NCBI GenBank assembly: GCA_035331565.1
Contig: DAOLKO010000019.1
Location: forward strand, 67,343-131,342
Direction: 5' to 3'
Origin: Blastocatellia bacterium
GTDB taxonomy: Bacteria > Acidobacteriota > Blastocatellia > RBC074
Length of the DNA stretch: 64,000 nucleotides
Within the stretch, counting starts at the first letter, position 1; every line of letters begins with the position of its first letter. Positions 1 through 64,000 of the stretch are shown piece after piece. The translations under genes were made by a program, and so were the position numbers. Under the pieces are notes generated by a model. That model searched no databases. It saw nothing but the letters and a program-made list of their open reading frames with translations, and was not told the origin of the DNA.

Positions 1-3000
1 AATCCTCAGGGACTTGCCAGAACGAAATCTCAAAATCCTCCGCCACGGCAAGCTCGTCAGCATCTTCGTCTGCCTGCGAACCTGCGGCTGATAACGAAGC
101 TGGGGTTGTTTGTGCGGAAGTGGAGGGAACAGGGTCAGTGTCGAGCGTTGTGTTGTCGTGGGCTGCGGATTCGGATTGAGTGTCGTGATTGGTTTCGGCG
201 TTTGGCTCTGTGTCGGTAGCTTCAGCGGCGATTGCTTCCGTCGCTTGTTTGCTTTGTTCCAGCCGTTCGCAGACTTCGATGATGTTTTCGCCTAGTTCCG
301 TGTGGCAGGCTTGAACCAAATGTTCCAGATCGCTGGTCAGTTTGGCACGTTCGATTTCTTTTTTGGTGCGATTGTCGCGCGCCTGCATCAAGGCGTCGCG
401 TTCACCGCGAAGCTGTGCATCCAGTGTTTCGAGGCGTTCGCGAGCGGCAGCCAGCGCAAAGGACTTTTCTTCCAGTTCCGCCGCGCGCAATTGTTGCTGC
501 GCGACCAGCGTTTGCAGTTGTTCAGTGGTGCTGACCAGCGTCGTTTGCATTGTGCTGGATTGCTCTTCGGCTTCAATGGCTTCAAAGCGGCTGCGTTCCA
601 GACGATTTGTCAAATCGCCTGATTCGTTTTCCAACCGGCGAATGTCATTTGACAGTCCGCGCCGGCGTTCTGTTTTGGCGGCGAACTCCGCCCGACGCCG
701 CGAAAGCTCTTGAACCCTTTGCTCCGACGCCCGCCGCAATTCAGCCAATTCCGCCTGTGCCGCCTGAACCACTTGCTCGGCTTCGGCGCGCAAAGCTTCG
801 GCTTCCACTGTCTGTGCGGTCGCGTGTTGGAGCTTGGCTTCAAAATCCGCGCGTTCTTCTTCGGCCTGAGCGGTTTCCTGTTCGACCACGCGAATATGCG
901 TCGCTGTGCGCTCCATCTCGCGGGAAAGCTGCTGCAACTTTTCGCGCTGCACGGCCAATTGCTTTTCAATCTGTCGCTGTTCGGCATCAAGCCTTTTTTG
1001 ATCGTCTTCAAGCTGGGCAATACGCGCTTTGACTTCGCTCAATTCGGCTTCCAGCACTTCCTCTTGTTCCGTCAGCGCGTCCAGCTTGTCCGTTAATTCG
1101 CCTATCTCGCGTTTTAGCGCCAGCACGCCCATTCCTTTGCCTTCGCCGCCGCCGCCGGTGATGAGTCGCCCGCCGATGACGCGCTCGCCCGTTCGCGCCA
1201 GCATCATTGCTTTATGCGCATCACCGTTCTGTGCAATTGCCGCCTGAACGGCTTCGCCAGCATCGCTGACAATTCGCGCGTTATCCAAACTAGGCAAAGC
1301 AAATTTAAATGCTTCGGCAAACTCCGGCTTTAGTCCCAAGAGTGAACCCAACGTCTGATAACGAAGCCGGCTGCCGTCCTGACCATTTATCGCAGGCATT
1401 CCGCTGTTTTCATTGGAATGACCCGGTTGTTGATTCTCGTTCACCACCAGGAACGTCGCTCGCCCGGCACCTTCGGTCTTCAGGAAGTCAATGGCCTGCA
1501 ACGCGTCGTTGAAACTCGGCACAACGACAAACTGCAATTCATCGCGCAGCGCCGATTCCACCAACGATTCGTTTTCCGGCGAAACGCGAACGAAGTCCGC
1601 CAGCGTTCCCAGTGTCTTGAAATTCAAGGACGGTCGCCCAAACAACGCCTGCACCGCTTCAGAAAAGTAAGAATGTTGTTCATCAAGCTGCGTCAACGAT
1701 TTCAACCGCTGTTCCGTCGCGGTCAGTTCGCGGTGCAGGGCATTGAGCTTCGTTTGCTTTTCTTCGCGCAATCGGCGGGCGAGGGAAAGCTCCGAAGCCG
1801 TATTGGCGAGTTCTTCGCTGACCTGGTGCTGGCGTTCGGTCTGCTCTTCGACGGTGAAACTCAGTTCGGCGTGTTGCGTTCGCGCGTTTTCAGACTGCGC
1901 CATTGCGCGTTCGCGTTCATTGGCTAAACCGCGCAAACGGCTGTCGCAGCGATCCACAGAATCAGTGAACTGTCGCTTCAATTGCCGCCAGCGTTCCAGA
2001 TGCGTGCCGCTGTCATAAACCTGTTTGCGCGCTTCTTCAAGTTTGCGTTCGGCGTCTTTGTCGCGTTCGCCTTGAGAGCGATGATCGTTTTCGGCTTCCG
2101 CCAATGCTTTGCTTTCGGCGTTAATCTCCTGCTCGATGCGTTGCAACTCTTCGCGCAAACGAGCGGTTTCCTGACCGATGAACTGGCCGCGTTCGGCAAT
2201 CACCGCTTGATCTTTAGCGAACTGCGCCGCGCGCGAACCCAGCGATTGCAGTTGTTGTGTCAGGTAATTGTGTTGTTGGCGGGCGCGTTCGACTTCCACA
2301 TTGACATCGGCGGCAAGCTGCCGCGTCTCATTGAGTTTGTCTTCCGCCGAACGCGAACTCGCGGCAGCGACGGCTTGCTCTTCCTCAAGCTGCGCGAGCA
2401 AGGCTGCGATTTCCGCTTCGCGCGCCGCGCCGGATTCCAGACCGCTTTCCAGTTCGGTCATGGTTTTGGTGTTGGCGCGGTAATCCACCACGTAGACCGC
2501 GCGCATCAAGCCGCGCATTTCGTGTTTAAATTTTTGATAGCGGCGCGCGCGACCTGCCTGCCGCCGCAAACTGTTTTGCTGCCGCTCGATTTCCGCCAGG
2601 ATGTCCGTCACACGCGACAGATTTTGTTTGGACGCTTCCAGCTTCAGTTCCGCTGAATGCTGGCGCATTTTGAATTTGGAAACGCCTGCGGCTTCCTCAA
2701 TCAGCGCGCGGCGATCCGTGGGCTTGGCCGAGAGCACCTGTCCGATGCGTCCTTGCTCAATGATGGCGTAATGCGCGCCGCCCAATCCTGTTCCCGAAAA
2801 CAAATCCTGAATATCGCGCAGGCGGCACGAACGGCCATTCATTTCATATTCGCTTTCGCCGCTGCGATACAGCCGACGAGCGACCGTGATGCGTTCGCCT
2901 TCGTGGAAGACTTTGCCGATGGTGGCGGCGGTGACTCTGCGCCGTTTTTTGGTTTGTGCGGCTTGTGCTGTCTGCTCAGTAGCTTCCTGGGATTGCTCTT

Positions 3001-3442
3001 CAAGCGAAGCTGCGTCGTTTTCCGCCGGTGATTCTGTTGCTCCGTTAGCTTCGGCATTCATTTCCGCCTGATAAGCTTCGGCTTGTTCGGCGGCTTGCGC
3101 GGCCAGGTCTGCGGCTTCAGCGGCTTGCTTCTCCGCTTCGGCAGCGCCCACTTCGCCGCGAATTTCAAAGGTTTCGTGAACGACCATCGTCAACGAAACT
3201 TCGGCCATTCCGGCGGGTTGGCGGCTGCGGCTGCCTTGAAAGATCACGTCTTCCATTTTGCTGCCGCGCAGCGCCTTGGCGCGTTGTTCTCCGATTACCC
3301 AACTGATTGCATCAGCTACGTTGCTTTTTCCGCAACCATTCGGCCCAACGACGGCAGTGATGCCTTCTTCGTCAAAAATGAGTTCGGTCGGGTCATTGAA
3401 CGATTTGAACCCTTGCAGGAAAAGTTTTTCGATTCTGAGCAT
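1..3442 (-). CDS. smc: chromosome segregation protein SMC (about 1147 aa present; C-terminus runs off the left edge of the window)
   Basis: The reverse complement from 3442 downward translates MLRIEKLFLQGFKSFNDPTELIFDEEGITAVVGPNGCGKSNVADAISWVIGEQRAKALRGSKMEDVIFQGS..., the canonical SMC N-terminal Walker-A head. A long uninterrupted minus-strand frame with coiled-coil-like composition follows. It is absent from the ORF track only because no stop codon falls inside the window. Confidence 0.85.
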   Translation of the reverse strand, partial: MLRIEKLFLQGFKSFNDPTELIFDEEGITAVVGPNGCGKSNVADAISWVIGEQRAKALRGSKMEDVIFQGSRSRQPAGMAEVSLTMVVHETFEIRGEVGAAEAEKQAAEAADLAAQAAEQAEAYQAEMNAEANGATESPAENDAASLEEQSQEATEQTAQAAQTKKRRRVTAATIGKVFHEGERITVARRLYRSGESEYEMNGRSCRLRDIQDLFSGTGLGGAHYAIIEQGRIGQVLSAKPTDRRALIEEAAGVSKFKMRQHSAELKLEASKQNLSRVTDILAEIERQQNSLRRQAGRARRYQKFKHEMRGLMRAVYVVDYRANTKTMTELESGLESGAAREAEIAALLAQLEEEQAVAAASSRSAEDKLNETRQLAADVNVEVERARQQHNYLTQQLQSLGSRAAQFAKDQAVIAERGQFIGQETARLREELQRIEQEINAESKALAEAENDHRSQGERDKDAERKLEEARKQVYDSGTHLERWRQLKRQFTDSVDRCDSRLRGLANERERAMAQSENARTQHAELSFTVEEQTERQHQVSEELANTASELSLARRLREEKQTKLNALHRELTATEQRLKSLTQLDEQHSYFSEAVQALFGRPSLNFKTLGTLADFVRVSPENESLVESALRDELQFVVVPSFNDALQAIDFLKTEGAGRATFLVVNENQQPGHSNENSGMPAINGQDGSRLRYQTLGSLLGLKPEFAEAFKFALPSLDNARIVSDAGEAVQAAIAQNGDAHKAMMLARTGERVIGGRLITGGGGEGKGMGVLALKREIGELTDKLDALTEQEEVLEAELSEVKARIAQLEDDQKRLDAEQRQIEKQLAVQREKLQQLSREMERTATHIRVVEQETAQAEEERADFEAKLQHATAQTVEAEALRAEAEQVVQAAQAELAELRRASEQRVQELSRRRAEFAAKTERRRGLSNDIRRLENESGDLTNRLERSRFEAIEAEEQSSTMQTTLVSTTEQLQTLVAQQQLRAAELEEKSFALAAARERLETLDAQLRGERDALMQARDNRTKKEIERAKLTSDLEHLVQACHTELGENIIEVCERLEQSKQATEAIAAEATDTEPNAETNHDTQSESAAHDNTTLDTDPVPSTSAQTTPASLSAAGSQADEDADELAVAEDFEISFWQVPED

Positions 3443-3621
3443 GGAAAGATTCTACCGCCTTGGGACGCATCCGAGATGCTTGACGAGATACCACAACTAA
3501 TTGTGTGGCTGAAAACGAAGCGCGCACTATACGGGCGCATAGTGGCTTTGTCAAACAGGCAAAACCGCGTCAAAAGATGGGTTGGAAGAGGTCGAAACGT
3601 CGTTTTCGTCGAAGGGGAAAA

Positions 3622-3668
3622 TTGAAAAGCGTCCGCTGGAAACGCATTCCAACGGACGCTTTTCAACG
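3622..3668 (-). terminator. rho-independent terminator candidate (bidirectional-looking) downstream of the ferritin-like gene
   Basis: A perfect 11-bp stem (aaaagcgtccg at 3626-3636 pairing cggacgctttt at 3654-3664, extendable with one mismatch) is flanked by an A-tract upstream and ttttcaacg downstream. It sits 20 nt past the stop of the 3686-4477 minus-strand gene and upstream of the smc start. Confidence 0.45.
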
Positions 3669-3685
3669 ACGGAATCAGGCTGGAT

Positions 3686-4477
3686 TTAGATCGCTCCCAG
3701 TCGCTCGAAATAGGGTTCCATCAATTGAAGTCCTTCCAGGCCGGGCAGGGAAGAGATTTTGGTATCCACTTCCTTGACCAGTTTGCGCCCGGCTTCGCCC
3801 GGAAAGATTGAAGTGAACAAACGTTTGACTTCGGGCGGCGTTTTGACGCCCGCGCCGACCGGAACCCAGTTGAACTTCAATAGCCAGCGCGTCAGCAAAC
3901 GCGAGCCTTTGGATTTTTCCAGTAATTCGCGTGCGTGATTGAAATACCATGCGAAATGCCTGCGTTCTTGTTTGGCTATGCGCTCGCACAAGGTTTTGAG
4001 CGCCGGATTGCGCGTCAATCCGTGCAGGCGTTCGTATCCGCGCAAGGTCGTCATTTCCTGAATCGCGCCGAAGGATAGATACACGGCTGGGAATTGATGA
4101 TAGAAAATTTTTGAGAGTAGCGGCGCGAATAACATTTCCAGCCATTCATTGAATCGCGCCCGGCTTTTCACTTTTTCAACGCGGTTTTCCTCCAGTGGAT
4201 GGCCGCAGGCAGCCAGCAGATTCGCCAGCTCGTAACCGTGAAAAAACTCTTCGTAATTCCAGGTTGTCAGAAAAGCGGAGACTTCAGGTTTGAAGGCGAT
4301 CTTCATTTGCAGCAGCATTCGCAAATAGCGGATGGTTTGGCTTTCGATATCGGAGAAATAGGTCAGCACGAATTTTTCGTCTTCGGTCAATCCAATGTGT
4401 CTGGCTTCTTCCCAGTCAATATCCTTGGTTTCGATTTTTGCGGAGACAGAAATGTAGCGGTCAAATTCGGGTTTCAT
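3686..4477 (-). CDS. ferritin-like di-iron carboxylate protein, function unknown
   Basis: 263-aa ORF with a GGAG RBS 9 nt upstream of the ATG. It carries two E-x-x-H motifs (EEFFHGYE and AKQERRHFAW), the ferritin-like/di-iron oxygenase signature. Confidence 0.7.
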   Translation of the reverse strand: MKPEFDRYISVSAKIETKDIDWEEARHIGLTEDEKFVLTYFSDIESQTIRYLRMLLQMKIAFKPEVSAFLTTWNYEEFFHGYELANLLAACGHPLEENRVEKVKSRARFNEWLEMLFAPLLSKIFYHQFPAVYLSFGAIQEMTTLRGYERLHGLTRNPALKTLCERIAKQERRHFAWYFNHARELLEKSKGSRLLTRWLLKFNWVPVGAGVKTPPEVKRLFTSIFPGEAGRKLVKEVDTKISSLPGLEGLQLMEPYFERLGAI

Positions 4478-4694
4478 TCAATTAGCTCCAGGAGATGTTG
4501 GATTGGAACAGCAAACATCAGGCGCGCCTGCTTGTTGCTTGCCTGATGTTTGGCCTTAACTACGACTAGGCATACTGATTGGATTTCAGGCGTGATGCCG
4601 GCGAGTGCCGGGCATTTGCGTGTAAACCTTTCCGGCTTGGGGAGTCATGGAAACGTCGGATGCCGTTTCCGCCGGGTTGTGTTTGGTGAATGGG

Positions 4695-5045
4695 CTACTG
4701 ACCGAAAATACCTATCAGCACCAGCAGCGCGCCGACAACGATGTGCAGAATGTCGTCCACGCGCGTCCATTTGAAGTACTTCTTGGGAAAAAGATTGGCA
4801 TAGCTGGCGACGGCCTGGTATAGGTCAATCAAACCGAAGCCGATGTTGAATGCGCGAACCGCATCTTCGTGGCCGACCATGACGATGATGGCTCCAACGA
4901 CTCCGAAGAACAGATGAAAGATATTGTATGGTGCCGCGCCGCTGGTCAGGCTTTTGTTGGGCGGGATGACGAAACCAAGGATGCCGACCAGCACCAGAAT
5001 CGGCGCGAAGACTGCTAAGGTCAGGAAATTTAGATTTTCGAGCAT
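4695..5045 (-). CDS. small integral membrane protein (3-4 TM), unknown function
   Basis: Hydrophobic ORF. The start was chosen at the internal Met (MLENLNFLTLAV...) because an AGGAC RBS sits 5 nt upstream. The ORF track's longer version (to 5108) has no RBS. Confidence 0.5.
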   Translation of the reverse strand: MLENLNFLTLAVFAPILVLVGILGFVIPPNKSLTSGAAPYNIFHLFFGVVGAIIVMVGHEDAVRAFNIGFGLIDLYQAVASYANLFPKKYFKWTRVDDILHIVVGALLVLIGIFGQ

Positions 5046-5116
5046 TGGGCGTCCTGTGAGGAAAAGCGATCCCGGACATTGCCGAAAGCGCGGCATATCC
5101 GGGATCAAACTATTTG

Positions 5117-5683
5117 CTACTTCACGCCAAGCAATTCGACATCAAAAATCAACGTTGAATTGGGTGGAATTTTCGGCGGTGAACCGGCAGGGCCGTATCC
5201 CAGTTCCGACGGAATAATCAGGCGACGCTTGCCGCCGACTTTCATGGACATCACGCCTTCGTCCCATCCTTTGATGACGCTGCCCAGGCCAATGTTGAAT
5301 TTGAATGGTTGGACGTGCCCGAACGACGGATCCACAGAGCTATCGAACTTGGTTCCGTTTTCCAGCATGCCGGTGTAGTTGACCGTCACTTCCTTGCCGG
5401 GCGACGGGCTGTTGCCCGTACCAACGACCTCGTCTACGTATTTCAAACCGGAAGCGGTTTTGATTTCGTTGCCGTGACCTGCCGGCCAGAAGTAATACGC
5501 GGCGAAACCGACAATCACGACGATGATGGCCAGTCCCAGAATCAGATTGACCTTATCGCCGGATTTGTTTTTGTTTTGAGCGGCGGCTGTTTTGGGAACA
5601 TAGCCGTGCGCTTTCTTTTTACCGTCACGAGTTTTCGACAAGAGTAAATGCTCCTTCCTTAAAACACGGCCTGAGAAGGCCAC
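5117..5683 (-). CDS. FKBP-type peptidyl-prolyl cis-trans isomerase, membrane-anchored
   Basis: The C-terminal domain has the FKBP signature GxGxVIKGWDEGVxxMKVGGKRRLIIPSELGYG. The N-terminus has a single TM (LILGLAIIVVIVGFAAYYF). Confidence 0.85.
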   Translation of the reverse strand: MAFSGRVLRKEHLLLSKTRDGKKKAHGYVPKTAAAQNKNKSGDKVNLILGLAIIVVIVGFAAYYFWPAGHGNEIKTASGLKYVDEVVGTGNSPSPGKEVTVNYTGMLENGTKFDSSVDPSFGHVQPFKFNIGLGSVIKGWDEGVMSMKVGGKRRLIIPSELGYGPAGSPPKIPPNSTLIFDVELLGVK

Positions 5684-5741
5684 GAAGTTTTACCTGATGA
5701 TTGCGATGGCGAGCCGGAGCGGTTGGTCGGTCCGCCGGATT

Positions 5742-6287
5742 TCATTTGTCTTCCTGATTTTTTACCAGCACGGAATAGATGACCCATTTGCCGTCCAGCA
5801 GTCCGGGAATGATGGTGTATTTGTTCGGACGCCCGTCGCCGCGATAGCGAAAACTGCGCAAGACTTCGTTGGGCGGAATGCCCGGAACCTGTATGACGTG
5901 GCCGTTCTGGTTATAAATAGCATTGGCCAACTCCGCCAGTTCCGCCTCGGACGCCGAACGGCTCAGCATTTTGGGGACGAGGTTTTGAATCGTGGCGTTT
6001 TGTTTGGCGACCGTCGCGGAGTTTCTTTCCAAAATGGCGTTTTTATCAGCCAGTTCTTTTTTGACTGTTTGCAACTCGGCTTCGGCGTTGGTCGCGCGGG
6101 TTTGCGCTTCCTGTATGGTGTTGTCGGCGGAACTGTAGCGTTGATACATCAGCCCGCTCAAAACCAGGGACGCCGCGAACATCACGGTTACAACAATCAA
6201 AGTCCAGCGCAGCAGGGCGCGTTTTTCGGCCTCAATTTGCATCGTTTGACGCCGAACCATATCGTACTCTTGTTGGCTGTACATCAT
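5742..6287 (-). CDS. hypothetical membrane-anchored coiled-coil protein
   Basis: 181-aa ORF with one TM (LRWTLIVVTVMFAASLVLSGL) followed by a Q/E/A-rich coiled-coil segment. It runs co-directionally with its neighbours. Confidence 0.5.
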   Translation of the reverse strand: MMYSQQEYDMVRRQTMQIEAEKRALLRWTLIVVTVMFAASLVLSGLMYQRYSSADNTIQEAQTRATNAEAELQTVKKELADKNAILERNSATVAKQNATIQNLVPKMLSRSASEAELAELANAIYNQNGHVIQVPGIPPNEVLRSFRYRGDGRPNKYTIIPGLLDGKWVIYSVLVKNQEDK

Positions 6288-6472
6288 ATTGTTTGCACTT
6301 TACCGTCGAACTTCGTCGGAGTTTTCCCAATCGAATTTATTTCGGGTGAATCCTTTAATTGAAATTTGAGTTGGAGTTACGAACTCAAGGAGACGCATTC
6401 TAGCGTCTGATGCTTTGGCTGGCGAGTGGAAATCCTCAACAAAAAGTATTTCCACTCATCATTTTTGCCTGT

Positions 6473-7759
6473 TTACTTGCCATCCCCAGCCATCACCCAG
6501 GTTTCATTGAAGTGAGCGTGCTTGATGGATTTGCGTTTCGGTTTTCCTTCCGCGTCTTTTTCCACGTCCTTGCGATTGAGGTGATAGCTGTAAGAAGCGT
6601 GCAGCGAACCGTCGCGCGCCTGAATGATCGTTGGATAGTGATACTGACCAGCTTCCGGCCCGGGCGGATCGAATTCCAGATGGCGAGTCCATTTCCAGGT
6701 TTTTCCTTCATCGTCGGAAATGGAAACTGCCAGACTATTCCGACCAATCATTGTGTCGTTGTAAATCAATGCCCAATGCCCGTTGCGCAAAGAAATGATT
6801 TCCGCGCCCGATCCCGGATTGGGCAATTCGCTGTCAGTGACAGGCGACCAGGTTTCGCCGCGATCATGCGATTCGCTTTGATGAAGTCGTTTGGGCGCGG
6901 GGCCGTTGTCGCGCATCAAGGTGTAAAGCGAGCCGTCCTTGCGCTGCACTATGCTCGGCTGAATGTTTCCGCCGCCGATGAGCGGCGTGCTGGTTTTCCA
7001 GGTCTTGCCCCAATCGTCCGTAATCGCCATCAACGAAAACGAAAACCCATCGGAGTAAAGCGGTACGATCAATCGTTTGCCGTCCAGCACAAAGGGATGC
7101 GCTCGCGTCATCCAGCCGATGCGACGCGAAAGTTTGTCCGCAGCCATCTTGCGTATGCGAGCGATGTAGGCATCCAGCTTTTCTTTCGGTGCTTCGGGAG
7201 ATTCGGGACGACTCTTTTCCCACTCATCCATGACTTTATTGGTCGCGGCGACGAATTCTTCGCCGGGCGTTACGTGCAGGATTTCCTGAACGTCCCATTG
7301 CGGCGCTCCATCTCCCTGATAACGAGAAGAAATTTTGTATTTCATCAGGGCGGTGTGCCATTCATTGGCGAGGATGGTGGGCCACAAGAGCCAAAGCCTG
7401 CCTTGTGGATCAATGAACATGGTGCAGTTGGTGTCAGGGTAGCCGGGCGTATCAGCCAGCGTAAATCGCGGACTCCAGGTTTTCGCGCCTTTTTTTAGGC
7501 GTGAACCTTCAACTTTTACGTCGTCGGCCTGCCGTTCGCCTGAACCGTGAAACCAGCAAACCAGCAAATCGCCATTCGGGCATTCGACAACGACCGAAGC
7601 GTGATTGTGCCAATGTTCGAGCGGGAAAATCAGTTCGGATTCAAGAAATGGTTTTGATGAATCCGACGCGGACGCGGTCGGATGAATGCGTATTGAGGAA
7701 GCTGTCGCGGGCAGAAAAACGGCCAGAGCCGCAAGAAGAAACACGAATTTGTTTCTCAT
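6473..7759 (-). CDS. secreted BNR/Asp-box repeat glycoside hydrolase (exo-alpha-sialidase-like, GH33-like)
   Basis: N-terminal signal peptide (MRNKFVFLLAALAVFLPATASS). At least three Asp-box motifs S-x-D-x-G-x-T-W are present (ITDDWGKTW, SHDRGETW, SDDEGKTW). Confidence 0.8.
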   Translation of the reverse strand: MRNKFVFLLAALAVFLPATASSIRIHPTASASDSSKPFLESELIFPLEHWHNHASVVVECPNGDLLVCWFHGSGERQADDVKVEGSRLKKGAKTWSPRFTLADTPGYPDTNCTMFIDPQGRLWLLWPTILANEWHTALMKYKISSRYQGDGAPQWDVQEILHVTPGEEFVAATNKVMDEWEKSRPESPEAPKEKLDAYIARIRKMAADKLSRRIGWMTRAHPFVLDGKRLIVPLYSDGFSFSLMAITDDWGKTWKTSTPLIGGGNIQPSIVQRKDGSLYTLMRDNGPAPKRLHQSESHDRGETWSPVTDSELPNPGSGAEIISLRNGHWALIYNDTMIGRNSLAVSISDDEGKTWKWTRHLEFDPPGPEAGQYHYPTIIQARDGSLHASYSYHLNRKDVEKDAEGKPKRKSIKHAHFNETWVMAGDGK

Positions 7760-7902
7760 CGGTGTTGTTCCTGAATTGATGATTTCATTGAAAACTGGAA
7801 ATTGAAGAACTCTCTTACTCCCCGCGCATCATCGCACAGCTTCATTGAGTGGGGAAGCTGTGACGGAAATTGCGAAACGTCGTTAAGTTCTTTTCCGTCT
7901 GA

Positions 7903-7931
7903 GTGCATGAATCGTTTTCGCGGGCTATAAT
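7903..7931 (+). promoter_or_regulatory. candidate sigma70-type promoter for the membrane-fusion lipoprotein gene
   Basis: A perfect TATAAT lies at 7926-7931, 55 nt upstream of the 7986 start. The -35 element is weak (GTGCAT at 17-nt spacing). Confidence 0.25.
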
Positions 7932-7985
7932 GTCGGCTCAATCGAAAAGCCCAAATATCAAAATTAAACCCAAAACCGAATTAGG

Positions 7986-9209
7986 ATGACAAAAGTGTAC
8001 GCAAAGCCCTTCACTCTCGTTTTGTTTTTACTTTCCTTCTCGTTGCTCGCCGCTTGCAAGCAAAGCGATCCTTCGGCGGCTTCTCCGCGTGGCGGTGCTC
8101 CTGGCGCAAGTTTGCCGCCCAAACAAGTTGTGTTGGTTAGTTCCGAAGCGCGCCAGCTTCCACGCACGGTTACTGCTCCGGGTACTCTGGCTGCGGATGA
8201 ACAAGCCAGTCTTAGCTTCAAAGTTGCGGGACGCATGAATCAATTGAAAGTTGATTTGGGCAGTTCCGTGCGCAAAGGCCAGACTATCGGTCAATTGGAA
8301 ACCAATGACTTTAATGTTCGTTTGCAGCAAGCCGAAGCCGCGTTACAGCAGGCGCGTGTCCGGCTAGGCTTGCCTCCGGCAGGCGAGGATGACCGCATAG
8401 ACACGGAGAGTACCGCGACTGTTCGACAGGCGCGTGCGTTGTTGGACGAAGCCAAATCCAATTTGGAAAGAACCAGACAGTTAGTGGCGCAGGGCATACA
8501 GGCAAAAGCGGAACAGGATCGCGTTGAGTCCGCCTTCAAAGTTGCCGACAGTCGTTATCAAGATGCGGTTGAGGAAGTGCGTAACCGGCAGGCAGTCCTG
8601 CTGCAACGTCGTTCGGAATTGGCGATTGCGAAACAGCAACTGGCGGAAACGACTTTGTACGCGCCGTTCGATGGCGCTGTGCGCGAGAAGCGCGCTTCGA
8701 TGGGAGAGTTTTTGGCGGCGGGAACTCCGGTCGTGACCATAGTGCGATTACATCCGCTGCGGCTGCGCGTTGAAGTGCCGGAGCGGGAAGCGCAAGGCAT
8801 TCGCCCGGGCCAATTTGTCAAAGTGGTGGTCGAAGGTGATGAAGGCCAAAGCTACAGCGGCAGAGTCGCCCGTCTCAGTCCGGCCTTTCAGGAACAAAGC
8901 CGGACGCTGATTATCGAAGCCGAAGTGGACAATCAGCAGGGCAAGCTGCGCCCCGGCTCTTTTGCCAAAGCTGAAATTCAAACCATCTCGACTTCCGACG
9001 TGGTGATGGTTCCGGCTTCGGCTATCGTCACATTCGCCGGCATCCAAAAAATCTTCATAGTGAAAGATGGAAAAGCAGTTGAGAAAAACATCGTGGTTGG
9101 TCCTCGAAAGGATGACTGGGTTGTGATTGAGGGCGTGGAAGCCAACACTCCGGTGGTGAATTCTCCAGGCAGCCTGGTTTCAGGGCAAGCCGTGACCATC
9201 GGAAAGTAA
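7986..9209 (+). CDS. efflux-transporter periplasmic adaptor (membrane-fusion protein, HlyD/RND-MFP family) lipoprotein
   Basis: Lipobox LLAAC in the signal sequence. The body has the MFP coiled-coil hairpin (QQAEAALQQARVRL...RTRQLVAQGI), a beta-barrel and C-terminal MP domains. An alternative GTG start at 7995 has a better AGGA RBS. Confidence 0.8.
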   Translation: MTKVYAKPFTLVLFLLSFSLLAACKQSDPSAASPRGGAPGASLPPKQVVLVSSEARQLPRTVTAPGTLAADEQASLSFKVAGRMNQLKVDLGSSVRKGQTIGQLETNDFNVRLQQAEAALQQARVRLGLPPAGEDDRIDTESTATVRQARALLDEAKSNLERTRQLVAQGIQAKAEQDRVESAFKVADSRYQDAVEEVRNRQAVLLQRRSELAIAKQQLAETTLYAPFDGAVREKRASMGEFLAAGTPVVTIVRLHPLRLRVEVPEREAQGIRPGQFVKVVVEGDEGQSYSGRVARLSPAFQEQSRTLIIEAEVDNQQGKLRPGSFAKAEIQTISTSDVVMVPASAIVTFAGIQKIFIVKDGKAVEKNIVVGPRKDDWVVIEGVEANTPVVNSPGSLVSGQAVTIGK

Positions 9210-9620
9210 CTTCAAAGAAATTACGGTGGGACTGGACTATTTTCTTGACTGATTGGCACTGCCATTTTAATTTACGCGCGGTTGGCAATCACCGGCATTT
9301 GGTATCTATCCGGGACAGTTCAATCCCACCCCCGCACTTCCTAGTTTTCATGCCCCTCGAACGATTGTTCCGATTCCGACTCATTCTCGAAATGCTCACA
9401 TTGGCATCGTGCCATGAATCTATGCAAGTTTTTGATGCTGCCTCGACATGAGGTTTCCTTTAAGGTGTTGGATACGGGACGAGGTTTATTCAAGCGCCGG
9501 AAAATCCATTTGAAAAAAGAACTTGTGTAAAGTAAGCTTCGCGCCGATTCGACCCCTCTTGTTCAGCTTATCAATTCAATGATTTCACCACGCCCCACAG
9601 TTCATTAGGAGGATTCGGTT

Positions 9621-10241
9621 ATGAGAGTTCAGCTACGTAATCTTCGCAAAGCAGTTGTCTTTGTTTTGCTTTTCGCATTAGGCATTTGCGGAAACATTCT
9701 CTCCTCTTCGGCTTTTGCCGCCGGAAACCCCAAAGATGAAAAACAGGTTGTCGGACAACTCGCCGTCACGGGTTCTGTCACTGTGAATGACAAAAAGGCG
9801 ATCAATGGAACGAGCATTTTCAACAACAGCCGTTTGAATGTCGCTTGCGCGAATGGCAATCGGGCAATCATTAATTTAGGAAAATTGGGGCGCGTTGAAA
9901 TGGCACCGGGCACGCAAATGGTGCTGAAGTTTTCCGATGGGATCATCAGCGGCGATCTGACCATGGGGAAAGTTGTAGTCAACGCTCCGGCTGGCGTGAA
10001 AGTGGCGATCAGCACGCCGGAAGGTGTTTCGGCGGCGGATGGAAAAGACGCTTCGGTGGTGGCTGCGACAACACAGCGCGGAGTGCGCTGCGTTCCGGTC
10101 GTGGTTTCGAGTCAGTCGAGTTCATCGCTCGCTGTTGGCTCCGGTGCACTTGCGGCGATTTTGTTGGGAGCGGGCGGCGCGGCGGTTGCAGGGGCGGTTG
10201 TTTCTTCTCAAACCCAGGCGTCGAATGTCATTCCCAAATAG
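9621..10241 (+). CDS. secreted hypothetical protein with Ser-rich linker and C-terminal Gly/Ala-rich hydrophobic tail
   Basis: Strong AGGAGG RBS 7 nt upstream and a signal peptide (LLFALGICGNILSSSAFA). The C-terminus reads SSQSSSSLAVGSGALAAILLGAGGAAVAGAVV. Confidence 0.6.
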   Translation: MRVQLRNLRKAVVFVLLFALGICGNILSSSAFAAGNPKDEKQVVGQLAVTGSVTVNDKKAINGTSIFNNSRLNVACANGNRAIINLGKLGRVEMAPGTQMVLKFSDGIISGDLTMGKVVVNAPAGVKVAISTPEGVSAADGKDASVVAATTQRGVRCVPVVVSSQSSSSLAVGSGALAAILLGAGGAAVAGAVVSSQTQASNVIPK

Positions 10242-10413
10242 TCCGAACCCAACTCAGCCCCGAATTCAAAAAGTCCTTGAATCTTCCTGAAGAGGCCGCG
10301 GTCATCATCCGTGGCCTCGCAGACTCCCTGATAAGTTTTATCCCAACCGACCTTCCCCAAATCAATCCAGGCTTTGCCGGCGTGGTAAAGCATTCTGAAA
10401 TCGCGCTGAAATC

Positions 10414-11694
10414 GTGAGAGTTACATCCAAGACGAACAGCCTGATTAGGCAAATTGTGCTGGTAGTTTTGCTTTCTGCACTTGGAAGCGTATTTGTCAGA
10501 GTTGTTTTCCGACACTACCTTATTCGAACAATAGCGGATCGCCGAATTGTGATGAACCGCGCGGCTGCAATGGCTGCCGTTAACAGATTGCCGCATTCGC
10601 CTCGCGCTTTGTTCCGTCTGGCGGAAGCGGAAATGGCTGAACCGGCATTCAATTCGCAATTGTCCGCAAGCGCGCAAACACACGCCAAGTTGGCGATTCA
10701 AAATTCTCCCTGGGATTATCGTCCATGGAAATTGCTGGCCGCCCTGCAGGAATCTGACGGCAGACCGGATGAGGCGGAAACGTCGCTGCTGGCCGCAGTT
10801 CGATTGACTCCTAACAATGTTGAAGTGAGATGGATGCTGGCCAATCTTTTATTAAGACAGGGAAAGCTGGATGAGTCGTTGAATGAATTCAACTTTACGA
10901 CGAAGGGCCGCCCGGAGCTTTTACCAATTGCTTTTGACCTGCTTTGGCAAGCGTCAAACGGGAAAATGGAACTGTTGAAAACTGTCGCCGGCAATGAACC
11001 TAAATCCCAATTAAGTCTCGTACAATTTTTGGCTGAGCAATCACAAATGGAGATGGCCATCAGTCTCTATCGCAGCATTGACGTGGCGGAAAAGTTGAAA
11101 TCGCCGAGCGCCGCCGCATTCATTTCCTCTCTGATTCAGACACAGCAGTTTTTGACGGCGCGCGACCTTTGGATTGAGACGGTTGGTTCTTTGACAGGAA
11201 ATCGCAGCGCCGATTTGATCTGGAACGGCGGCTTTGAAATTGATTCCCGGAAGGATTTCGATCACTTTGACTGGACGCTCGCTCCCAGTAATTACGCTAG
11301 AATCGGTTTCGATCAAAGCGTCGCCCACGGCGGCGGAAAATCGCTTAAACTGATTTTCGCCGGACGGGACACCACCAGGCTCGAAGGCGAGATTAAACAG
11401 TTGGTCGCGCTCAAACCGAACACGCGCTACCGGCTGGAATGCCAGGTCAGAACCGCTGATTTGCTGACGCCCGAAGGCCCGCGCTTGGCGCTGCTCAGCC
11501 AAAATCAGATTACGACAATTTCCGAACCCGTTGCCGCCGGCACTTCGGAATGGCGGCGATTGGCGGGCGAGTTCATTTCGCCGACGCAGCCGGCGGCGAC
11601 TTACATCACCATCGCCAGACTGCCGCGATTCAGTTATGACGATCCAACGCGCGGAACCATCTGGTTCGATGATTTCAAACTGACAGAGCTATAA
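10414..11694 (+). CDS. membrane-anchored TPR-repeat protein with C-terminal CBM_4_9-like carbohydrate-binding beta-sandwich
   Basis: N-terminal TM, then TPR-like helical repeats (WMLANLLLRQGKLDESL...). The C-terminal ~170 aa has a CBM-like pattern (IWNGGFE...GGGKSLKLIF...IWFDDFKL). It lies immediately upstream of the Wzy-like gene. Confidence 0.65.
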   Translation: MRVTSKTNSLIRQIVLVVLLSALGSVFVRVVFRHYLIRTIADRRIVMNRAAAMAAVNRLPHSPRALFRLAEAEMAEPAFNSQLSASAQTHAKLAIQNSPWDYRPWKLLAALQESDGRPDEAETSLLAAVRLTPNNVEVRWMLANLLLRQGKLDESLNEFNFTTKGRPELLPIAFDLLWQASNGKMELLKTVAGNEPKSQLSLVQFLAEQSQMEMAISLYRSIDVAEKLKSPSAAAFISSLIQTQQFLTARDLWIETVGSLTGNRSADLIWNGGFEIDSRKDFDHFDWTLAPSNYARIGFDQSVAHGGGKSLKLIFAGRDTTRLEGEIKQLVALKPNTRYRLECQVRTADLLTPEGPRLALLSQNQITTISEPVAAGTSEWRRLAGEFISPTQPAATYITIARLPRFSYDDPTRGTIWFDDFKLTEL

Positions 11695-11706
11695 CGGAGC
11701 GATTGT

Positions 11707-13116
11707 TTGGTGCCGAACAAGAATTCAACGCTGAAAAAGACAGGCGAACTTCTGAATGCGTTCATCTCCGCCGGATTGCTGCTGGCAATCGCCTTCACCG
11801 CGCTGGCTTTCGGAACTGTGGAGCCGTGGTCAATTGCGGTGTTCAACTTATTGATCCTTGTGTTGTGTTTGTTCTGGGGAGGGAAATGCCTGATCGAAGG
11901 TCGCCTGACGTTGGTCATCGCTTCCGTCGCCTGGCCGTTGATGGCGCTGATTGGCTTGGCATTTTTACAGACCATCGCGCGCGCCGACGCATCCGGCAAA
12001 TGGTTCGCCATCTCGCTGGACGTTGAAGCGACGCGTCTGACGCTGGAAACTGTCGCCGTCTTGCTGACGGCGTTGCTGCTCTTTTCCACCTTTTTTGCCG
12101 AAGCCGAACGCCTTTACTGGATGAGAAACTTTCTGGTGGTTTTCGGGCTGGCGTTGGCCGTTTTCGGGTTGATTCAAAAGTTCACCTGGAACGGAAAGTA
12201 TTACTGGCTGATCGAATCCAGCGCTCCTGCGGAAGTTCCGCTCGGCCCATTCGTCAATCGCAATCATTTCGCGGGCTATTTGGAAATGATCGCGCCGATT
12301 CCGGTGGCGTTGATTTTGTCGCGGGCGGTGCGCGGTGAGCTTTCCTTCTTTTATGGATTTGCCGCTGCTTTGATGAGCGTGGCGGTGTTCGTTTCGCTTT
12401 CACGTGGCGGAATGATTAGTTTGCTGACCGGATTGTTGTTCGTTGTCGCATTCGGCGTGAAGCCGGCGGCGGAAAGATCAGGAACTCGCAAGCTGTTTGG
12501 AATTTCCCCGCGTTTTGCCGCCGTGGTGTTGATCGTGTTGACGGTCGGTGGCGGCGTCTGGTGGGTTGCCGGAGACGCCGTGATCGAGCGCGCGCAACGC
12601 ACTGATTTAAGCGCACAGGCACGAAGCGGTGCCGGCAAGGAAACCTTCTTTCAAAGCCGTGGCTGGATTTGGCGTGATACGGCGGAAATGATACGGGAAA
12701 ACTGGCTGCTCGGAATTGGGTTGGGCGCTTACGAAACGGCCTATTTTCTTTACGGCAAACGCGACGGCAGTTTGATTGTCAGTCAGGCGCACAACGATTA
12801 TTTACAGATCATGGCTGATTGCGGCATCGTTGGTGGTGGCTTGGCGATTTGGTTCATTGCGGTTTTTTTCAGGGATTTGATGCGTGCGCTCGGTCATCGG
12901 AATGAAATGATGGCCGGGTTGGCGCTGGGTTGCGGAGCAGGCGCGGTGGCGATGCTCGTTCACAGCCTGTTTGATTTCAATTTGCAGTTGCCGTCCAACG
13001 CGTTGTTGTTTCTGGTGTTGACGGCGGTTGTTTCAAATATCGGTTCCGCCGCTGTCGGCGGCAAAGTCGGCCCGGCTCTGATGAATCGGGCGGTGCGCGC
13101 GAGCCTTGCGGCTTGA
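11707..13116 (+). CDS. O-antigen ligase / Wzy_C-family polytopic membrane protein (candidate polysaccharide polymerase or ligase)
   Basis: About 11 TM segments with a large periplasmic loop. It carries the Wzy_C-type motif AHNDYLQIMADCGIVGG and has a TTG/GTG start. Confidence 0.8.
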   Translation: MVPNKNSTLKKTGELLNAFISAGLLLAIAFTALAFGTVEPWSIAVFNLLILVLCLFWGGKCLIEGRLTLVIASVAWPLMALIGLAFLQTIARADASGKWFAISLDVEATRLTLETVAVLLTALLLFSTFFAEAERLYWMRNFLVVFGLALAVFGLIQKFTWNGKYYWLIESSAPAEVPLGPFVNRNHFAGYLEMIAPIPVALILSRAVRGELSFFYGFAAALMSVAVFVSLSRGGMISLLTGLLFVVAFGVKPAAERSGTRKLFGISPRFAAVVLIVLTVGGGVWWVAGDAVIERAQRTDLSAQARSGAGKETFFQSRGWIWRDTAEMIRENWLLGIGLGAYETAYFLYGKRDGSLIVSQAHNDYLQIMADCGIVGGGLAIWFIAVFFRDLMRALGHRNEMMAGLALGCGAGAVAMLVHSLFDFNLQLPSNALLFLVLTAVVSNIGSAAVGGKVGPALMNRAVRASLAA

Positions 13117-13147
13117 GGCGCTCAAGCAATTGATGGAGGGTCTAGTT

Positions 13148-14311
13148 GTGAAAACAAAATCTGTTGCAGCGAAGCAGTTCTTAGGACGATTGTCGGTTTG
13201 GTGTTTGTCTGTTTGCGTGTTGCTGGCGTCATCGGCGTTGGGCCAGAATCCGCCGCCGCGCACCAGCGCGCAAACTCCCGCGCGAACCACTGACACGAGT
13301 GGGGGCGAAACGACCAATCAGGTCAAACCGCGTGTCGGCCCGGATGTGATTATTTCCGCCGATGAAGATTACCAACTCGCGCCCAGCGACGTGATCGAAA
13401 TCATCATTCAGGACGCGCCGGAACTATCGGGAAACTTCCGCATAGGCGCTTCCGGCAGCATTCCCATGCCTTATCTCGGACAACAGAACGTCGCGGGCAA
13501 GACCACGGAGGAAGTTGCCAAAATCATCACGGAAGGACTGAAGGGGCGGTATTTGAAAGACCCCAAAGTTTTTGTCTCCATCACCAGATACAACAGCCGA
13601 ACATTCTTCATTCAAGGCGCGGTCAAATCGCCGGGCGTTTACGTGATTGAAGGCAAGCCGTCGCTGTTCAAGCTGATTACCATCGCCGGCGGGTTACAGG
13701 AAAAGCACGGTTCCATTGCTTACGTTGTTCGCGAAACCAAAGCTAAACCGGAAAAGATCGAGATGCGCGGTCAGACAGCGGACGGCAAGCCGGAGCAGGT
13801 GAGAACGACGCCCGTTTCCGAAGCCGTGGACAATGCCAAAGGATCGAACGCCGGCATGATCGGCGAGACGGAGTATGAACTGTTGCGCGCGCAGATCGGC
13901 GGTTTGATGAAAGGCCGCTTCGATCAAAACGTGCTGATTCAGCCGGGCGATGTCGTATACATTCCTCCGGCGGAAGTTTTTTATGTCGCCGGCGAAGTTC
14001 GCGCGCCAGGGCAGTATCAATTCAAGGAAGGCATGACATTGCGCCAGGCAATCACACTGGCGCAGGGAACTTACTTCAAAGCGAAACTGGACAAAGGCAT
14101 CATCTTTCGCGAAGACCCGTTGAGCGGGAAGTTCAATGAAATCCCGGTCAACATTGCGGAAGTGATGAAGGGCGGAGGAAAAGACGATATGCCGATTTAT
14201 CCCAACGATGTGGTGCTGGTTCCGAACAGCGCGGTCAAGGGAGTGTCGGCGGCGTTGTTAATGGCGATGGCGACGGGGCTTGCGCTGCGCATTCCCATCG
14301 GGGTGCGTTAA
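13148..14311 (+). CDS. wza: polysaccharide export outer-membrane protein Wza (Poly_export + SLBB domains)
   Basis: GTG start at 13148 preceded by GGAGGG at a 7-nt spacing; signal peptide; PES/Poly_export core (GPDVIISADEDYQLAPSDVIEIIIQD), SLBB (DVVYIPPAEVFYVAGEVRAPGQY) and a C-terminal amphipathic helix. The ORF track's start (13106) overlaps the upstream gene. Confidence 0.8.
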   Translation: MKTKSVAAKQFLGRLSVWCLSVCVLLASSALGQNPPPRTSAQTPARTTDTSGGETTNQVKPRVGPDVIISADEDYQLAPSDVIEIIIQDAPELSGNFRIGASGSIPMPYLGQQNVAGKTTEEVAKIITEGLKGRYLKDPKVFVSITRYNSRTFFIQGAVKSPGVYVIEGKPSLFKLITIAGGLQEKHGSIAYVVRETKAKPEKIEMRGQTADGKPEQVRTTPVSEAVDNAKGSNAGMIGETEYELLRAQIGGLMKGRFDQNVLIQPGDVVYIPPAEVFYVAGEVRAPGQYQFKEGMTLRQAITLAQGTYFKAKLDKGIIFREDPLSGKFNEIPVNIAEVMKGGGKDDMPIYPNDVVLVPNSAVKGVSAALLMAMATGLALRIPIGVR

Positions 14312-14382
14312 TCGTAAAACTATCAACTAATCAAGACGGCAATCAATACGGCCAACTGTGAGAGGGTAAAAACAAGGATTTT

Positions 14383-16791
14383 ATGGCAGACGAAAGAACA
14401 GAGCTTGATAAACCATTAACCCCCGAAGAATCAGCCATCATGCGCCCATTCGCCACTCCCCGTTATGGTGGATCGTATGGTTACGGATATGGCCCGGAAC
14501 AAGGACCGGGCATTCACCTGCGCGAAGTTCTGCGCATCATTCGCAAGCGAAAGTGGCTGGTAATGGCGATTGCCGCCGTGGCCACGATTTTGGTGACGGT
14601 CGAAGTTTTCCGCACGCCGTCCGTTTATCGCGCTTCCAACCGCATCGAAGTGGCCAAGGACTCGCCCGTGGTCGTGACATCCAAAGATCAGGTTATCCAA
14701 TTCGAGGATTCCGACAGCCTGAACACCAAAAAAGTGATTTTCAAAAGTCGCCCGCTGCTGGAAGACATCGTGGTGCTTTTGAAGCTGGAACAGGATCCGA
14801 AATTCATCGAAAGCATGCGGAAGAAATCCGTGACTGATGCTCTGCATGAAATCGGGGATCGTTTCTCCGGCAAAGGCGCGGACGAAGAAACCAAACAGTC
14901 AGAGGCGTTGATTGCTTCGCAAACCGTTATTCTGCAAGAGCGCACGCCGGAAGAAAGTCGCCGCCTGGCACCTTTCGTCAACATTCTGCGCAGCAAGCTG
15001 AATGTCGAGACGATGGCGGAAACGAACATTCTGGAAGTTTCCTTCGAGCATACTGACCCCGCGCTGGCCGCCGCCGTCGTCAACACCGCCGCCAAGAATT
15101 TCATTGACCGCACCTTTGAACGGCGGACTTCCAATTTTTCCAGCACCTCGGATTGGCTTGATCGTTCGACGCGCGAGCTGCGGGCGAAGGTTCAACAGGC
15201 CGAGCAGGCCGTGGCCGATTACACCAAGCGCAACGGCATCTTTTCGACCGACGGCAAAGGCAATCTGACGACGGACAAACTCTCCGGCCTACACGCCGAA
15301 GCCTTGAAGGCCGAGATGGATCGTATGCTCAAGCAGTCGCTTTACGAAGAAGTCAAAAATGGTCGCGCTGCGCAATTGCCTGAAGCCTTTTCAGACGCCA
15401 GAACCGGCACGCTCAAACAAAAGCTGGGCGAACTGGAACTGGAGCAGTCGCAGTTGAGCGTCAAATACGGCCCGGAAAATCCGCAGGTCGCCGTCATCGA
15501 ACAAAAAATCAAAGTCCTGAAAGATCAACTGAAGGACAATCAGCGGACGCTGGAAGACAAGTTGAAAGCGGATTATGACCGTTCGGTGCGCGATGAGCGC
15601 GAATTCAAAATCGCGCTGGACGCGGCGAAAGGCGAGGCCGTCCAACAAAATCAGGCGGCGATTCAATTCAGCACGCTGCAAGCCGAACTCGACACCGCGA
15701 AGGCGCTTTACGCCGATTTCCTCAACAAAACCAAGCAGGCCGATTTGCAACTGGCCGAACAGCACAACAACCTGAAGATTGTCGAAACGGCCGAAACTCC
15801 CAAATCGCCGATTGGCCCGCAGCGGTTCCGCACGATTCTGATTGGCTTGCTCGTCAGCTTGATTGCCGGAATGGGTTTGGCGTTCTTCCTCGAATATCTG
15901 GACAACACGGTCAAGAGCGTGGAGGACGTGGAGCGCGTGGCCGCGTTGCCTACGCTGGCAGTGATTCCCGCCATCTCCACCATTTCGCCGCGCGCGCTGG
16001 CGGAAAAGAAAAAGAACAAAGCGGAAGTCAGCCCCAGCACGGAACTCAGTCCGAATTTCGCTTCCGCAGGTTCGGGCGAACACGGAAAGCTGACCAAGCT
16101 GGTCACGCTAGACCAACTTTCCTCCGTGGTCGAAGCCTACCGCATGCTGCGCACTTCGGTGCTGCTGTCCGCCGCCGGTAATCCGCCGAAGGTCATTCTG
16201 TTCACCAGCGGCCAGCCGGGCGAAGGCAAAACCACCACGGCTATCAACACCGCGATTTCGCTCTCGCAGCTTGGCTCTTCCGTGTTGCTGATTGACGCGG
16301 ATTTACGCCGTCCGACCGTGCATCGCGTGTTCAAGATGGGCCAGTCTCAAGGGCTTTCGACCTTCCTCTCGCGGCAGGTGGAAATTGATCCGTTGATTCA
16401 TAAATTATGGGTTCCGAATCTGTCCGTGTTACCCTGTGGCCCGATTCCTCCCAATCCGGCTGAGTTAATCAGTTCGGAGCGAATGAAAAGTCTGTTGAAA
16501 GTGCTGTCCGAAAAATACGATCACATACTGATTGATTCGCCGCCGCTGATTAACGTCACCGATCCGGTAATTCTTTCGACGATGGTGGACGGCACGATTC
16601 TGGTCGTGCAGGCCGGACGTTCGACGCGCGACATAGTGCGCCGCGCCCGTCAGGAACTGGCCAGCGTCGGCGCGAAGATTTTCGGCGTGGTGTTGAACAA
16701 TCTCGACATCAAACGAGAAGGGTACGATTCGTACCTTTCCACCTACGGCAATTACGGTTACGCGGAACGCCGCGAAGCAGGCCGCAGGTAA
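14383..16791 (+). CDS. wzc: polysaccharide co-polymerase / tyrosine autokinase Wzc (paralog 1)
   Basis: Two TM segments flank a Wzz/GumC-like periplasmic coiled-coil domain. The cytoplasmic BY-kinase has Walker A (GQPGEGKTT), Walker A' (LLIDADLRRP), Walker B (ILIDSPPL) and a C-terminal Tyr cluster (YDSYLSTYGNYGY). Confidence 0.9.
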   Translation: MADERTELDKPLTPEESAIMRPFATPRYGGSYGYGYGPEQGPGIHLREVLRIIRKRKWLVMAIAAVATILVTVEVFRTPSVYRASNRIEVAKDSPVVVTSKDQVIQFEDSDSLNTKKVIFKSRPLLEDIVVLLKLEQDPKFIESMRKKSVTDALHEIGDRFSGKGADEETKQSEALIASQTVILQERTPEESRRLAPFVNILRSKLNVETMAETNILEVSFEHTDPALAAAVVNTAAKNFIDRTFERRTSNFSSTSDWLDRSTRELRAKVQQAEQAVADYTKRNGIFSTDGKGNLTTDKLSGLHAEALKAEMDRMLKQSLYEEVKNGRAAQLPEAFSDARTGTLKQKLGELELEQSQLSVKYGPENPQVAVIEQKIKVLKDQLKDNQRTLEDKLKADYDRSVRDEREFKIALDAAKGEAVQQNQAAIQFSTLQAELDTAKALYADFLNKTKQADLQLAEQHNNLKIVETAETPKSPIGPQRFRTILIGLLVSLIAGMGLAFFLEYLDNTVKSVEDVERVAALPTLAVIPAISTISPRALAEKKKNKAEVSPSTELSPNFASAGSGEHGKLTKLVTLDQLSSVVEAYRMLRTSVLLSAAGNPPKVILFTSGQPGEGKTTTAINTAISLSQLGSSVLLIDADLRRPTVHRVFKMGQSQGLSTFLSRQVEIDPLIHKLWVPNLSVLPCGPIPPNPAELISSERMKSLLKVLSEKYDHILIDSPPLINVTDPVILSTMVDGTILVVQAGRSTRDIVRRARQELASVGAKIFGVVLNNLDIKREGYDSYLSTYGNYGYAERREAGRR

Positions 16792-16794
16792 AAT

Positions 16795-16872
16795 ATGATG
16801 GGTGAAGATGAAGGCAGAAGGATGAAAGCGGCACAATCGCTATTTCATTCTTCATCCCTCATCTTTCATCAT
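16795..16872 (+). promoter_or_regulatory. imperfect GA-rich/CT-rich inverted repeat (GATGAAG...CTTCATC arms, ~33 nt each) between the wzc paralogs
   Basis: Left arm atgatgggtgaagatgaaggcagaaggatgaaag, loop cggcacaatcg, right arm ctatttcattcttcatccctcatctttcatcat. About 75-80% of arm positions are complementary. It starts 4 nt after the wzc-1 stop. Confidence 0.35.
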
Positions 16873-16949
16873 TTCTAAAAACTACACACAATTTCTTTGA
16901 CAATTCCGTTGCTGCGTCCCTTGCCCCGGCGCAGTTGTAAGGTTCCGTC

Positions 16950-19334
16950 ATGGCTGAAGAAAAAAATAACTCTGAACTCCCTCAATTGGCGGAAGAGGCG
17001 CTGCTGCTGCGACCGAGCGGCGTGTCCAAGCCGAATTCCTTTGAACAACTGGCTTATAACTATGGCGCGGGTGGCGCGAAAGACGGCTTCGATCCGCGCG
17101 GTTTGTGGCGCAAAATCCGCAAACGGAAATGGCTGGTGGCGGCGATTGTCCTGATTGCCACGATCATTGTTTCCATCGAATCCTTCCGCACCAAATCCCT
17201 TTACCTGGCGACCACCAAAGTCGCCATCAACAAACAAAGCACGATTGTCAGAACAGGCGATCTGGTACTTGAATCCAACGACAGCGAGCGTGTCAAAACG
17301 GAAATACTAATGCTCAGCACGCATCCGCTATTGGAAGAAGTCATCGTCCGGCTCAAGCTCGACCAGAACCCGCAATTTCTGGACATCAAAAACCGCAAGT
17401 CCGTTGTTGAAGCGGTCAAAACAATTTCAGCCAAACTCAAAGGCGAACCCAATACAGGCAATTCCATTCCGCCGCCGCTCAATCTGTCGCCGGCGCAAGA
17501 CGCTCCGCGCTCAACGGCGGAAAGCGCGCGCCTGACGCCTTACGTCGAACTGCTCAAGGAAAACCTTTTCGTTGACCAGATTCCCGAAACGCGCGCGCTG
17601 GCCATCAATTATTCCCACACCAATCCGGTCATTGCCCAAGCCGTCGCCAACGGCGTGGCGCAGGTGTTTGTGGATTTCAGCTTTCAAAACAAAATCTCTA
17701 AATATTCCAGTTCCTTCAACTGGCTGGATCGCACCACGCGCGGTTTGCGCGCGCAGATGGAACAAGCCGAACGCGCGCTGGCCGATTACAGCAGTTCGCA
17801 CAACTTCTTTTCGCCGGACGAAAAGCAAAGCCTGACGGTCAGCAAACTGGCGACGCTGTACGGACAGGTGCTGAAGGCCGAGACGGATCGCATTCTGAAA
17901 CAATCGCTTTATGAAGAAGTGCGCCGCGACCGCGTGGCGCAATTGCCTGAAGCCTTTTCCGATCCGCGCATCGTGCAGTGGCAAAACGAGATGGGTAAGC
18001 TGCAACTCAAAGCTTCGGAACTCAACTCGCGGTTCGGCCCGGAAAATCCGAAAGTTCTTGAAACACAGCAGCAGATCAAGGAACTGGACGGTCTGGTTCT
18101 GGCCAGCACCAGACAACTGGCAGAGCGGTTGAAAGCGGATTATGACCGCGCCGTGCGCGATGAAGCCTTGATTCGCGAATCACTGGAACAAGCCCGCAAC
18201 GAAGCCATACAGCAGAATCAAGCCGCGATTGAATTGAACGTACTCAAACAAAACTCCGACACGGCGCGCGCGCTTTACAACGACTTTTTGCAGAAAACCA
18301 ATCAGGCGAACATACAGGTCAATGAACAGCAGAACGATCTGAAAGTCATTGATCCGGCGCGCGTCCCGAATGCGCCCGTCGGGCCGAAGCGATTGCGCGC
18401 AATTCTGATCGCCATCTTTCTTAGTCTGGTTGCCGGCATCGGGTTGACGTTCTTGCTGGAATACCTGGACAACACGGTCAAAAACGTCGAGGACGTGGCG
18501 CGCGCCACGCAGTTGCCCACGTTGGCGCTGATTCCAGCGATGGAAGGCAACACCGTTCGCACGTTGAATAAAAAGAAAAGCATCCAAAACAAACCCGTGG
18601 CTGGACTCGCTCCGCGCAGCATGCAGACAGGCACCAACGGTCTGGCCACGCTCGACGGCATGTCTTCAGTCGTCGAAGCCTACAGAATGCTGCGCACTTC
18701 CGTGCTGCTTTCCAGCGCAGGCAATCCGCCCAAAATCATTCTCGTCACCAGCAGCCAGCCTGGCGAAGGCAAAACCACGACGGCGGTCAACACAGCCATT
18801 TCACTGACTCAACTCGGCGCGAGTGTTTTGCTGATTGACGCTGACCTGCGCCGCCCTGCGGTTCACAAAGCCTTCAAACTTTCCCACGCGCGCGGCTTGT
18901 CGAATTATCTTTCCGGCAACGCTGCGCTCAGCGATTTGATCGTTGATTTGCCGATTCCGAATCTTTCGTTGTTGGCTTGTGGCCCGATTCCGCCCAACCC
19001 GGCGGAACTGGTCAGCTCTGAACGGATGAAAGAAATGTTGCGCGTACTCAGCCAGCTTTACGATCACATCATCGTGGATTCGCCGCCGCTGATTAACGTC
19101 ACCGACCCGATCATTCTTTCCACCATCGTTGACGGCACGATTCTGGTAGTGCAGGCCAGCCGTTCGACGCGCGATATGCTGCGGCGTTCGCGGCAGGAAC
19201 TGGCCGGCGTGGGTGCGAAAGTTTTCGGTGTGGTTCTGAACAACGTGGACATCAAACGCGACGGCTACGACGAGTATTACTATTACCGTTATTACTCGAA
19301 TTACGGTCAGGATGGGAAGCAAGCCGAATCTTGA
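16950..19334 (+). CDS. wzc: polysaccharide co-polymerase / tyrosine autokinase Wzc (paralog 2)
   Basis: Same architecture as paralog 1. The kinase core is about 85% identical to paralog 1 (SSVVEAYRMLRTSVLLSSAGNPPKIILVTSSQPGEGKTTTAVNTAISL...), the periplasmic domain is diverged, and the C-terminal Tyr cluster is richer (YDEYYYYRYYSNYG). Confidence 0.9.
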   Translation: MAEEKNNSELPQLAEEALLLRPSGVSKPNSFEQLAYNYGAGGAKDGFDPRGLWRKIRKRKWLVAAIVLIATIIVSIESFRTKSLYLATTKVAINKQSTIVRTGDLVLESNDSERVKTEILMLSTHPLLEEVIVRLKLDQNPQFLDIKNRKSVVEAVKTISAKLKGEPNTGNSIPPPLNLSPAQDAPRSTAESARLTPYVELLKENLFVDQIPETRALAINYSHTNPVIAQAVANGVAQVFVDFSFQNKISKYSSSFNWLDRTTRGLRAQMEQAERALADYSSSHNFFSPDEKQSLTVSKLATLYGQVLKAETDRILKQSLYEEVRRDRVAQLPEAFSDPRIVQWQNEMGKLQLKASELNSRFGPENPKVLETQQQIKELDGLVLASTRQLAERLKADYDRAVRDEALIRESLEQARNEAIQQNQAAIELNVLKQNSDTARALYNDFLQKTNQANIQVNEQQNDLKVIDPARVPNAPVGPKRLRAILIAIFLSLVAGIGLTFLLEYLDNTVKNVEDVARATQLPTLALIPAMEGNTVRTLNKKKSIQNKPVAGLAPRSMQTGTNGLATLDGMSSVVEAYRMLRTSVLLSSAGNPPKIILVTSSQPGEGKTTTAVNTAISLTQLGASVLLIDADLRRPAVHKAFKLSHARGLSNYLSGNAALSDLIVDLPIPNLSLLACGPIPPNPAELVSSERMKEMLRVLSQLYDHIIVDSPPLINVTDPIILSTIVDGTILVVQASRSTRDMLRRSRQELAGVGAKVFGVVLNNVDIKRDGYDEYYYYRYYSNYGQDGKQAES

Positions 19335-19388
19335 GTCCGTTGTACCCGGAAGCCGCTGCATTTTGATGAGTTAAAACGAAGTGACTTA

Positions 19389-19417
19389 TTGACGGACTTT
19401 GGCGTTCGGCTTATCAT
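19389..19417 (+). promoter_or_regulatory. candidate sigma70-type promoter (TTGACG-17-TATCAT) upstream of wzx
   Basis: -35 TTGACG at 19389-19394, 17-nt spacer, -10 TATCAT at 19412-19417. It sits ~125 nt upstream of the wzx start in the 200-bp gap after wzc-2. Confidence 0.35.
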
Positions 19418-19540
19418 CCGCGCGCTTTCGCCCCAGTGCCTCTTTAATCGTGGATGTGACACCTCACTGAACGTCGCGTCTTCGCATTCGCTTCGACCCC
19501 ACAACCTACAATCGTCAATTTTATTTTTCACAAGAAAGAC

Positions 19541-21046
19541 GTGTCTCGTTCTATGCCAATCAGTCGCGATGAGCAGCGCCGCAGCGCCGCCTGGGACGTT
19601 CTTGCCGGGCCGCGCAATTACCTGACGCTGGTTTTCACGCAGTTCATCAGTTCGTTGTCGGCACTGGCGACGGTGTGGCTGCTGACGCGGTTGCTGGGCG
19701 CAAGCGGCTATGGACAGGTTGCCGCACTGATTGCGGCAGCCTTTCTGATCGGCACCGCTGCGTTGAATTGGAGCGCCATGTCGCTGGCCCGCATAGGCTG
19801 CGAAGAGTTCGTCGAAACCGGTCGCCTGACCAACACCTTTTGGACGCGGACCTATCTGCTGGCACTGAACTGGCTGCTCGTTCTGGCGACCGCGCCGTTT
19901 TGGCAGCCGTTGTTGGCCAACCGGCTACACCTGACGCGCGAGACGCAGTTTCTGCTTTTCGCTTATCTGGCGGCGCTTTCCTTGTTCGGCCACGTGCAAC
20001 ACGCGCTGATGGGCGCGAAGCTGCAATCGCTGTCGGGACGATTGCAGGCCGCCGAACGCTTGCTGATTCTGACCGGTGCGGCGCTGCTGTTTTGGAAAGG
20101 CGGATCGGTTGCCGGCGTCATTGCTGTTCAAGCGGTCGGTTCGCTTTGCGCATCGCTGGTCGGATTGTGGCGACTGCGCCGGTTGATTGGCCGTCCGGTA
20201 TTGCTGAAGGCCGTTTTGTTACGCCGTGTTTTGCTGTTTTCTCTGCCGCTCATTCCGCAATCTCTGATCGGTTATTTTTCCACGAATTATCTGGATGCCT
20301 GGTTCATTCAGCACTACCTTTCGGCGGCTGACCTGGGCGTTTATTCGATTGCTTATCAACTGGCGGGAACAGTCATGCAGTTGCCTGTGCTGGTCAGTTC
20401 ACTGTTGCTGCCGATGTTCACCACACTCGAAGTCCGGCAGGGAAATCGGCAGTTGGATCGTTACATGCGAGAACTGCTGCCGGTGTTGAGTTTGGGTTGG
20501 GCGTTGGCCGGGACACTGGTGACTGGATTGACAGTCTGGCTATTGCCGTTTGTCTTCGGCAAGCAGTTTGCGGCGGCAGCGCCTTTGATGTGGCCGCTGA
20601 TGGCGGCCAGTGTGATTATCGGCCCGATGTCTATGGGTTACGGCCCGTTGCTTAACGCCAAGTCCGCCACGATGGCCATCGCCGCCGGCGCGTTGGCCGG
20701 AGCCGCAACCAACGTCTTGCTCAATTTCTTGCTGATTCCGCGTTGCGGTTTGCTGGGTTGTGCCTGGGCGACGGCTTTTTCCTATCTGGTGAATTTGCTG
20801 GTCGGCGCGTTTCTGCTCTGGCGCTTGCACGGATTGCGCGGCGGCTGGGCGCTGGATGCCGTACTGCCGCTGATGGGCGGCGCGGCGTTGGCCGGAATTA
20901 CTGAACGACACGAACTTCCGCTGTTATTGACGTTGGTACTGATTGCGGTGCTGGCGATTTCACGGCGCGAGGATTTGTGGCGCGAAATCCAACGGCTGAG
21001 TCGCAGGTTTGCGAGTAAGCCTGTTGCGAAAGCGATGGTTGTTTGA
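19541..21046 (+). CDS. wzx: Wzx-type oligosaccharide flippase (MOP/MATE-like polysaccharide biosynthesis protein)
   Basis: About 14 predicted TM segments in the MOP flippase layout. An alternative ATG start at 19553 is possible. Confidence 0.8.
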   Translation: MSRSMPISRDEQRRSAAWDVLAGPRNYLTLVFTQFISSLSALATVWLLTRLLGASGYGQVAALIAAAFLIGTAALNWSAMSLARIGCEEFVETGRLTNTFWTRTYLLALNWLLVLATAPFWQPLLANRLHLTRETQFLLFAYLAALSLFGHVQHALMGAKLQSLSGRLQAAERLLILTGAALLFWKGGSVAGVIAVQAVGSLCASLVGLWRLRRLIGRPVLLKAVLLRRVLLFSLPLIPQSLIGYFSTNYLDAWFIQHYLSAADLGVYSIAYQLAGTVMQLPVLVSSLLLPMFTTLEVRQGNRQLDRYMRELLPVLSLGWALAGTLVTGLTVWLLPFVFGKQFAAAAPLMWPLMAASVIIGPMSMGYGPLLNAKSATMAIAAGALAGAATNVLLNFLLIPRCGLLGCAWATAFSYLVNLLVGAFLLWRLHGLRGGWALDAVLPLMGGAALAGITERHELPLLLTLVLIAVLAISRREDLWREIQRLSRRFASKPVAKAMVV

Positions 21047-21047
21047 A

Positions 21048-22190
21048 ATGAAAGTTTGTCAAATCAGCACTACAGGTTTTGAGGGACACTACTACGCCAG
21101 TCTGGCGCGTGGGTTGGCGGCGGCAGGCGCTGAGCAGTTGTTCGTTTCCTTGCGCGAAACACGGCCACCATCCTGGCTGCGAGAGCTTCCAACCGCCAAA
21201 TATCTTTCGTTGAATGCCGCCAATCGCTTGCAGTATCCGGCGGCGATGCTGCGGCTGGCCGCGCTGTTGCGACGCGAAGAGGTCGCTATTCTTCAAACGC
21301 ACTTGTTCGATGCGGGGGTTGTCGGATTGCTGGCCGCGCAATTGGCCGGCACTCCCAGACGGTTTGTCGCGCGTCATCATCTGGATGAAACCTGGTTGCT
21401 CGGCACGCGCTGGCACGTGGCATTGGATCGTTGGATGGCGCGCCGCGCCGATTGCGTGATGGTTCCTTCCGCTGCCGTGCGCCAACACATGATGGCGCAC
21501 GAAGCCTTGCCCGGCGATAACGTCGAAGTCATTCATTACGGGTTCAATTTCAATTCGATGACCGCCTCTGACGAAGATGCGTTGCGCGTGCGTCGTGAAT
21601 TCGGCTTGGAGGACAGTTTCGTGCTGGGCTGCGTCGGGCGCTTTTTCAAAAACAAAGGTCACGTTTATCTCTTTCAAGCGGCCAGGGAATTGAAGCGCGA
21701 GATTCCCAATCTGCGCATCCTGCTGCTTGGTGATGGCGACCGCACGATGATCGAGGCGATGGTGACTGAACTTGGTTTGCAGGAGCAGGTAGTTTTCGCA
21801 GGGTATCGCAAGGATGTCGCGGCCTGCATGAAGGCGATGGATATTTTGGTGCATCCGTCGTTGTCCGAATCCTTCGGGCAGGTGTTGGTCGAAGCCATGT
21901 GTGTGGCCACGCCGGTCATTGCCACGCCTGTGGGCGGCGTGCCGGAAATCATTCAGCATCAGGAAACAGGATTGCTCGTGCCGCCGAAAGATTCCGCCGG
22001 CTTAACTGTCGGCATCCGCGAACTCCATGCCGATCAGCGGCGACGCAAACAACTGGCCGTCGCCGGACAGCAAAGCGTGCTGGAAAAATTCGCCGTCGAA
22101 AAAATGGTTCAGCATTACGTCGAAGTCTATCAGCGCCACGAGCGCGTTTTGTCGGACAAGGGAAGGTCGTATGTCGCAACCCAGATTTGA
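21048..22190 (+). CDS. glycosyltransferase family 4 (GT-B, Glycos_transf_1)
   Basis: C-terminal GT4 motif SLSESFGQVLVEAMCVATPVIATPVGGVPEIIQHQETGLLVPP. The ATG lies 2 nt after the wzx stop, so the ORF-track N-extension was rejected. Confidence 0.85.
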   Translation: MKVCQISTTGFEGHYYASLARGLAAAGAEQLFVSLRETRPPSWLRELPTAKYLSLNAANRLQYPAAMLRLAALLRREEVAILQTHLFDAGVVGLLAAQLAGTPRRFVARHHLDETWLLGTRWHVALDRWMARRADCVMVPSAAVRQHMMAHEALPGDNVEVIHYGFNFNSMTASDEDALRVRREFGLEDSFVLGCVGRFFKNKGHVYLFQAARELKREIPNLRILLLGDGDRTMIEAMVTELGLQEQVVFAGYRKDVAACMKAMDILVHPSLSESFGQVLVEAMCVATPVIATPVGGVPEIIQHQETGLLVPPKDSAGLTVGIRELHADQRRRKQLAVAGQQSVLEKFAVEKMVQHYVEVYQRHERVLSDKGRSYVATQI

Positions 22191-22986
22191 AGCTTCACCC
22201 GCATCGGACAAGGCTCGCGCGCAATCGCCTTACTGGGGCGAACACGTCGCGCGTTACCGCTTTGCCGCGCCGCAATTGACCAAACGGAGCGTGTTGGACA
22301 TCGCCTGCGGAACAGGCTACGGCATGCCTGTGTTGCAGGCATCGGCGCGCAGCGTCGTCGGCGTGGACATTGATTGGGAAGCCGTGCGCAAGACGCAGGC
22401 GGAAATCGCCGCGCTGGGCAATGGCCGGACTTTGGTGATGTTGGCAGACGGCTGCCGATTGCCTTTCGCCGACGCGAGCTTCGATGCAGTGACTTCCTTC
22501 GAGACGCTGGAACATCTGGAAAACCGTCCGCAGTTTCTGGCGGAGTTGCGGCGCGTGTTGTCGCCGCAAGGCGTCTGTATTCTTTCGACTCCCAACGCGC
22601 ATTACACGCAGCCGATTAACGGTAAACCCCGCAATCCTTATCACGTTTACGAATACACGCCGACGGAATTGCGCGCCGAACTGGCGGCGCACTTCGAGGT
22701 GTCGGCGATGTTCGGGCAAATGCTTGATGCGCGTTTCACCATCCCGCCGTTTTGGGACGCGCAACAACGTTTGCCGCGCACGCCCGGCGTGCAGGCGCAA
22801 TTGCTGGCCTGGCGCGCGCTCAATAAGCTGCCGGTTTCGTTGCGCGAAGGAACCAGTCGGGCCGTCTGGGGGCGACCGTTTTATCCGGCGGACACGGATT
22901 ACCGTTTCGATGCAACTACTGTCGAAACCGCGCCCGTAGTGGTGGCGATTTGCCGCGCGCGAGAAAGAGCAGGAGAAAGCCGCTGA
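22171..22986 (+). CDS. class I SAM-dependent methyltransferase
   Basis: Motif I VLDIACGTGYG and post-I VGVDID. GGAAGG RBS; the start overlaps the GT4 end by 20 nt. The ORF-track N-extension was rejected. Confidence 0.8.
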   Translation: MSQPRFEASPASDKARAQSPYWGEHVARYRFAAPQLTKRSVLDIACGTGYGMPVLQASARSVVGVDIDWEAVRKTQAEIAALGNGRTLVMLADGCRLPFADASFDAVTSFETLEHLENRPQFLAELRRVLSPQGVCILSTPNAHYTQPINGKPRNPYHVYEYTPTELRAELAAHFEVSAMFGQMLDARFTIPPFWDAQQRLPRTPGVQAQLLAWRALNKLPVSLREGTSRAVWGRPFYPADTDYRFDATTVETAPVVVAICRARERAGESR

Positions 22987-23912
22987 TGTCGCAACCGTTG
23001 GTTTCCGTCATCATTCCCAATTACAACTACGCGCGTTTTCTGCCGCAGGCGTTGGACAGCGTGCTTGGGCAAACCTATCCGCGCGTGGAAGTGATCGTCG
23101 TGGATGACGGTTCGCGCGACGATTCCGCAACGGTGCTGGCCGCTTACGGCGACCGCATAAGTTTCTTTCGACAGGAAAACAGCGGAGTGACGGCGGCGCG
23201 CAATCGCGGAGCATTTGCCGCCGCCGGCGAATACCTGGCGTTTTTGGATGCTGATGATTATTGGCTGCCGACGAAGTTGGAGCGGCAGATGGAACTTTAC
23301 AACCGCGACCCGGAGTTGGGCTTGACGCATTGCGGCGTGGAGGAGTTCGACAACGAAGGCCGCCAAGGCTGCTTGCCGGTGCGGCGTTTGGACGGAATGG
23401 ATGGCTGGGTGGCGCGCGAACTGTTGCTGTTTGAACGCGCTGTGATTTTGGGCGGCGGCAGCGGCTTGATGATGCCGCGCGCGCTGTTTGAAGAAGTCGG
23501 CGGATTCGACGAACGGCTTTCGACTTCCGCCGATTGGGAATTGTTTTATCGGCTGGCCTTGCGGCGGCGCGTGGGCTTTGTGGCTGAGCCGCTGGTTCGT
23601 TACCGGATTCACGGCGCGAACATGCACGGCAATCTGGCGGCGATGGAACGCGATATGTTGCTCGGTTACGGCAAAGCTTTTGACGATCCGACGGCGAAAT
23701 TCGCGCCGTTGCGCCGCCGCTGTTACGGCAATTTGTATATGACGCTGGCCGGTTCCAGCTTTCGCGCCGGGCAGTATAAGAAAGCCGTCGCGCAGGCTTG
23801 TCGGAGTTTCTGGTTTGCTCCGATGCGGGCGACGCATTTGTTGGGAATGCCTGCGCGTTGGTGGCGGCGGATGATGGACGGGCAACGGTTAAGGAGCGAG
23901 CACGGACAATGA
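22986..23912 (+). CDS. glycosyltransferase family 2 (GT-A)
   Basis: VSVIIPNYNYARFL...VEVIVVDDGSRDDS...FLDADD, the DxD-containing GT2 signature. Its start overlaps the methyltransferase stop (TGATG). Confidence 0.85.
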   Translation: MSQPLVSVIIPNYNYARFLPQALDSVLGQTYPRVEVIVVDDGSRDDSATVLAAYGDRISFFRQENSGVTAARNRGAFAAAGEYLAFLDADDYWLPTKLERQMELYNRDPELGLTHCGVEEFDNEGRQGCLPVRRLDGMDGWVARELLLFERAVILGGGSGLMMPRALFEEVGGFDERLSTSADWELFYRLALRRRVGFVAEPLVRYRIHGANMHGNLAAMERDMLLGYGKAFDDPTAKFAPLRRRCYGNLYMTLAGSSFRAGQYKKAVAQACRSFWFAPMRATHLLGMPARWWRRMMDGQRLRSEHGQ

Positions 23913-25171
23913 CGCACACACTTTATCTTTGTTATTTCGGCGTGCGCGAACCGCTGGTGCAAACGCAGGTGCTGCCTTACCTGCGCGAACTGGCGGCGGG
24001 CGGGTTGCGCGTCAGCCTGCTCACCTTTGAAGCGCAAATGAACGACCGTTGGAACGCCGAAACCATCGCCGCCACGCGAGCGCAGTTGCAGCAACAAGGA
24101 ATTAGTTGGCATTTGTTGCCGTATCACAAACGGCCTTCGCTGCCGGCCACACTCTATGACATCTGGTGCGGCGCGAAATTCGCGCACGCGCTGGCACAGC
24201 GCGAGAACGTGGAAGTGCTGCACGCCCGCGCGCACATCGCCGCCGCCATGGGGGCGCTGGCCAAATGGGCGATGGATAAAAAACGGCTGAAACTGGTGTT
24301 CGACATTCGCGGCTTTCTTCCTGAAGAGTACACCGATGCCGGAATCTGGCCGAAAAACGGCTGGCTTTATCGCGGCGTGAAGCGCGTTGAAAGTCGGTTG
24401 CTGGCGGCGGCGGACGCTTTTGTGGTGCTGACGAACAAGGCGCACGAGATTTTATTTGCCGGCGGTAAAGACACGCGGCCCGTTGAAGTCATTCCTTGCT
24501 GCGTGGACTGGCAACGTTTTCATCATCCGCAAAGCGGCGGAAGGGAAGCGCGACGCCGTGCGCTGGGTTTCGAGGGACGCCGCGTGCTGGTTTACGTAGG
24601 CTCTTTCGACGGTTGGTATCTGAGCGAAGAAATGCTGGATTTCTATGCCGAAGCTCACCGCCGCAACCCGCGCAGCTTCACGCTGATTCTGACGCAGCGC
24701 GGTGCAGAGCAAGTGCGCAGCCGATTGTCCGCCAAAGGCATAACGGCGGCGGACTGTCTGGTCACTTCCGTCGCACCTGCCGAAGTCGCCGAATACCTTT
24801 ATGCCGCCGATGTCGCGCTGTCGTTCATCAAACCTTGTTATTCCAAACAATCTTCTTCGCCGACGAAAATCGCCGAATATCTGGCCGCTGGACTGCCCGT
24901 CATCAGCAACGCAGGCATAGGCGATTTGGATGAGTTGATTCGCGGTGAGCGCGTCGGCGCGATTCTGCAAGACTTCACGCCGGAAGCTTACGCCCGCGCG
25001 CTGTCGGAGATCGAAGCTTTGGGCGAGCCGGAAGTCGTCCGCGTACATTGCCAAACCGTCGCGCGTGAATGCTTCGATTTGCAGAATGTCGGCGGGCCAC
25101 GTTACCGGCGGCTTTACGAACGATTGCTGAACGGAGAAGGTCATTCAGAGTTCACGCTTCAGCGTGTCTGA
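23909..25171 (+). CDS. glycosyltransferase family 4
   Basis: AAGGAG RBS with the ATG overlapping the GT2 stop (ATGA). It has a GT-B fold with the E-x7-E-like C-terminal motif (SSSPTKIAEYLAAGLPVISN). Confidence 0.8.
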   Translation: MTHTLYLCYFGVREPLVQTQVLPYLRELAAGGLRVSLLTFEAQMNDRWNAETIAATRAQLQQQGISWHLLPYHKRPSLPATLYDIWCGAKFAHALAQRENVEVLHARAHIAAAMGALAKWAMDKKRLKLVFDIRGFLPEEYTDAGIWPKNGWLYRGVKRVESRLLAAADAFVVLTNKAHEILFAGGKDTRPVEVIPCCVDWQRFHHPQSGGREARRRALGFEGRRVLVYVGSFDGWYLSEEMLDFYAEAHRRNPRSFTLILTQRGAEQVRSRLSAKGITAADCLVTSVAPAEVAEYLYAADVALSFIKPCYSKQSSSPTKIAEYLAAGLPVISNAGIGDLDELIRGERVGAILQDFTPEAYARALSEIEALGEPEVVRVHCQTVARECFDLQNVGGPRYRRLYERLLNGEGHSEFTLQRV

Positions 25172-25182
25172 ACGAAAACACG

Positions 25183-26517
25183 ATGCCGAGAGATACCGAT
25201 CTGCCATTTGCGTTGGTGTTGTTGGTTTGCCTGGCGGGGCTGGGATGGCTGTTACTGTCTTTCACCCGGCAGCACCGCGAAACCTTGCGCACGCAGGCTT
25301 ACATTTTCCTGGCGGCCTTTGTCGCGCGCTTTGTGTTGTCGGTGGTGATTTACGAATTCGATCTGGTGCGCGTGCTGGGCGATGAAGACGGCAGCGGTTG
25401 GTACAGCGGCGTGGTGCTGTTGGATTTCTGGAAGCAGCGGCATTTGGATTTGTTCGATTTGCCGGTGGCGTTGGCGCAGGCGTTTCAGGAGCAAAACCGC
25501 GGGTACGCTTATTTGCTCGGCGGAATGTTTTATTTGACGGACGCGCCCGCGCGATTGCCCGCCGCCACGCTCAATTGTTTTTTCGGCGCGTTGACCTGCG
25601 TGTTCGCTTATCGAATTGCGCTGAGTTTGTTTTCGCCCTGGGTGGCTGTGCGCGTGGGTTGGGCGGCGTGCTTCTTTCCGTCTTTGCTGGTTTGGTCGGC
25701 GCAAACGGTCAAAGAGCCTGTCGTGATTTTGCTGGAAACCGTAGCGCTTTATGCCTGCGTGCATTTGAAACTGTCCGGCTTCACAGTGCGCTACATTTTG
25801 CTGTGCGGGCTGGCGATCATCTTGTTGTTGCCGTTTCGATTTTACGCGGCGTATCTGGCCGCCGCCGCCGCGATGCTGGCGCTGGCGATGCCTGCGCTGA
25901 GCAAGCAAAAGTCTTCGGTTATCGCCGGATTGGCGATTGCCGGATTGTTGATTCCGCTGGCGATTTCTTCCGGCGTGTTGGCGCGGAACGAAGCGCAGTT
26001 CGAGCGGTTCGATGTCAATTACATTCGTACTTTCAGACGAGACATTGCTTACAAACAAGGCTCCGGTGTGACCGGTAACTACGATTTGCAATCGCCGACG
26101 GGCTTTTTGCTGGGCGTGGCGGTGGGCGGCGCGCATTTGTTGCTTGCGCCGTTTCCGTGGCAGTTGGGCGGAGCGAGTTTGCGAATGTTGCTGACGCTGC
26201 CGGAAATGCTGGTTTGGTGGTGGTTGTTTTTCTGGGGCATCGTGCCGGGCTTCTGGCTGGCTGTGCGCCGTCGCTTCGGAGAGATTCAGCCCTTGCTGAT
26301 TTTCATTTTTGGATTAGGGCTGCTCTACAGTTTGTTGTTCGGAAACGTGGGATTGATCGTTCGTCAGCGCGGGCAGTTGCTGCCCTGGCTGTTGATCTTT
26401 GCGATGGTCGGATTGGAACAGGCGATGTTGCGCCGCCGGCAAAAACAGCTCGGACGGACAGGCCGACCGCTTACGGGACTCGACGGCGAAATTCAGGCGA
26501 TGGGAAGCAGGGGATAA
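25183..26517 (+). CDS. polytopic membrane protein (~12 TM), candidate second polymerase or membrane modification enzyme
   Basis: ATG 11 nt after the GT4 stop; hydrophobic throughout, with a large loop (QFERFDVNYIRTFRRDIAYKQGSGVTGNYDLQSP). I recognise no catalytic motif. Confidence 0.6.
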   Translation: MPRDTDLPFALVLLVCLAGLGWLLLSFTRQHRETLRTQAYIFLAAFVARFVLSVVIYEFDLVRVLGDEDGSGWYSGVVLLDFWKQRHLDLFDLPVALAQAFQEQNRGYAYLLGGMFYLTDAPARLPAATLNCFFGALTCVFAYRIALSLFSPWVAVRVGWAACFFPSLLVWSAQTVKEPVVILLETVALYACVHLKLSGFTVRYILLCGLAIILLLPFRFYAAYLAAAAAMLALAMPALSKQKSSVIAGLAIAGLLIPLAISSGVLARNEAQFERFDVNYIRTFRRDIAYKQGSGVTGNYDLQSPTGFLLGVAVGGAHLLLAPFPWQLGGASLRMLLTLPEMLVWWWLFFWGIVPGFWLAVRRRFGEIQPLLIFIFGLGLLYSLLFGNVGLIVRQRGQLLPWLLIFAMVGLEQAMLRRRQKQLGRTGRPLTGLDGEIQAMGSRG

Positions 26518-26553
26518 ACAAGGAATCAGGTATTGCAAGGAATCAGGTACTGA

Positions 26554-27642
26554 ATGATGCGAGTTTTGTTTTTGACGCCCAATCCGGCAGAGGCTGCCAA
26601 CACGCGCTACCGCGTGCTGCAATTTCTGCCGTATTTGCAGGCGCAAGGATTCACCTGCGAAGTCGCGCCGTTTCTGTCGCGCGAACTATTCCAGATGCTG
26701 TATCAGCCGGGTCGTCAGGCGCGCAAAGTGTTCGGCCTGGCGCAGGCGGTGCTGGGACGTTTGCGCGATGTGGTCAGAGCCGGTCGTTACGACGTGGTTC
26801 ACATTTCGCGCGAAGCGATGTTGTTCGGCCCGCCCGTCATCGAATGGCTGATCGAGCGCGTGCTGCGGCGGCCTATCGTTTTCGATTTCGACGACGCGGT
26901 GCATCTTTCTTACGTCAGCCCGACTTACGGCTCGCTGGCCGGTTGGGTGAAGTATCCGCAGAAAACCGCAGGCATTTTGGAAATGAGCGCGCAGGTCGTG
27001 GCGGGCAACAGCTACCTGGCCGATTACGCGCGGCAGCACAATCCGCGTGTGACGATCCTGCCGACCGTCGTCAACCTGGAAAAGTTCATCGCCGAACCGG
27101 CTGCCAAAACGGCTGTCAATCCTGTTCCGGTGATTGGCTGGATCGGCACGCATTCCACCGCGCAGTACCTGGAAATCGTCGCGCCTGTGTTGCAAACGCT
27201 TGCTGCTCGGCATCGTTTCGTCTTTCGCGTCATCGGCGCGGGGGGCGAATTCAGCCTGCCTGGCGTGGAGGTTGAAAACCGTCCGTGGCGGTTGGAATCC
27301 GAAGTGCGAGATTTTCGCAGCCTGGACATAGGCGTTTATCCGATCCGAGACGATGAATGGGCGCGCGGCAAATGCGCGTTCAAAGCGATTCAATACATGG
27401 CCGCCAGCGTGCCTTGCGTGGCCTCGCCGGTGGGAATGACGGAAGAAGTCATTCGCCACGGCGACAACGGCCTGCTGGCCGCGACCGCCGACGACTGGAC
27501 GGACGCGCTGGAATTGCTGCTGGCAAACGCCGAGCAGCGCCAACGACTGGCCGAAGCCGGTCGAAAAACGATTGCGCAAAAATATTCGTTGCAGCTTCAC
27601 GCCCCAATGCTGGAACAGGTGTTACGCGCCGCCGCCGCGTGA
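26554..27642 (+). CDS. glycosyltransferase family 4
   Basis: GT-B fold with C-terminal [33 protein letters not shown]. Confidence 0.8.
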
Positions 27643-27686
27643 GTTGTCCTGGCGGCAATTACCGATAAAAGAGGTTCATTTCACCG

Positions 27687-29399
27687 ATGTACATTTTAGG
27701 ACTGACTACTTTGGGGGATTCCGCTGCCACGCTTATTCGCGACGGCGAGATTGTGGCGGCGGCGGAAGAAGAACGCTTTTCCCGCACCAAGCATCACAGC
27801 GGTTTTCCGTATCGCGCCGTGCAGTTCTGCCTGGATCAAGCGGGCATCACGATGGCGGATGTCGAACACGTTTCGCTGTATTGGCAGCCGTGGATTTTGC
27901 GCCACAAGGCGATGCAGGCGCTCAAGGCGTTGGCCATCTCGAAAGACATGTTTCGCGCTCGCGCCAGTCGCGGCGTAACGCAGGTCAGCGAAAGTTACCT
28001 GGGCATGTTCAAACTGCCGCAACGCATCCGCGAACATTTCGGGCCGAGCAATTTTCGCTTCCGCTATTTGGAACATCACCTCTGCCACGCGGCCAGCGCC
28101 TTTCTGGTTTCGCCGTTCGAGTCGGCGGCGATTTTGACGCTGGACGGCACGGGCGAAGAAACCACCACCATGTTCACGCACGGGAAGGGAACGCAGGTGC
28201 GCCCGATTAAACGCATCAAGCTGCCGCATTCGCTGGGACAGTTTTATTCCGCCGTCACGAACTATCTGGGCTTCGATATGTTCGGCGGCGACGAATGGAA
28301 AGTGATGGGTTTGGCGGCTTACGGCGAGCCTGAGTTTTACGATTTCTTTTCCAGGCGCGTGCTGACGGCCAACGGCAATCACGATTTCCATTTGAACATC
28401 CGCGTACTCGATCACCATCTGGCCAAGTGGTATCAGTTCAGCGATGAAATCCTCTCTTCACTAGGTCCCGCGCGCAAACCCGACGAACCGATCAACCAGC
28501 GTCACCAAAACGTCGCCGCCAGCGCTCAGCGCGTGGTTGAAGAAACAGTGCTGTACATGCTCGAAGGTCTGCACAAACAAACTGGCGAAGAAAACCTCTG
28601 TCTGGCGGGCGGCGTGGCGTTCAATTCGGTGATGAACGGACGCATCATCAACGAATCGCCGTTCAAACGAGTCTTCATTCAACCGGCGGCGGGTGATGCG
28701 GGCTGTTCGTTGGGCGCTGCTTTCCTGACCTGGCACGGCGCATTGAAACAGCCGCGCAAATTTGAAATGCAACACGCTTATTGGGGGCCGGGGTTCACCA
28801 ACGAAGAATGCTGCGCGGCTTTGAACGAAGCCGGTTTGAAATACGAAACCTTGCCGGACGAGCAATTGTTCCCGCGTGTGGCGCAGTTGCTCGCCGATGG
28901 CGCGATCATCGGCTGGTTTCAAGGCCGCATGGAATTCGGCCCGCGCGCTTTGGGCAACCGCAGCTTCATCGCCGACCCGCGCCGCGCAGACATGCGCGAA
29001 CTGCTCAACCACAAAGTCAAACTGCGCGAATGGTTCCGCCCGCTCGCGCCGTCCATGCTCGAAGAAGCCACTGAAACGATTTTCGGCAAGGCGTATCACG
29101 ATCCGTTTATGGTGACGGTTTTCAGTGTGGCCGAAGGTCAACGCGCGCGCATTCCGGCGGTGGTTCACATTGACCACACCGCGCGCCCGCAAACCGTCAG
29201 CCGGAAAACCAATCCCCGCTACTGGCAACTGATAAAAGAGTTCGAGCGGCTGACGGGCGTGCCCGTGCTGCTCAACACTTCGTTCAACATTCAGGAACCG
29301 ATTGTCTGCCGCCCTGCGGACGCCATCAAAACTTTTCAAAACGCGAGCTTCGATGCGCTGGTGTTGGAAAACCAACTGGTGCTGCGTCCGCAAGCCTGA
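27687..29399 (+). CDS. carbamoyltransferase, NodU/CmcH family
   Basis: N-terminal MYILGL...HDSAAT-like ASKH-fold start (MYILGLTTLGDSAATLIRDGEIVAAAEEERFSRTKHHSGFP) and a C-terminal YrdC-like carbamoyl-adenylate domain. The whole-protein pattern matches O-carbamoyltransferases. Confidence 0.85.
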   Translation: MYILGLTTLGDSAATLIRDGEIVAAAEEERFSRTKHHSGFPYRAVQFCLDQAGITMADVEHVSLYWQPWILRHKAMQALKALAISKDMFRARASRGVTQVSESYLGMFKLPQRIREHFGPSNFRFRYLEHHLCHAASAFLVSPFESAAILTLDGTGEETTTMFTHGKGTQVRPIKRIKLPHSLGQFYSAVTNYLGFDMFGGDEWKVMGLAAYGEPEFYDFFSRRVLTANGNHDFHLNIRVLDHHLAKWYQFSDEILSSLGPARKPDEPINQRHQNVAASAQRVVEETVLYMLEGLHKQTGEENLCLAGGVAFNSVMNGRIINESPFKRVFIQPAAGDAGCSLGAAFLTWHGALKQPRKFEMQHAYWGPGFTNEECCAALNEAGLKYETLPDEQLFPRVAQLLADGAIIGWFQGRMEFGPRALGNRSFIADPRRADMRELLNHKVKLREWFRPLAPSMLEEATETIFGKAYHDPFMVTVFSVAEGQRARIPAVVHIDHTARPQTVSRKTNPRYWQLIKEFERLTGVPVLLNTSFNIQEPIVCRPADAIKTFQNASFDALVLENQLVLRPQA

Positions 29400-29408
29400 C
29401 AGGCAAAG

Positions 29409-29984
29409 ATGATTGAAATTGACGGGCCATACGCGATGCTCCGACTAAATGAAGTGGAGCGGCGAGGAGTGAGTAGCGGCGATCTATTGTTGCCGCTGGC
29501 GCTGGCTTATTGCTGCTCGTCTTTTTTACGAGTGCGTTTTCCGTTTCCGGTCGGCGCGTTACGGCGAGTGGAACGCACTTTTGATCGAGTGCTGGTTGGG
29601 TTGCCGGTAAGAAGTAAAGGCATCGGCTACGAAATGGAATGCACTTCCGATGAACGCTTAAAGATGTTGGCGCAAGCGGAGTTGATCTTGACGACTGATG
29701 AATTGCCGCAGCCGTTCCATCGCCGCCCGCACCTGTTGATTCGTGGCGATGAAATCGAACGGCGATTTACGGAGCGATTGCCGCAGGTAAATTGGCCTGG
29801 GGTAATTGTTCAGGCGAAGGCGCTGGCCGGCGCGGCGCAAGTCGGCGTGCGAAAAAGCGAGTACGAACGTGAAAGGAATTGGAAAATCAGGCATGACCTC
29901 GCAGAAACAAACAAACGGCAATTGGCTCGCTTCGTTGTGCGCGGCGTTGCGTTGCCCGAAGTGCCGGGGAACCTTGCGCGTTGA
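29409..29984 (+). CDS. hypothetical protein (possibly a short real gene filling a 490-bp gap)
   Basis: Protein-like composition (not the Arg/Ala-rich junk typical of wrong frames), but the RBS is weak and the 3' end overlaps the next gene by 90 nt, so the true end and its reality are uncertain. Confidence 0.3.
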   Translation: MIEIDGPYAMLRLNEVERRGVSSGDLLLPLALAYCCSSFLRVRFPFPVGALRRVERTFDRVLVGLPVRSKGIGYEMECTSDERLKMLAQAELILTTDELPQPFHRRPHLLIRGDEIERRFTERLPQVNWPGVIVQAKALAGAAQVGVRKSEYERERNWKIRHDLAETNKRQLARFVVRGVALPEVPGNLAR

Positions 29985-30933
29985 AGCGGTGGACGGATTG
30001 CTCTGTCTGCCTTGCGCCGAACGTTATCCCGTCACTGACGGCATTCCGCGCATGTTGCCGACGGCGATGCGGCAGGCGCTGGCCGGCGAAGCACAACGCA
30101 AAGAGAACTTGGGCATAGACGAACAGCGCGTGGCCACGGCCTTGAGCTTCGGTTACGAATGGACGCACTTCCCGGAAATGCGCGCCGAATGGGAGCGGAA
30201 TTTTTGGGACTACTTTGCGCCGCATCGGCCTGAAACCTTTCGCGGCAAGCGTGTGCTGGACGGCGGTTGCGGCACAGGTCGCCACGCTTTTCATGTGGCG
30301 CGCTTTGCCGAAGAAGTCTGGGCGGTGGATTTGGGTGTGGCGGTGGAAGTGGCGCGGCGCAACAACGCCGATCACGCGAATCTGCAAGTTGTGCAAGCCG
30401 ATTTGTACGACCTGCCTTTCGAGCCGGAAAGCTTCGACTTCGTTTATTCCATCGGCGTGCTGCATCACCTGCCCGATCCCGAAGGCGCGTTTCGGAACTT
30501 GCTGCGCTACCTGAAGCCCGGCGGACAGGCGCACATTTATTTGTACTGGAAACCGGAAGGACAACCCGTCAAGCGTGCTTTGCTGGAAGCGGCGGCTGCT
30601 GCGCGACAAGTGACGACGCGCATTCCCCACCGGATGCTGCATTGGCTGTCTTACCCGGCGGCGGCAGCGGCGTTTGCCGGATTCGTTTGGCCTTACCAAT
30701 TGCTCAGCGCGGCTGGCTTGCACGGCATGGCGGAAAAACTGCCGATGAAGCAATACGCGCAATATCCGTTTCGCGTTTGCGTCAACGATCAGTTCGACCG
30801 ATTTTCCGCGCCGATTGAAAACCGCTACACGCGCGAAGAAGTGCGCGGCTGGCTGGAACGTGCGGGACTGGAAGACATCGTTGTTCGACCGAATTTCGGC
30901 TGGTGCGCAACCGGTCGCAAACCGACGGCATGA
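29893..30933 (+). CDS. SAM-dependent methyltransferase with N-terminal Trm112-like zinc ribbon
   Basis: N-terminal CPKCRG...LCLPCAERYPVTDGIPRML (a Trm112/zinc-ribbon CxxC-x17-CxxC), then the Rossmann motif VLDGGCGTGRH. AGGAA RBS. The ORF-track N-extension was rejected. Confidence 0.8.
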   Translation: MTSQKQTNGNWLASLCAALRCPKCRGTLRVEAVDGLLCLPCAERYPVTDGIPRMLPTAMRQALAGEAQRKENLGIDEQRVATALSFGYEWTHFPEMRAEWERNFWDYFAPHRPETFRGKRVLDGGCGTGRHAFHVARFAEEVWAVDLGVAVEVARRNNADHANLQVVQADLYDLPFEPESFDFVYSIGVLHHLPDPEGAFRNLLRYLKPGGQAHIYLYWKPEGQPVKRALLEAAAAARQVTTRIPHRMLHWLSYPAAAAAFAGFVWPYQLLSAAGLHGMAEKLPMKQYAQYPFRVCVNDQFDRFSAPIENRYTREEVRGWLERAGLEDIVVRPNFGWCATGRKPTA

Positions 30934-30993
30934 AATCGTAAAACCTCTGGGAGCGCACGCGGCCTCGCGTGCATTTCCGAAAATGGACTGATT

Positions 30994-32877
30994 ATGTGTG
31001 GAATCGCAGGCATTGTGACGGAAAGAGGCGGCATCAACGAAGCGCGCGTGCAGCCGATGATTGACGCATTGGCGCATCGCGGGCCGGACGCCTGGGGGGC
31101 TTGGTCGGACGGCGTTTGCGCGCTGGGCCACCGTCGTTTGTCCATTATTGATTTGTCCGAAGCCGGGCGGCAGCCGATGACGACCGAAGACGGCGGCATT
31201 CAAATCAGCTTCAACGGCGAAATCTATAACTTCCAAAGTTTGCGCGCGGAGTTGGAAAGTCTGGGCCATCGCTTCCGCACGCGCACGGACACGGAAGTTA
31301 TTCTGCGCGCCTACGAACAATGGGACGTGAACTGTCTGTCCAAACTGCGCGGAATGTTCGCCTTTGGTTTATGGGATCAATGGCGACGGCGACTGTTTCT
31401 GGCGCGCGACCGCGTAGGCAAAAAACCGCTCTTTTACGGAACCTTTGCCGGGCAATTCGTCTTTGCTTCGGAGTTGCAAGGTTTGCTGGCGCACGAAGCC
31501 GTCACACGCGAAGTTTACCCGCCCGCGATTGACGCTTATCTCAGTTATGGTTACGTGCCGCCGCCGCACACGGCTTTTCGCGGCATTTTCAAATTGCCGC
31601 CCGCGCATTACTTGACGCTCGAAGTTAAACCGGAAGAGTGGCGGCAGCGCGTCGAACGGTATTGGTCGCTGGATTACGAACCAAAATTGAAACTCGACGA
31701 GCATGAGGTCGGCGAGGCTTTACGCGAAAAGCTGAGCGAGGCCGTGCGGCTGCGAATGATTGCCGATGTTCCGCTCGGCGCATTTCTGTCAGGCGGAATT
31801 GATTCCAGCATCGTCGTCGGGTTGATGGCGCAACAGTCCACACAGCCGGTCAAGACCTTCTCCATCGGTTTTAAGGAAGCCGAATACAACGAACTCGAAC
31901 ACGCGCGGCGCATTGCAGACAAATGGAACACTGAGCATCACGAATTTGTCGTCGAACCGAACGCGCTGGAAGTCATCCCCAAACTGGTGCGGCATTACGG
32001 CGAGCCATACGCGGATTCATCAGCCATTCCGACGTTTTACGTTTCGCAGTTGACGCGCGAACACGTAACCGTGGCGCTCAACGGCGACGGCGGCGACGAG
32101 AGCTTCGCCGGCTACGAACGTTATTTGGGCAATCGTCTGGCCGAACGTTTCCAGGGAATTCCCGGTACAAAGCTGGCGGCGAAAACTTTGGGGCGATTGC
32201 TGCCGGATTCAGTTGATCCCAAAGACCGCGTGCGCAACGTGCGCCGCTTTCTAAATGTGATGACGCAGCCGATGCCGCAACGTTACGCGCGCTGGCTGAC
32301 GTATTTCACCGCCGATGACAAGGCTTCGCTTTACCGCCCGGAATTTCGCGCGCAACTCAACGGTGCGGCGCGCGCGGACTGGTTGGCCGATTTGGTGGCC
32401 GAACGGCGAGAGCTTGACCCGGTGGACGCGGCGATGTCGGTGGACATTGATTCGTATCTGCCTTTCGATTTGCTGGTCAAAGTGGACATCGCGGCGATGG
32501 CCAACAGTTTGGAAGCGCGTTCGCCGCTGCTCGATCACCACGTGATGGAATTCGCCGCGCAGTTGCCGGCCTCACTCAAATTGCGCGGCAAAAATTTGAA
32601 GCACTTGCTCAAGACGGAGTTCAGCGATTTGTTGCCGCCGGAAAACGTCAACCGGCGCAAGGCAGGGTTTGCCTTGCCCGTCGGCCAATGGTTTCGCGGG
32701 CCGTTGCGCGAACTGTTGTGCGACGCGCTGTTGTCGAATGCGAAATCGCGCCCGTATTTTCAGGCTCCGCAAGTCGCGCGCTTGGTGGACGACCATCTCA
32801 ACAGCCGCGCCGATCACTCCTTTCAGCTTTGGGATTTGATGATGCTGGAGCTTTGGCACAGGGAGTTTGGTTTATGA
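30994..32877 (+). CDS. asnB: asparagine synthase (glutamine-hydrolysing), AsnB-family amidotransferase
   Basis: MCGIAGIV N-terminal nucleophile Cys2, the glutaminase domain, and the PP-loop SGGIDSS in the synthetase domain. Confidence 0.9.
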   Translation: MCGIAGIVTERGGINEARVQPMIDALAHRGPDAWGAWSDGVCALGHRRLSIIDLSEAGRQPMTTEDGGIQISFNGEIYNFQSLRAELESLGHRFRTRTDTEVILRAYEQWDVNCLSKLRGMFAFGLWDQWRRRLFLARDRVGKKPLFYGTFAGQFVFASELQGLLAHEAVTREVYPPAIDAYLSYGYVPPPHTAFRGIFKLPPAHYLTLEVKPEEWRQRVERYWSLDYEPKLKLDEHEVGEALREKLSEAVRLRMIADVPLGAFLSGGIDSSIVVGLMAQQSTQPVKTFSIGFKEAEYNELEHARRIADKWNTEHHEFVVEPNALEVIPKLVRHYGEPYADSSAIPTFYVSQLTREHVTVALNGDGGDESFAGYERYLGNRLAERFQGIPGTKLAAKTLGRLLPDSVDPKDRVRNVRRFLNVMTQPMPQRYARWLTYFTADDKASLYRPEFRAQLNGAARADWLADLVAERRELDPVDAAMSVDIDSYLPFDLLVKVDIAAMANSLEARSPLLDHHVMEFAAQLPASLKLRGKNLKHLLKTEFSDLLPPENVNRRKAGFALPVGQWFRGPLRELLCDALLSNAKSRPYFQAPQVARLVDDHLNSRADHSFQLWDLMMLELWHREFGL

Positions 32878-34160
32878 CGCCACTGGATTTGCGCCTGCGC
32901 GTCGTTCGCATCATTGATCGCCTGAACGTAGGCGGCCCGGCCAAACACGTCACCTGGCTGACCGCCGGGATGAATTCGGAAGAATTCGACACGACGTTGA
33001 TTACCGGAACCATTCCGCCGGGCGAAGGCGACATGAGTTACTTCGCGCGCGAAGCAGGCATCCGTCCGCTCATCCTCAAAGAGATGAGCCGCGAACTGAA
33101 TCCGCGCGACCTGTTCGTCATCTGGAAACTCTGGCGCGAACTGGTGCGCTTGCAACCGCACATCGTTCACACGCACAAAGCCAAAGCCGGCGCGGCGGGG
33201 CGTTTGGCCGCGACGCTTTACAAATGGCTGACGCCCGGCACGCTTTGGCTGCGTCCGCGCCAATGCCGCGTCGTTCACACCTTTCACGGCCACATCTTTC
33301 ACAACTATTACGGCGCGGCGAAAACGGCTGCGTTTGTCGCCATCGAACGCGCGCTGGCGCGCTTCTGCACGGATCGCATCATCACCATCAGCAATCAGCA
33401 GCGCCGGGAAATCAATGAGCAATTCAAAGTCGGACGCGCAGCGCAGTTTGAAGTCATCTCGCTCGGCATTGATTTCGACGAGACCAAATCCCAACGCGGG
33501 CCATTGCGCGCGCAACTAGGCATCGGCGAAGCAACGCCTTTGATCGGTGTGGTCGGGCGTTTGTGCGAAATCAAAAACCACGCCTTGTTGCTGGAAGCCG
33601 TCGCGCGCTTGAAGCAGGAAGGTTTGGATTGGCGATTGGCAGTGGTCGGCGACGGGCATTTGCGCGCGCCGCTCGAAGCTCAAGCTGCGGCGCTGGGCAT
33701 TGCGGATCGCGTGCATTTCACGGGCTTTCGTCAGGACGCCGCCGCGCTTTACGCCGAATTCGACATTGCCGCCCTGACTTCGCTCAATGAAGGCACGCCG
33801 CTGACTTTGATTGAAGCGATGAGTTGCGGCGTCCCGGCGGCATCCACCGAAGTCGGAGGCGTGGTTGATTTGCTGGGCGAACGGCGCGAACAACGCGACG
33901 GATTCACGCTTTGGGATCACGGCGTCACAGCGCCCAGCCGCGATGCGGAAAGTTACGCTCGCGGGCTCAAACTGTTGATTGAACATCCCGATTTGCGAAG
34001 GCGTATGGGCGCGCAAGCTCAAGCCTTCATCCACTCACGATTTTCCAAGCAACGTCTGATTGCCGATATGGAAAGCCTGTATCGCGATCTGACCGCTACC
34101 CGCGTACTGCCCCGGACTCACCAACCATTCCAAGCAAAACTAAAGGAAAGAACAAAATGA
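32874..34160 (+). CDS. glycosyltransferase family 4
   Basis: ATG overlaps the asnB stop (ATGA). GT-B fold with SLNEGTPLTLIEAMSCGVPAASTEVGGVVDLL. The ORF-track N-extension runs inside asnB and was rejected. Confidence 0.8.
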   Translation: MTPLDLRLRVVRIIDRLNVGGPAKHVTWLTAGMNSEEFDTTLITGTIPPGEGDMSYFAREAGIRPLILKEMSRELNPRDLFVIWKLWRELVRLQPHIVHTHKAKAGAAGRLAATLYKWLTPGTLWLRPRQCRVVHTFHGHIFHNYYGAAKTAAFVAIERALARFCTDRIITISNQQRREINEQFKVGRAAQFEVISLGIDFDETKSQRGPLRAQLGIGEATPLIGVVGRLCEIKNHALLLEAVARLKQEGLDWRLAVVGDGHLRAPLEAQAAALGIADRVHFTGFRQDAAALYAEFDIAALTSLNEGTPLTLIEAMSCGVPAASTEVGGVVDLLGERREQRDGFTLWDHGVTAPSRDAESYARGLKLLIEHPDLRRRMGAQAQAFIHSRFSKQRLIADMESLYRDLTATRVLPRTHQPFQAKLKERTK

Positions 34161-35164
34161 AAGTCTTGATTACGGGCGGAGCCGGCTTCATCGGCTCACA
34201 TTTGTCGGAACGTCACCTGCAACGCGGCGACGAGGTTTACATCATTGACGACCTTTCGACCGGTTCCATCGAAAACATCGAACACATCAAAGACCTGCCG
34301 AGTTTTCATTACCACCTGGACACGGTGACGAATCATCGTCTGGTGGCCGAACTGGTGGATTTGTGCGACGTGGTTTATCACCTGGCGGCGGCGGTCGGCG
34401 TCAAGCTGATTGTCGAAAGTCCCGTACGCACCATCGAAACAAACATTCGCGGCACGGAAGTCGTGCTGGAACACGCCGCCAAAAAACGCAAACGCATACT
34501 GATCGCTTCGACCTCCGAAGTGTACGGCAAACGCGAACAAATCCCGTTTCGTGAAAGCGACGATTTGGTGATGGGCGCGACCAACAAAGGCCGTTGGAGT
34601 TACGCCTGCTCCAAAGCGATTGATGAATTTCTGGCCATCGCATACTGGAAAGAAAAGAAAGTGCCGACGGTCATCGCGCGCCTGTTCAACACTGTCGGCC
34701 CGCGCCAAACAGGGCGTTACGGCATGGTCATTCCGAACTTCGTCCGGCAAGCGTTGCGAGGTGAAGAGATCACTGTTTACGGCGACGGTTCGCAAAGCCG
34801 CTGCTTCACGCACGTCAACGACGTGGTCGGCGCGTTGATGAAATTGATCGAACATCCACGAGCCGTCGGCGATGTTTACAACATCGGCAGCGCGCAGGAA
34901 GTCTCCATTCTGCAATTGGCCGAACGCATCAAATACCTGACGGATTCCGATTCGCCCATCACTTTCCTGCCTTATGAAAAAGCCTACGAAGAAGGCTTCG
35001 AAGATATGCTGCGCCGCGTCCCTGACATCACGAAAATCAGCTCTTTGGTAGGGTATCAGCCGACATTTAATTTGGACGAAATCTTGATGAGTGTGGTAGA
35101 TTACGAACGTTCCAAACAATTGAATCGGTATGGTTCTCCCGCCCCAATGGAGTTCCAATCGTAA
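34157..35164 (+). CDS. NAD-dependent epimerase/dehydratase (SDR; UDP-sugar 4-epimerase-like)
   Basis: MKVLITGGAGFIGSHL Rossmann motif and the catalytic YxxxK (YACSKAIDE). Confidence 0.9.
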   Translation: MKVLITGGAGFIGSHLSERHLQRGDEVYIIDDLSTGSIENIEHIKDLPSFHYHLDTVTNHRLVAELVDLCDVVYHLAAAVGVKLIVESPVRTIETNIRGTEVVLEHAAKKRKRILIASTSEVYGKREQIPFRESDDLVMGATNKGRWSYACSKAIDEFLAIAYWKEKKVPTVIARLFNTVGPRQTGRYGMVIPNFVRQALRGEEITVYGDGSQSRCFTHVNDVVGALMKLIEHPRAVGDVYNIGSAQEVSILQLAERIKYLTDSDSPITFLPYEKAYEEGFEDMLRRVPDITKISSLVGYQPTFNLDEILMSVVDYERSKQLNRYGSPAPMEFQS

Positions 35165-35318
35165 CCTTTCACTGGTGCCTCACAGCTTCAACCGGCAGAA
35201 GCTTCATCGAAAAATCAAAACACAAAAATTCCATGCAGCGATGGATGACTGGTTCGTCCATCGCAACTGAATCAACCTGAAGCACGCTCTTTCCGGCCCC
35301 CCCAAAGGAAAGAACTAT

Positions 35319-37070
35319 ATGAAGCCTGCCGCAAGTGTAATCATTACCGCGGTGCTGAGCTTGATCTTTACATTTCTTGTTCGATCCGGCGCGCACCGAT
35401 TAGGAGTAGTCGCTGCTCCACGCAAAGACCGTTGGCATCAGAAGCCGACGGCTTTGATGGGCGGCATAGCGATTTATTTCTCCTTCCTTCTCGGCTCTTT
35501 TCTTTTCGCCCGTTCAATAAGTTGTTTCTACCCCATCCTGATTGCCGGCACGATTCTGTTCATCACCGGCGTGGTGGACGATCTGATTCAATTGAAGCCT
35601 TACATCAAACTGGTCATGCAGATTGTGGCTTCGTCCGTGATCGTCTATTGCGGCTTGTATCTGCATTGGACGGGCATTGAAGCGGCAGATTCCCTCATCA
35701 CAGTGTTCTGGCTTGTCGGCCTGACCAACGCCGTCAATCTGCTGGACAATATGGACGGTCTGGCCGGAGGCATTTCCGTCATCGCCAGTTTCTTTCTGGC
35801 GATCACCTTCTTGCTGAACGGGCAAATGGCCGAAGCCGTTCTGCCGTTGGTGCTGGCGGGCGCAGTGTTGGGTTTTCTGTATTTCAATTTCAATCCGGCT
35901 TCGATCTTTATGGGTGATTGCGGCTCGATGTTGCTGGGTTTGTCGTTGGGCGGAATCGCTTTGCTGAACGACATGGGACGGACGCGCAATCTGGCTGCGG
36001 TTTTTTCGACGCCGGTACTGATTCTGCTGATTCCCATCTTCGACACCTGCGTCGTCACCGTCACGCGCAAACTATCCGGTCGCCCTGTTTCGCAGGGCGG
36101 ACGCGACCACACGTCTCATCGTTTGGTGGCGCTGGGCATGTCCGAACGCCGCGCCGTGCTGACACTCTATTTGCTGGCGGCAGTTTCTGGAACGCTGGCC
36201 TTGCTCGTCCGGCAAATGCACATCGGCGCGAATCTGTTGCTGACTTCAGGCTTCGCGTTGACCATTCTGTTCATCGGTTTGTACCTGGGCAAAGTGCGCG
36301 TTCACGAAGGCGGCAACCCCGAAAGCAATACGCTGGTGAACGTCTTCGCCAGCCTGTCTCCGCGCCGTCGCATTTTTGAAATCCTGCTCGACCTTTGTTT
36401 GATAGTGCTGGCTTATTACGGCGCTTACCTGTTGCGCTTTGAACACGGCCTGCCGGACGAACAGTTGAAGGTTTTCATTCGCACGCTGCCGGTGGTGATT
36501 GCAGTTCAGATTTTATTGTTTCTGTTTGGCGGAGTTTATCGCGGCATCTGGCGATACGCGGGCGTGGATGATCTGGTCGTCATCGCCAAATCAGTGTTCA
36601 TAGGCGCGCTCATCAGCGGCGTAGGCGTGATGGCGCTCCACGGATTTCACGGCCCTTCGCGCGCGGTCTTTATTCTGGACGCCTTGCTGCTCTTGTTGTT
36701 TGTCGGAGCCAGCCGCCTGTCGTTCCGTTTGCTGGGGGCATTGTTCGTCGGCAAGCAAACTGCGCCTCCGAATTCAACGCCCGTCTTGATTTACGGCGCG
36801 GGCGACGGCGGAGAAATTCTGATTCGCGAATTGCTCAACAATCCCGCGCATCGCTATCAACCCGTCGGTTTCATTGACGACGACCGAAACAAAACCGGCC
36901 TGCTCATTCGCGGCTATCGCATCTTCAGCCGCGAAGATCTGCCCGAACTCATCAGCGAACACGGCGTCAGCGAAGTGCTTGTTTCCAGCTTCAAAGTCCC
37001 TGAAAGCAAGATCAACGATTTGCGCGGACTGGGCATCGGCTTCAAACGCCTGCGAATTCAACTTGAATAG
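35319..37070 (+). CDS. polyprenyl-phosphate HexNAc-1-phosphate transferase (WecA/WbpL/MraY-like) fused to a C-terminal CoA-binding-like Rossmann domain
   Basis: N-terminal ~330 aa are 10-11 TM with VNLLDNMDGLAGG and DxxD motifs, as in the MraY/WecA family. The C-terminal ~200 aa (PVLIYGAGDGGEILIRELLNN...YQPVGFIDDD) resemble the N-terminal domain of WbaP/PglF-type enzymes. Confidence 0.8.
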   Translation: MKPAASVIITAVLSLIFTFLVRSGAHRLGVVAAPRKDRWHQKPTALMGGIAIYFSFLLGSFLFARSISCFYPILIAGTILFITGVVDDLIQLKPYIKLVMQIVASSVIVYCGLYLHWTGIEAADSLITVFWLVGLTNAVNLLDNMDGLAGGISVIASFFLAITFLLNGQMAEAVLPLVLAGAVLGFLYFNFNPASIFMGDCGSMLLGLSLGGIALLNDMGRTRNLAAVFSTPVLILLIPIFDTCVVTVTRKLSGRPVSQGGRDHTSHRLVALGMSERRAVLTLYLLAAVSGTLALLVRQMHIGANLLLTSGFALTILFIGLYLGKVRVHEGGNPESNTLVNVFASLSPRRRIFEILLDLCLIVLAYYGAYLLRFEHGLPDEQLKVFIRTLPVVIAVQILLFLFGGVYRGIWRYAGVDDLVVIAKSVFIGALISGVGVMALHGFHGPSRAVFILDALLLLLFVGASRLSFRLLGALFVGKQTAPPNSTPVLIYGAGDGGEILIRELLNNPAHRYQPVGFIDDDRNKTGLLIRGYRIFSREDLPELISEHGVSEVLVSSFKVPESKINDLRGLGIGFKRLRIQLE

Positions 37071-37182
37071 CGAGTTGTTGCCCGGCCCGCCGATTCGCCC
37101 TCAGCCGCGAAACTCTTGCCCAATCAACTTTCCGCATAGAGAATGCGCCCGCTTTTCAATCTTCAACCTGCGGGAGCATCTC

Positions 37183-40100
37183 ATGACATCCACTCTCATT
37201 CGCCGAATCGCGCCGGCGCTAGTCACACTGGCGGCCGTCGTTCTACTTTGCATCCTGGGCGTCAAACGCTGGCGCGCCTATCAAGCCAAACAACCTCGCC
37301 AAACGCTCGCCATCGAAGGCGGCACAATCAGCGTGCCCGCCGGTTTCACCATTCAAAAAGTCGCCGCCGAAGACCTGACGCAATATCCAATGCTGGCTGC
37401 GCTGGATGATCGCGGGCGACTGTTCGTCACCGAATCTTCCGGCAAAAACGTTTCCGGCAAAAAGATGGCCGAAATCCCGGAATGCCGCATCAGCGTGCTG
37501 GAAGACACGGACGGCGACGGGCGTTACGACCGCACAAAAGTTTTTGCCGATAAACTCAGCTTGCCGATGGGCGTGTTGTGGCGCGGGCAGAGTTTGTATG
37601 TCGCTTCGCCGCCGGATTTCGTTCGGCTGGACGATCGCGACAACGACGGCGTTTCGGAACGTCGCGAAGTGATTTTGACCGGATGGAATGTGCTGAACAC
37701 AGCCAGTTTGCACGGCCCGTTTTTCGGCCCCGACGGTTGGATGTACCTGACGCACGGACGGCACGGCTACAAGATTCAAACCAAAGAAGGCGAACTGCTC
37801 GAAGGTTTGGCTTCGCGCATCTGGCGCAGCCGCGCTGACGGCACGGGTTTGGAGCGTGTGGTAGGCGGCGGTTTCGATAACCCGGTCGAACTGATTTTCA
37901 CACCGGCGGGCGAAATGATCGGCACGATGACTTACTTCACTGACCCGCAAGCCGGTCAGCGCGACGCCTTGCTGCATTACGTCGAAGGCGGCGTTTATCC
38001 GAAACCGCATCCCGCCATCGCCGAGTTCAAACGCACAGGCGACCTGATGCCCGTCATGACCAAATTCGCGCGCATAGCGCCGTCAGGCTTGATGCAATAT
38101 CGCGGCAAAGCTTTTGGCGAAGACTTTCAAGGCAATCTTTTCACGGCGCAATTCAATCCGCACCGCGTCCAGCGCCACAAACTCTTTCGCGAAGGCGCAA
38201 CCTTCCGCACTGAAGATTCAGACTTCATCACTTCGACTGACCCCGACTTTCATCCAACAGACATTTTGGAAGACGCCGACGGCAGTTTGATTTTGCTCGA
38301 AACCGGCGGCTGGTACGTGGACGCCTGCCCGCTTTCCAAAATCCACAAAGGCGAAAAGCGCGGCGCGATTTATCGCATTCGCAAAACCGACGCGCCGAAA
38401 ATCGAAGACCCGCGCGGCGACAAATTGAAACTGGAAACGCTGCCGCCTGCCGATCTGGCCAAACTGCTGCCCAAATTGCTGGAAGATGCGCGCCCAGCGG
38501 TTCGCGACCGCAGTTTGGAATTGCTGGTCGCGGGCGGAGAAAAGTCCGTCGCCGCGTTGATTCAAATCCGCGAACAATCGCAACAACCCGAAGTCCGCTG
38601 CGCCGCTGTCTTCGCGCTCGGCAGAATTGCCAATCCTGAAGCAGCCAAAGCCGTCCGCGCCGCGCTCAATGACGCGGACTTCCAAGTCCGCATCGCCGCC
38701 GCACACGTCGCCGGTTTGAACAAAGACGCCGAAGCCGTCGAACGTTTGAGCCGAATGGTCAAAGACGACGAAGCGCCCGCGCGCCGAAACGCCGCCACCG
38801 CGTTAGGTCAAATCGGCGACCGTCGCGCCGTCGCGGCTTTGTTGGCCGCCGCCGCTAATGCCAAAGACCGCTTCATCGAACACGCCGTCATCTATTCGCT
38901 GATTCAATTGAAAGACCAGCAAGCCTTGATCGCCGCCCTGAAAGCGCCCGCCATCGGAACCCGCAAAGCCGCCCTAATTGCGCTGGATCAGTCAAACGAC
39001 AGTCTGATAACGGCAGGAGTGGTTGCGCCGTTTTTGGGGGAAGGGGAGGCGGAGTTGCGCAAGGCTGCGTTGTGGGTGTTTGGGCATCACGCTGAAAAGC
39101 CTGAATGGGCTGCCGCCGTGCATTCGTTTTTGCGCGGCAGATTGCGCGCGGAAAAATTCGACGGCAACGAAGCCGATTCGGTCAAAGACGCTTTGCTGGC
39201 CTTCGTCGCCGACACGCAAGTGCAAGCTTTGATCGCCGAATCGTTGGACAACGAAACCTTCGGCAGCGAGCGGCAACTGTTCCTGCTGGAAGTGATCGAG
39301 CGTTGTTCGTTGAAACAACTGCCGGACGCCTGGCAAACGATCATCGCCCGCCGATTGAAGGCTTCTCAAAATGCCGCCAACAAAAATGCTGATGCCCAGG
39401 TGCGCGCGCGAACCATTGCCGTCATTCGTTCGCGCCGCATTGCCACGCTGGATGACGAACTGCGCCGGATTGCCGCAGACTCCGCCGAAGCCGTTGACCT
39501 GCGTTTGACGGCGCTCAGCGCGTTAATAACTCGCGCGCCGAAACTCGATTCACCGGCCTATCAATTCCTGCTGGAAACGATTGCGCCCGAACGCGACCCG
39601 GCCTTGCGCCTGTCAGCCGCGCAAAGCCTGGGACAATCCGAACTCGACCGCGAACAATTGCTGCAATTGGCCAAAGATCATTTGCCGAAAAGCGATTCGC
39701 TGACGTTGCTGACTTTGCTGGACGCCTTTCGCAACGCCCGCGACGAAGAAACAGGCCGCGCGCTCGTGGCCGCGTTGAGTCAGCCCGAAGTGAATCTGGA
39801 ATCCATCGGCGGCAAACGGCTGGAACAACTTTTTCAAAATTTCCCCGACTCCATCCGCGCTTCGTCAAAATCCCTGCTCAACCGTTTTGCCGAAGAAGAA
39901 GCCGCGCAATTAAAAAAGCTGCGCGAACTGGAACCGCTGTTGACGGCGGGCGGAGACGCGGGCGCTGGGCGGAATGTGTTTTTCGGCAAGCGCGCGGCGT
40001 GTTCCAGTTGCCACACCATAGGCTTGGAAGGCGGGCGCGTCGGCCCCGACCTGACTTCGATCGGCGCGATTCGTTCCGGCCACGACATTCTGGAAGCGAT

Positions 40101-40377
40101 TGTGTTTCCGAACGCGACTTTCGTCCCCGGCCACGAACCGCGCCGCGTGACGACCAAAAGCACCAATCAGATTTACACCGGCGTCATCAACGACTTTGAA
40201 TCCACGCGCGACGCCATAGTGTTGATGTCCGGCCCGAACGACAAAATCCGCATCCCGCGCGAAGACATCGCTTCGATCAAACCATCGCAAGTCTCGCTGA
40301 TGCCCGAAGGCTTCGCCGCGCAACTGACGCAAAAAGAATTGACCGATTTGCTGGCCTTTCTGAAAGCGCAGAAGTAA
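37183..40377 (+). CDS. large membrane-anchored dehydrogenase-like protein: sorbosone/glucose-dehydrogenase-like beta-propeller + HEAT repeats + C-terminal c-type cytochrome (PVC-type heme-binding domain)
   Basis: N-terminal TM; a propeller region (LFVTESSGK...DGWMYLTHG); multiple HEAT/PBS-lyase repeats (VRCAAVFALGRIANPEAA, VRIAAAHVAG, ARRNAATALGQIGD); and a C-terminal CSSCH haem-binding motif. The ORF-track 103-aa N-extension was rejected. Confidence 0.8.
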   Translation: MTSTLIRRIAPALVTLAAVVLLCILGVKRWRAYQAKQPRQTLAIEGGTISVPAGFTIQKVAAEDLTQYPMLAALDDRGRLFVTESSGKNVSGKKMAEIPECRISVLEDTDGDGRYDRTKVFADKLSLPMGVLWRGQSLYVASPPDFVRLDDRDNDGVSERREVILTGWNVLNTASLHGPFFGPDGWMYLTHGRHGYKIQTKEGELLEGLASRIWRSRADGTGLERVVGGGFDNPVELIFTPAGEMIGTMTYFTDPQAGQRDALLHYVEGGVYPKPHPAIAEFKRTGDLMPVMTKFARIAPSGLMQYRGKAFGEDFQGNLFTAQFNPHRVQRHKLFREGATFRTEDSDFITSTDPDFHPTDILEDADGSLILLETGGWYVDACPLSKIHKGEKRGAIYRIRKTDAPKIEDPRGDKLKLETLPPADLAKLLPKLLEDARPAVRDRSLELLVAGGEKSVAALIQIREQSQQPEVRCAAVFALGRIANPEAAKAVRAALNDADFQVRIAAAHVAGLNKDAEAVERLSRMVKDDEAPARRNAATALGQIGDRRAVAALLAAAANAKDRFIEHAVIYSLIQLKDQQALIAALKAPAIGTRKAALIALDQSNDSLITAGVVAPFLGEGEAELRKAALWVFGHHAEKPEWAAAVHSFLRGRLRAEKFDGNEADSVKDALLAFVADTQVQALIAESLDNETFGSERQLFLLEVIERCSLKQLPDAWQTIIARRLKASQNAANKNADAQVRARTIAVIRSRRIATLDDELRRIAADSAEAVDLRLTALSALITRAPKLDSPAYQFLLETIAPERDPALRLSAAQSLGQSELDREQLLQLAKDHLPKSDSLTLLTLLDAFRNARDEETGRALVAALSQPEVNLESIGGKRLEQLFQNFPDSIRASSKSLLNRFAEEEAAQLKKLRELEPLLTAGGDAGAGRNVFFGKRAACSSCHTIGLEGGRVGPDLTSIGAIRSGHDILEAIVFPNATFVPGHEPRRVTTKSTNQIYTGVINDFESTRDAIVLMSGPNDKIRIPREDIASIKPSQVSLMPEGFAAQLTQKELTDLLAFLKAQK

Positions 40378-40456
40378 GTTCCAGGGGACGCGAGCATCCC
40401 GTTCGCTTTAGAAAACAGTTTCAACACAAAGATTCAAAGAAGATCAACCAGGGATT

Positions 40457-40486
40457 ACCTTTCTCCGTTGCGGAAAGGTTTGAATT
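40457..40486 (+). terminator. weak rho-independent terminator candidate after the EPS operon
   Basis: acctttc-tccgttgcg-gaaaggt is a 7-bp stem with a 9-nt loop, followed by ttgaatt; it lies 80 nt downstream of the 40377 stop. Confidence 0.3.
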
Positions 40487-40660
40487 ACAGGGATCGCACG
40501 GATTTAGCTTTGACAAAATGATGCCACGGGCTTGTCCCGTGGAGATTCACGCTTGGCGCTACCGTAGCCGTGGGGGCGTGAACCTCCAACGGAGTTGCCT
40601 TTGATCCTTTGTGTTGAAAAAGGCTTGATGCCGAACTGTCCCAACAAGGAGCCAATGCCA

Positions 40661-43600
40661 ATGAGCCAAACCGAAGCACTCGACCGCATCCAACGCGCCC
40701 GCTGGCGCAACGCCAAATGGCTGAACCTTTCCAAGCTCGACCTGATCGAACTGCCGCCGGAAATCGGCGAACTGACGGAATTGCGAGTGTTGTGGCTGAA
40801 CAACAATCGCCTGACCGAATTGCCGCCGGAAATCGGCAACCTGCGCGAACTCCGCGTGCTGCAAGCTTACGAAAATCAACTCACCGCCTTGCCACCGGAG
40901 ATTGGCCAACTGCGGAAACTTCAGCGTCTGATAACGCCCGGCAATGAAATCGCGCGACTGCCGGAAGAACTGGGGCAATTGACCGAATTGCAGGAATTGA
41001 ATCTCGGCGATTGGTTAGCGAAAAAAGGTCGGTTCCGCCATTTTCATTTGCAAGGCAACCAATTGAAAGAACTGCCTACCTCCCTGGAGAAGCTGACCAA
41101 CTTGCAATACCTCAATTTATCTAGCAACCAATTGAAAGAACTGCCTACCTCCATCGAGAAGCTAACCAACTTGTGGGGGCTTGATTTATCCGGTAACCAA
41201 TTAACAAAACTGCCCATCTCCATCGAGAAGCTGACCAACTTGAAGGTACTCGATTTGAACAGCAACCAACTGACCGAACTGCCCACCTCCATCGAGAAGT
41301 TGACCAACTTGCAGGTACTCTATTTGTCCAGCAACCAACTGACGGAACTGCCTTCGGAGATCGAAAACTTAGAGCAGTTGTGGCACATCAGCCTGGACAA
41401 CAATCCACTCGGATTTCCGCCGCTGAGCATTGCCAAGGGGGGAATGGAGGAGGTTCGGAATTATCTGGCGCAGGAAGTGGTGCCGCTTTGGGTGGCGAAA
41501 ATGGTGGTGGTGGGGCAGGGGCGTGTGGGGAAGACTTCGTTGTTGAAACGGCTTCGGGATGATGACTTTGACCAGGACCTGGATTCCACGCACGGAATGG
41601 ACGTTGACAGGCTGGTTTTGCCGCATCCGTCGTTGCCGGGTGTGGAAATGACTTTGAACACCTGGGATTTCGGCGGGCAGGATTTGTATCACGCCACGCA
41701 TCAGTTTTATCTGACCGACCGTTCGCTGTATTTGATTGTCTGGAACGCGGGCGAAAACTATCAGCAGGGCGGATTGCTTTACTGGCTGGACACCGTGAAG
41801 GCGCGCGCGCCCAAAGCCAAAATCATTCTGGTGGCCACGCACGCCGATCAGCGCACGCCGGACATTCCTTTTGACGAAATCCGCAAACAGTACGAGCCGA
41901 TGATCGCCGACAGGCTGTACCTGATGGACAACAAAAACGGAGCCGGGCGCGAAGACTTGCTGCGAGCCATTGCCGAAGCCGCCGCCGAATTGAAGATGAT
42001 GGGGCAAAAATGGCCAGTTCCCTGGACGCGCGCCACCGAAGCCATACGCGAACGCGCCAAAACCGAAAACCACATTACGCCGCATCAATTGACCGCGCTG
42101 TTGACCGAACAAGGTGTGGACGAAATCGGCCAACGCACGTTGACCCGATGGCTGCATCAATTGGGCGAGATTCTGTTTTACGACGAAGACCAATACGAAG
42201 AGTTGAACGACACGGTCATGCTCAATCCGCACTGGGTGAACCAAATCATCAGCCGTGTGCTGGACAGCAAAGAAGTCGAAGATAAAAAAGGCGTCTTCAC
42301 GCGCAAACACATGGAAGAGCTTTGGAAAGAGATCGAATCGCCGTTGCGCGAACATCTGTTGCGGCTGATGGATCAATTCGACCTTTCCTACAAAATCCCC
42401 GACGAAGATTTCAAACCCAAATCAAAAGACCGTGACCGCAGTCTGGTGGTCGAAAAACTGCCGCGCGAAGAAGCTGATTACCATTCGCTGTGGGAATCGA
42501 AAGCCGGCGAACGCGAAATCTCTCGAAAGCTGGAACTGGCCACACTGCTGCCGGGCATTCCCAGTTGGTTCATAGCCCGCGCGCACCGCTTCACCACTCG
42601 AACGCATTGGCGGTTGGGCGCGCTGTTCGAGGATGGGCCGGAGCGAAAACATCTGGCGCTGGTCAGAGCTTCGGCGACGGAAAAATGGGTGGCGCTTTCG
42701 GTTCGCGGGCCGTCGCCGCATAACTTTTTCGCGCTGCTCAGCGACAGCCTGATGAAAACCTTCGAGCGATTTCCGGGACTGGATTACAAAGTGAAAGTTC
42801 CGTGCTGTTGCAGTCCGAACTGTCCGAACGAATTTGAATTGGAAGATTTGGAAAGCGCCTATTCGCAAAACGTGCTGAACATTCCGTGCCTGAAAGCCAA
42901 ACCGATCAAACAGGCTTCGGTTCCGCAAATGCTGCTCGGCCAGCGCATTTCGCCGGAAGACCCGCTGTTGCTGTTGCGGGAAATCAAAGCCGACACCGAA
43001 CAGCTCAAAGCAGGAACAGCGCGAATCGAAATCGGCGTTTCGGAAAATCTGGCCTACCAACAACGCGAATTCACCAAGCTGTTCAACGCGCTGCAATCCG
43101 GCGAGGAAACGTATTGCCCGAACGTTTTCGCGCTGCGCACGGGCGGCGGCGACGGCAACATCATAGGTTTGCTGGAACCGATTCGCTCCGCGACGATGTG
43201 GGAACGAGTCCGCGAATCCGTCTGGAAGCGCAGTGTGGAATTGCAGCTTTATTGTCAGCAGCCAGGGCATTGGCATCCGGTCGGTTGCGAACGCGGCAAG
43301 ACCGATCCCGAAAGCGGTTTGTACCAAATCGAAATTGATTCGGAGTTTTTGCAAACCGTTGGGCCGTACTTGATTCGACTGTCCAAAGTGATGAAGTACG
43401 TGTTGCCAGCGCTGGGAATGTCGCTGCCGTGGATTGTGGACAAGGAACGTTACGAGAAGCTTTATAAAGCCGACCTCGAACGCTGGACGAAATTCGCCGA
43501 CGCCGCAGCCAAGACCATGCCGGAACTGTTCGATGAATCCGCCGCGTCGAAAGCCGGCAGAAAAATGAATCCGCGCTCCGCAGGCTTGGCCAGAGGGGAC

Positions 43601-43735
43601 GAATTGCGATTGCTGCGCAGCCTGCTGGCGCAAAAAGACCCCAATGGACGCTGGGGCAAGCTGCGCAGATTTATGACCAAAGAAGGGCATTGGCTGTGGC
43701 TGTGTTCAGAGCATTGGAAAGAGTATCAGGACTGA
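40661..43735 (+). CDS. ROCO-family protein: LRR - Roc (Ras-of-complex GTPase) - COR - uncharacterised ~380-aa Cys/His/Trp-rich C-terminal module
   Basis: AAGGAG RBS 9 nt upstream of the ATG. About 11 LRRs (LxxLPPEIGxLxxLxxLxLxxNxL); Roc P-loop GQGRVGKTSLLKRL with G3 DFGGQ and G4 THAD; a COR region follows. The C-terminal part (VPCCCSPNCPNEF..., YCPNVF..., YCQQPGHWHPVGCERG..., GHWLWLCSEHW) matches no domain I recognise. Confidence 0.85.
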   Translation: MSQTEALDRIQRARWRNAKWLNLSKLDLIELPPEIGELTELRVLWLNNNRLTELPPEIGNLRELRVLQAYENQLTALPPEIGQLRKLQRLITPGNEIARLPEELGQLTELQELNLGDWLAKKGRFRHFHLQGNQLKELPTSLEKLTNLQYLNLSSNQLKELPTSIEKLTNLWGLDLSGNQLTKLPISIEKLTNLKVLDLNSNQLTELPTSIEKLTNLQVLYLSSNQLTELPSEIENLEQLWHISLDNNPLGFPPLSIAKGGMEEVRNYLAQEVVPLWVAKMVVVGQGRVGKTSLLKRLRDDDFDQDLDSTHGMDVDRLVLPHPSLPGVEMTLNTWDFGGQDLYHATHQFYLTDRSLYLIVWNAGENYQQGGLLYWLDTVKARAPKAKIILVATHADQRTPDIPFDEIRKQYEPMIADRLYLMDNKNGAGREDLLRAIAEAAAELKMMGQKWPVPWTRATEAIRERAKTENHITPHQLTALLTEQGVDEIGQRTLTRWLHQLGEILFYDEDQYEELNDTVMLNPHWVNQIISRVLDSKEVEDKKGVFTRKHMEELWKEIESPLREHLLRLMDQFDLSYKIPDEDFKPKSKDRDRSLVVEKLPREEADYHSLWESKAGEREISRKLELATLLPGIPSWFIARAHRFTTRTHWRLGALFEDGPERKHLALVRASATEKWVALSVRGPSPHNFFALLSDSLMKTFERFPGLDYKVKVPCCCSPNCPNEFELEDLESAYSQNVLNIPCLKAKPIKQASVPQMLLGQRISPEDPLLLLREIKADTEQLKAGTARIEIGVSENLAYQQREFTKLFNALQSGEETYCPNVFALRTGGGDGNIIGLLEPIRSATMWERVRESVWKRSVELQLYCQQPGHWHPVGCERGKTDPESGLYQIEIDSEFLQTVGPYLIRLSKVMKYVLPALGMSLPWIVDKERYEKLYKADLERWTKFADAAAKTMPELFDESAASKAGRKMNPRSAGLARGDELRLLRSLLAQKDPNGRWGKLRRFMTKEGHWLWLCSEHWKEYQD
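41050..41335 (+). repeat. four tandem ~69-bp near-identical repeats encoding LRR units inside the ROCO gene
   Basis: Units caaccaattgaaagaactgcctacctccatcgagaagctgaccaacttg... recur at ~85-90% identity (protein: NQLKELPTSIEKLTNL x4-5). They also create the spurious minus-strand ORF 41044-41307. Confidence 0.7.
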
Positions 43736-43772
43736 AATTTCGTGATGTGCTGCGCACAAACCGAAGCTGCGG

Positions 43773-45437
43773 TTATCTGGGTGGGAGAATTTTCCAGCCG
43801 GAGAGTGCCTGGCGGTAAATTTCCTCGGCTTTTTGTTTGTCGCCGAGAGCGGCATAAACGCCTGCCAGCAGCGCCAGTGTGGCGGCTTCACGCTCCTGTT
43901 CTTTCAGTTCCCGCCAAAGCTTCAAACCTTGTTCGAGTTGTTCGCGCGCTTTTGATTTGTCATTGAGGACTGAATTCGTTTCGCCAAGCCCGGTCAGAAA
44001 AATCGCTTGCCGGGCTTTGTCTTTCAGTTTGAGCGCAAGTTCCAAACCTTGCTGATAAAGTTCCCGCGCCTTTGTTGGTTCGCCGGACATTTGATGAACC
44101 AGTCCCAGGTTGCCGAGGGTGATGGCTTCGCCGCGTTTGTCGCCGACATTGCGGCGGAGTTCGAGCGCCGGAATGTAATGTTCTTTGGCTTTTGCCAGCT
44201 CGCCTGAATCCACGAACAGGCCGCCGATGTTGTTCAGGGTTGTGGCTTCGCCGCGTTTATCGCCGATGGAGCGTCGCAAGGGCAGCGCCTGAAGGTAGAG
44301 CTTCAACGCTTCGTCGCGTTCTCCGAGCGCCAGTTGCAAACCGGCCAGATCGCTGATGGTAGTCGCTTCGGCGCGTTTGTCGCCGAGCGATTGCCAAAGC
44401 GGCAGGGCTTTTGAATAAAACACCACGGCGTTGGTTTTGTCGCCCAGCGCATCTGAGACAAATCCCAGATTACTCAAACTGACTGCTTCGCCGCGTTTGT
44501 CGCCGACCGTTCGCCACAAAGGCAACGCTTGTTGAAACATCTGCGCGGCCTGCGGAAATTGGCCGGCGCGGGCGGTCAGTCCGCCCAGACTGTTCAGCGC
44601 AGAGGCTTCGCCCGTCAGGTCTTTGCCTTCGTGCCAATAGGCATAGGCTTTTTGGTAATGATCGAAAGCCTGTTGGGCCAGGCCTTGCTCTTCGTAAACT
44701 TTGGCGAGGTTGAACAGCATCGTCGCTTCTCGCGTGTTGGGATTGTCGTTTTCGCCAACGGGAAGCGGTCGCCGCGTCAGATTGGACGCTCGAACTATCA
44801 GCCGCGCCTGATCGAAAAGGTGTTGCGCCTGCTGTTTGTCGCCGATGGAATTGTAGATGCGTCCCATTTGCGTAAGTGTGGCCGCTTCGTCCAGACGTTT
44901 GCCGGACGCGCGCCAGAGCGGCAGGGATTGGTGGTAATAACTGATGGCCTGTTGGCGATCTCCCAGAGCATCTGAAATGGAGGCGAGTTGATTGAGCGAA
45001 CCGGCCATTTCCGCCGGTTCGCTGAACCTGCCTGCCGCGCGCCAGGAACGCAGTGATTCTTCGTATTTGAGCGCGGCTTCTCGCAAGGCAGTGGCGGAGC
45101 CTTGCGCGCGCAAGGTCTCGGCTTCTTGTTGAAAGGTTTGCGCGGCCTGTTTGTGCTGTTCCGGCAAGGATGAGCTGGGGCGGGAATCCGCTTTGGCCGC
45201 CGACGTGCGCGGAACGTTGATGCGGTAAGAATAATCGTAAAGCCCTTCGATGGACGGTCGCGTCAGACGCGGAACCACTATCCGAAAGGAACCGAGTTCG
45301 AAGGGCGTAGCTTGTCGCGCCCCAGGCTGGGTTTCGGTTTGGGCGGTCGTTTGAATAAAGGCTATAACCAGGAAAATCCCTACCCGGAGGAAACACTGAG
45401 GGATTGAAAACGGATTGTGACGGCGCGGAAGGTACAT
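43773..45437 (-). CDS. secreted tetratricopeptide (TPR_10/TPR_12-type) repeat protein
   Basis: N-terminal signal/TM, then about 10 repeats of the pattern LxxLGxxxxxLGDKxxAxxxYxxALPLWR, i.e. TPR with a recurring GDKRGEA motif. It is convergent with the ROCO gene across a 37-nt gap. Confidence 0.8.
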   Translation of the reverse strand: MYLPRRHNPFSIPQCFLRVGIFLVIAFIQTTAQTETQPGARQATPFELGSFRIVVPRLTRPSIEGLYDYSYRINVPRTSAAKADSRPSSSLPEQHKQAAQTFQQEAETLRAQGSATALREAALKYEESLRSWRAAGRFSEPAEMAGSLNQLASISDALGDRQQAISYYHQSLPLWRASGKRLDEAATLTQMGRIYNSIGDKQQAQHLFDQARLIVRASNLTRRPLPVGENDNPNTREATMLFNLAKVYEEQGLAQQAFDHYQKAYAYWHEGKDLTGEASALNSLGGLTARAGQFPQAAQMFQQALPLWRTVGDKRGEAVSLSNLGFVSDALGDKTNAVVFYSKALPLWQSLGDKRAEATTISDLAGLQLALGERDEALKLYLQALPLRRSIGDKRGEATTLNNIGGLFVDSGELAKAKEHYIPALELRRNVGDKRGEAITLGNLGLVHQMSGEPTKARELYQQGLELALKLKDKARQAIFLTGLGETNSVLNDKSKAREQLEQGLKLWRELKEQEREAATLALLAGVYAALGDKQKAEEIYRQALSGWKILPPR

Positions 45438-45515
45438 AACCGAAAAGTTGAAGGCGACAAGGTAAGGGTCGAGAGCGTGACACGCTCAGGGAAGGATGAT
45501 GAATCAATCGCGGTG

Positions 45516-45560
45516 CATAATGCGCGATTCACGACCACCGGCCGCGAATCGCGCATTATG
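45516..45560. promoter_or_regulatory. perfect 15-bp inverted repeat CATAATGCGCGATTC-N15-GAATCGCGCATTATG
   Basis: Seen directly in the sequence. It lies 8 nt past the OMP gene stop and ~80 nt upstream of the TPR gene start, with a G4T4 tract on one side only. Confidence 0.3.
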
Positions 45561-45567
45561 GGGTTTT

Positions 45568-46128
45568 CTATTGGTTGCCGAGCCGCAAAACCAGCCCGGT
45601 CGAAATCCGCAAACTGTTCTGGGTATCGTCGTCAAAACGTGTCAACACATAGTCCGTTTGTATGATTCGGACAGCCAAATTCTTGGTCAGCTTGGCATCC
45701 AGGCCGCCGCCGATGGCCATTGCAAATGCCGAGTCGCTGTCTTTGATTTTTCCGGCGATAGTCTGTGTTGAGAGATGTGCGCGAGCTGCTCCGAGCAGTA
45801 CGTGGCCGAACGGAGTCAGCCTTTCATATTTGCGTAATGAAAAACGTGGCCCGACAAGAAATAGATAACCGCTGATGTCGGCTTTCCCACCGACAAAGCT
45901 GAAATCGTCATAGTGCCCGCTGAAATCGGCGACAATGCCGGCATACTTGGTGAAGTTCACGGCCGCTGAGGCGTTCCAGCCATTCATATCGAGACTGTTG
46001 TCGGGGCCGTCCGGGTTGAAGCGTAAATACGAATACCCGCCGAAAATCTCCGCCCTCGGCGCGTCTTGAGCCTGTGCGACGAGCGGCAAGGCCAGCAGCA
46101 GCGTCGCGATAAAAAACAACTTTCGCAT
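45568..46128 (-). CDS. outer-membrane beta-barrel protein (OmpA-like/OmpW-like small porin family)
   Basis: Signal peptide MRKLFFIATLLLALPLVAQA. The body has alternating-hydrophobic beta-strand patterns and an N-terminal aromatic girdle (EIFGGYSYLRF), and the C-terminus ends RLGNQ. Confidence 0.7.
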   Translation of the reverse strand: MRKLFFIATLLLALPLVAQAQDAPRAEIFGGYSYLRFNPDGPDNSLDMNGWNASAAVNFTKYAGIVADFSGHYDDFSFVGGKADISGYLFLVGPRFSLRKYERLTPFGHVLLGAARAHLSTQTIAGKIKDSDSAFAMAIGGGLDAKLTKNLAVRIIQTDYVLTRFDDDTQNSLRISTGLVLRLGNQ

Positions 46129-46381
46129 AATGTTCCTCCTAAATGTTGCGTCTGGAGTTGAGGGGCAATCCGGGGTGTTAAAAACATCCGCAGTGTCAAG
46201 AACCAGAGGCTGACGGCAATTGAGGTACGACGACTTTATTCCGGTCGGAATATTCGAGGCAGCACCGTTGACGTTGTTTTGAGCCTCAGATTATTCGGGA
46301 TGCTTACGAGGTTTGCCAAGACTAACGGGGATTGATGGCGGGCGTATGATAAGGCATTCATTCGGGATTGCAACCGGAAAT

Positions 46382-46437
46382 CTCCGAACGGAAAAAAGGC
46401 GTTCGGAGCAGCTGCCCGCTCCGAACGCCTTTGAAAT
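46382..46437 (-). terminator. rho-independent terminator of the M20 peptidase gene with a three-arm (A, A', A) alternative-hairpin arrangement
   Basis: On the minus strand, an 11-bp GC-rich stem (ggcgttcggag / ctccgaacgcc), a 10-nt loop, then TTTTTTC. A third copy of the arm (ctccgaacg at 46382-46390) could pair alternatively. It lies 16-70 nt downstream of the 46453 stop. Confidence 0.55.
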
Positions 46438-46452
46438 CGAACCGCTTCAGCC

Positions 46453-47832
46453 TTACTTCAGCTTCGCGATTTCCTCGAAATACTTGATGAACATCTTGAT
46501 GCCGCCGGCGGTTTGCCCCCAATCGTAGTTTTCATTCTTGGCGTGATACCCGTGTTCGGGCAGGCTCAAACCGAGGAAGGTGATCGGTGCGCGCAAATGT
46601 TTTTGCATTGTGACCACCGCGCCGATGGAGCCGCCTTCGCGCGTGAACGCAGGCTCTTTGCCGAAGGCGAACTTCATTGCCACGCGCGCCGCGTCGGCAT
46701 AAGCGCCGGTGAAATCGCCGGAAAACGGTTCGAGCGATTGAATCGCTTCAACCTTCACGTCGGGATTGATCTCCTTGACGAAATCCTTGACCAGCTTGGC
46801 GATTTTGGCCGGGCGCTGATTTGGAACCAGGCGCGTGCTGATCTTGGCTTCGGCGCGATAAGGCACTATGGTTTTCACTCCCGGGCCGCTATAACCGCCG
46901 GTGATGCCGTGAACTTCAAAGGTCGGCGCGGCCATGAACGCCTTCAGCACGTCAGCTTCGGTTTTCAAATTCGGGCGCAGCGATTTGAGTTCGTGCGCTT
47001 TCATATAGCCTTTGTTGGTGAAGCCTGAATTGACGAAGCTGTTGAGTTCGTCTTTTGTCGGCGGAACCACATCATCGTAAAAGCCAGGGATTTTCACCTT
47101 GCCGGTTTTGGCGTCGTAGCATTGACTGATGACCTGCGCCAGTTCGCCAATCGGATTGCGCGCCGCGCCGCCCACCAAACCCGAATGCACGTCTTTGGCG
47201 TGCGTTTCCAGTTTGAAGAGAAATCCCTGCAATCCACGCAAGCCATACGGCACGGCAGGTTGTTTGCGCGAAATCCAGATCGTGTCGGAAACCAGAATCG
47301 AATCGGTAATGAGATGGCCTTTGTTGCGTTTGACGAAGTATTCAAAGTGCGGCGAGCCGATTTCTTCTTCCAGTTCCCAGATGAATTTGAAGTTGAGCGG
47401 CAAGCCGTTCTGCACCGCGTAACGCACGGCCAGCATTGCCGTCAGCGCGGGGCCTTTGTCGTCGGTCGTGCCGCGTCCTTCGTAACGGTCGCCGACCTTA
47501 TGAAACGTGAATGGCGCTTTGTTCCATTCCGAAGGATCAGCCGGTTGCACGTCCAGATGGTTATAGATGGTGACTGTCGGATACTTTTGATCCTTGATGA
47601 TGGAACCCATCACCACTGGAAAGCCCGGCGTCGGCACGGGTTCGGCTTTCGCGCCCAGATCGCGCAAGTATTGCGAAGCCAGATCGGCGCAACGGCGAAT
47701 GTCCGGCAAACGTTCCGGGTCGCTGCTGATGCTCGGCGTTTCGACCAGTGCGGCCAGTTTGTCTTCAAATTCGTCGCGTGAACTGCGTATGTAGCTGTCA
47801 AGGTTTTGGTAAAGTGGTGCTAGGTTAGCCAT
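46453..47832 (-). CDS. M20-family metallopeptidase (dipeptidase / ArgE-DapE-CPG2-like)
   Basis: HLDVQPAD...GRGTTDDKG metal-binding and catalytic motifs and an M20 dimerisation domain; 459 aa. Confidence 0.85.
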
Positions 47833-47845
47833 GTCTTCCTTTCGG

Positions 47846-48202
47846 TTAAAACAGGTAGTAAAAACGATTTATGTACTCGGCAGCTTCGCTCGCTTCCCAA
47901 ACCAGATACAAGCTGTTTGCCGCATGACTGACTGAGAAACTTTGTGAGACGAGAATCAATCCCGGAGATAACTGGCCGATCACGAAATTGGCAAAGTGGT
48001 TGGGCATTGTCGCGAAATCGTGTGAAACCACGATACGGCCTTCCCGCGCAGCCAACGCCAGGACTTCTTCATCCGGCACGCCCTTGTGCAAGCCAATGGC
48101 TGGGGCGGTTTGAAAATCTATTGATGGATTTAGCCGAAGTACGGCATCAATCATGTCTTGATTGAAATCATTGTCGGCCTGAAATTTGATCTTCATCGTC
48201 AA
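47846..48202 (-). CDS. DUF5615-family (PIN-like/Mut7-C-like) putative toxin
   Basis: 118 aa with ...[16 protein letters not shown], typical of DUF5615. It overlaps the upstream DUF433 gene by ~35 nt. Confidence 0.6.
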
Positions 48203-48548
48203 GTGGGCGGCGCAATGCCTGGATCAGCGTGTCCATTTTCTGGTGAATGTCAGGGTAAAGCTCCCGTGCCTTTTTGGCGAACTCTCTTTCCTGAGCCTGC
48301 ATTTGCAAAAGGTACTCATCTACTTGTTCTTGATGGTCAAGATAATAAGCGAGCGCGCCCAGGACTTGCGATAGTTTGAGAACCGGAAAGCTATGTTGAA
48401 TTGATTCCGGCGATTGTTTTCTGCGCCAGGCATAGACAATGGAGTCAAGTGAAACGCGAGTGTCCGCGACACGATAAACGCCATCACGATATTCAACATA
48501 GGGCTGCTCCAACTGCATTTCCGTTGCTTGCATTGCGTTGTCCTCCAC
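48168..48548 (-). CDS. DUF433-like putative antitoxin partner
   Basis: 126 aa. The core YRVADTRVSLDSIVYAWRRKQSPESIQHSFPVLKLSQVLGALAYYL resembles the DUF433 pattern (RI.v..vv...G.s.eeI...yP.L...i..al.Yy). It sits upstream of, and overlaps, DUF5615, which is the usual pair order. Confidence 0.55.
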   Translation of the reverse strand: MEDNAMQATEMQLEQPYVEYRDGVYRVADTRVSLDSIVYAWRRKQSPESIQHSFPVLKLSQVLGALAYYLDHQEQVDEYLLQMQAQEREFAKKARELYPDIHQKMDTLIQALRRPLDDEDQISGRQ

Positions 48549-48593
48549 TACGATTTCCGAATACAGGCAATGTAACCGCTCATCTCAAGCCAA

Positions 48594-50486
48594 TCAACGG
48601 TAAAAACGCAGATTATCGAGTTCCAGCCAACCGAATTCGCCGGCTTTTCGCGCAATCTCGAAACTGAGCATCAACAGATCGTCGCCGCGCCAAACGGCAT
48701 TCGATCCTTGTACGGGGCGCAGCGAAGCGAAGTCAATCGTGACGGTTTGCCATTGCGGCGAAGCCTTGAACGGCGCTTGAAAGGTTGCGGTTGAATAAGT
48801 CGGAACCAGCAAACGGTAATCGCCGTCGCCGCGCACATCGAACTTCAATCCGCGAAATTCGCGCACGTCCACGGGTTCAACCGCGCCGTGACTGAGCGGC
48901 AGATTGATGCGCCCGAACGGGCGATCTTTTTCCGCCATTCGCACAGTGACGGAAAACGCCTGATTGCCGGAGTCGCGCGCGATTTTGCCGAAAATCATTT
49001 TTGAAGCGTCCGTTCCGGCATCGCTGGAATTAACCCACAACGTATCAATCGAACTTCTGCCGTTCGGGTTTTCAAAATCATCGAGCGATTCGCGCACTTT
49101 GACGGCGGGAATCGGCGACAGTCCCGGCGCGGCAATGTCGCGCGCGAGCTTTTCGCGGTCGAGTTCGCGTCCGCCCAAAAAGATGTGTTTGATTTTTTCG
49201 ATGTCGGCGATGTTTTTCAGCGGCTCGCCCGCCAGCAAAACCAGATCGGCGAGCTTGCCCGGCGCGATGGTTCCGCGTTCGCCATCTACTTTGATGGCGC
49301 GCGCCGCGTTGCCGGTGGCGGCGGTGATGGCTTCAAGCGGCGTCAATCCGCCCGCGACCAGCAATTGCAATTCGCGCAAAGTGGCCCAGCCGTGATGAGT
49401 GCCCGTAACGCCAGCGTCCGTGCCTGTGCCGAATGTGATGCCCGCTTTGCGCAGCGTGGCGGTATTGCGCTGCAACACGCCCCAACGCCGAATGCGCGGC
49501 GCATCGCCGTTTTCAGCCGAACCGGCGGCAGGTTTGAGCGGCGGATTTTGCGGCGGCACGAGCGGAGGCTGCATTGCCGCCAGCGCCGCCGGGTCGAGTG
49601 TTGCCGCCAGCGTCGGCGAAAGAATGTCTCGCCCACGCGGTTCGTAAACGGCCAGCGTCGGCGCATAAGTCGTGCCTTTCTCCTTCATCAACTTCAACAA
49701 CTCTTCGTCCGCGTCTTTGTCGCCGACTCCATGTGCGATGACATCCACGCCGGAGCGCGCGGCGATCTTGGCTTTGTCGAGCGTGACGGTGTGCGTCAAA
49801 ACTTCCAGACCGTGCTTGTGGGCTTCGGCTACCAGCGCCGTCAGCGTGTCTTCGTTCATGCTGGTCATGTCGGGCGCAGCGCCGTAGCGCCAACCGTCTG
49901 TGAAAACCTTGATGACATCCGGCTGATAAGGCACAACGCGGCGCACGGCGGCGACGGCTTCGCGCGGCGAGGTCACTTCCAATGAAAAGAAATCGCCGCG
50001 CCCAGCCTCCGCGCCATGACCGCCGGGCGTACTCAACCGCGCAGCCAGACTGATGCGCGGCGCTTGGATCACGCCGGTTTTAATCAGCCGCCGCATCGGC
50101 TCGAAGGTTTCGGGATAAGTGCCGAAGTCCACAACGGAAGTGACGCCGCAATAAAGATAAGCTTTCAGATTTTTCGGCCAATCGCTGTTCGCACCGCGCA
50201 CGGAAGAGTAGGGAAGATGCGTGTGCAGATCGAAGATGCCCGGAATCAGCGTCAAGCCATCGGCATTGATGACGCGCGCACCGGCAGGAGGTTTGGCATC
50301 GGCGGCCAACACCGATTCAATGCGTTCGCCGCGAATGACGACCGTCGCCCGGCGAGATTCCGCGCCGGTTCCATCAACGACAGTTGCGCCGGTGATGGCG
50401 AAAAAATCAGTTTGAGTTCCCTGGCGCACCGTTCCGGTGGAAAAAATAGCGATGGCCAACAACGCAAATTGTAATAAGCGGTTCAT
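48594..50486 (-). CDS. secreted amidohydrolase-family metal-dependent hydrolase with extra C-terminal beta-sandwich domain
   Basis: GGAGA RBS; signal peptide [16 protein letters not shown]. Amidohydrolase motifs are present (DLHTHLPYS, ...HGV..., ...GTDAGV...HHG). The ~180-aa C-terminal domain is of unknown type (CIA30/CBM-like by pattern). The ORF-track 65-aa N-extension was rejected. Confidence 0.8.
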
Positions 50487-50664
50487 GTGATCTCCAAAAT
50501 GATGAAGTGGAAACGCAGTGGAAATTGATGCCGTCAGTTTTGGCCAAGTGTCGCTGTTCGTCAATGCACAAAACACACTCCCGCAGGGAAGATCGCTTCG
50601 CGCTTTTTGGAGCGGATGCTGCGGTGGCGAAGCCGTGCGTACGTTTCTTGGGACGGTTGAACAT

Positions 50665-53610
50665 TTAGAGTTTGGGTTCAATAACCTGTGTGATGCGTGG
50701 GATTTCCATGCTGGGAGTGGACAGAGATTGGCGTAACGCGGGCAGAGCTTCTGCCTGAAGTTCGGTCACGTTGGCGTAACGGCGAACGGGATTTTTGGCC
50801 AGGCATTTTTGCACGACGCGATTTAGCGGAGAGGTTTCCGGGATCGAACCCGGCAGTTGATAGTGTTGCTGGATGATGGCTTGGGCCAGTTCGTGAAAAT
50901 TGCGGCCTTGAAACGGACGTCGGCCCGTCAACATCTCAACCAGCATGACGCCGAGGGCGAAAATGTCGCCGCGTTCGCCGGCCGCTCCGCCCGCCAGCAG
51001 TTCCGGGGCCAGGTAATTGGGCGTTCCCATAATCATGCCGGGCGAAGTCAGCAGCAGACTTTCCGCGTTGTCCAGTTGCCGAAGTTTGGCAATTCCGAAA
51101 TCGAGCAATTTGATGACTGCTTGTTGGTCAGCCTGAAAAACCAAAAAGACGTTTTCCGGTTTCAAATCGCGATGAATGATGCCCGCGCGGTGCGCTGCAC
51201 CGACTCCTTCCAGGATTTGTCCGAACCAATCGGCAATCAACGGCGGCGGCAACGTGCCGCGTTCAGTCAGTACCTGACGCAGGGAACTGCCGCGCAAAAA
51301 CTCCATCACCAGGTAAGCGCCTTCCGCTCCGGCGCGTCCGTAATCATGCAACGCGACGATGTTCGGGTGATTCAATCGCGCGGACAAGCGGGCTTCCCGT
51401 TCAAACCGGCCCAGAGCTTCGCGGTTGCCGAACAATTCGCCGGTGATGATTTTGAGCGCCACCTGCCGATGCAGACGCAAGTCCGTGGCTTCATAAACCG
51501 CGCCCATTCCGCCTTTGCCGATCAGTTTTTCCAGTCGGTATTTGCCGTCCAGTGTGCGTTCAATCGGCAACGACAGCGTCAATGCCTGTCCGCAATCGTT
51601 GCAGTAAACCGCCGGGCTGTCGTAGCACAGGCCGCAATTCGGGCATTCTTTAATCAGGTTGATGCCGTCGCTGCTCAAATGCGCCAGCACCTGATGTTTG
51701 ATTTTCAATTCCTGATGGACTTGTTCTTTGAGCGCAAGGTTTTCGGTGACGACGGCCATTTGGCGTGCAACGGCTTGTAACAGGCCGCAGTCTTGCGCCG
51801 TGTACTCTTCTTCCGAAAGCTTTTCGCCGAGCATCAACAGCCCCAGCAATTTTTCCTCGGAACTTTTCAGCGGGACGATCAAACAAACGCCGAGGCTTGT
51901 CAGCCGGCGTTGTTCTCGCGCCGGAAATTCGCCGAATTGCGGCAAGGAAATGCCCAATTCTCCGGTTTGTCTTTCCAACGCATGCAGCAGCCCGATGCTC
52001 AATGGGATTTCCTGTTCCGGCGAGGTTTCGCCGGAACAATAGCTCAAGGCCAATTCATCTTTTCCGCCGACTCGGTGATACAGATATAACCGCGCCGGAT
52101 GAAGCGCATCCAGCAGTTGTCGGCCGACGAAGCCTGACATTTCAGGCAAGGCTTTGAATTGCTTGATCTTTTCCGACAGGCTGAGCAGCAATTGTTCGCG
52201 GTCATAAGCTTCGCGGAAAAAACGACGATCCACCCAATGTCTGACCTGTCGGCGGAATTTCAAGCTGAGTGCGGCCAACCCGATCAACAGCAGATTGGCG
52301 GGTTGTGAAAACAGCAGTTCCTTCAGAGTGCGGTTTGGATTGGCTCCGACGCTGAAAATCAGGCCGAGCAAGGGTAGCGCCAGAATCACGCCCAATACGT
52401 TTTTGGCCAGCAAGTATTGCAAGCCACGTCGTAACACCACATCCACTTCCAGCGCGCGATGTTTGAGAATGGCATACGCCCAGGCCACCGCCACAATCAA
52501 AGGCGAAATTTCTCCCAAAATGTTCAACGCCGTTACAGTCTGCCGAGCTTTGGTATCGTCCAAACCGGCGGCCAATGCCAGAAAGCGTGTTAAATACAGC
52601 AGGATGTTCGGAATGAACGCCGCCAGCGAACCGACGATCATCAATTTGATGCGATTCCGTTGATCGGCCTGCGTCACCCGGCGGTAGTTATGCAGGCAGA
52701 CCGCGCAGGTCGCCAGCAAACCCAGGACGATATAAGCATCGTTGGCCAGGCGCGTATTGCGGAAGAAAGTCAGGAGTGAGGCCGTCAGCGGAAGGCCGAA
52801 ATAGACCGCACCGACGCGGTAAAGGCCAACCGTGTAAATCGCTCCGCCCCAGGCCGGCAGTGTCCAACGGATTACTGACCAAAGTCGGGCAGACGGCGCT
52901 CCCGCCGGAAACGTGTAATAAAGATTGTAAGTCAGGGCGATAAAGAGCGTGGCACCGGAAATCAGAAACTGCGCAAACACCATCTGCAATCCTGTGCCGT
53001 CCAGCAGATAGGCCAGAAAGTCGGTGGCATTGGAATACAGATAGTTCAGCGAAAAGGTAATCATCGCGACGAAAGCCCAACGCGCGCTTCGGTCATAAGG
53101 TTTGAACAAGCCTATCAGCAGCGCCACGACGGCAAACGGAAAGGAGCAGAGAAAGGCACTGACAATTATTCGTAACCGCCTGCGTGCAAAGACGCTGCCA
53201 TCCGTTAATCGAAACGGCGTCATTTGCAGATCAACGGTTTTTTCGATTCCTTGCCGGACGATTCGCAAAGTGTAAATTGTCCCGGCGGGCTGCGCCTGAA
53301 CGGCGTATCTGACGGTTCGATCCCACTCAATCGGCAAAGTGATTGTTCCCCGGCTAACCGTAAGAACCTTGTCGTCCGGTAACAGCTTTCCCATTGCCGG
53401 CCCGTTCGGATCAATTTCCGTTACGAAAATGCCGTCTCCGCGACTTTCCAGTTGATAGCCGAATTTGTCCCATTGGCTGTATTGATACGTAATCAAAAAA
53501 TTGAACGCGAAGATACCCAAGGTCACCACGCCTGCAAGCGCGACAAACCAGAAAAACCAGGGTTGGCCACTCATCCTGGAAGGGATGTTACGAGTGGTCG
53601 TCTCAGGCAT
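50665..53610 (-). CDS. sensor Ser/Thr protein kinase: ~10-TM N-terminal membrane domain + GAF-like domain + C4 zinc ribbon + C-terminal Hanks kinase
   Basis: The kinase has GKGGMGAVY...ALK (VAIK-like), [14 protein letters not shown] and PNYLAPE. Upstream of it sits [20 protein letters not shown]. The N-terminal 400 aa are polytopic. AGGAGG RBS. Confidence 0.85.
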
Positions 53611-53772
53611 AAGGAATAGCCTCCTACAATGTCACGGATTCTAACTTTGTTGCTTGGCAACTGTTAATAGCAGAGCTATTGCCGGAAGAGAAGGCTGCGG
53701 CAGTTCAGGATGAGAATTCTGCGTCACACCGAGGCTTTGGCAAGACCGCGCGGATGCGTTTTGCCGCCAGTG

Positions 53773-54309
53773 CTAAAACGAAATGCTGTAACTCACGCCC
53801 GGATGGCGGCTGTTTGCCAGGACGAAAGAAAAGATGTGGCGTCCGCGCGCGTAATTCAGCAGCGGATGCACGCGCACGCCGTCGAAAATCACCAGTGAGG
53901 AAAAGCGTTCGGTGAAATATACGTTCAACCCGGCGACGGGCAGAAAGCGTTCGTCGTGCATGCTGTAGGCCACGCCCGCGTAAGGCGCTATCGGCAAGCC
54001 TGTGGCTTCTTTCAGATTTTTGCTGAGCGTGGCGTAAAACGATTGTCCATCCGGAGTGCCTATGCGGTCGGAGCTGGTGCCGACGATCAAGGCCGGGCGC
54101 TTGCCGGTTTCGGTCAGCAGCAGCAGGTTGGCAATCGGATTTACTTTGGCGCTGCCTTTCGCGCGCGGATTGACTTCGATTCCGGCGGTGAAGCGCGGGT
54201 GAAAGCGATAGGTCAGCGTGTTGCGAATCTGCGCGCGCGGAACCACGCCGGGAATCACTCGCAATCCGTAAGTCCACCGCTGCCGGTTTTGATTTTCTGC
54301 CCCGCTCAC
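53773..54309 (-). pseudogene. OMP-like beta-strand ORF lacking a signal peptide and ATG (possible remnant or mis-started gene)
   Basis: 178-aa frame ending ...GVSYSISF (the C-terminal aromatic typical of beta-barrel OMPs). It begins at GTG immediately after two in-frame stops that follow the TlpA-like gene in the same reading frame, and has no signal peptide. Confidence 0.35.
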
Positions 54310-54336
54310 GGCGCGGCCTTCGCCCGGTCAGAGCGG

Positions 54337-55251
54337 TCAACTCGGAACGCTGGAAGTTTGCGTCTGTTTTTTCGCGGCCATCAAATCACGTTTGGCTTCG
54401 CTGTCGGCCTGAGCAATGAGTTTGTCCAGGTGCTTTTTGATCTCTTCCTGCGTGATGACGCCGGGAAAAAGCGCGGTGATTTTGCCGTCGCGTCCGATGA
54501 TAGCTGTGCCAGGCAAAGCCGGGCCGAGTCCGAAGCTCGCCATTTGTTCGGTGGTCGCACCTAGCCAGATGGGAAAATTGATCGCGCTATCTTTGATGAA
54601 CTGGCGAACGGCTTTGACTTCGGCGAGCGTGTCCGCCGAAGCGCCGACGACTTGCACGCCCAGCGCTGCATATTGATTTTGAATCGCTGCCAGATCAGGC
54701 ATTTCTTTTTTGCACGGCCCGCACCACGTCGCCCAAAAATTCAACACGACAATGCGCCCGCGCAAACTGTTTAGGTTTTGCTCGACGCCGAACAGATCTT
54801 TCAATGCCAGTTCGGCGTCTTTGCCGATGAAGGCCGAAAGGTCTTGGCCGGGCGGAGCGGCAAGCACGTTGAGTTCATCCACTTTGACGAATTGTTTTTT
54901 CTTCGCCGCGCGTGTTGCGCCTGTGATTTCGACTTTCTTGCCGACGAATTCCAGCCAGTTTTTGCCGGGCTTTTGAAACTTGCCTTCTTCGAGTTGATAG
55001 AACGTCGTTTTGCCGGCCTCGCCCATCACTGCCAGCAAAGTCGGATCGCCTTTGGCAATGCAGCCTGCGGCTTTGGCCAGGTCGGTGGGCGTGCCGTAAG
55101 CCACTGTGCGGCGGTCGGCTTCCGCCCAGCAATCTTCGCAGCAAACGATTTGGCCAATTAGTTTGGTTGATTGCGTTGATTTGGCGGGTGTTTGTGCCGC
55201 AGCTGTGCAGGCCAGACAACAAGTCAGGAAAAGCAAAAATAGATTTTTCAT
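54337..55251 (-). CDS. TlpA-like periplasmic thiol:disulfide oxidoreductase (thioredoxin fold, WCGPC) with Cys-rich N-terminal domain
   Basis: Signal peptide MKNLFLLFLTCCLACTAAAQ. The N-terminal domain contains CCEDCW...GCIAKG. The C-terminal part has the thioredoxin/AhpC-TSA fold with the active site WATWCGPCKKEMP. Confidence 0.8.
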   Translation of the reverse strand: MKNLFLLFLTCCLACTAAAQTPAKSTQSTKLIGQIVCCEDCWAEADRRTVAYGTPTDLAKAAGCIAKGDPTLLAVMGEAGKTTFYQLEEGKFQKPGKNWLEFVGKKVEITGATRAAKKKQFVKVDELNVLAAPPGQDLSAFIGKDAELALKDLFGVEQNLNSLRGRIVVLNFWATWCGPCKKEMPDLAAIQNQYAALGVQVVGASADTLAEVKAVRQFIKDSAINFPIWLGATTEQMASFGLGPALPGTAIIGRDGKITALFPGVITQEEIKKHLDKLIAQADSEAKRDLMAAKKQTQTSSVPS

Positions 55252-55352
55252 TGCGCTGTTCTTTGTATTTTTGAAATGAAGACGGGTCGCGGACATCTTT
55301 GTCCGCGACCCCATGCGAGTGGGACGCTCGCGCTCCTGGATTTTCCCGGAGC

Positions 55353-55769
55353 TTAGGATTTGTGTTTGGCGCAGCAGGAACCGCCGGAGCAGCAAGCGCC
55401 GCCGGAGCAGCAGCTTTCGCCATTGTTGGAGGCGCTGTTTTTGGCTGCATCACCTTTCGCTTTTTTAGCGGGCTTGGAGTCGGCGTGGTGAGCGTCGGCT
55501 TTGTGTTCGCAGCAGGAACCGCCATTGCAGCAGGCCGCGCCGGGTTTGCAGCAGTCTTCGCCGTCTCTGGCGGCTTTCTGCTCACTGCAGGATTGATGGT
55601 CTTTGTCCGCCGCGCAGCAAGCGCCGCCGTCGCAGCAGGCCGCGCCCGCCGAACAGCAAGCGGCTTGGCCGTGATTGGCATGTTTATCTTGAATGGTTGG
55701 ACTGGATGCGTAAGCGATTCCCGCCAGTCCGAAAACGAGCACAACGATTGCGAGTTTGATCTTAGACAT
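55353..55769 (-). CDS. secreted Cys-Cys-doublet-rich small protein (metallothionein-like; nine xCCx motifs plus a His cluster)
   Basis: AGGAGA RBS 5 nt upstream; signal peptide MSKIKLAIVVLVFGLAGIAYA. The mature region has ACCS, ACCD, ACCA, DCCK, ACCN, SCCE, SCCS, ACCS and SCCA, plus HKADAHHAD. Confidence 0.6.
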   Translation of the reverse strand: MSKIKLAIVVLVFGLAGIAYASSPTIQDKHANHGQAACCSAGAACCDGGACCAADKDHQSCSEQKAARDGEDCCKPGAACCNGGSCCEHKADAHHADSKPAKKAKGDAAKNSASNNGESCCSGGACCSGGSCCAKHKS

Positions 55770-55856
55770 TTCAATTCTCCTGATTTTGATAAAGGCATTT
55801 TTGTTCAACCGGCGGTTGCCGGCTGTGTTGAAAAAGCGTGCGGACACACTTCGGCC

Positions 55857-56366
55857 TTAAATCAGGAAAATGCAGCAGTGCAGGTAAGTGTCTTGCTTGT
55901 GGCAGGGTTGAATGCCGTAGGTAAAGCGAGCGGAGTGTTTGGCCGGTGTTGCAGTTTGCAGAAACAGCGCGGCGTGCGCGGTTGCTGCTTGCTGCGAATG
56001 GAATTGTGCCGCACTGGGAACTTCGGCCAGCGGCGCGCTTAGAATGCAGCACTCATTGTGACAAGGTGCGGAGTTGGAATGTTCAGACTTGCTTGAGCTT
56101 TTGGAACAACAATCGTCTTCGCCGCTGACTTCGTGTGATCGAGTTGCGCAACTTTCCTCAGCGGCAGCCTGAACCGGGGCGACGAGCAACTGTCCGCAGC
56201 AAAACAAACAATTCATTCCACTGACCCAAAAGGCCAAAACTGTGACGAGCAGTCGTTTTTGCCGGAATTGTTTTGTGGAAGATTGCTTGGTCATTGCCTT
56301 GTTTGCAGTGTGCGTTGCGTCCTTTTCCCCAATTGCGAGCTTGAATCTCGAAAGAAGCAAGCTCAA
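55857..56366 (-). CDS. second Cys-Cys-doublet protein (FCCG, DCCS, ECCI, HCCI), unknown function
   Basis: ORF directly downstream of the enolase-superfamily gene on the same strand. It may start at the internal MTKQ... (56294), which gives a TM/signal-like segment LLVTVLAFWVSGM. Its reality is less certain. Confidence 0.4.
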   Translation of the reverse strand: MSLLLSRFKLAIGEKDATHTANKAMTKQSSTKQFRQKRLLVTVLAFWVSGMNCLFCCGQLLVAPVQAAAEESCATRSHEVSGEDDCCSKSSSKSEHSNSAPCHNECCILSAPLAEVPSAAQFHSQQAATAHAALFLQTATPAKHSARFTYGIQPCHKQDTYLHCCIFLI

Positions 56367-56381
56367 TGCCGAAACTTAGCT

Positions 56382-57629
56382 TCAAGCTGTGACGACGGTT
56401 GATTTGGCGATGAATGCCTGGTCAATCGCCACTCCCAGGCCAGGCCCTGTCGGCACTTTCAACATTCCTTTTTCGCTTTTCAACGAAGACGAATCGCTGC
56501 TCACGGGTAATGTGTCTTCTTCGCCTTTGTATTCCTGGTGAGCGCCGCAATTTTGTACAACCGAGGCGAAGTGCGCAATGTACAGATAACCCAATCCGCC
56601 GCCGGACATATGCGGTGTGCAATCCTTGCCCGCTACAGCCGCCATGCGCGCCACTTTCATCGAACGAATCAGTCCGCCGAAATACAACAAATCAGGCTGA
56701 ATAACCTGCGCGACATCGCGTTCGATAATCCAGCGGAATTGCCGCAGGCTCATTTCCTCTTCGCCCAGTGCAATGGGGATGGTCAGCGTGTCGGCAATTT
56801 TTTTGGTTTCCTCGTAATAATCGAAAGGCACAGGCTCTTCCAGAAACCCTAGCTTATGTTCTTCCATCAGCCGTCCGATTTTGACGGCCATCGGCACGTC
56901 GTAAGAGCCGTTGGCGTCGGCGTAAATCGCAAAGTTGTCGCCGAAGGTTTTGCGCGTCAGCGGGATCATGGCGTGGTCGCGTTTGGTGGAAGCGTCGTCG
57001 TAACGCATTCGTGCGCCGAGCCGGAACTTGATGGCGCGCGCCCCTGTTTCGGCGACGATTTTTTGCAGGTAATCAATCTCTGCTTCCGGAGTGTTGCCGC
57101 GATTGCCGCTGGCGCGGTAAACCGGAATCTCGCGGCGGATGACCTTGCCGAATAGTTCGCCCAAAGGTTTGCCGGCGGTTTTGCCTAGCAAATCCAAAAT
57201 GGCGATTTCGACCGCCGCCACGCTCACCCAAAAGGGTAAGCCCTGCCATTTGTAATTCGACTGCGCCAGATAGACTTCGTTGAGCAGGCTTTCCAAATCG
57301 CGCGCGTCTTTGCCCAAAAAACTCGGCGCGACTTTTTTGACCAGAATCGGATAGGCCGCGCTCATCACTGCGCTGTGTGCTTCGGAAAAGCCCGTCACAC
57401 CGTCCGCTGAGCGCGCGCGCACCAAATAGCTTTTGCCGTTTTTCAGCAAATCCAGCGCGGCGATTTTGATGGGTTGTTTAAAGAGTTCCCGGCGCAAGAC
57501 CGGCGCGAGCATGGCCTTTTCCAATTTGTCGGCAAGTTCGTTGTTTTTGGCCTGAGCAGTCGGCAAGGCCAAACCGGCCAAACCAGCGGCGGTGCTGGTT
57601 TGAAGAAAGTTGCGACGCTTGGGGTTCAT
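56382..57629 (-). CDS. enolase-superfamily enzyme (mandelate racemase / muconate-lactonising / sugar-acid dehydratase-like) with twin-arginine signal peptide
   Basis: N-terminal RRNFLQTSTAAGLAGLALPTAQA is a Tat motif. The enolase-superfamily barrel pattern is present (KIGRLMEEHKLGFLEEP...ADTLTIPIALGEE...IQPD). Confidence 0.8.
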   Translation of the reverse strand: MNPKRRNFLQTSTAAGLAGLALPTAQAKNNELADKLEKAMLAPVLRRELFKQPIKIAALDLLKNGKSYLVRARSADGVTGFSEAHSAVMSAAYPILVKKVAPSFLGKDARDLESLLNEVYLAQSNYKWQGLPFWVSVAAVEIAILDLLGKTAGKPLGELFGKVIRREIPVYRASGNRGNTPEAEIDYLQKIVAETGARAIKFRLGARMRYDDASTKRDHAMIPLTRKTFGDNFAIYADANGSYDVPMAVKIGRLMEEHKLGFLEEPVPFDYYEETKKIADTLTIPIALGEEEMSLRQFRWIIERDVAQVIQPDLLYFGGLIRSMKVARMAAVAGKDCTPHMSGGGLGYLYIAHFASVVQNCGAHQEYKGEEDTLPVSSDSSSLKSEKGMLKVPTGPGLGVAIDQAFIAKSTVVTA

Positions 57630-57649
57630 TTTTGCTTGCCCTGTAAGAA

Positions 57650-58345
57650 TCAGCCGACGAATTTCATCGTGGTTTCGCCCAGCTTGACCAGATCGCCGTT
57701 GACCAGCGGATAAGGTTCCTGCGGTTTCAGGCGGTTGCGTCCGTTGATGACGGTTCCGTTGGCGCTGCCCATGTCTTCGATGAAGTATTGATGGCCGCGC
57801 GTGGTGATGCGGGCGTGGCGGCGTGAAATGCGCGAGGCCGGATCGTAGCGCGACAAATCCACGTCCGGGCGAATGCCGCGATGTGGGTCGAGCCGTCCGA
57901 TCATGATTTCGCCATCGGGCAACAACGGGAAATTGGCGTCCGTGTCCATATCCATGACGATCAACATGGCTGCGGAGCGTTCAGTGCTGGGTGCGCGTTC
58001 GCCGAAATAGATACGGTACAAATCGCTCGGCGTCATTTCTCGTCCGCACTGATGGCAGGGTGAAATGGGCGAACTGCTGGTTGTGCCGACGTGCGTGGAG
58101 TACAACTCGTTTTCGCGAACCAGATTGTCCAGGAAGGATTCGCGTTCGCCTTCGGACATCACGTCCCAATCGAGCTTGCGGCTGTTGCACAGTTGGCGCA
58201 ATTGCGTGACGGCGAAATCCAGTCGCGAGGCGCGCTGCACGCGGTCGTCCTCGCTGAGCATCACCAGCAGCGTTTGTTTGTGTTCGGGCGCGAGTTGATT
58301 CACCCATTCTCGTAATTGTTCTTCGATGGAAGCCCCGTTTGGCAT
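57650..58345 (-). CDS. FHA-domain protein
   Basis: C-terminal FHA domain: GR...D...SRRHARI...[20 protein letters not shown]...[12 protein letters not shown]. The N-terminal part is unique. Confidence 0.75.
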
Positions 58346-58393
58346 TCTGTCACCTCGATTGGGATTCTAGCCGACTCGCCCGAATCGCCAAAA

Positions 58394-60775
58394 TCAGTTT
58401 TCCCTTTGTTCAGACTTGACAGCGGATTGCGGCTTCACGACCAGCGTGATGGGTTTGGCCGGAAAGTCCGAACGTTGCGGCGAAGTCGTTTCAATTCTGC
58501 CGACGACGAAAATCGGCTGTTCCATTGGCTTGACCCAGCTTTCCGCCGCCAGCGTGAATTGCTGCGTTGTTTCTTCTTCTGTGATTAAGACGCCGTTCAA
58601 CCCCACGTCGGTGACGATCACGCCGTGCGGCAGATTGCGAATGTCGAAAGGCACGCGCCCGGCAAAACCGCGTTCGCGTTTGATCTTGATCGAAACCACT
58701 GCTTTGCCGCCCGGTTCCAGTGCGACTTGTTCGGCGTCAGTCCAGACCAGCAATTCCGGCGCGGGCGCAACGGAAACCACTGCGATGCGCTCATCGGTTC
58801 TCAATTGGCGCGTGGCGGTTTTGCCGTTGATAGTCGCTGTTGCCTGAATGCGCAGCGGAAAACTCTTTTGTGCATCAGCGGCGGCTGAGAGTCTGACAAC
58901 CGTCGAAGTCTGCCCCGAACGAATCACGCCTTCGCCTGCTGCAAAGCCCGCAGGCACGTCCATCAGTTTCACCGTGATGTCGCCGTCGAAACCGTCGTTG
59001 CGAAAGGCCGTCACCGTGATCGGCAGCGAACCGCCTTGCGGCACATTCGGATTTTCAGGATCGGCGAAAAGGATGAAGTCCGGTTCCGGTTCGTGAATGG
59101 TCAGCCGGTAAGCAAAGCGTTCGCCCTGCATTCCGCGCACATCGCGAATCCGCACCAGATAATCGCCGTCAGCGGGCGCTGTGAAATTCAACTTGGAATC
59201 CTTGCCGTAAATCGGCCCGCCGTCGTCATTGCGAAAGTAAAACGTCGTTACCGGTAAGCCATTCGACGCAAGCTTCGTGTCCGGCGAATGCAAAGAGACT
59301 TTGTAAATCGTCAATCCGTTCGGATGAGCTTCGGGTGTCGTGTCTTCGTAAGTCAGACGTTGACCCTGAAAGCTTTTGAAAGAGATGTCTTCGTCAGGCG
59401 TTTTCGGCAGCACTTCGACTTGCACCAGTTCGTTGCCCGCCATCAGGTAGTCGTTGACGTGAATGCCGTTCCAGGTGTTGATGCGAAATCCGCGCGAGGC
59501 CGAATCGCGATCATTCAAGGTCATCTGCGTTTCCAGCAAGGCGCGGGCGACGATGCGCGGAATCGGATTGCCTTTCGCGTCCAGCACTTCAATTACCGCA
59601 TCGAGCGGTGAACCGAATCGCTGCGCGCCGACTTCCAGCACGATGCGCTGTCCTTTGCGCGCCTGAAAACGATAAACGTCTTCGGCATTCAGCCCGGTTG
59701 GCGCGGCGGCGGGATTGAAGATTCGCCCGTTGATCGTGACCGGCCAGGAAACGCTTTGCGGCGTGGTCAATGTAGTTGGTTTTGATTGCTCCATCACTTC
59801 GGGGTGCGCGCCGACGGCGAGCGCCAAAGTGTTGATTGTCTGTCCCGCGCCCGAACTCATCGCCAGCGGTTTGCTGTCGGCAAAACCGATTCGTAGTTGC
59901 GGCAGGACTGTCGCTTTGGGCGCGTCCAGATTGAAGCCGAACGCGGCGACTTCGGTCGCTGTGTTTTCCCGAACGCCCAGCGGAAAGGCGTGCGTCAGGT
60001 AAGGCAACTCGCCTATGTTCAGGCGATAGCCGAACGCGCCCACCTGGCCTTGTCTTTCCAGATCGCTGATGCGCAGGACGTAGCTGCCGTCTTGTTTGAA
60101 AGTGTAACCGAGCAGGGAATCGCGGCTTGCGCCGTTGTCGTTGTTGGTCGCAAGCTGCGCGCCTTTGTCATCGAACAAAGTCAGAACCGAATCGAGCCGC
60201 GAATTAAGCATTGAAGCGACGACTTCAAAAACAATTTGTTGACCGGCTCTGGCCGTGAATTTGAAAAAGTCTGTGTCGCCGCGTTTTTGTAATTCGCCGA
60301 CGATGGTCGAGGGCAGGGAAATCGTTTGCGCTTCGGCAATGGAATCGTTCGCCTCGCGCTCTTTCACTTCCGGCAGCGCGCCGACGACGATGCGCCCTAG
60401 ATTCGTTGTGCCGAGCGGCGTGCGAATGCGAAAGCCGTAAATGCCCGGCAAGGCTTCGGCGGAAATAGCGGCTTCGATGGTCAGCCGATGTTTGGTGGAT
60501 TTGTCCACGATCAACGTCGCCGTAGGGCTGGAGCGGGTGTGCGGTTCGCGCACCAATTGTGAATTGAGTTTGATTTTGGCCGCGATGCCGGGCTTGCTCC
60601 AAATCACTTCGCCGGCGTCTGTCAGGTTATAGCCATCCACGGTGAACGTCGCCGTGGTTCCGCGCTGCGCGCCCATTGGTGAAGTGGCCGTCAGATAAGG
60701 CTGCGCTACTTGCGCTCGCGCGGTGATTGCCGCAGCCATCAGCAATCCACAGAAAAGCCAGAGTTGTTTTTTCAT
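58394..60775 (-). CDS. large secreted protein with repeated pre-peptidase-C-terminal-like (PPC) / Ig-like beta-sandwich domains
   Basis: GGAG RBS; signal peptide MKKQLWLFCGLLMAAAITARA. It has repeated ~100-aa modules containing ...DxYxFxAxxGQxIxxEV... (the PPC/bacterial pre-peptidase pattern). It sits 10 nt downstream of the WD40 gene. Confidence 0.7.
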   Translation of the reverse strand: MKKQLWLFCGLLMAAAITARAQVAQPYLTATSPMGAQRGTTATFTVDGYNLTDAGEVIWSKPGIAAKIKLNSQLVREPHTRSSPTATLIVDKSTKHRLTIEAAISAEALPGIYGFRIRTPLGTTNLGRIVVGALPEVKEREANDSIAEAQTISLPSTIVGELQKRGDTDFFKFTARAGQQIVFEVVASMLNSRLDSVLTLFDDKGAQLATNNDNGASRDSLLGYTFKQDGSYVLRISDLERQGQVGAFGYRLNIGELPYLTHAFPLGVRENTATEVAAFGFNLDAPKATVLPQLRIGFADSKPLAMSSGAGQTINTLALAVGAHPEVMEQSKPTTLTTPQSVSWPVTINGRIFNPAAAPTGLNAEDVYRFQARKGQRIVLEVGAQRFGSPLDAVIEVLDAKGNPIPRIVARALLETQMTLNDRDSASRGFRINTWNGIHVNDYLMAGNELVQVEVLPKTPDEDISFKSFQGQRLTYEDTTPEAHPNGLTIYKVSLHSPDTKLASNGLPVTTFYFRNDDGGPIYGKDSKLNFTAPADGDYLVRIRDVRGMQGERFAYRLTIHEPEPDFILFADPENPNVPQGGSLPITVTAFRNDGFDGDITVKLMDVPAGFAAGEGVIRSGQTSTVVRLSAAADAQKSFPLRIQATATINGKTATRQLRTDERIAVVSVAPAPELLVWTDAEQVALEPGGKAVVSIKIKRERGFAGRVPFDIRNLPHGVIVTDVGLNGVLITEEETTQQFTLAAESWVKPMEQPIFVVGRIETTSPQRSDFPAKPITLVVKPQSAVKSEQREN

Positions 60776-60785
60776 TTTGACTCCG

Positions 60786-62138
60786 TCACTTGTTCGCCAA
60801 TTTCTTTCCGGTCTTCGGATCATAAAAGGCAATCGAACCATCGTAACGCCCCACCGCCAACCGTTTGCCGTCGGCGCTGAACGCCAGCGCGAAAACCCAA
60901 TCCGGCTGCATTTCGCCGCCGTGAAGTTCTTCGAGCTTGGAGGCGTCCCACAGTTTCAAAACCTTGTCCGCGCCGGTGGACGCCAACGTTTGGCCGTCGG
61001 GCGAAAAGGCTATGAGATTGATCGCGTCTTCATGGGCGATCAAGGATTTGATTTGCCGCCCTTCGGTTTCGCCCAATTCCCACAGGCGAATCGTGCGATC
61101 AGCGCCCGCGCCGGCCAACAGTTTGCCGGAAGAATGAAAGGCAATGGAGTTCATCGCGTCCAGTCCGTCGCTGAGCGTGAACAGTCGCTGCCCGGTCGTC
61201 ACGTCCCAAATCTTGACCGTGCGATCCGCCGACGCCGACGCCAGCCGTTTGCCGTCGGGACTGAACGCGATGCTGAACACCGCGTCGGTGTGGTCTTTCA
61301 GCGTTTTGATTTCATTGCCCGAAGCCGTGTCCCACAGCTTCACCAGCCGATCGTAACTGCATGTGGCCAGCATCTTTCCGTCGGGACTGAAGGCCACGGC
61401 GAAGATGTTGTCGCGATGACCACGAATCGTGCGCACTTCCTTGCGCGCAGCCACATCCCAAAGCTTGACTTCGCCGGATTGCGATGGATTGCCGCCCGCT
61501 GCCGCCAGCAGCTTGCCGTCAGGACTGAACGCCAGACCGCGAATCTGATTGGCGTGGCCGCTGAGCTTGCCGACGGATTGACCGTTACCGGCGCTGAGCA
61601 ATTCGACTGTTTGATAACGTCCAACGGCAAGCAGCGAATTGTCTGCGGTGAAGCTGAGCGCGGTGATCGCGGCATTGACCGGCACGGTCGGTTTCAGGTC
61701 GGGAGCGGAAATGACTTTGCTAGTCGGAGCGAGAGCGGCGACATCTTTGTCCGTCATCGGCCCCGGAGCGCCCGCGTCAATCCAGGATTTGATGAGTTTG
61801 AGTTCCTCTGCGCCGAGCGGATCGTCGAGCAGCGGCATGCGCGGTTTGACGGTTCCTTCGATCATCCTGACCAGCAGGCTCTCGGCGCTTTTTCCAGGCA
61901 CGAAGGCCGCGCCGCGCTGGCCGCCGGCTTTCAGCGACTCATAACTTTCCAGATTCAATTCGCCTCTGCGCACGACGTGATTGTGACAGGCCACGCACTT
62001 TGCCTGAAAGAGCGGTTCGATTTGTTTGGCGTAACTCGGCGGAGTTTGATTGGCCTGCGTTGCCAGGCCGGACAACGCCAGCAGCCAGCCGATCAAAGTT
62101 GCAGCCCGCGCGAGGCGGCGCGGTTGAATGTTCGACAT
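60786..62138 (-). CDS. PSCyt1 (planctomycete-type cytochrome c) domain + WD40 beta-propeller protein
   Basis: Signal peptide, then KCVACHN (CxxCH) in a PSCyt1-like domain (ESLLVRMIEGTVKPRMP). About seven WD40 repeats follow (GHxDxIxxVAFSPDGKxLAS...WD). Confidence 0.8.
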   Translation of the reverse strand: MSNIQPRRLARAATLIGWLLALSGLATQANQTPPSYAKQIEPLFQAKCVACHNHVVRRGELNLESYESLKAGGQRGAAFVPGKSAESLLVRMIEGTVKPRMPLLDDPLGAEELKLIKSWIDAGAPGPMTDKDVAALAPTSKVISAPDLKPTVPVNAAITALSFTADNSLLAVGRYQTVELLSAGNGQSVGKLSGHANQIRGLAFSPDGKLLAAAGGNPSQSGEVKLWDVAARKEVRTIRGHRDNIFAVAFSPDGKMLATCSYDRLVKLWDTASGNEIKTLKDHTDAVFSIAFSPDGKRLASASADRTVKIWDVTTGQRLFTLSDGLDAMNSIAFHSSGKLLAGAGADRTIRLWELGETEGRQIKSLIAHEDAINLIAFSPDGQTLASTGADKVLKLWDASKLEELHGGEMQPDWVFALAFSADGKRLAVGRYDGSIAFYDPKTGKKLANK

Positions 62139-62285
62139 AAATTTCTGCGATGGAAATACTGCCTGGAATTCGATAGGCCGGAGCGAAATCTCCGTCCTGT
62201 TCGTTGTGGGATGCGACGAACGAAGGGTACGCCAATTCTTTTGTCAGGTGAAGAGAAGCAGCAACGATGGCGACGCAAAAGATCG

Positions 62286-63890
62286 TCAACGCGAATTGGA
62301 CAAACGCGCTTTGGCTTCGGCCAATCCGATTTGAGCGCGCCGCGATTCCGGGCGCAATTTCAGAGCTTCGGAAAAATCGCGTTCGGCGGCGGCGTAATCT
62401 TTTTGATTCAGGCCGAGTTCGGCCAATGCCAGCGCGCCCTGAATTTTTTTCAACTCGGCGATGCGAGCGGCGACGGTTGCCGCATCCGCCGCTTGTGGAT
62501 TGTGTTTCAGATACTCGTCCAGCAGCCTGACGGCTTCGACATAAAGTTCATCCTGTTCCTTTGCCTGCGCTTGCTGCAATTGCGGATTGGCGGTTGGTGC
62601 GACGGCGGTTTCCCTCACGTGAGGCAGCGCGCCGTTGACTGACGTGCCGGTCGGAGAAGCTTGTGTATGTTGTTGCGACCAGATGAAGTAAGCCGTGCCC
62701 GCGCCTATCAAAATCAGCACAGCGACCACGGCCATTATCGGTGCGGTGCGGTTTGCGCCGGTTGCTTGGTTTACGGGCGGTAATTGCGCGGCTGCTCTCG
62801 CGGGACTTGGTTTGGCAGGCGATTGCGCGGGCGGCGTTGCCCGATTCGGTTGCGCGGGTTGAGCAGTTGGGCGGACGGCAGTGGAATTGGTCGGTTCGAC
62901 GGGCGAGGCTTCCGCCGTCAACGGCGCTAGATTGGTTTCATAACTGATCCGTTCCGTCAGCGAATGCGTGGCCACCGGTTGGCGCGCGGGCGTGAACTGT
63001 TCGGTGGGCAGATTGGCCGACGCGCTACGCTGTTCGTATTCCATCAGCGCGTCCAGAAACTCCGCCGCCGAAGCGAACCTGCGATCCGGCATTTTTTCCA
63101 GTGAGCGCATGACAATCGCCGCCAGTGCCGGCGGCACGTTCGGTTGCACGGTGACGATGGGCGGCGGCGACATTTCAATGTGGCCTCGAAACACTTCGTA
63201 TTCGGAGCCGGTTTCGGAAAAGGGAAACGGCAGCCTTCCGGTCAGGGCTTCGTAAAAGGCCACGCCCAGGCTGTACAAATCCGAGCGCGCGTCCACGTCC
63301 AGACCGCGAATCTGTTCCGGCGACATATATTCAATCGTGCCGGGATTGAAGCCCGTTCGCGTCATTGTGCGTTCGCCGGCAAGTTTGACGATGCCGAAGT
63401 CTGTGATTTTCAGATTGGCTTTGCCGTCGAGCAGCATATTGGCTGGTTTGATGTCGCGGTGGATGATGCCTGTGTGTTGGCGACCGGATTCATCCACGTA
63501 GCTGAAATTATGCGCGTAATCGAGCGCCGAGAGCGCTTGTTTGAACAGCGGAATCGCCTGATGAGGCGCGAGCGCGCCTTGCCGCTGAATCAAATCGCGC
63601 AAGCTCATGCCGTTCACGAACTCCATCACCAAATAATAGTTTTCCGGCGAGGTGAAGAACTCATAAACGCGGACAATGTTCGGATGATCGAGTTGCGATT
63701 GAATGTAGGCTTCGCGGACGAAGCGCGCTTTCAATTGTTCCTGCGCTTGCGGCGGGAAAGAAGACAGCAGAATGGATTTGACGACGACTTCGCGCGGCAG
63801 TTTTTGGTGACGCCCGCGATAGACAGCGCCCATACCGCCTTGTGCCAGTTCGCTGTTGATTTCGTAATTGCCGATGATTTTTCCGATCAT
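62286..63890 (-). CDS. Ser/Thr protein kinase (N-terminal Hanks kinase, Pro/Ala-rich linker, TM, C-terminal TPR-like domain)
   Basis: GGMGAVYRGRH...VVKS, HRDIKPANML, DFGIVK and TIEYMSPE. A TM segment (IMAVVAVLILIGAGTAYFIW) and C-terminal TPR-like helices follow. Confidence 0.85.
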   Translation of the reverse strand: MIGKIIGNYEINSELAQGGMGAVYRGRHQKLPREVVVKSILLSSFPPQAQEQLKARFVREAYIQSQLDHPNIVRVYEFFTSPENYYLVMEFVNGMSLRDLIQRQGALAPHQAIPLFKQALSALDYAHNFSYVDESGRQHTGIIHRDIKPANMLLDGKANLKITDFGIVKLAGERTMTRTGFNPGTIEYMSPEQIRGLDVDARSDLYSLGVAFYEALTGRLPFPFSETGSEYEVFRGHIEMSPPPIVTVQPNVPPALAAIVMRSLEKMPDRRFASAAEFLDALMEYEQRSASANLPTEQFTPARQPVATHSLTERISYETNLAPLTAEASPVEPTNSTAVRPTAQPAQPNRATPPAQSPAKPSPARAAAQLPPVNQATGANRTAPIMAVVAVLILIGAGTAYFIWSQQHTQASPTGTSVNGALPHVRETAVAPTANPQLQQAQAKEQDELYVEAVRLLDEYLKHNPQAADAATVAARIAELKKIQGALALAELGLNQKDYAAAERDFSEALKLRPESRRAQIGLAEAKARLSNSR

Positions 63891-63895
63891 ATTCA

Positions 63896-64000
63896 GGAGT
63901 TGACGATGGAAGACTTGACCGCGTTGATGACCGCTTCCGAAGCGCCCAGACTGCGCAACTGGCTGATTGCTGCATCGCGCGGTTTGAATTTAATGCCGTA
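63896..64000 (-). CDS. 3' end of an upstream co-transcribed gene (partial, 34 codons), unknown function
   Basis: The minus-strand frame ...YGIKFKPRDAAISQLRSLGASEAVINAVKSSIVNS* ends 5 nt before the kinase ATG, and the body continues beyond the window. Confidence 0.35.

Follow-up and report, generated by a model that had tools for sequence, protein, structure and literature searches.

The genes between positions 10414 and 37070 of the window (the whole 64-kb stretch of DNA that was analysed, from a Blastocatellia MAG) likely form a locus for exopolysaccharide (EPS) or capsule in an uncultured soil acidobacterium of the class Blastocatellia, Wzx/Wzy-dependent and with export through Wza and Wzc proteins. 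It is an ordinary, readily recognised cluster for the making and export of a decorated surface sugar polymer. The domain assignments agree with the original prediction of such a heteropolysaccharide locus: Pfam and NCBIfam confirm the WecA-type primer, Wzx, Wzy_C, Wza, two Wzc and GT2 proteins, as well as the carbamoyltransferase, two methyltransferases and AsnB. The observed part of the picture consists of these gene identities, their intact catalytic motifs and a fixed skeleton that carries a swappable decoration cassette. The Blastocatellia origin is drawn from exactly matching contigs in three NCBI MAG assemblies and from homologues that carry Blastocatellia names.

The extent of the locus had to be revised. 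In an ORF scan, plus-strand ORFs run without a break from 10414 to 40377 and continue beyond both ends, upstream with an HlyD gene at 7986 and a gene at 9621, downstream with an ORF at 40595. The left edge had been placed by a gap of about 170 bp after the 9621 gene, and 172 nt indeed separate that gene from 10414. The right edge had been placed at 40377, the end of an ORF that is missing at the corresponding position in relatives:

37183..40377, +, PVC-type haem-binding DUF7133/HEAT/cytochrome c protein (Pfam/NCBIfam; true start about 37183)

Since this is a haem-binding and not a polysaccharide gene, the right edge lies at 37070, and the polysaccharide locus spans about 26.7 kb (10414-37070), not 30 kb. 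Within it the 18-19 polysaccharide genes are all co-directional; neighbours overlap by ATGA at 23909, 32874 and 34157 and by TGATG at 22986, and a single nucleotide separates them at 21048. Thus the predicted single-strand run with ATGA and TGATG overlaps stands, but its polysaccharide part ends early, and the description of the junctions as mostly overlapping or short has to accommodate four long ones (71, 158, 206-218 and 154 nt). An Rfam scan of the whole window gave no match and a tRNA search none, so nothing marks a riboswitch, another RNA element or a tRNA-flanked island. A repeat search returned the paralogy of the two wzc genes only, with no regulatory repeats common to the intergenic gaps. 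The genes flanking the locus include DUF7133 and Roc-COR types, which at first suggested a Planctomycetes/PVC source; the homologues and exactly matching contigs led to Blastocatellia instead, and that idea was dropped.

The left part of the locus holds the proteins of assembly and export:

10414..11694, +, membrane-anchored TPR protein of 426 aa, first gene of the left module (Pfam TPR_14/TPR_19)
11707..13116, +, Wzy_C-family polytopic membrane protein (PF04932, 74.9 bits against a cut-off of 31.7; multi-TM)
[quoted passage not shown]
14383..16791, +, Wzc1, a PCP-2a chain-length regulator fused to a BY-kinase (Wzz, GNVR, AAA_31)
16795..16872, +, stem-loop directly 3' of the Wzc1 stop codon (MFE -33.1 kcal/mol)
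16950..19334, +, Wzc2, a second PCP-2a/BY-kinase (TIGR01007, 204.7 bits against a cut-off of 108)

The TPR protein has one N-terminal TM helix (residues 14-32), its repeats and a C-terminal domain without assignment; its match to PrsT is faint (29.7 bits, cut-off 312), and full-length homologues at 47-49% identity occupy the same position in the related loci L093, L094, L096 and L097. The Wzy_C protein, which matched no NCBIfam model, is syntenic at 55-58% identity in L093-L097, and L091 has a Wzy_C gene there too. The family also holds WaaL ligases and O-oligosaccharyltransferases. Because polymerases share the domain with both, the protein is put forward as a candidate repeat-unit polymerase, for which a ligase role is also possible. 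Wza combines Poly_export (74.2 bits) with two SLBB domains, resembles the EpsE/pepcterm_export models at scores below their cut-off, and has homologues at 53-72% identity in the relatives. Wzc1 (TIGR01007, 192.8 bits, cut-off 108) carries the Walker A, A' and B motifs and five tyrosines in its last 30 residues; Wzc2 likewise has the kinase motifs and a tyrosine-rich tail, with eight in the last 30. The two are 52% identical, paralogues that diverged long ago, and L091 and L097 retain both as positional orthologues. Wza and Wzc BY-kinases are hallmarks of capsule and EPS export, whereas O-antigen assembly uses Wzz without a kinase domain. The ORFs scanned in the window include no Wzb-type phosphatase (LMW-PTP or PHP domain); one may be encoded elsewhere in the genome.

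The locus had been proposed to be one operon, which now appears unlikely. The stem-loop after Wzc1 folds with z = -5.1 (none of 200 shuffles folded equally well); it shows no clear U-tract and, placed at a module boundary, may serve to terminate or attenuate transcription or to stabilise the mRNA. A promoter-like site lies in the 206-218-nt gap before wzx:

19389..19417, +, sigma-70-like promoter match (TTGACG-17-TATCAT, 10/12 matches)

This is the sole plus-strand match between 9 and 41 kb, and the total number of matches is not above chance. Consensus scans for promoters and terminators gave as many matches as expected from shuffled sequence or fewer, and so say little. Some relatives, moreover, have the left module without the rest: in L093 and L096 the series TPR-Wzy_C-Wza-Wzc1 is followed by unrelated genes. 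On account of the 71-218 nt gaps, the hairpin after Wzc1 and these left-module-only relatives, there are probably at least two transcription units, one for assembly and export (TPR to Wzc1) and one for synthesis (Wzc2 to WecA).

The same boundary raises the question of whether two systems merely adjoin here instead of forming one pathway. The left genes (TPR, Wzy_C, Wza, Wzc1) would then be a general assembly and export apparatus, and the block from Wzc2 to WecA an independent glycan pathway that has a co-polymerase to itself and uses the GT-C protein as polymerase or transferase. At this chromosomal site in L093 and L096, the left module leads into a short unrelated set of GT4-like, GNAT and DegT genes, without a Wzc2-to-WecA block; the hairpin and the 158-nt gap separate Wzc1 from Wzc2, whose divergence is old; and the L090 locus begins inside a Wzc2 orthologue (85% identity) that heads its synthesis block. 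Yet the adjacency of Wzc1 and Wzc2 is kept in the window, L091 and L097, the right module is without an OPX protein of its own, and in the window neither a primer nor glycosyltransferases belong to the left module itself. L093 and L096 also lie on short contigs, so that the right module could sit elsewhere in those genomes. Taken as a whole, the division into two systems is unlikely, and a single pathway, probably transcribed in parts, is the reading followed here.

The synthesis genes begin with the flippase and the sugar transferases:

19553..21046, +, Wzx (MOP-family) flippase (PF01943, 56.8 bits against a cut-off of 28.2; ORF open from 19541)
21048..22190, +, GT4 glycosyltransferase (a) (Glycos_transf_1 137 bits, Glyco_transf_4)
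22171..22986, +, class I SAM methyltransferase 1 (Methyltransf_11, 80.9 bits)
22986..23912, +, GT2 glycosyltransferase, soluble type (PF00535, 115.8 bits)
23909..25171, +, GT4 glycosyltransferase (b), member of a conserved GT4-GT-C-GT4 triad (GT4 Pfam domains)
25183..26517, +, polytopic membrane glycosyltransferase-like protein of 444 aa, probably of GT-C fold (homologues, Foldseek)
26554..27642, +, GT4 glycosyltransferase (c) (Glyco_trans_1_4, Glycos_transf_1)
32874..34160, +, GT4 glycosyltransferase (d), in the conserved right-hand core (Glycos_transf_1, 120.5 bits)

Wzx has multiple TM segments and an orthologue at 69% identity in L090. Five GT4 enzymes and one GT2 had been predicted; the GT2 stands, the GT4 enzymes number four (21048, 23909, 26554 and 32874), and the supposed fifth is the membrane protein of probable GT-C type. 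Orthologues of GT4 (b) at 39-70% identity lie directly 5' of the GT-C gene in L007, L019 and L090-L092, those of GT4 (c) come after it in the relatives, and those of GT4 (d), at 48-72% identity, lie 3' of AsnB in seven related loci. GT4 (d) itself is stp2-like at 162.8 bits, below the NCBIfam cut-off.

The window's GT-C protein matched no Pfam or NCBIfam model. Its assignment comes from homologues at 55-93% identity with GT39/ArnT-like names, some of which only are matched by Pfam PMT_2, and from a PMT_2-positive protein of L007 (29% identity, E 2e-40). D67-E68-D69, a candidate for the acidic motif that class A GT-C enzymes conserve in their first extracytoplasmic loop, is invariant in 25 homologues; APFPW (322-326) is invariant too. 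The AF2 model (pLDDT 78, pTM 0.81) finds GT-C enzymes as its best Foldseek matches (STT3, AglB, ArnT, ALG9 and PMT), at probability 1.0 but with weak E values of 1e-3 to 0.05 and a TM score of about 0.4. The GT2 was considered as an ArnC/GtrB-type polyprenyl-phosphate sugar synthase that would serve the GT-C protein. It has DXD motifs, and a C-terminus free of a hydrophobic tail or TM helices; because of this, and because no GT2 adjoins the GT-C gene in L007 and L091, the partnership is unsupported and was dropped.

The decoration enzymes, apart from methyltransferase 1, lie between GT4 (c) and GT4 (d):

27687..29399, +, O-carbamoyltransferase of the NodU/TobZ/CmcH family, in the variable cassette (Carbam_trans_N, Carbam_trans_C)
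29409..29984, +, doubtful ORF of 191 aa (no family match)
29893..30933, +, class I SAM methyltransferase 2, in the variable cassette (Methyltransf_11, 85.8 bits; alternative start 30052)
30994..32877, +, glutamine-dependent AsnB-type amidotransferase (TIGR03108; Asn_synthase 345 bits)

These enzymes are intact. The carbamoyltransferase has both the Kae1-like N-terminal domain (PF02543, 197.7 bits) and the YrdC-like C-terminal domain (PF16861, 233.7 bits), matches the GdmN, TobZ and NovN structures at E 1e-96 to 1e-89, and is full length, with residues 5-565 aligned to GdmN and TobZ. Methyltransferase 1, called as 271 aa in L001, has a 74% identical orthologue in L090; methyltransferase 2, with a Trm112-like zinc-ribbon N-terminus (weak Trm112p match), has orthologues at 68-78% identity in L010 and L090. 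The 191-aa ORF is doubtful as a gene, as it has no homologue outside near-identical strains and an atypical GC3 (0.58, against 0.65-0.72 in neighbouring genes).

AsnB begins with MCGIAG, placing the nucleophile at Cys2, and has the PP-loop SGGIDS at residue 266; its best model is TIGR03108 at 665.3 bits, below the cut-off of 816.9. The amidotransferases WbpS, WbqG and PGN_1234 belong to the TIGR03108 family, members of which have been shown experimentally to make uronamides (PMC7468200). For this reason the earlier prediction that AsnB converts a uronic acid to a uronamide is a reasonable one, with precedent at the level of the family. No UDP-sugar dehydrogenase for uronic acid formation was found within the window, nor anything there that would point to an acceptor.

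This enzyme also brings to mind the XrtA/PEP-CTERM type of EPS system, in which the polymer would pair with PEP-CTERM proteins that are encoded elsewhere and processed by an exosortase, and the AsnB-like enzyme, stp-like GT4 and TPR proteins would serve protein-glycan coupling. The best NCBIfam models are indeed of that kind (TIGR03108, stp2/stp3, pepcterm_export, pepcterm_TyrKin/ChnLen and PrsT), and the literature describes XrtA loci with asparagine-synthase paralogues. All of these scores are nevertheless below cut-off, and TIGR03108-family enzymes occur in ordinary O-antigen loci without exosortases (PMC7468200). No ORF scanned, the large ORFs of the 64-kb window included, matches an exosortase family (EpsH/XrtA), and a regular expression applied to all ORFs of at least 80 aa gave one spurious 81-aa match and otherwise no PEP-CTERM-like C-terminal tail. 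We therefore did not file the locus as an XrtA system, a reading that in its entirety is quite improbable.

Two genes close the right end of the locus:

34157..35164, +, extended SDR nearest to UDP-glucuronate decarboxylase (UXS/ArnA-type; UXS1 structures)
35319..37070, +, priming phosphoglycosyltransferase, a WecA fusion (PF00953 121.8 bits against a cut-off of 27; PF13727 35 bits)

The SDR aligns to human UXS1 structures at E 1e-56 (195 bits) and to NF008872 at 166.6 bits (cut-off 294); its orthologues, 71-85% identical, adjoin the primer gene in the relatives. An earlier gene list for the locus did not include it. The primer joins a WecA/MraY-superfamily domain (residues 1-320), with the DD and NxxNxxDxxDG motifs, to a C-terminal 4-TM/PF13727 module like the N-terminus of WbaP. 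Residues 356-566 align to positions 1-205 of TIGR03025, and residues 488-556 match PDB 3nkl. The architecture is conserved in more than 100 proteins at 60-94% identity; a literature search turned up no specific account of a WecA+PF13727 fusion.

O-antigen and ECA pathways typically start from WecA-type primers. The locus might accordingly make an LPS O-antigen or K-LPS, with the Wzy_C protein as a WaaL-type ligase onto lipid A-core and with polymerisation by the GT-C or another protein; the Pfam label of PF04932 is 'O-Antigen ligase', and the relatives WbpS and WbqG are O-antigen enzymes (PMC7468200). Wza and two full-length Wzc BY-kinases point instead to capsule or EPS export, and the O-antigen reading with both of its parts is very unlikely.

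The steps of the preferred EPS or capsule pathway can be drawn from established knowledge of the enzyme families. The WecA-type enzyme would load a sugar-1-phosphate, probably HexNAc, onto undecaprenyl phosphate, and four GT4 enzymes and one GT2 would assemble a repeat unit that holds about six sugars at most, for which the UXS-like SDR would supply a UDP-GlcA-derived pentose or keto-sugar. The WbpS-like amidotransferase would turn a uronic acid carboxylate into an amide, and the carbamoyltransferase and two methyltransferases would decorate hydroxyl or amino groups. Wzx would flip the unit and the Wzy_C protein polymerise it; the GT-C protein would most likely add a periplasmic branch from a polyprenyl-phosphate sugar, though this role is a guess. 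Control of chain length and export would fall to the Wzc pair and Wza, perhaps joined by the TPR protein.

Comparison of the relatives separates what is fixed from what varies. The order Wzy_C-Wza-Wzc-Wzc ... GT4-GT-C-GT4-[variable cassette]-AsnB-GT4-SDR-WecA fusion is common to them, seen in L007, L009, L010, L019, L090, L091 and L092, with the left flank in L093-L097. The content of the cassette position, between GT4 (c) and AsnB, changes: a carbamoyltransferase and one methyltransferase in the window; an SDR, a hexapeptide acyltransferase, a methyltransferase, a formyltransferase and a deacetylase in L090; a hexapeptide acyltransferase, a transglutaminase-like protein and a DUF218 protein in L091; nothing in L007. 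The synteny check that had been proposed thus finds the skeleton kept and the decorations swapped. As to the claim of a rare gene combination, only 4 of 83 loci do have a carbamoyltransferase and an AsnB homologue within 10 kb of each other; the skeleton, however, is common across Blastocatellia, and the carbamoyltransferase sits in the swappable cassette and is shared with L009 and L010 at 80-81% identity. With the backbone common to many relatives and only a small cassette different, the locus is a further case of a known system. The undescribed chemistry that had been suggested is mainly a matter of our having found no characterised Blastocatellia polysaccharide; the gene set is not exotic.

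Blastocatellia are abundant soil and crust bacteria. Our literature search turned up neither a polysaccharide locus nor a polymer structure described from this class, and nothing specific on a Blastocatellia or acidobacterial locus of this type. The present map covers what is apparently their main surface-glycan locus, in which, much as in K or O loci, the ends stay fixed and the decoration cassette is swappable. With it MAGs could be typed in a 'serotype-like' manner and a cultured relative picked for chemical work. The predicted uronamide, O-carbamoyl and methyl groups and the UDP-GlcA-derived sugar are testable; extrapolated from known enzyme families, they will not surprise a specialist. 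A bolder reading sets the conserved Blastocatellia skeleton apart as its own variant of the Wzx/Wzy machinery. Here the polytopic WecA-type primer would have captured a WbaP-type nucleotide-sensing and dimerisation module, the two ancient Wzc paralogues would form a hetero-oligomeric co-polymerase and kinase, and the minimal GT-C enzyme, instead of the Wzy_C protein, would polymerise the glycan or transfer it en bloc. The product would be a class-wide surface glycan that the strain-specific cassette here turns into a carbamoylated, methylated uronamide polymer unseen in any bacterium. That all four hold jointly is decidedly improbable.

Among known systems, the locus compares with EPS loci of the group-1-capsule/colanic-acid type (E. 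coli cps/wca; Myxococcus EPS), with which it shares a primer PGT, a MOP flippase, a Wzy_C protein, a Tyr-tailed PCP-2a BY-kinase, an OPX protein (Poly_export + SLBB), several GT4/GT2 enzymes and tightly packed co-directional genes. It differs from them in having no Wzb phosphatase within the locus, two tandem Wzc paralogues, a WecA-type polyPGT with a WbaP-type accessory module as primer, and a putative GT-C glycosyltransferase and TPR membrane protein as conserved members. With the XrtA/PEP-CTERM EPS loci (Haft's eps/Prs; zooglan-type) it has in common an AsnB closest to TIGR03108, stp-like GT4s, EpsE/EpsF/EpsG-like export proteins and a TPR protein, whereas the 64-kb window is without an exosortase, PEP-CTERM proteins, PrsK/PrsR and EpsL. 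Its AsnB shares the best model TIGR03108 with WbpS (P. aeruginosa O6), WbqG (E. coli O121) and PGN_1234 (P. gingivalis), a likeness of family model and intact nucleophile and PP-loop; no dehydrogenase that would form a uronic acid lies in the locus. The C-terminal 230 residues of the primer, finally, share the 4-TM + PF13727 module with WbaP/WcaJ and PglF-like dehydratases, aligning to the WbaP/WcaJ family models (positions 1-205) and PDB 3nkl. In WbaP this module dimerises and senses nucleotides. In WbaP and the PglF-like proteins it precedes a monotopic PGT or dehydratase domain, whereas in the window it follows a polytopic WecA/MraY-fold domain.

Pfam and NCBIfam scans upheld nearly all of the gene assignments in the original prediction, and the ORFs do run on the plus strand without interruption over the span claimed for the locus (10414-40377).

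Features of the window
1-3450, minus strand, N-terminal part of the chromosome-segregation protein SMC; the ORF runs off the window start
10414-11694, plus strand, TPR membrane protein
11707-13116, plus strand, Wzy_C protein
13133-14311, plus strand, Wza
14383-16791, plus strand, full-length Wzc (Wzc1)
16950-19334, plus strand, full-length Wzc (Wzc2)
19553-21046, plus strand, Wzx
start 21048, plus strand, GT4
22171-22986, plus strand, class I methyltransferase
22986-23912, plus strand, GT2
start 23909, plus strand, GT4
25183-26517, plus strand, polytopic membrane protein, GT-C-like
start 26554, plus strand, GT4
27687-29399, plus strand, NodU/TobZ-type carbamoyltransferase
29893-30933, plus strand, class I methyltransferase
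30994-32877, plus strand, AsnB-type amidotransferase
start 32874, plus strand, GT4
34157-35164, plus strand, SDR
35319-37070, plus strand, WecA-type primer

Several plus-strand ORFs listed at 1418-3625 are probably shadows of the minus-strand SMC ORF. A 191-aa ORF at 29409-29984 is doubtful as a gene, given its atypical GC3 and a search that found no homologues outside identical strains.

The left edge stands, with a 172-nt gap (~170 bp claimed) after the gene at 9621. The right edge moves inward. The ORF ending at the 40377 stop (37183-40377) encodes a PVC-type haem-binding protein unrelated to polysaccharide (DUF7133, HEAT and a C-terminal cytochrome c domain; TIGR02604 at 178 bits, above its cut-off of 122), and in the relatives other genes stand after the primer gene; the locus therefore ends at 37070. 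An LRR-Roc-COR GTPase gene (40628-43735, ~1035 aa) comes after the haem-binding gene, and both share the direction of the locus and are unrelated to it. The flanks are unrelated housekeeping and signalling genes: FKBP, BNR and an RND adaptor upstream, the LRR-Roc-COR GTPase and Ser/Thr kinases downstream. The window shows no tRNA, no Rfam match and no compositional break.

The single operon that had been proposed fares less well. Once gene starts were refined relative to upstream stops, the ATGA overlaps were found at 23909, 32874 and 34157, the TGATG overlap at 22986 and a 1-nt spacer at 21048. Four other junctions are longer, at 71-218 nt: Wza to Wzc1 (71 nt), Wzc1 to Wzc2 (158 nt), Wzc2 to wzx (206-218 nt) and SDR to primer (154 nt). 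Directly 3' of the Wzc1 stop lies a stem-loop (16795-16872; -33 kcal/mol, z = -5.1) without a clear U-tract, with a TTGACA hexamer farther downstream in the same gap. The gap before wzx holds the sole plus-strand sigma-70-like match in the region, in consensus scans for promoters and terminators that overall were not above chance. Two related loci from other genomes, L093 and L096, share the left flank and the TPR-Wzy_C-Wza-Wzc1 set but lack the block from Wzc2 to WecA; after Wzc1 they carry a short unrelated set (GT4-like, GNAT and DegT aminotransferase). The hairpin, the promoter-like match and this gene order are indirect evidence that leans against a single transcription unit. In the window, a left module for assembly and export seems to be joined to a right module for synthesis, a join also present in the related loci L091 and L097.

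The two Wzc proteins are 52% identical, and both have kinase motifs and Tyr-rich tails; in Wzc2, Ser replaces the first Gly of Walker A. Positional orthologues of both are retained in L091 and L097, while L093 and L096 have the Wzc1 type only. The tandem pair (14383-19334) is old and retained, and these features suggest a hetero-oligomer or two modules.

Loci retrieved through homologues of the primer, the GT-C protein, AsnB and Wza reveal a fixed skeleton in Blastocatellia MAGs. Its left flank is BNR, RND adaptor and a 206-aa secreted protein. The left part (TPR-Wzy_C-Wza-Wzc1-Wzc2) is followed by variable GTs, Wzx and methyltransferases, then by GT4-GT-C-GT4 and a variable cassette; the right end is AsnB-GT4-UXS-like SDR-WecA fusion. 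The cassette holds the carbamoyltransferase and one methyltransferase in the window; SDR, hexapeptide acyltransferase, methyltransferase, formyltransferase and deacetylase in L090; hexapeptide acyltransferase, transglutaminase-like protein and DUF218 in L091; and nothing in L007. Those homologues that bear names, for the primer, GT-C and AsnB proteins alike, are from Blastocatellia or Acidobacteriota. AsnB copies identical at every residue occur on contigs in three NCBI MAG assemblies and in several from ENA.

The secreted protein (9621-10241) has a signal peptide, a conserved RGVRCVP motif, a Ser/Thr-rich linker and a Gly/Ala-rich hydrophobic C-terminal segment followed by a short polar tail, and no Pfam or NCBIfam match. 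Conserved counterparts at 61-73% identity stand immediately before the TPR gene in L093, L094, L096 and L097. The protein may be a partner of the locus that is anchored at the cell surface, or the arrangement could be mere shared synteny.

The combination of decoration enzymes had been called rare. An AsnB-anchored scan of a genome collection returned >600 relatives from many phyla, with a carbamoyltransferase within 10 kb of the AsnB homologue in 4 of 83 loci, a lower bound since many of those loci sit on truncated contigs. The pairing is uncommon, not unique. The carbamoyltransferase recurs in L009 and L010 at 80-81% identity. In place of rare chemistry, the milder statement to make is that a decoration cassette varies by strain in a locus conserved across the class. 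Just downstream of the primer gene, L009 (11912-14512) and L007 (13609-17784) carry lasso-peptide/RiPP-like clusters with PqqD, a transglutaminase-core protease, a second asparagine-synthase-type cyclase and NTP_transf_5, so a second AsnB homologue nearby need not be glycan-related.

The predicted uronamide has a real basis, at family level. AsnB retains the Cys2 nucleophile and the PP-loop, and its best model is TIGR03108 (665 bits, under the 817 cut-off), a family with WbpS, WbqG and PGN_1234 of P. gingivalis among its members (PMC7468200). When PGN_1234 is lost, no uronamide is formed, and E. coli O121 is reported to need WbqG for this conversion (PMC7468200). The SDR is nearest to UDP-glucuronate decarboxylase (human UXS1, E 1e-56), which points to UDP-GlcA-derived chemistry; the window contains no UDP-sugar dehydrogenase. 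The carbamoyltransferase is full length against the TobZ, GdmN and NovN structures.

Five GT4 had been counted; there are four, the fifth being the GT-C-like protein. It has no Pfam match and is 29% identical (E 2e-40) to its PMT_2-positive positional equivalent in L007. Its homologues at 55-93% identity number in the hundreds, and names given to some of them are 'glycosyltransferase family 39' or ArnT-like; in those aligned, the D-E-D and APFPW motifs do not vary. The best Foldseek matches of its AlphaFold model (pLDDT 78, pTM 0.81) are all GT-C enzymes (STT3, AglB, ArnT, ALG9 and PMT), at probability 1.0 yet with E-values of only 1e-3 to 0.05.

The primer carries the WecA/MraY catalytic motifs in an 11-TM WecA domain, followed by four further TM helices and a PF13727 domain (residues ~340-583). 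This C-terminal part aligns with the N-terminal half of WbaP/WcaJ models and with PDB 3nkl. The module is known from the N-terminus of large monotopic PGTs (WbaP-type) and of PglF-like dehydratases, where it serves dimerisation and nucleotide sensing; here, in contrast, it is joined C-terminally to the other PGT superfamily. The ~584-aa fusion is kept at 60-94% identity in >100 Blastocatellia metagenome proteins, annotated merely as WecA or hypothetical. Our literature search found no paper on this architecture, and none describing a Blastocatellia polysaccharide locus.

Among known systems, several window genes resemble families of the exosortase-associated XrtA/PEP-CTERM system. All scores fall under cut-off and the 64-kb window has neither exosortase nor PEP-CTERM tails, so on present evidence the locus is not to be filed there. 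The evidence best supports a Wzx/Wzy-dependent heteropolysaccharide for which Wza/Wzc would be the exporter. The defining features of that pathway are present with two exceptions: the locus has no Wzb phosphatase, and the Wzy_C domain, common to polymerases and ligases, does not separate the two. The sugar identities, the modified positions and the polymerase (Wzy_C or GT-C protein) we infer rather than observe. The locus is of an ordinary kind, and the original prediction was correct and careful apart from where the locus ends, the count for one class of genes and the single operon. Its plan is that of K- and O-antigen-type loci, with conserved ends and a variable middle.

Follow-up and report, generated by a model that had tools for sequence, protein, structure and literature searches.

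Tandem Wzc paralogues behind a single Wza gene in a Blastocatellia polysaccharide export locus

Results

Two Wzc genes at the end of a conserved export module

The window analysed here is a 64,000-nucleotide stretch of one contig, numbered along its forward strand; its source is an uncultured soil Blastocatellia (Acidobacteriota). Two wzc genes lie head to tail on the + strand, copy A at 14383..16791 (802 aa) and copy B at 16950..19334 (794 aa). The earlier note had described two full-length Wzc proteins in this arrangement, and the open reading frames lie exactly where it placed them, on the same strand and 158 bp apart.

Copy A is the last gene of a conserved module with the order HlyD-orf206-TPR-Wzy_C-Wza, followed by Wzc. 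In the window this module includes a TPR protein (10414..11694, +; identified by family match and synteny), a Wzy_C membrane protein resembling O-antigen ligases and polymerases (11707..13116, +; about 10 TM segments) and, directly upstream of A, a Wza/OPX protein (13106..14311, +) with Poly_export and two SLBB domains and a hydrophobic C-terminal segment. Wherever the sequence of a related locus extends far enough upstream, Wza adjoins Wzc on that side. The first gene past B encodes a Wzx-type flippase (19541..21046, +; family match to Polysacc_synt), where a variable glycan-assembly region begins that extends to about 37070. Within this region an ORF of 482 aa (25069..26517, +), which has about 10 hydrophobic segments and gave no match in the family search, is a candidate second Wzy-type polymerase. 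The window contains two Wzy-like membrane proteins (counting this putative polymerase), one Wzx and one Wza; a search across the window found no second Wza. A canonical Wzb-type LMW-PTP signature was likewise absent from the window.

A and B share 52% identity across 787 aligned residues. Hydrophobic TM segments were found at about residues 57-78 and 481-507 in A, and at about 58-81 and 480-507 in B. AF2 models of both proteins contain TM helices together with long periplasmic helices at 226-284 and 367-458, and the predicted secondary-structure topologies are almost identical. In A, both Wzz (PF02706, 33.1 bits) and GNVR (PF13807, 43.6 bits) scored above cutoff; in B, GNVR did so (42.6 bits) and Wzz, at 24.7 bits, fell slightly below the Pfam gathering score of 25.5. 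Each protein has a fused C-terminal P-loop BY-kinase domain, and both exceeded the TIGR01007 cutoff of 108 bits (A 192.8, B 204.7). Against the NCBIfam equivalogs for E. coli Wzc and Etk (NF008568 and NF007350, with cutoffs of 1068 and 1248 bits respectively), A scored 173 and 190 bits and B 161 and 185 bits. As these scores are far below the equivalog cutoffs, A and B are family members and not orthologues of enterobacterial Wzc or Etk. The top Foldseek matches of both predicted models were chains of full-length Wzc (7NHR, 9R64), with E values of about 1e-27 to 1e-28 over ~800 aligned columns, and the kinase domains gave TM scores of 0.7-0.87 to CapB, VpsO and Wzc. The global TM score to solved Wzc was ~0.3, and the pTM of the monomer models was 0.38-0.39; the low global value is attributed to misplacement of domains relative to one another in the monomer models. 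Judged by domains, motifs, TM segments and fold, and for A also by synteny, both are complete PCP-2a/Wzc proteins whose catalytic motifs are intact.

Kinase cores and tyrosine tails

Both proteins carry the motifs Walker A (G/S)QPGEGKT, Walker A' VLLIDADLR, which fits the pattern DxDxR, and Walker B I(L/I)(I/V)DSPP, which fits DxxP. The earlier note had raised the prospect of inactivating changes in the Walker motifs of one copy, and none was seen: about 110 orthologues of A and 95 of B retain intact motifs. Together with the purifying selection described below, this rules out a pseudokinase or a decaying copy. The ExxRxxR motif, EAYRMLR, stands at the start of the kinase domain (residue 584 in A, 576 in B). 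It is identical between A and B, as are the adjoining residues, so that mixed A/B rings are physically plausible. Aligned with E. coli Wzc, both proteins lack the internal regulatory Tyr of the RKGY position.

The kinase cores are less alike than the ~85% identity previously estimated. Over A residues 577-780 identity is 75.5%, rising to 80-82% in the best 50-residue windows. The periplasmic domains do differ as had been claimed, and are 44% identical. The A kinase shares on average 69% identity (maximum 77%) with those of unlinked Blastocatellia Wzc paralogues; the combination of similar kinase and different periplasmic domain is therefore not peculiar to A and B.

The A tail, GYDSYLSTYGNYGY, has five spaced Tyr in its last 30 residues, and the B tail, GYDEYYYYRYYSNY, is dense, with eight Tyr in the same span. 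The five Tyr of A and the YYYYRYY run of B had been correctly noted, and the count of nine given for B was one too high. The A tail is near-invariant across 110 orthologues. In 95 B orthologues the tail has 5-9 Tyr, with nearly all having 6-9, and its type matches that of the unlinked Blastocatellia paralogues. On sequence comparison, the A tail is derived and the dense B tail is the ancestral type. A additionally has a Tyr-Gly repeat in its N-terminal cytoplasmic part. Nine sites show clade-fixed differences between A and B, and the only recognised functional motif that they touch is Walker A, at its G/S position; clear specialisation of the two proteins is thus seen only in the tails and N-termini. 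The fixed differences were also considered as a possible insulation of two rings from each other, for which nine sites are uninformative.

The spacer between A and B

A long imperfect stem-loop (16795..16872, +; MFE structure), resembling a terminator or an mRNA 3'-end structure, begins 4 nt past the A stop codon. The 90 nt past this stop codon have a folding z of -6.5 in the window; over 21 loci the mean z is -3.6, with 13 of the 21 below -2, and the mean for sequence past the B stop codon is -0.4. The hairpin is found 3' of A in tandem and A-only loci alike, conserved in position and not in sequence. In several loci it is missing a clear U-tract, so read-through co-transcription from A into B is possible. 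The window holds no further copy of the hairpin, and a repeated palindromic element was rejected as its origin. No Rfam family was found in the spacers, and no significant structure in the spacer between B and Wzx.

Past the hairpin lies a conserved 26-nt block, AAACTACACACAAnnnCTTTGACAAT (16879..16904, +), containing a TTGACA hexamer of the -35 type; this block may serve B as promoter or operator. The block is about 45 nt upstream of the B ATG and is unique in the window, with 0 occurrences expected by chance. It occupies the same position in the window's three closest relatives (L001, L031 and L072) and is conserved only among these. Between the variable hairpin and the start of B it is invariant, although the flanking genes of these loci have diverged to a pairwise dS of 1.0-1.6. 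No recognisable -10 hexamer matches it. The A-B spacer measures 90-440 bp in most tandem loci; junctions within the module overlap or measure 71 bp, and there is no translational coupling between A and B. The two genes had been assigned to one operon. Given the strong hairpin past A and the conserved TTGACA block before B, that assignment is doubtful.

Tandem and single-copy loci

The genome scan for relatives was restricted to close sequence patterns. In addition to the window, 13 related loci have both copies following this module (L001, L007, L008, L009, L011, L016, L027, L031, L043, L060, L072, L081 and L083); nine have A alone and three B alone. Among fairly close relatives, some cleanly lack B (L019 and the clade comprising L002, L003, L005, L010, L013 and L030), and A is absent from the otherwise syntenic loci L057, L067 and L082. 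A-only and B-only loci have the shared flanking framework Wza-A-[B]-X-GT4-GNAT-DegT, and contain no remnants of the missing copy (searched by tblastn for B in A-only loci). As either copy can be missing from a module that is otherwise syntenic, neither is indispensable. Losses were few, and one clade supplies most of the A-only loci. Wzx or Wzm/Wzt is present in tandem and B-only loci, and was undetected downstream in the A-only loci sampled. In 50 further Blastocatellia Wzc loci, no second Wzc was found nearby.

Age and maintenance of the pair

A phylogeny of both paralogues across relatives, as proposed in the earlier note, indicates that the duplication is ancient and conserved. The A and B clades each have bootstrap support of 100 and are sisters with support of 98; branching within B is largely congruent with that within A. 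The A/B sisterhood is left unresolved by the periplasmic domain on its own (bootstrap 15), and with the kinase domain alone the A and B clades are inseparable (bootstrap 5 and 4). Purifying selection acts on both genes (dN/dS 0.03-0.17), and the pair persists through divergence to about 55-58% identity, where dS is saturated. The B kinase is the faster-evolving, with 74-80% identity among B orthologues where A orthologues share 89-95%.

The absence of one copy from close relatives had been named as the mark of a transient duplication. Such absences do occur in some fairly close relatives, but the A/B tree and the identity comparison rule out a transient or recent event. Gene conversion as the source of the higher kinase identity was also rejected: A and B kinases are 70-78% identical within a genome, the same as between genomes, and A-versus-B kinase dS is 1.16. 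The within-genome values are also close to those between A and the unlinked paralogues. Introduction of B from another locus along with the variable glycan region is contradicted by the B tree, which follows that of A, and by the 98% A+B clade. On the gene trees, A and B descend from a PCP-2a gene that was anciently duplicated in tandem where the Blastocatellia export module has its 3' end.

Discussion

The earlier note had suggested a hetero-oligomeric ring, or two chain-length modalities or products served by a single Wza. An ancient and conserved duplication is upheld by the phylogeny. The single-copy loci, the hairpin and the block between the genes disfavour an obligate hetero-oligomeric ring, and favour two modalities on one Wza, the functional part of which is inferred. 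We consider that A and B are probably individually competent, separately expressed Wzc variants acting on one Wza to give two regulatory or chain-length modes, and assign this a probability of roughly 0.55. Each copy would form its own homo-oligomeric ring and dock to the single Wza. A would be produced together with the export module, and B would have a signal of its own, directing its expression together with the glycan-assembly genes or before them. Phospho-regulation of the two rings would differ, with A using a fixed five-Tyr tail and its N-terminal Tyr-Gly repeat and B a dense tail of 6-9 Tyr, and the rings would also differ in their periplasmic co-polymerase domains. The outcome would be two regulatory or chain-length modes through one channel, by analogy with paired Wzz proteins or PssP/PssP2. 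Indirect support for such modes comes from the single Wza and single Wzx, the divergence of the periplasmic domains and the loss of either copy in some lineages.

Neighbouring subunits in the Wzc octamer phosphorylate one another in trans (Wzc structures 7NHR and 3LA6), and A and B might instead co-assemble, for example as an alternating octamer, and phosphorylate each other's tails, forming one composite regulator per Wza. The common ExxRxxR motif and most of the kinase surface residues, the near-identical predicted topology, the long-term retention of A and B as adjacent genes and the single Wza in the window are all consistent with such a ring. The A-only and B-only loci behind the same module, however, imply that neither partner is required, and the two genes, which are not translationally coupled, are separated by a hairpin and a distinct upstream element. 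Moreover, the interface motifs are equally common to the unlinked paralogues, so that their conservation is uninformative about A-B pairing, and we regard the composite ring as unlikely. A variant to which we give somewhat less credence is that mixed rings form where both genes are kept: A and B would cross-phosphorylate, and separately controlled B would titrate phosphorylation capacity and thereby polymer length or export rate. To our knowledge, a heteromeric BY-kinase switch is undescribed in any Wzx/Wzy system.

It is about as improbable as those mixed rings that the two copies serve different products, A acting with the module Wzy_C protein on one polymer and B acting on a second with Wzx and the putative polymerase encoded at 25069, and Wza exporting the two polymers. 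Two Wzy-like membrane proteins against one Wzx and one Wza would fit this, as would the position of B at the border of the variable glycan region and the distribution of Wzx or Wzm/Wzt, although the A-only sample is phylogenetically narrow and the polymerase at 25069 is putative. The B phylogeny tracks A and not the shuffled downstream genes, and the X-GT4-GNAT-DegT block comes after B in tandem loci and after A in A-only loci. We think it least probable that A and B are redundant duplicates which give extra dosage or robustness only, with lineages dropping either copy at random. Reciprocal losses are indeed seen, and very few substitutions are clade-fixed; but both copies remain under strong purifying selection at saturated dS, each clade stably keeps its own tail type, the kinase domains evolve at asymmetric rates, and each gene has its own predicted flanking regulatory features.

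In the Wzx/Wzy-dependent export of capsule and EPS, Wzc is viewed as the master regulator, and mechanistic models at present assume a single homo-octamer on each Wza channel. The locus looks like two separately usable versions of a known machine part rather than a new machine. It leaves the known mechanism unchanged and may represent ordinary subfunctionalisation. A literature search of incomplete coverage found no report of tandem or duplicated Wzc in one locus, which is weak evidence of novelty. The pair consists of intact Wzc paralogues, selectively maintained across the lineage behind a single Wza; the tails differ systematically, and single-copy variants of either kind occur naturally. 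It offers a comparative system for separating the contributions of tail pattern and periplasmic domain, for asking if distinct Wzc rings are able to share a single Wza or to compete for it, and for studying how EPS is tuned in soil Acidobacteriota, which are abundant and poorly studied.

Comparison with known systems

The E. coli Wzc/Wza system of group 1 capsule and colanic acid (7NHR, 9R62-9R6B) has in common with A and B the layout of two TM segments, helical periplasmic domain and C-terminal kinase, the Walker A/A'/B and ExxRxxR motifs, a Tyr tail, the predicted fold and an adjacent OPX gene. Full-length identity is about 17-19%. E. coli Wzc is a single copy, whereas here two lie in tandem, with no Tyr at the RKGY position and no Wzb gene in the window. 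Two modal chain lengths from one polymerase are produced by paired Wzz (PCP-1) proteins, for example Wzz1/Wzz2 of Pseudomonas aeruginosa and WzzST/FepE of Salmonella; these lack a kinase domain, are uncoupled from Wza and are encoded by unlinked genes.

A model for two modalities on one EPS is provided by PssP and PssP2 of Rhizobium leguminosarum. These two PCP-family proteins influence one Wzx/Wzy-dependent EPS, loss of PssP2 shifts the chain-length distribution, and PssP is listed among the interactors of PssP2 (PMC4182512). The gene pssP2 lies in Pss-II and pssP in Pss-I (PMC4182512); unlike A and B, they are not tandem sister paralogues. A further distinction is that A and B are both complete PCP-2a proteins, in which the kinase motifs are intact and a Tyr tail is present. 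[quoted passage not shown] A and B, in contrast, retain every catalytic motif and the tail in about 100 orthologues each.

Tandem genes for two Wzc-type proteins

Genes A (14383-16791, + strand) and B (16950-19334, + strand) lie 158 bp apart in the window and encode Wzc-type proteins of 802 and 794 amino acids respectively. Each protein contains Pfam Wzz, GNVR and P-loop NTPase domains, two hydrophobic transmembrane segments and a Tyr-rich C-terminus, and each exceeds the NCBIfam cutoff of 108 bits for TIGR01007, the polysaccharide-biosynthesis tyrosine autokinase domain (A 193 bits, B 205 bits). Walker A reads GQPGEGKT in A and SQPGEGKT in B, and both carry Walker A′ (VLLIDADLR), Walker B (DSPP) and an ExxRxxR motif (EAYRMLR). 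These results confirm the earlier note's description of two full-length Wzc genes arranged head-to-tail. BLASTP aligned the proteins end to end with 52% identity. The kinase cores, previously put at about 85% identical, are 75.5% identical, and none but the best 50-residue windows reach 80-82%; the tyrosine counts proposed for the tails, 5 and 9, were right for A, but B has 8. Scores against the E. coli Wzc and Etk equivalog models fell far below cutoff, indicating that A and B are not orthologues of either protein. AF2 models, computed from alignments of 72-73 sequences and with a mean pLDDT of about 72, agree in the order of their secondary structure elements, except for an extra helix in the variable insert of A. 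Their top PDB matches are the full-length Wzc chains 7NHR and 9R64 (E 1e-27 to 1e-28), and their kinase domains match CapB, VpsO and Wzc with TM scores of 0.7-0.87. As members of the PCP-2a/BY-kinase family, A and B are unremarkable.

The pair belongs to a large + strand polysaccharide locus. Upstream of A are genes for an RND/HlyD-type adaptor (from 7986), a small secreted protein (from 9621), a TPR protein (from 10414), a Wzy_C membrane protein (from 11707) and, directly before A, Wza/OPX (from 13106). The first gene after B encodes Wzx (from 19541), and is followed by several GT4 and GT2 glycosyltransferases, methyltransferases and a protein of no assigned family with about 10 hydrophobic segments (from 25069). 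The downstream part of the locus encodes a carbamoyltransferase, an AsnB-type amidotransferase, an epimerase and a WecA/MraY-type initiating transferase (from 35319). The window thus holds one Wza, one Wzx and two Wzy-like candidates; no LMW-PTP was recognisable in it. The amidotransferase (30994-32877, +) scored 665 bits against the XrtA/PEP-CTERM-system model (cutoff 817), and the TPR and Wza proteins also gave sub-threshold matches to PEP-CTERM-system families, hinting at a tie to exosortase-type EPS loci. An ORF at 36874-40377 (+), encoding a 1167-residue protein with DUF7133 and HEAT repeats, runs into the end of the initiating transferase ORF; as it begins with TTG, its true start is probably later. 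Just past the EPS locus lies a gene for a bacterial Roco-type protein of 1046 residues (40595-43735, +; LRR, Roc GTPase, COR-A, COR-B). Two Hanks-type Ser/Thr protein kinases are encoded at 50665-53610 (-) and 62286-63890 (-), one of them having a GAF domain and the other a C-terminal TPR.

Age and inheritance of the pair

Protein searches with A and B returned matches only from Acidobacteriota/Blastocatellia metagenome proteins. Orthologues of A extend down to about 64% identity, below which a remoter subgroup lies at 54-59%. For B, one NCBI Blastocatellia MAG supplied a match at 100%, and orthologues reach down to about 55%. Among the hits, many for A and for B had longest contigs of equal length, a hint that the two genes lie together. 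A pattern scan of species-representative genomes yielded 80 loci, all of which were checked for Wzc-like ORFs and for synteny with the window, and 91 Wzc-like proteins from these loci were used for a neighbour-joining tree with 100 bootstraps. With full-length sequences, the A and B clades each received 100, and A+B were separated from all other Blastocatellia Wzc paralogues with 98. The B subtree largely mirrors that of A, with L016 basal and the groupings (L007, L011), (L009, (L008, L043)), (L001, L031) and the window with L072. The pair therefore arose once, earlier than the split of the lineages, and was then co-inherited, which answers the earlier note's question about the age of the duplication. 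The periplasmic domain alone gave 100 for A and for B without resolving their sisterhood (15), and the kinase domain alone gave 81 for A+B without separating the two clades (5 and 4).

Concerted evolution of the kinases was considered and rejected: A-B identity within genomes (70-78%) equals that between genomes, and A-B kinase dS is 1.16. The A kinase is on average 69% (maximum 77%) identical to those of unlinked Blastocatellia paralogues, and similar kinases joined to dissimilar periplasmic domains therefore reflect a general constraint of the family. Twelve related loci (L002, L006, L009, L010, L023, L027, L041, L062, L063, L066, L072, L074) carry NCBI organism labels of the type 'uncultured Heliomicrobium sp.', 'Heliobacteriaceae', 'Clostridia' or 'Heliomicrobium sp.'; these labels look wrong, as the loci are clearly orthologous to Blastocatellia ones.

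Loss of either copy in relatives

All loci of the A/B family share the upstream export module, HlyD-orf206-TPR-Wzy_C-Wza, in synteny. A followed by B lies behind it in 11 genome loci, the window, L081 and L083. A alone was found in nine loci whose sequence reached far enough downstream (the L002/L003/L005/L010/L013/L030 clade, L019, L015 and L021), in which tblastn detected no remnants of B, and B alone in L057, L067 and L082. Each copy is thus dispensable in the presence of the other. On this tree, the distribution is most simply explained by an ancestral pair from which B was lost at least three times and A at least once. No second Wzc gene was found nearby in any of 50 other Blastocatellia Wzc loci, 35 of which extended for 3 kb or more to either side.

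A gene of about 320 codons belonging to no known family (X; MKTPVALIIFNRPD...EDDC...; for example L031 15037-16017 and L003 12517-13467) has homologues in about 20 loci, always 3′ of the Wzc gene or genes, and probably encodes a GT-A-like enzyme. X adjoins B in tandem loci and A in A-only loci, the two versions being 71% identical, and GT4-GNAT-DegT follow it in both. This gives a Wza-A-[B]-X-GT4... framework, in which B is a clean insertion/deletion polymorphism. The window lacks X, and has Wzx after B instead.

Some loci depart from these arrangements. In L060 (7361-9906), from a long-read MAG, the A-type ORF spans residues 322-802 only and B is intact; the short A could be a frameshift, an assembly error or the onset of decay. 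L016, the most basal tandem locus, has a 1.3-kb insertion between A and B (12452-13719). In L081 (10460-17878) and L082 (10629-13761), Wzm/Wzt-type genes (ABC2_membrane, ABC_tran, Wzt_C) lie directly behind the Wza-Wzc module, so that genes for ABC-transporter-dependent assembly are, unusually, combined with a Wzc/Wza export pair.

Selection and tyrosine clusters

Pairwise dN/dS between orthologues was 0.03-0.12 for A and 0.05-0.17 for B, and Walker A, A′, B and ExxRxxR are at least 90% conserved in both clades (110 A and 95 B proteins). Over the same genome pairs, kinase-domain identity was 89-95% for A compared with 74-80% for B. The A tail is nearly invariant (REGYDSYLSTYGNYGY), with exactly five tyrosines in 88 of 110 proteins; a basal A subgroup (L015-L017, L021) has another, sparser tail. 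B tails are of the GYD(E/D)YYY(Y/H/Q)RYYSNY type, with 5-9 tyrosines and nearly always 6-9. As unlinked paralogues bear the dense YYYYRYY type, the B tail is ancestral and the A tail derived. The two copies have thus evolved asymmetrically, A conservatively with a derived tail and B faster with an ancestral one. A conserved N-terminal cytoplasmic Tyr-Gly repeat, absent from the B clade, is shared by A-clade proteins (RPFATPR..GSYGYGYG(YG)NE; 14455-14500, A residues ~25-40); it resembles the YG pattern of the A tail and could be a second phospho-acceptor cluster. Only nine positions show fixed differences between the clades, one of them at the start of Walker A (G in A, S in B), and none lies at a known interface.

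The A-B spacer

Genes within the module overlap or lie 71 bp apart. A and B are typically separated by 90-440 bp, with extremes of less than 40 bp (L043, L060) and 1.3 kb (L016). Directly after the A stop codon is a strong stem-loop (16795-16872). The 90 nt following A had a mean folding z of -3.6, with 13 of 21 loci below -2, tandem and A-only alike; the value after B was -0.4. The hairpin sequence is unconserved even in the comparison with L072, whose A protein is 99% identical to that of the window, and the persistence of the stem-loop therefore suggests that selection acts on its structure. It resembles a terminator or a 3′-end stabiliser closing the transcription unit of the module. Between the hairpin and the B start codon lies a 26-nt block, AAACTACACACAAnnnCTTTGACAAT (16879-16904), containing a -35-like TTGACA. 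The block is invariant in the window, L072 (7797-7820), L001 (9205-9228) and L031 (12502-12525), following the variable hairpin in each. Since synonymous sites of the flanking genes are saturated among the more distant of these four loci, it is under constraint, and may act on B as a promoter or operator, or be a 5′-UTR element. The TTGACA had no recognisable -10 element to go with it, and the spacer gave no Rfam match.

Possible roles of the two copies

The earlier note suggested either a hetero-oligomeric ring or two chain-length modes or products served by one Wza. Lineages with a single copy, and the absence of coupling between the two genes, speak against an obligate A-B ring, although mixed rings could form facultatively, as the oligomerisation motif is identical in A and B. 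Pure redundancy would account for the losses, but does not fit the long retention of both genes, their fixed tail differences or their asymmetric rates.

We favour the reading in which A and B would each form a functional ring with the single Wza, would be separately expressed, and would provide two regulatory or chain-length modes. The export of two different polymers is weakly suggested by the two Wzy-like genes in the window, and by Wzx or Wzm/Wzt having been seen downstream in tandem and B-only loci and in none of the sampled A-only ones; against it stand the X-GT4-GNAT-DegT framework that the loci share and the module-like phylogeny of B.

On present evidence the pair is not a new mechanism. 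As judged from sequence, its unusual point is the conserved tandem of two catalytically intact-looking Wzc copies behind one Wza, an ancient, selectively maintained arrangement specific to this family, which makes it a favourable natural case for working out what the Wzc tail and the periplasmic domain each do. No description of such a tandem was found in the searchable literature, and the closest precedents are pairs of unlinked PCPs and partners of the BY-pseudokinase type. Paired Wzz proteins are a parallel for two co-polymerase modes. A further one is provided by PssP and PssP2 of Rhizobium (PMC4182512).

What the first reader, a model, noticed from the sequence alone, without database searches (positions are those of the whole stretch)
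40661..43735. Bacterial ROCO (LRR-Roc-COR) protein with an unassigned ~380-aa Cys/His/Trp-rich C-terminal module
The LRR + Roc GTPase + COR core is clear, but the output domain after COR matches nothing I recognise. It contains a CCC triplet (VPCCCSPNCPNEF) and three loosely repeated C/H/W-rich segments (YCPNVF..., YCQQPGHWHPVGCERG..., GHWLWLCSEHW). Roc-COR signalling NTPases are increasingly implicated in conflict and defence systems, where the C-terminal module is the effector. Here it sits at the edge of a large EPS locus, convergent with a TPR protein, which is typical accessory-island context. It is a candidate new effector or sensor domain.
Basis: partly seen in the sequence, partly recalled or inferred. 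Interest (0 to 1): 0.7.

Follow-up and report, generated by a model that had tools for sequence, protein, structure and literature searches.

The report
Bacterial ROCO GTPase with undescribed zinc-type tail
This gene encodes a bacterial relative of the Parkinson's-disease protein LRRK2. Its last 270 residues form a widespread conserved domain, probably zinc-binding, that no database or published survey names and whose function is unknown.

Summary
The ORF at 40661-43735 (+) is real. It encodes a 1024-aa LRR-Roc-COR-A-COR-B protein identical to NCBI 'COR domain-containing protein [Blastocatellia bacterium]'.

About 107 of those residues, including the CCC triplet, are ordinary COR-B. The CCC triplet is a CxCx3C variant of a Cys/His knuckle found in most relatives.

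The truly unassigned tail is residues 755-1024. It is not Cys/His-rich (4 Cys and 4 His in 270 aa), and the three motifs are not repeats. Those motifs are the most conserved positions of a real domain family. C865, H872, C1015 and H1018 are each 97-100% conserved across about 150 representatives, which fits one zinc site.

An exhaustive HMMER scan found 1269 clusters. The module is always C-terminal and was always behind Roc-COR in all 47 long hits, apart from one standalone copy. A helical stalk of 22-208 aa links it to COR-B, and stalk length varies with a 3.5-residue period.

The tail has no match in Pfam, NCBIfam, PADLOC, PDB or BFVD. There is no conserved neighbour gene and no defence-island signal.

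Verdict: a new, unannotated C-terminal domain of a large ROCO clade. It is most likely a GTPase-positioned output or interaction module. An effector role is not excluded.

The parts
40646..40651 (+). Shine-Dalgarno-like AAGGAG, 9 nt upstream of the ATG start
   Evidence: Read directly from the sequence. The ATG at 40661 gives the same 1024-aa product as the NCBI records.
40661..43735 (+). ROCO gene (1024 aa plus stop): LRR-Roc-COR-A-COR-B-stalk-tail
   Evidence: ORF list, Pfam, exact match to NCBI HMV85077.1 'COR domain-containing protein [Blastocatellia bacterium]'.
40661..41446 (+). N-terminal leucine-rich repeats (residues 1 to about 262)
   Evidence: Pfam LRR_14 1.5e-35, LRR_4 1e-27, LRR_8 3.6e-25.
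41498..41848 (+). Roc GTPase domain (residues 280-396). G1 GQGRVGKT at 285, G3 DFGGQ at 336, G4 THAD at 393.
   Evidence: Pfam Roc 3e-25; motif positions.
42014..42448 (+). COR-A (residues 452-596)
   Evidence: Pfam PF16095 2.5e-32.
42512..42922 (+). COR-B (residues 618-754)
42800..42889 (+). Cys knuckle inside COR-B (P714-C743). Likely ligands are C715, C717, C721 and C743.
   Evidence: C715 in 96/97, C721 in 98/99, C743 in 107/107. The loop between the first two Cys carries His (CxGH) in 49 sequences, Cys (CxC) in 23, both in 5 and neither in 20, out of 97.
42962..43111 (+). Helical stalk (residues 768-817) linking COR-B to the globular tail
   Evidence: AF2 predicts one helix at model residues 69-118. 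The G760-to-Q801 spacer varies from 22 to 208 aa among relatives with a 3.5-residue period: Rayleigh R 0.37, n=110, 0 of 5000 null resamples reached this value. A control spacer gives R 0.11.
43112..43732 (+). Globular C-terminal domain (residues 818-1024). Mixed alpha/beta, no known family or fold match.
   Evidence: AF2 secondary structure, pLDDT 79.9 overall. 1269 HMMER clusters. No Pfam, PDB or BFVD match. A standalone homolog, P0027, exists.
43109..43129 (+). Motif 1, T-Y-C-P-N-V-F (C819, P820, F823)
   Evidence: C819 in 132/141, P820 in 141/141, F823 in 137/143.
43130..43240 (+). Clade-specific insertion 1 (residues 824-860). It is 37 aa here against a mode of 20 aa in the family. Low model confidence.
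   Evidence: Spacer-length distribution. pLDDT about 52 for model residues 131-150.
43235..43279 (+). Motif 2, V-E-L-Q-L-Y-C-Q-Q-P-G-H-W-H-P (C865, H872)
   Evidence: C865 in 149/149, H872 in 149/151, L863 in 146/149, P868 in 145/150.
43277..43321 (+). Clade-specific insertion 2 (residues 873-887). It is 15 aa here against a mode of 7 aa. It contains the non-conserved C876.
   Evidence: Spacer-length distribution. In the 11-sequence alignment this position is Y in most sequences.
43340..43435 (+). Hydrophobic Pro/Gly-kinked helical segment (residues 894-925; P902, P916, G919)
   Evidence: P902 in 142/156, P916 in 145/155. The best 19-aa Kyte-Doolittle window has a family median of 1.24. It reaches 1.6 or more in 19/146 and is 1.07 in the window protein.
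43676..43714 (+). Motif 3, T-K-E-G-H-W-L-W-L-C-S-E-H. A beta-hairpin followed by a helix, carrying C1015 and H1018.
   Evidence: T1006 in 142/149, E1008 in 136/149, W1013 in 138/149, C1015 in 146/148, H1018 in 145/148 with two H-to-C substitutions. Strands at 1002-1005 and 1011-1014, helix at 1016-1022.

Best explanation
The gene encodes a typical member of a large clade of bacterial LRR-Roc-COR (ROCO) GTPases. Members of this clade carry, after COR-B, a conserved and so far unnamed C-terminal unit. The unit has three parts:
1. A Cys/His knuckle at the very end of COR-B. In this protein the likely ligands are C715, C717, C721 and C743.
2. A single long helix, the stalk, whose length changes between relatives in whole helical turns.
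3. An alpha/beta domain of about 205 aa held together by a second probable zinc site (C865, H872, C1015, H1018). It has a conserved hydrophobic Pro/Gly-kinked helix and a conserved polar patch (Q801, R802, Q812, Y888, D993, T1006, E1008).

Proposed mechanism (inferred, not shown): The stalk starts directly at the COR-B hairpin, which mediates the GTP-controlled dimer-monomer transition in C. tepidum Roco. The nucleotide state of Roc would therefore set the distance and orientation of the two tail domains. On this reading the tail is the output or interaction module of the switch, binding a partner or the membrane. The N-terminal repeats, which do vary, would provide input specificity.

Shown here: domain boundaries, family size, strict C-terminal position, restriction to Roc-COR, conservation of the C/H set, stalk periodicity, and the absence of known homologs.

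Inferred: zinc binding, coupling to the GTP cycle, and the output role.
For: - Architecture comes from Pfam.
- The tail profile finds 1269 clusters at E<=1e-3 and 455 at E<=1e-10 among 1.84 billion representatives. The match is always at the protein's C-terminal end.
- 47/47 long hits have Roc+COR-A+COR-B and 43/47 have LRR.
- Variation is N-terminal: DnaJ-ARC6-LRR, protein kinase, an unknown 600 aa, and LRR arrays of very different length.
- Of the 118 nearest Roc-COR clusters, 84 carry the complete tail. The rest look truncated or frameshifted.
- All 29 genome loci with a clear match (tblastn E<=1e-23) encode the tail in the same ORF as Roc-COR, across Acidobacteriota, Cyanobacteria, Chloroflexota, Parabeggiatoa, Armatimonadota and LCP-89.
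- Ligand-like conservation: the five positions C819/C865/H872/C1015/H1018 read CCHCH in 118 of the 132 rows complete at all five; H1018 is replaced by C twice, and C819 is dispensable in 9 rows. In the COR-B knuckle, His and Cys alternate as the loop ligand.
- Stalk: AF2 predicts a single 50-residue helix. Its length has a 3.5-residue periodicity, R 0.37, with 0 of 5000 null resamples as high. A control spacer shows none.
- A standalone homolog (P0027) sits behind an unrelated PKD-dockerin gene, which shows the globular part can exist as its own protein.
- In CtRoco the C-terminal part of COR-B mediates dimerisation and becomes disordered on GTP-driven monomerisation (PMC11052575).
Against: - No experiment or structure exists for this tail. 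Zinc binding is inferred from conservation only, and I could not read model coordinates to check that the ligands cluster.
- pTM is only 0.57, so the position of the tail relative to COR-B is not defined.
- The heptad signal in the stalk is weak: mean z 1.1, with only 21% of sequences above 2. A dimeric coiled coil is therefore not established.
- The periodicity test does not correct for relatedness among sequences.
- The tail of CtRoco itself (150 aa, unresolved in all structures) shows no sequence similarity to this profile. Transferring the CtRoco mechanism is therefore an extrapolation.
- A constant C-terminal domain is also what a clade-wide effector would look like.
Confidence: 0.45

Rival explanations
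1. The tail is the death or immune effector of a single-gene conflict system. The LRRs sense an invader, Roc-COR switches, and the C-terminal domain kills or arrests the cell. One route would be insertion of its hydrophobic Pro/Gly hairpin into the membrane. Another would be a metal-dependent enzymatic activity using H872, E1008 and D993.
For: - Kaur et al. 2021 place at least 24 alternative effector domains (TIR, caspase, GT4, EADs and others) at exactly this C-terminal position of bacterial LRR-AP-GTPase-COR proteins (PMC8195603).
- Paralogs occur within single MAGs: L005/L010, L003/L028 and L019/L023.
- The family is found in filamentous or complex bacteria such as Nostoc, Parabeggiatoa and Chloroflexia.
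- The hydrophobic segment reaches TM-like hydropathy in 19/146 members.
- The same published table lists about 147 'COR+TM+TM' proteins. Whether these are this family is untested.
- Conserved polar residues lie near the C/H cluster.
Against: - PADLOC does not hit the protein.
- Only a handful of 136 neighbour ORFs from 25 homolog loci hit any PADLOC model, and these are generic kinase- or ATPase-like models.
- No tRNA gene was found in the window, and no mobile-element or defence gene was seen among the 10 neighbouring ORFs scanned. The rest of the window was not scanned.
- Within this set the tail is never swapped for another domain and never appears on another NTPase.
- One member carries a TIR_2 domain as well as the tail, and another an N-terminal kinase. 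A second output domain makes the tail less likely to be the effector in those proteins.
- No catalytic motif is recognisable. E860 and Q862 are not conserved.
- The window protein's own hydrophobic segment scores only 1.07.
Confidence: 0.2
2. The tail is only a structural extension of COR, a 'COR-C'. It stabilises the dimer, or caps the Roc-COR core, and has no separate output or ligand.
For: - It co-occurs strictly with Roc-COR and is constant across the clade.
- It begins without a linker at the COR-B dimerisation hairpin.
- The conserved residues are dominated by C, H, P, G, L and W, as expected for a structural core.
- No conserved partner gene exists.
Against: - A standalone copy exists.
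- The stalk, 22-208 aa long, holds the domain away from COR rather than on it, and its helical phase is preserved.
- Several surface-type polar residues are more than 90% conserved: Y888, D993, T1006, E1008.
- Other ROCO clades, including CtRoco, function without this tail.
Confidence: 0.2
3. The tail is a sensor. The Cys/His cluster binds a metal or reacts with oxidants, and reports this to the GTPase through the stalk. On this reading the LRRs are the output scaffold.
For: - A conserved C/H cluster is present.
- A rigid, phase-preserving helical linker is typical of signal-transmitting stalks.
- Neighbours in some loci are redox proteins, namely globins and Cu-monooxygenase/cytochrome c-like proteins. 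The window gene follows a DUF7133-HEAT protein whose ORF translation ends in a CxxCH motif.
Against: - The neighbours are not conserved across the family.
- Four fully conserved ligands, with a conservative H-to-C swap, look like a structural zinc site rather than a labile sensory site.
- No ligand-binding family matches the tail.
Confidence: 0.1

Closest known systems
Chlorobaculum tepidum Roco (CtRoco; PDB 3DPU, 3DPT, 6HLU, 8R4B), the prokaryotic LRR-Roc-COR model protein
   Different: Neither of two tail profiles detects CtRoco in the PDB sequence set. The pairwise alignment stops at residue 722. This tail is longer, at 270 aa, and contains the stalk plus the CHCH motif set. Whether the two tails are distant homologs could not be tested.
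Bacterial 'LRR + AP-GTPase + COR + variable C-terminal effector' proteins of Kaur, Iyer, Burroughs and Aravind 2021 (eLife 10:e70394)
   Same: The backbone and position are the same: LRR in front, Roc (AP-GTPase) and COR in the middle, and a further module at the C-terminus. Paralogs occur within a genome, and the proteins are found in multicellular or filamentous bacteria.
   Different: That census lists two tail-bearing family members simply as 'LRR-repeats+AP-GTPase+COR', so the tail is not one of its named domains. These are EDN68964.1 (= P0188) and WP_020496162.1 (= P0204). Here the C-terminal module is constant and the N-terminus varies. No defence-island context was found.
Human LRRK2, LRRK1 and DAPK1 (eukaryotic ROCO proteins)
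   Same: They share the Roc-COR core: phmmer about 3e-36 to LRRK2 over residues 130-614. An output module is attached next to the core.
   Different: The eukaryotic outputs are a kinase plus WD40 (LRRK1/2) or a death domain (DAPK1). No kinase, WD40 or death-like domain is detected in this tail.
Small structural zinc modules (zinc knuckle, zinc ribbon, C2H2-like beta-beta-alpha)
   Same: Four conserved Cys/His positions have short local spacings: C-x6-H and C-x2-H in the tail, and C-x-C-x3-C or C-x2-H-x4-C plus a distal Cys in COR-B. The last motif sits on a beta-hairpin followed by a helix.
   Different: The tail ligands are about 150 residues apart in sequence and embedded in a 205-aa alpha/beta domain. 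Only weak, sporadic Pfam zinc-finger hits were found: zf-Nse in 4/62 and zf-CCHC_2 in 3/62, at sub-threshold E-values. Metal binding is untested.

Membership tests
ROCO (Roc-COR) GTPase family, group 1 (LRR-Roc-COR) | Ras-like Roc G domain with intact G1, G3 and G4 motifs | tested here: met
   Pfam Roc 3e-25 at residues 280-396. GQGRVGKT at 285, DFGGQ at 336, THAD at 393.
ROCO (Roc-COR) GTPase family, group 1 (LRR-Roc-COR) | COR domain (COR-A plus COR-B) directly C-terminal of Roc | tested here: met
ROCO (Roc-COR) GTPase family, group 1 (LRR-Roc-COR) | N-terminal leucine-rich repeats | tested here: met
   LRR_14 1.5e-35, LRR_4 1e-27, LRR_8 3.6e-25.
ROCO (Roc-COR) GTPase family, group 1 (LRR-Roc-COR) | GTP binding and hydrolysis, and nucleotide-dependent dimer-monomer cycle | not testable with these tools
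   This needs biochemistry. It is known only for CtRoco (PMC11052575, PMC5714945).
Bacterial AP-GTPase conflict systems (Kaur et al. 2021) | C-terminal position occupied by a recognised effector domain (TIR, caspase, GT4, DRHyd, trypsin, FGS, EAD) | tested here: not met
   No Pfam or PADLOC family matches residues 755-1024 in the window protein or in 62 relatives.
Bacterial AP-GTPase conflict systems (Kaur et al. 2021) | Several paralogs per genome | tested here: inconclusive
   Two loci each were found in three MAGs (CADECP01, JBDTUN01, NBMI01). The window itself holds one copy. The whole genome of the source organism was not available.
Bacterial AP-GTPase conflict systems (Kaur et al. 2021) | Rapidly diversifying LRR sensor | not tested
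   LRR length clearly varies among relatives (proteins of 800-1618 aa). No rate analysis was done.
Known anti-phage defence systems (PADLOC-DB 2.0) | Protein matches a defence-system model, or sits among defence genes | tested here: not met
   The protein has 0 PADLOC hits. Only a few of 136 neighbour ORFs in 25 homolog loci hit any model, all generic families.
Structural zinc-binding domain | Four conserved Cys/His ligands | tested here: met
   C865 in 149/149, H872 in 149/151, C1015 in 146/148, H1018 in 145/148, with H1018-to-C in two sequences. COR-B knuckle: C715, C721 and C743 at 99% or more, with a His or Cys loop ligand.
Structural zinc-binding domain | Ligands converge in space and bind a metal | not testable with these tools
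   Model coordinates are not readable here. Metal analysis is needed.
   Only L001 (tail 91% identical) keeps the TPR and OMP neighbours. No gene cluster is shared by more than 4 of 30 loci.

The most novel reading that the evidence does not exclude
The tail is a new kind of GTPase-gated cell-killing or membrane-acting effector. On activation of the LRR-Roc-COR switch, the stalk would reposition two zinc-stabilised tail domains so that their conserved hydrophobic Pro/Gly hairpins insert into the membrane. The alternative is that a C/H-centred site becomes catalytically active. If so, this would be the commonest output module of bacterial ROCO immune-like receptors, and the published 'COR+TM+TM' class would be the same thing.
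Probability: 0.12. Interest if true: 0.75.

Novelty: new variant of a known kind. Interest (0 to 1): 0.45.

Why it matters
Bacterial ROCO proteins are the structural models for LRRK2, yet their biological output is unknown. The standard description of them is just 'LRR-Roc-COR'.

This work shows that a large clade (at least 1269 clusters at 50% identity, in several phyla and in cultured Nostoc and Sciscionella, plus Beggiatoa sp. PS) carries a further conserved domain on a phase-preserving stalk. The domain is probably zinc-binding. It is missing from Pfam, NCBIfam and PADLOC, has no PDB counterpart, and is unnamed in the most detailed published census.

Naming and delimiting this domain gives the field a concrete handle. 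Construct boundaries, four ligand residues and a conserved polar patch are now available for mutation. That makes it possible to ask what a prokaryotic ROCO switch actually controls.

Tried and rejected
- First AF2 run, on the tail alone with 11 sequences, was unusable (pLDDT 46.6). It was replaced by a 62-sequence run.
- The afdb50 fold library was not available. No comparison with the AlphaFold database was possible.
The narrower A2 was used instead.
- 'Three loose repeats': rejected. The motifs align as distinct columns, and no internal repeat appears in the alignments.
- RelA/SpoT-like nucleotidyltransferase idea. This came from several very weak Foldseek hits to small alarmone synthetases and the look of 'ELQLYCQ' against 'EIQIRT'. 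It was rejected: probabilities were 0.01-0.08 with TM about 0.1, and E860 and Q862 are not conserved.
- Death-like or EAD helical bundle: no Pfam hit in 62 tails at E<=1.
- Operon partner: none found. Downstream genes in subsets of loci are globins, CAP/TIG proteins or Cu-monooxygenase-like proteins.
- Short database hits as 'standalone' tails: most are fragments. P0153 is a fragmented ROCO. P0038 and P0091 lie at contig ends. Only P0027 stands.
- Promoter and terminator scan around the gene: nothing above shuffle expectation.
- Coiled-coil heptad test of the stalk: only a weak signal.


Full report
**1. The observation**

The window has one long ORF on the + strand from a TTG at 40595 to the stop at 43735. 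The ATG at 40661 lies 9 nt after an AAGGAG at 40646-40651. It gives a 1024-aa product that is present, residue for residue, in NCBI as 'COR domain-containing protein [Blastocatellia bacterium]' (HMV85077.1 and others).

Pfam gives N-terminal LRRs (LRR_14 1.5e-35), Roc at 280-396 (3e-25), COR-A at 452-596 (2.5e-32) and COR-B at 618-754 (1.2e-21). The G1 (GQGRVGKT), G3 (DFGGQ) and G4 (THAD) motifs are intact. The closest solved structures are LRR proteins and the C. tepidum Roco protein (6hlu_A, 4.9e-59, aligned over residues 130-721), followed by LRRK2. The ROCO core is confirmed.

**2.

- The '~380 aa' (670-1046, counted from the TTG) includes about 107 residues of COR-B. The region without any Pfam, NCBIfam or PADLOC match is 755-1024, which is 270 aa.
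- The CCC triplet (C715-C717) lies inside the COR-B match.
- The tail has 4 Cys and 4 His (1.5% each) and 3.3% Trp, so it is not Cys/His-rich.
- The three quoted segments are not repeats. In alignments they are three different, highly conserved motifs.

**3. The tail is a real and large domain family**

A word-indexed search with the tail found only 10 close metagenomic relatives. A profile of those was then scanned exhaustively against 1.84 billion representative proteins. It found 1269 clusters at E<=1e-3 and 455 at E<=1e-10, with the match always at the extreme C-terminus.

All 47 hits of 800 aa or more have Roc, COR-A and COR-B, and 43 have LRRs. Where architecture differs, it differs at the N-terminus: DnaJ-ARC6-LRR, a protein kinase, an unassigned 600 aa, or much longer LRR arrays. 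One member also has a TIR_2 domain.

The reverse test gave the same picture. Of the 118 nearest relatives of the Roc-COR part alone, 84 have the complete tail, 13 a partial one, 16 stop at COR-B and 5 show frameshift remnants.

In one-genome-per-species contigs, 30 loci were found. In all 29 with a clear match (tblastn E<=1e-23) the tail follows Roc-COR in the same reading frame. They come from Acidobacteriota/Blastocatellia (closest; L001 tail 91% identical), Nostoc, Parabeggiatoa, Anaerolineae, Chloroflexia, Armatimonadota and LCP-89. Three MAGs have two copies. The weakest locus is from a Verrucomicrobiaceae MAG and matches only 99 tail residues at 26% identity.

Cultured-organism members include Sciscionella marina WP_020496162.1 and Nostoc sp. 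FACHB-888 WP_190727845.1.

One convincing standalone copy exists (P0027, 274 aa). It lies behind an unrelated PKD-dockerin gene, with stops in all frames between the two genes. Other short hits are fragments.

**4. Anatomy**

With a 62-sequence alignment, AlphaFold2 gave a usable model of residues 700-1024 (pLDDT 79.9, pTM 0.57).

  - It contains a Cys knuckle: C715 (96/97), C721 (98/99) and C743 (107/107).
  - The loop between the first two Cys carries a His (CxGH) in 49 sequences, a Cys (CxC) in 23, both in 5 and neither in 20, out of 97.
  - The window's CCCSPNC is the CxC variant.
- **Residues 768-817** form one long helix.
  - Between the conserved anchors G760 and Q801 the spacer ranges from 22 to 208 residues. 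Preferred lengths are 27/28, 31, 34/35, 38, 41/42, 45, 48/49 and 52.
  - The strongest period is 3.5 residues (Rayleigh R 0.37, n=110). None of 5000 smoothed resamples reached this value.
  - A control spacer inside the globular part gives R 0.11.
  - The heptad hydrophobic signal is weak (mean z 1.1). I therefore call it a phase-preserving helical stalk, not a proven coiled coil. The test does not correct for shared ancestry.
- **Residues 818-1024** form a mixed alpha/beta domain. Strands lie at 823-827, 857-865, 887-892, 1002-1005 and 1011-1014. Helices lie at 894-918, 928-952, 979-992 and 1016-1022.
  - The most conserved positions are P820 (141/141), C865 (149/149), H872 (149/151), Y888 (149/152), D993 (146/151), L1001 (149/150), T1006 (142/149), E1008 (136/149), C1015 (146/148) and H1018 (145/148).
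  - C819 is conserved in 132/141 and is replaced by V, T, S or F in nine sequences. H1018 is replaced by Cys twice.
  - The simplest reading is a C865/H872/C1015/H1018 zinc site that ties the N- and C-terminal halves of the domain together.
- **Residues 894-925** form a conserved hydrophobic segment with invariant-like prolines. Its median best 19-residue hydropathy is 1.24. It reaches 1.6 or more in 19/146 members and is 1.07 in the window protein.
- **Clade-specific insertions.** The window protein and its acidobacterial relatives carry two: 824-860 (37 aa against a mode of 20) and 873-887 (15 aa against a mode of 7). The second holds the non-conserved C876.

**5. No known relative**

- Pfam scans of 62 tails at E<=1 return only COR-B on the first 55 residues, plus sporadic sub-threshold noise.
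- Profile searches of all PDB sequences return nothing meaningful, not even CtRoco.
- Foldseek against PDB and against BFVD has no hit at E<=1e-3.
- The AlphaFold-database library was unavailable.

**6. Context**

Upstream lie polysaccharide-type genes: asparagine synthase, a GT1-family glycosyltransferase, an epimerase and a WecA-like transferase. Next comes a DUF7133-HEAT protein whose ORF translation ends in a CxxCH motif. Downstream and convergent lie a TPR protein, an OMP beta-barrel, an M20 peptidase, an amidohydrolase and a Ser/Thr kinase.

Only the 91%-identical ortholog locus L001 keeps the TPR and OMP neighbours. It has an extra PQQ/BamB-like ORF inserted between the ROCO and TPR genes.

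Across the 30 loci, no neighbour family occurs in more than four. Those that recur are globins, CAP/TIG proteins and Cu-monooxygenase-like proteins.

PADLOC does not hit the protein. It hits only a few of 136 neighbour ORFs from 25 loci, through generic models. The window has no tRNA gene and no second copy of the gene. The 'accessory or defence island' reading therefore has no support, and neither does 'housekeeping synteny'.

**7. Literature**

- The Roco review describes all prokaryotic Rocos as LRR-RocCOR only (PMC6337361).
- In CtRoco the last 150 residues have never been resolved, and the C-terminal part of COR-B is the GTP-sensitive dimerisation element (PMC11052575).
- Kaur et al. 2021 treat bacterial LRR-AP-GTPase-COR proteins as conflict systems with at least 24 alternative C-terminal effectors (PMC8195603).
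- Their source table lists EDN68964.1 and WP_020496162.1 as 'LRR-repeats+AP-GTPase+COR'. Both carry the full tail. The tail is therefore unnamed in that census.
- The same table has about 147 'COR+TM+TM' and about 92 'COR+DUF4404' entries. These might be this tail's hydrophobic hairpin and stalk under other names. I could not verify this.

**8. Interpretation**

Firmly shown: this is an ordinary member of a large ROCO clade. That clade has an undescribed C-terminal unit made of a knuckle, a stalk and a domain of about 205 aa with a CHCH motif set. The unit is restricted to Roc-COR proteins apart from a rare standalone copy.

My best mechanistic reading (confidence 0.45) is that the tail is the output or interaction module. 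Its spacing and orientation would be set by the nucleotide-dependent behaviour of the COR-B hairpin from which the stalk emerges.

Rivals:
- A true effector, membrane-acting or enzymatic (0.2).
- A purely structural COR extension (0.2).
- A metal or redox sensor (0.1).

The constant C-terminus, the variable N-terminus and the missing defence context argue against a shuffled effector, but they do not exclude a clade-wide one.

**9. Verdict**

Novelty: a new variant of a known kind, namely a ROCO protein with a new, widespread, unannotated C-terminal domain. Interest is moderate at 0.45. It gives the Roco field a defined, mutable handle on the unknown output of prokaryotic Rocos, but nothing here is mechanistically surprising yet.

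Noticed in passing
window 36874/37177-40377 (+): A protein of about 1066-1167 aa with DUF7133, HEAT repeats and a C-terminal CxxCH haem-binding-type motif lies directly upstream of the ROCO gene. The longest ORF (TTG at 36874) overlaps the end of the preceding glycosyl-transferase gene (35319-37070), so its true start is uncertain.
   Followed up: partly
L001 2854-4242 (+), compared with window 43735-43773: The closest ortholog locus (tail 91% identical) has a 462-aa PQQ/BamB-like beta-propeller ORF between the ROCO and TPR genes. In the window these two genes are only 37 bp apart. This is an indel between near relatives.
   Followed up: partly
L031 2154-2978 (protein P0027): A standalone 274-aa homolog of the globular tail has its own N-terminal stretch of about 78 aa with no database match. 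It is encoded after an unrelated PKD-dockerin gene. It is the only convincing case of the domain outside a ROCO protein.
   Followed up: partly
L034 723-3581 and 4920-5258: A ROCO gene is broken into several small consecutive ORFs, one still scoring as COR-B, followed by the tail ORF P0153. A TrwC relaxase fragment lies on the same contig. This may be a decaying copy on a mobile element.
   Followed up: no
Kaur et al. 2021 (PMC8195603), Figure 6 source data: [quoted passage not shown] The tail's hydrophobic Pro/Gly hairpin and its stalk helix could be what was called TM+TM and DUF4404. No accession could be checked against the tail profile.
   Followed up: no
window 50665-53610 (-): A 981-aa Ser/Thr protein kinase has its kinase domain at residues 691-946. 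The first 690 residues or so have no Pfam match at E<=1e-5.
   Followed up: no
L005/L007/L014/L004, immediately downstream of their ROCO genes: In one acidobacterial subclade (tail about 52% identical), a two-domain bacterial-globin protein follows the ROCO gene on the same strand, about 300-600 nt downstream. This is local synteny only and is absent from the window.
   Followed up: partly
record titles of L001, L002, L011, L014, L015: Several MAGs whose ROCO genes are closest to this Blastocatellia sequence are titled 'Heliomicrobium sp.' or 'Heliobacteriaceae'. This looks like a naming inconsistency in the public records rather than real Firmicutes.
   Followed up: no
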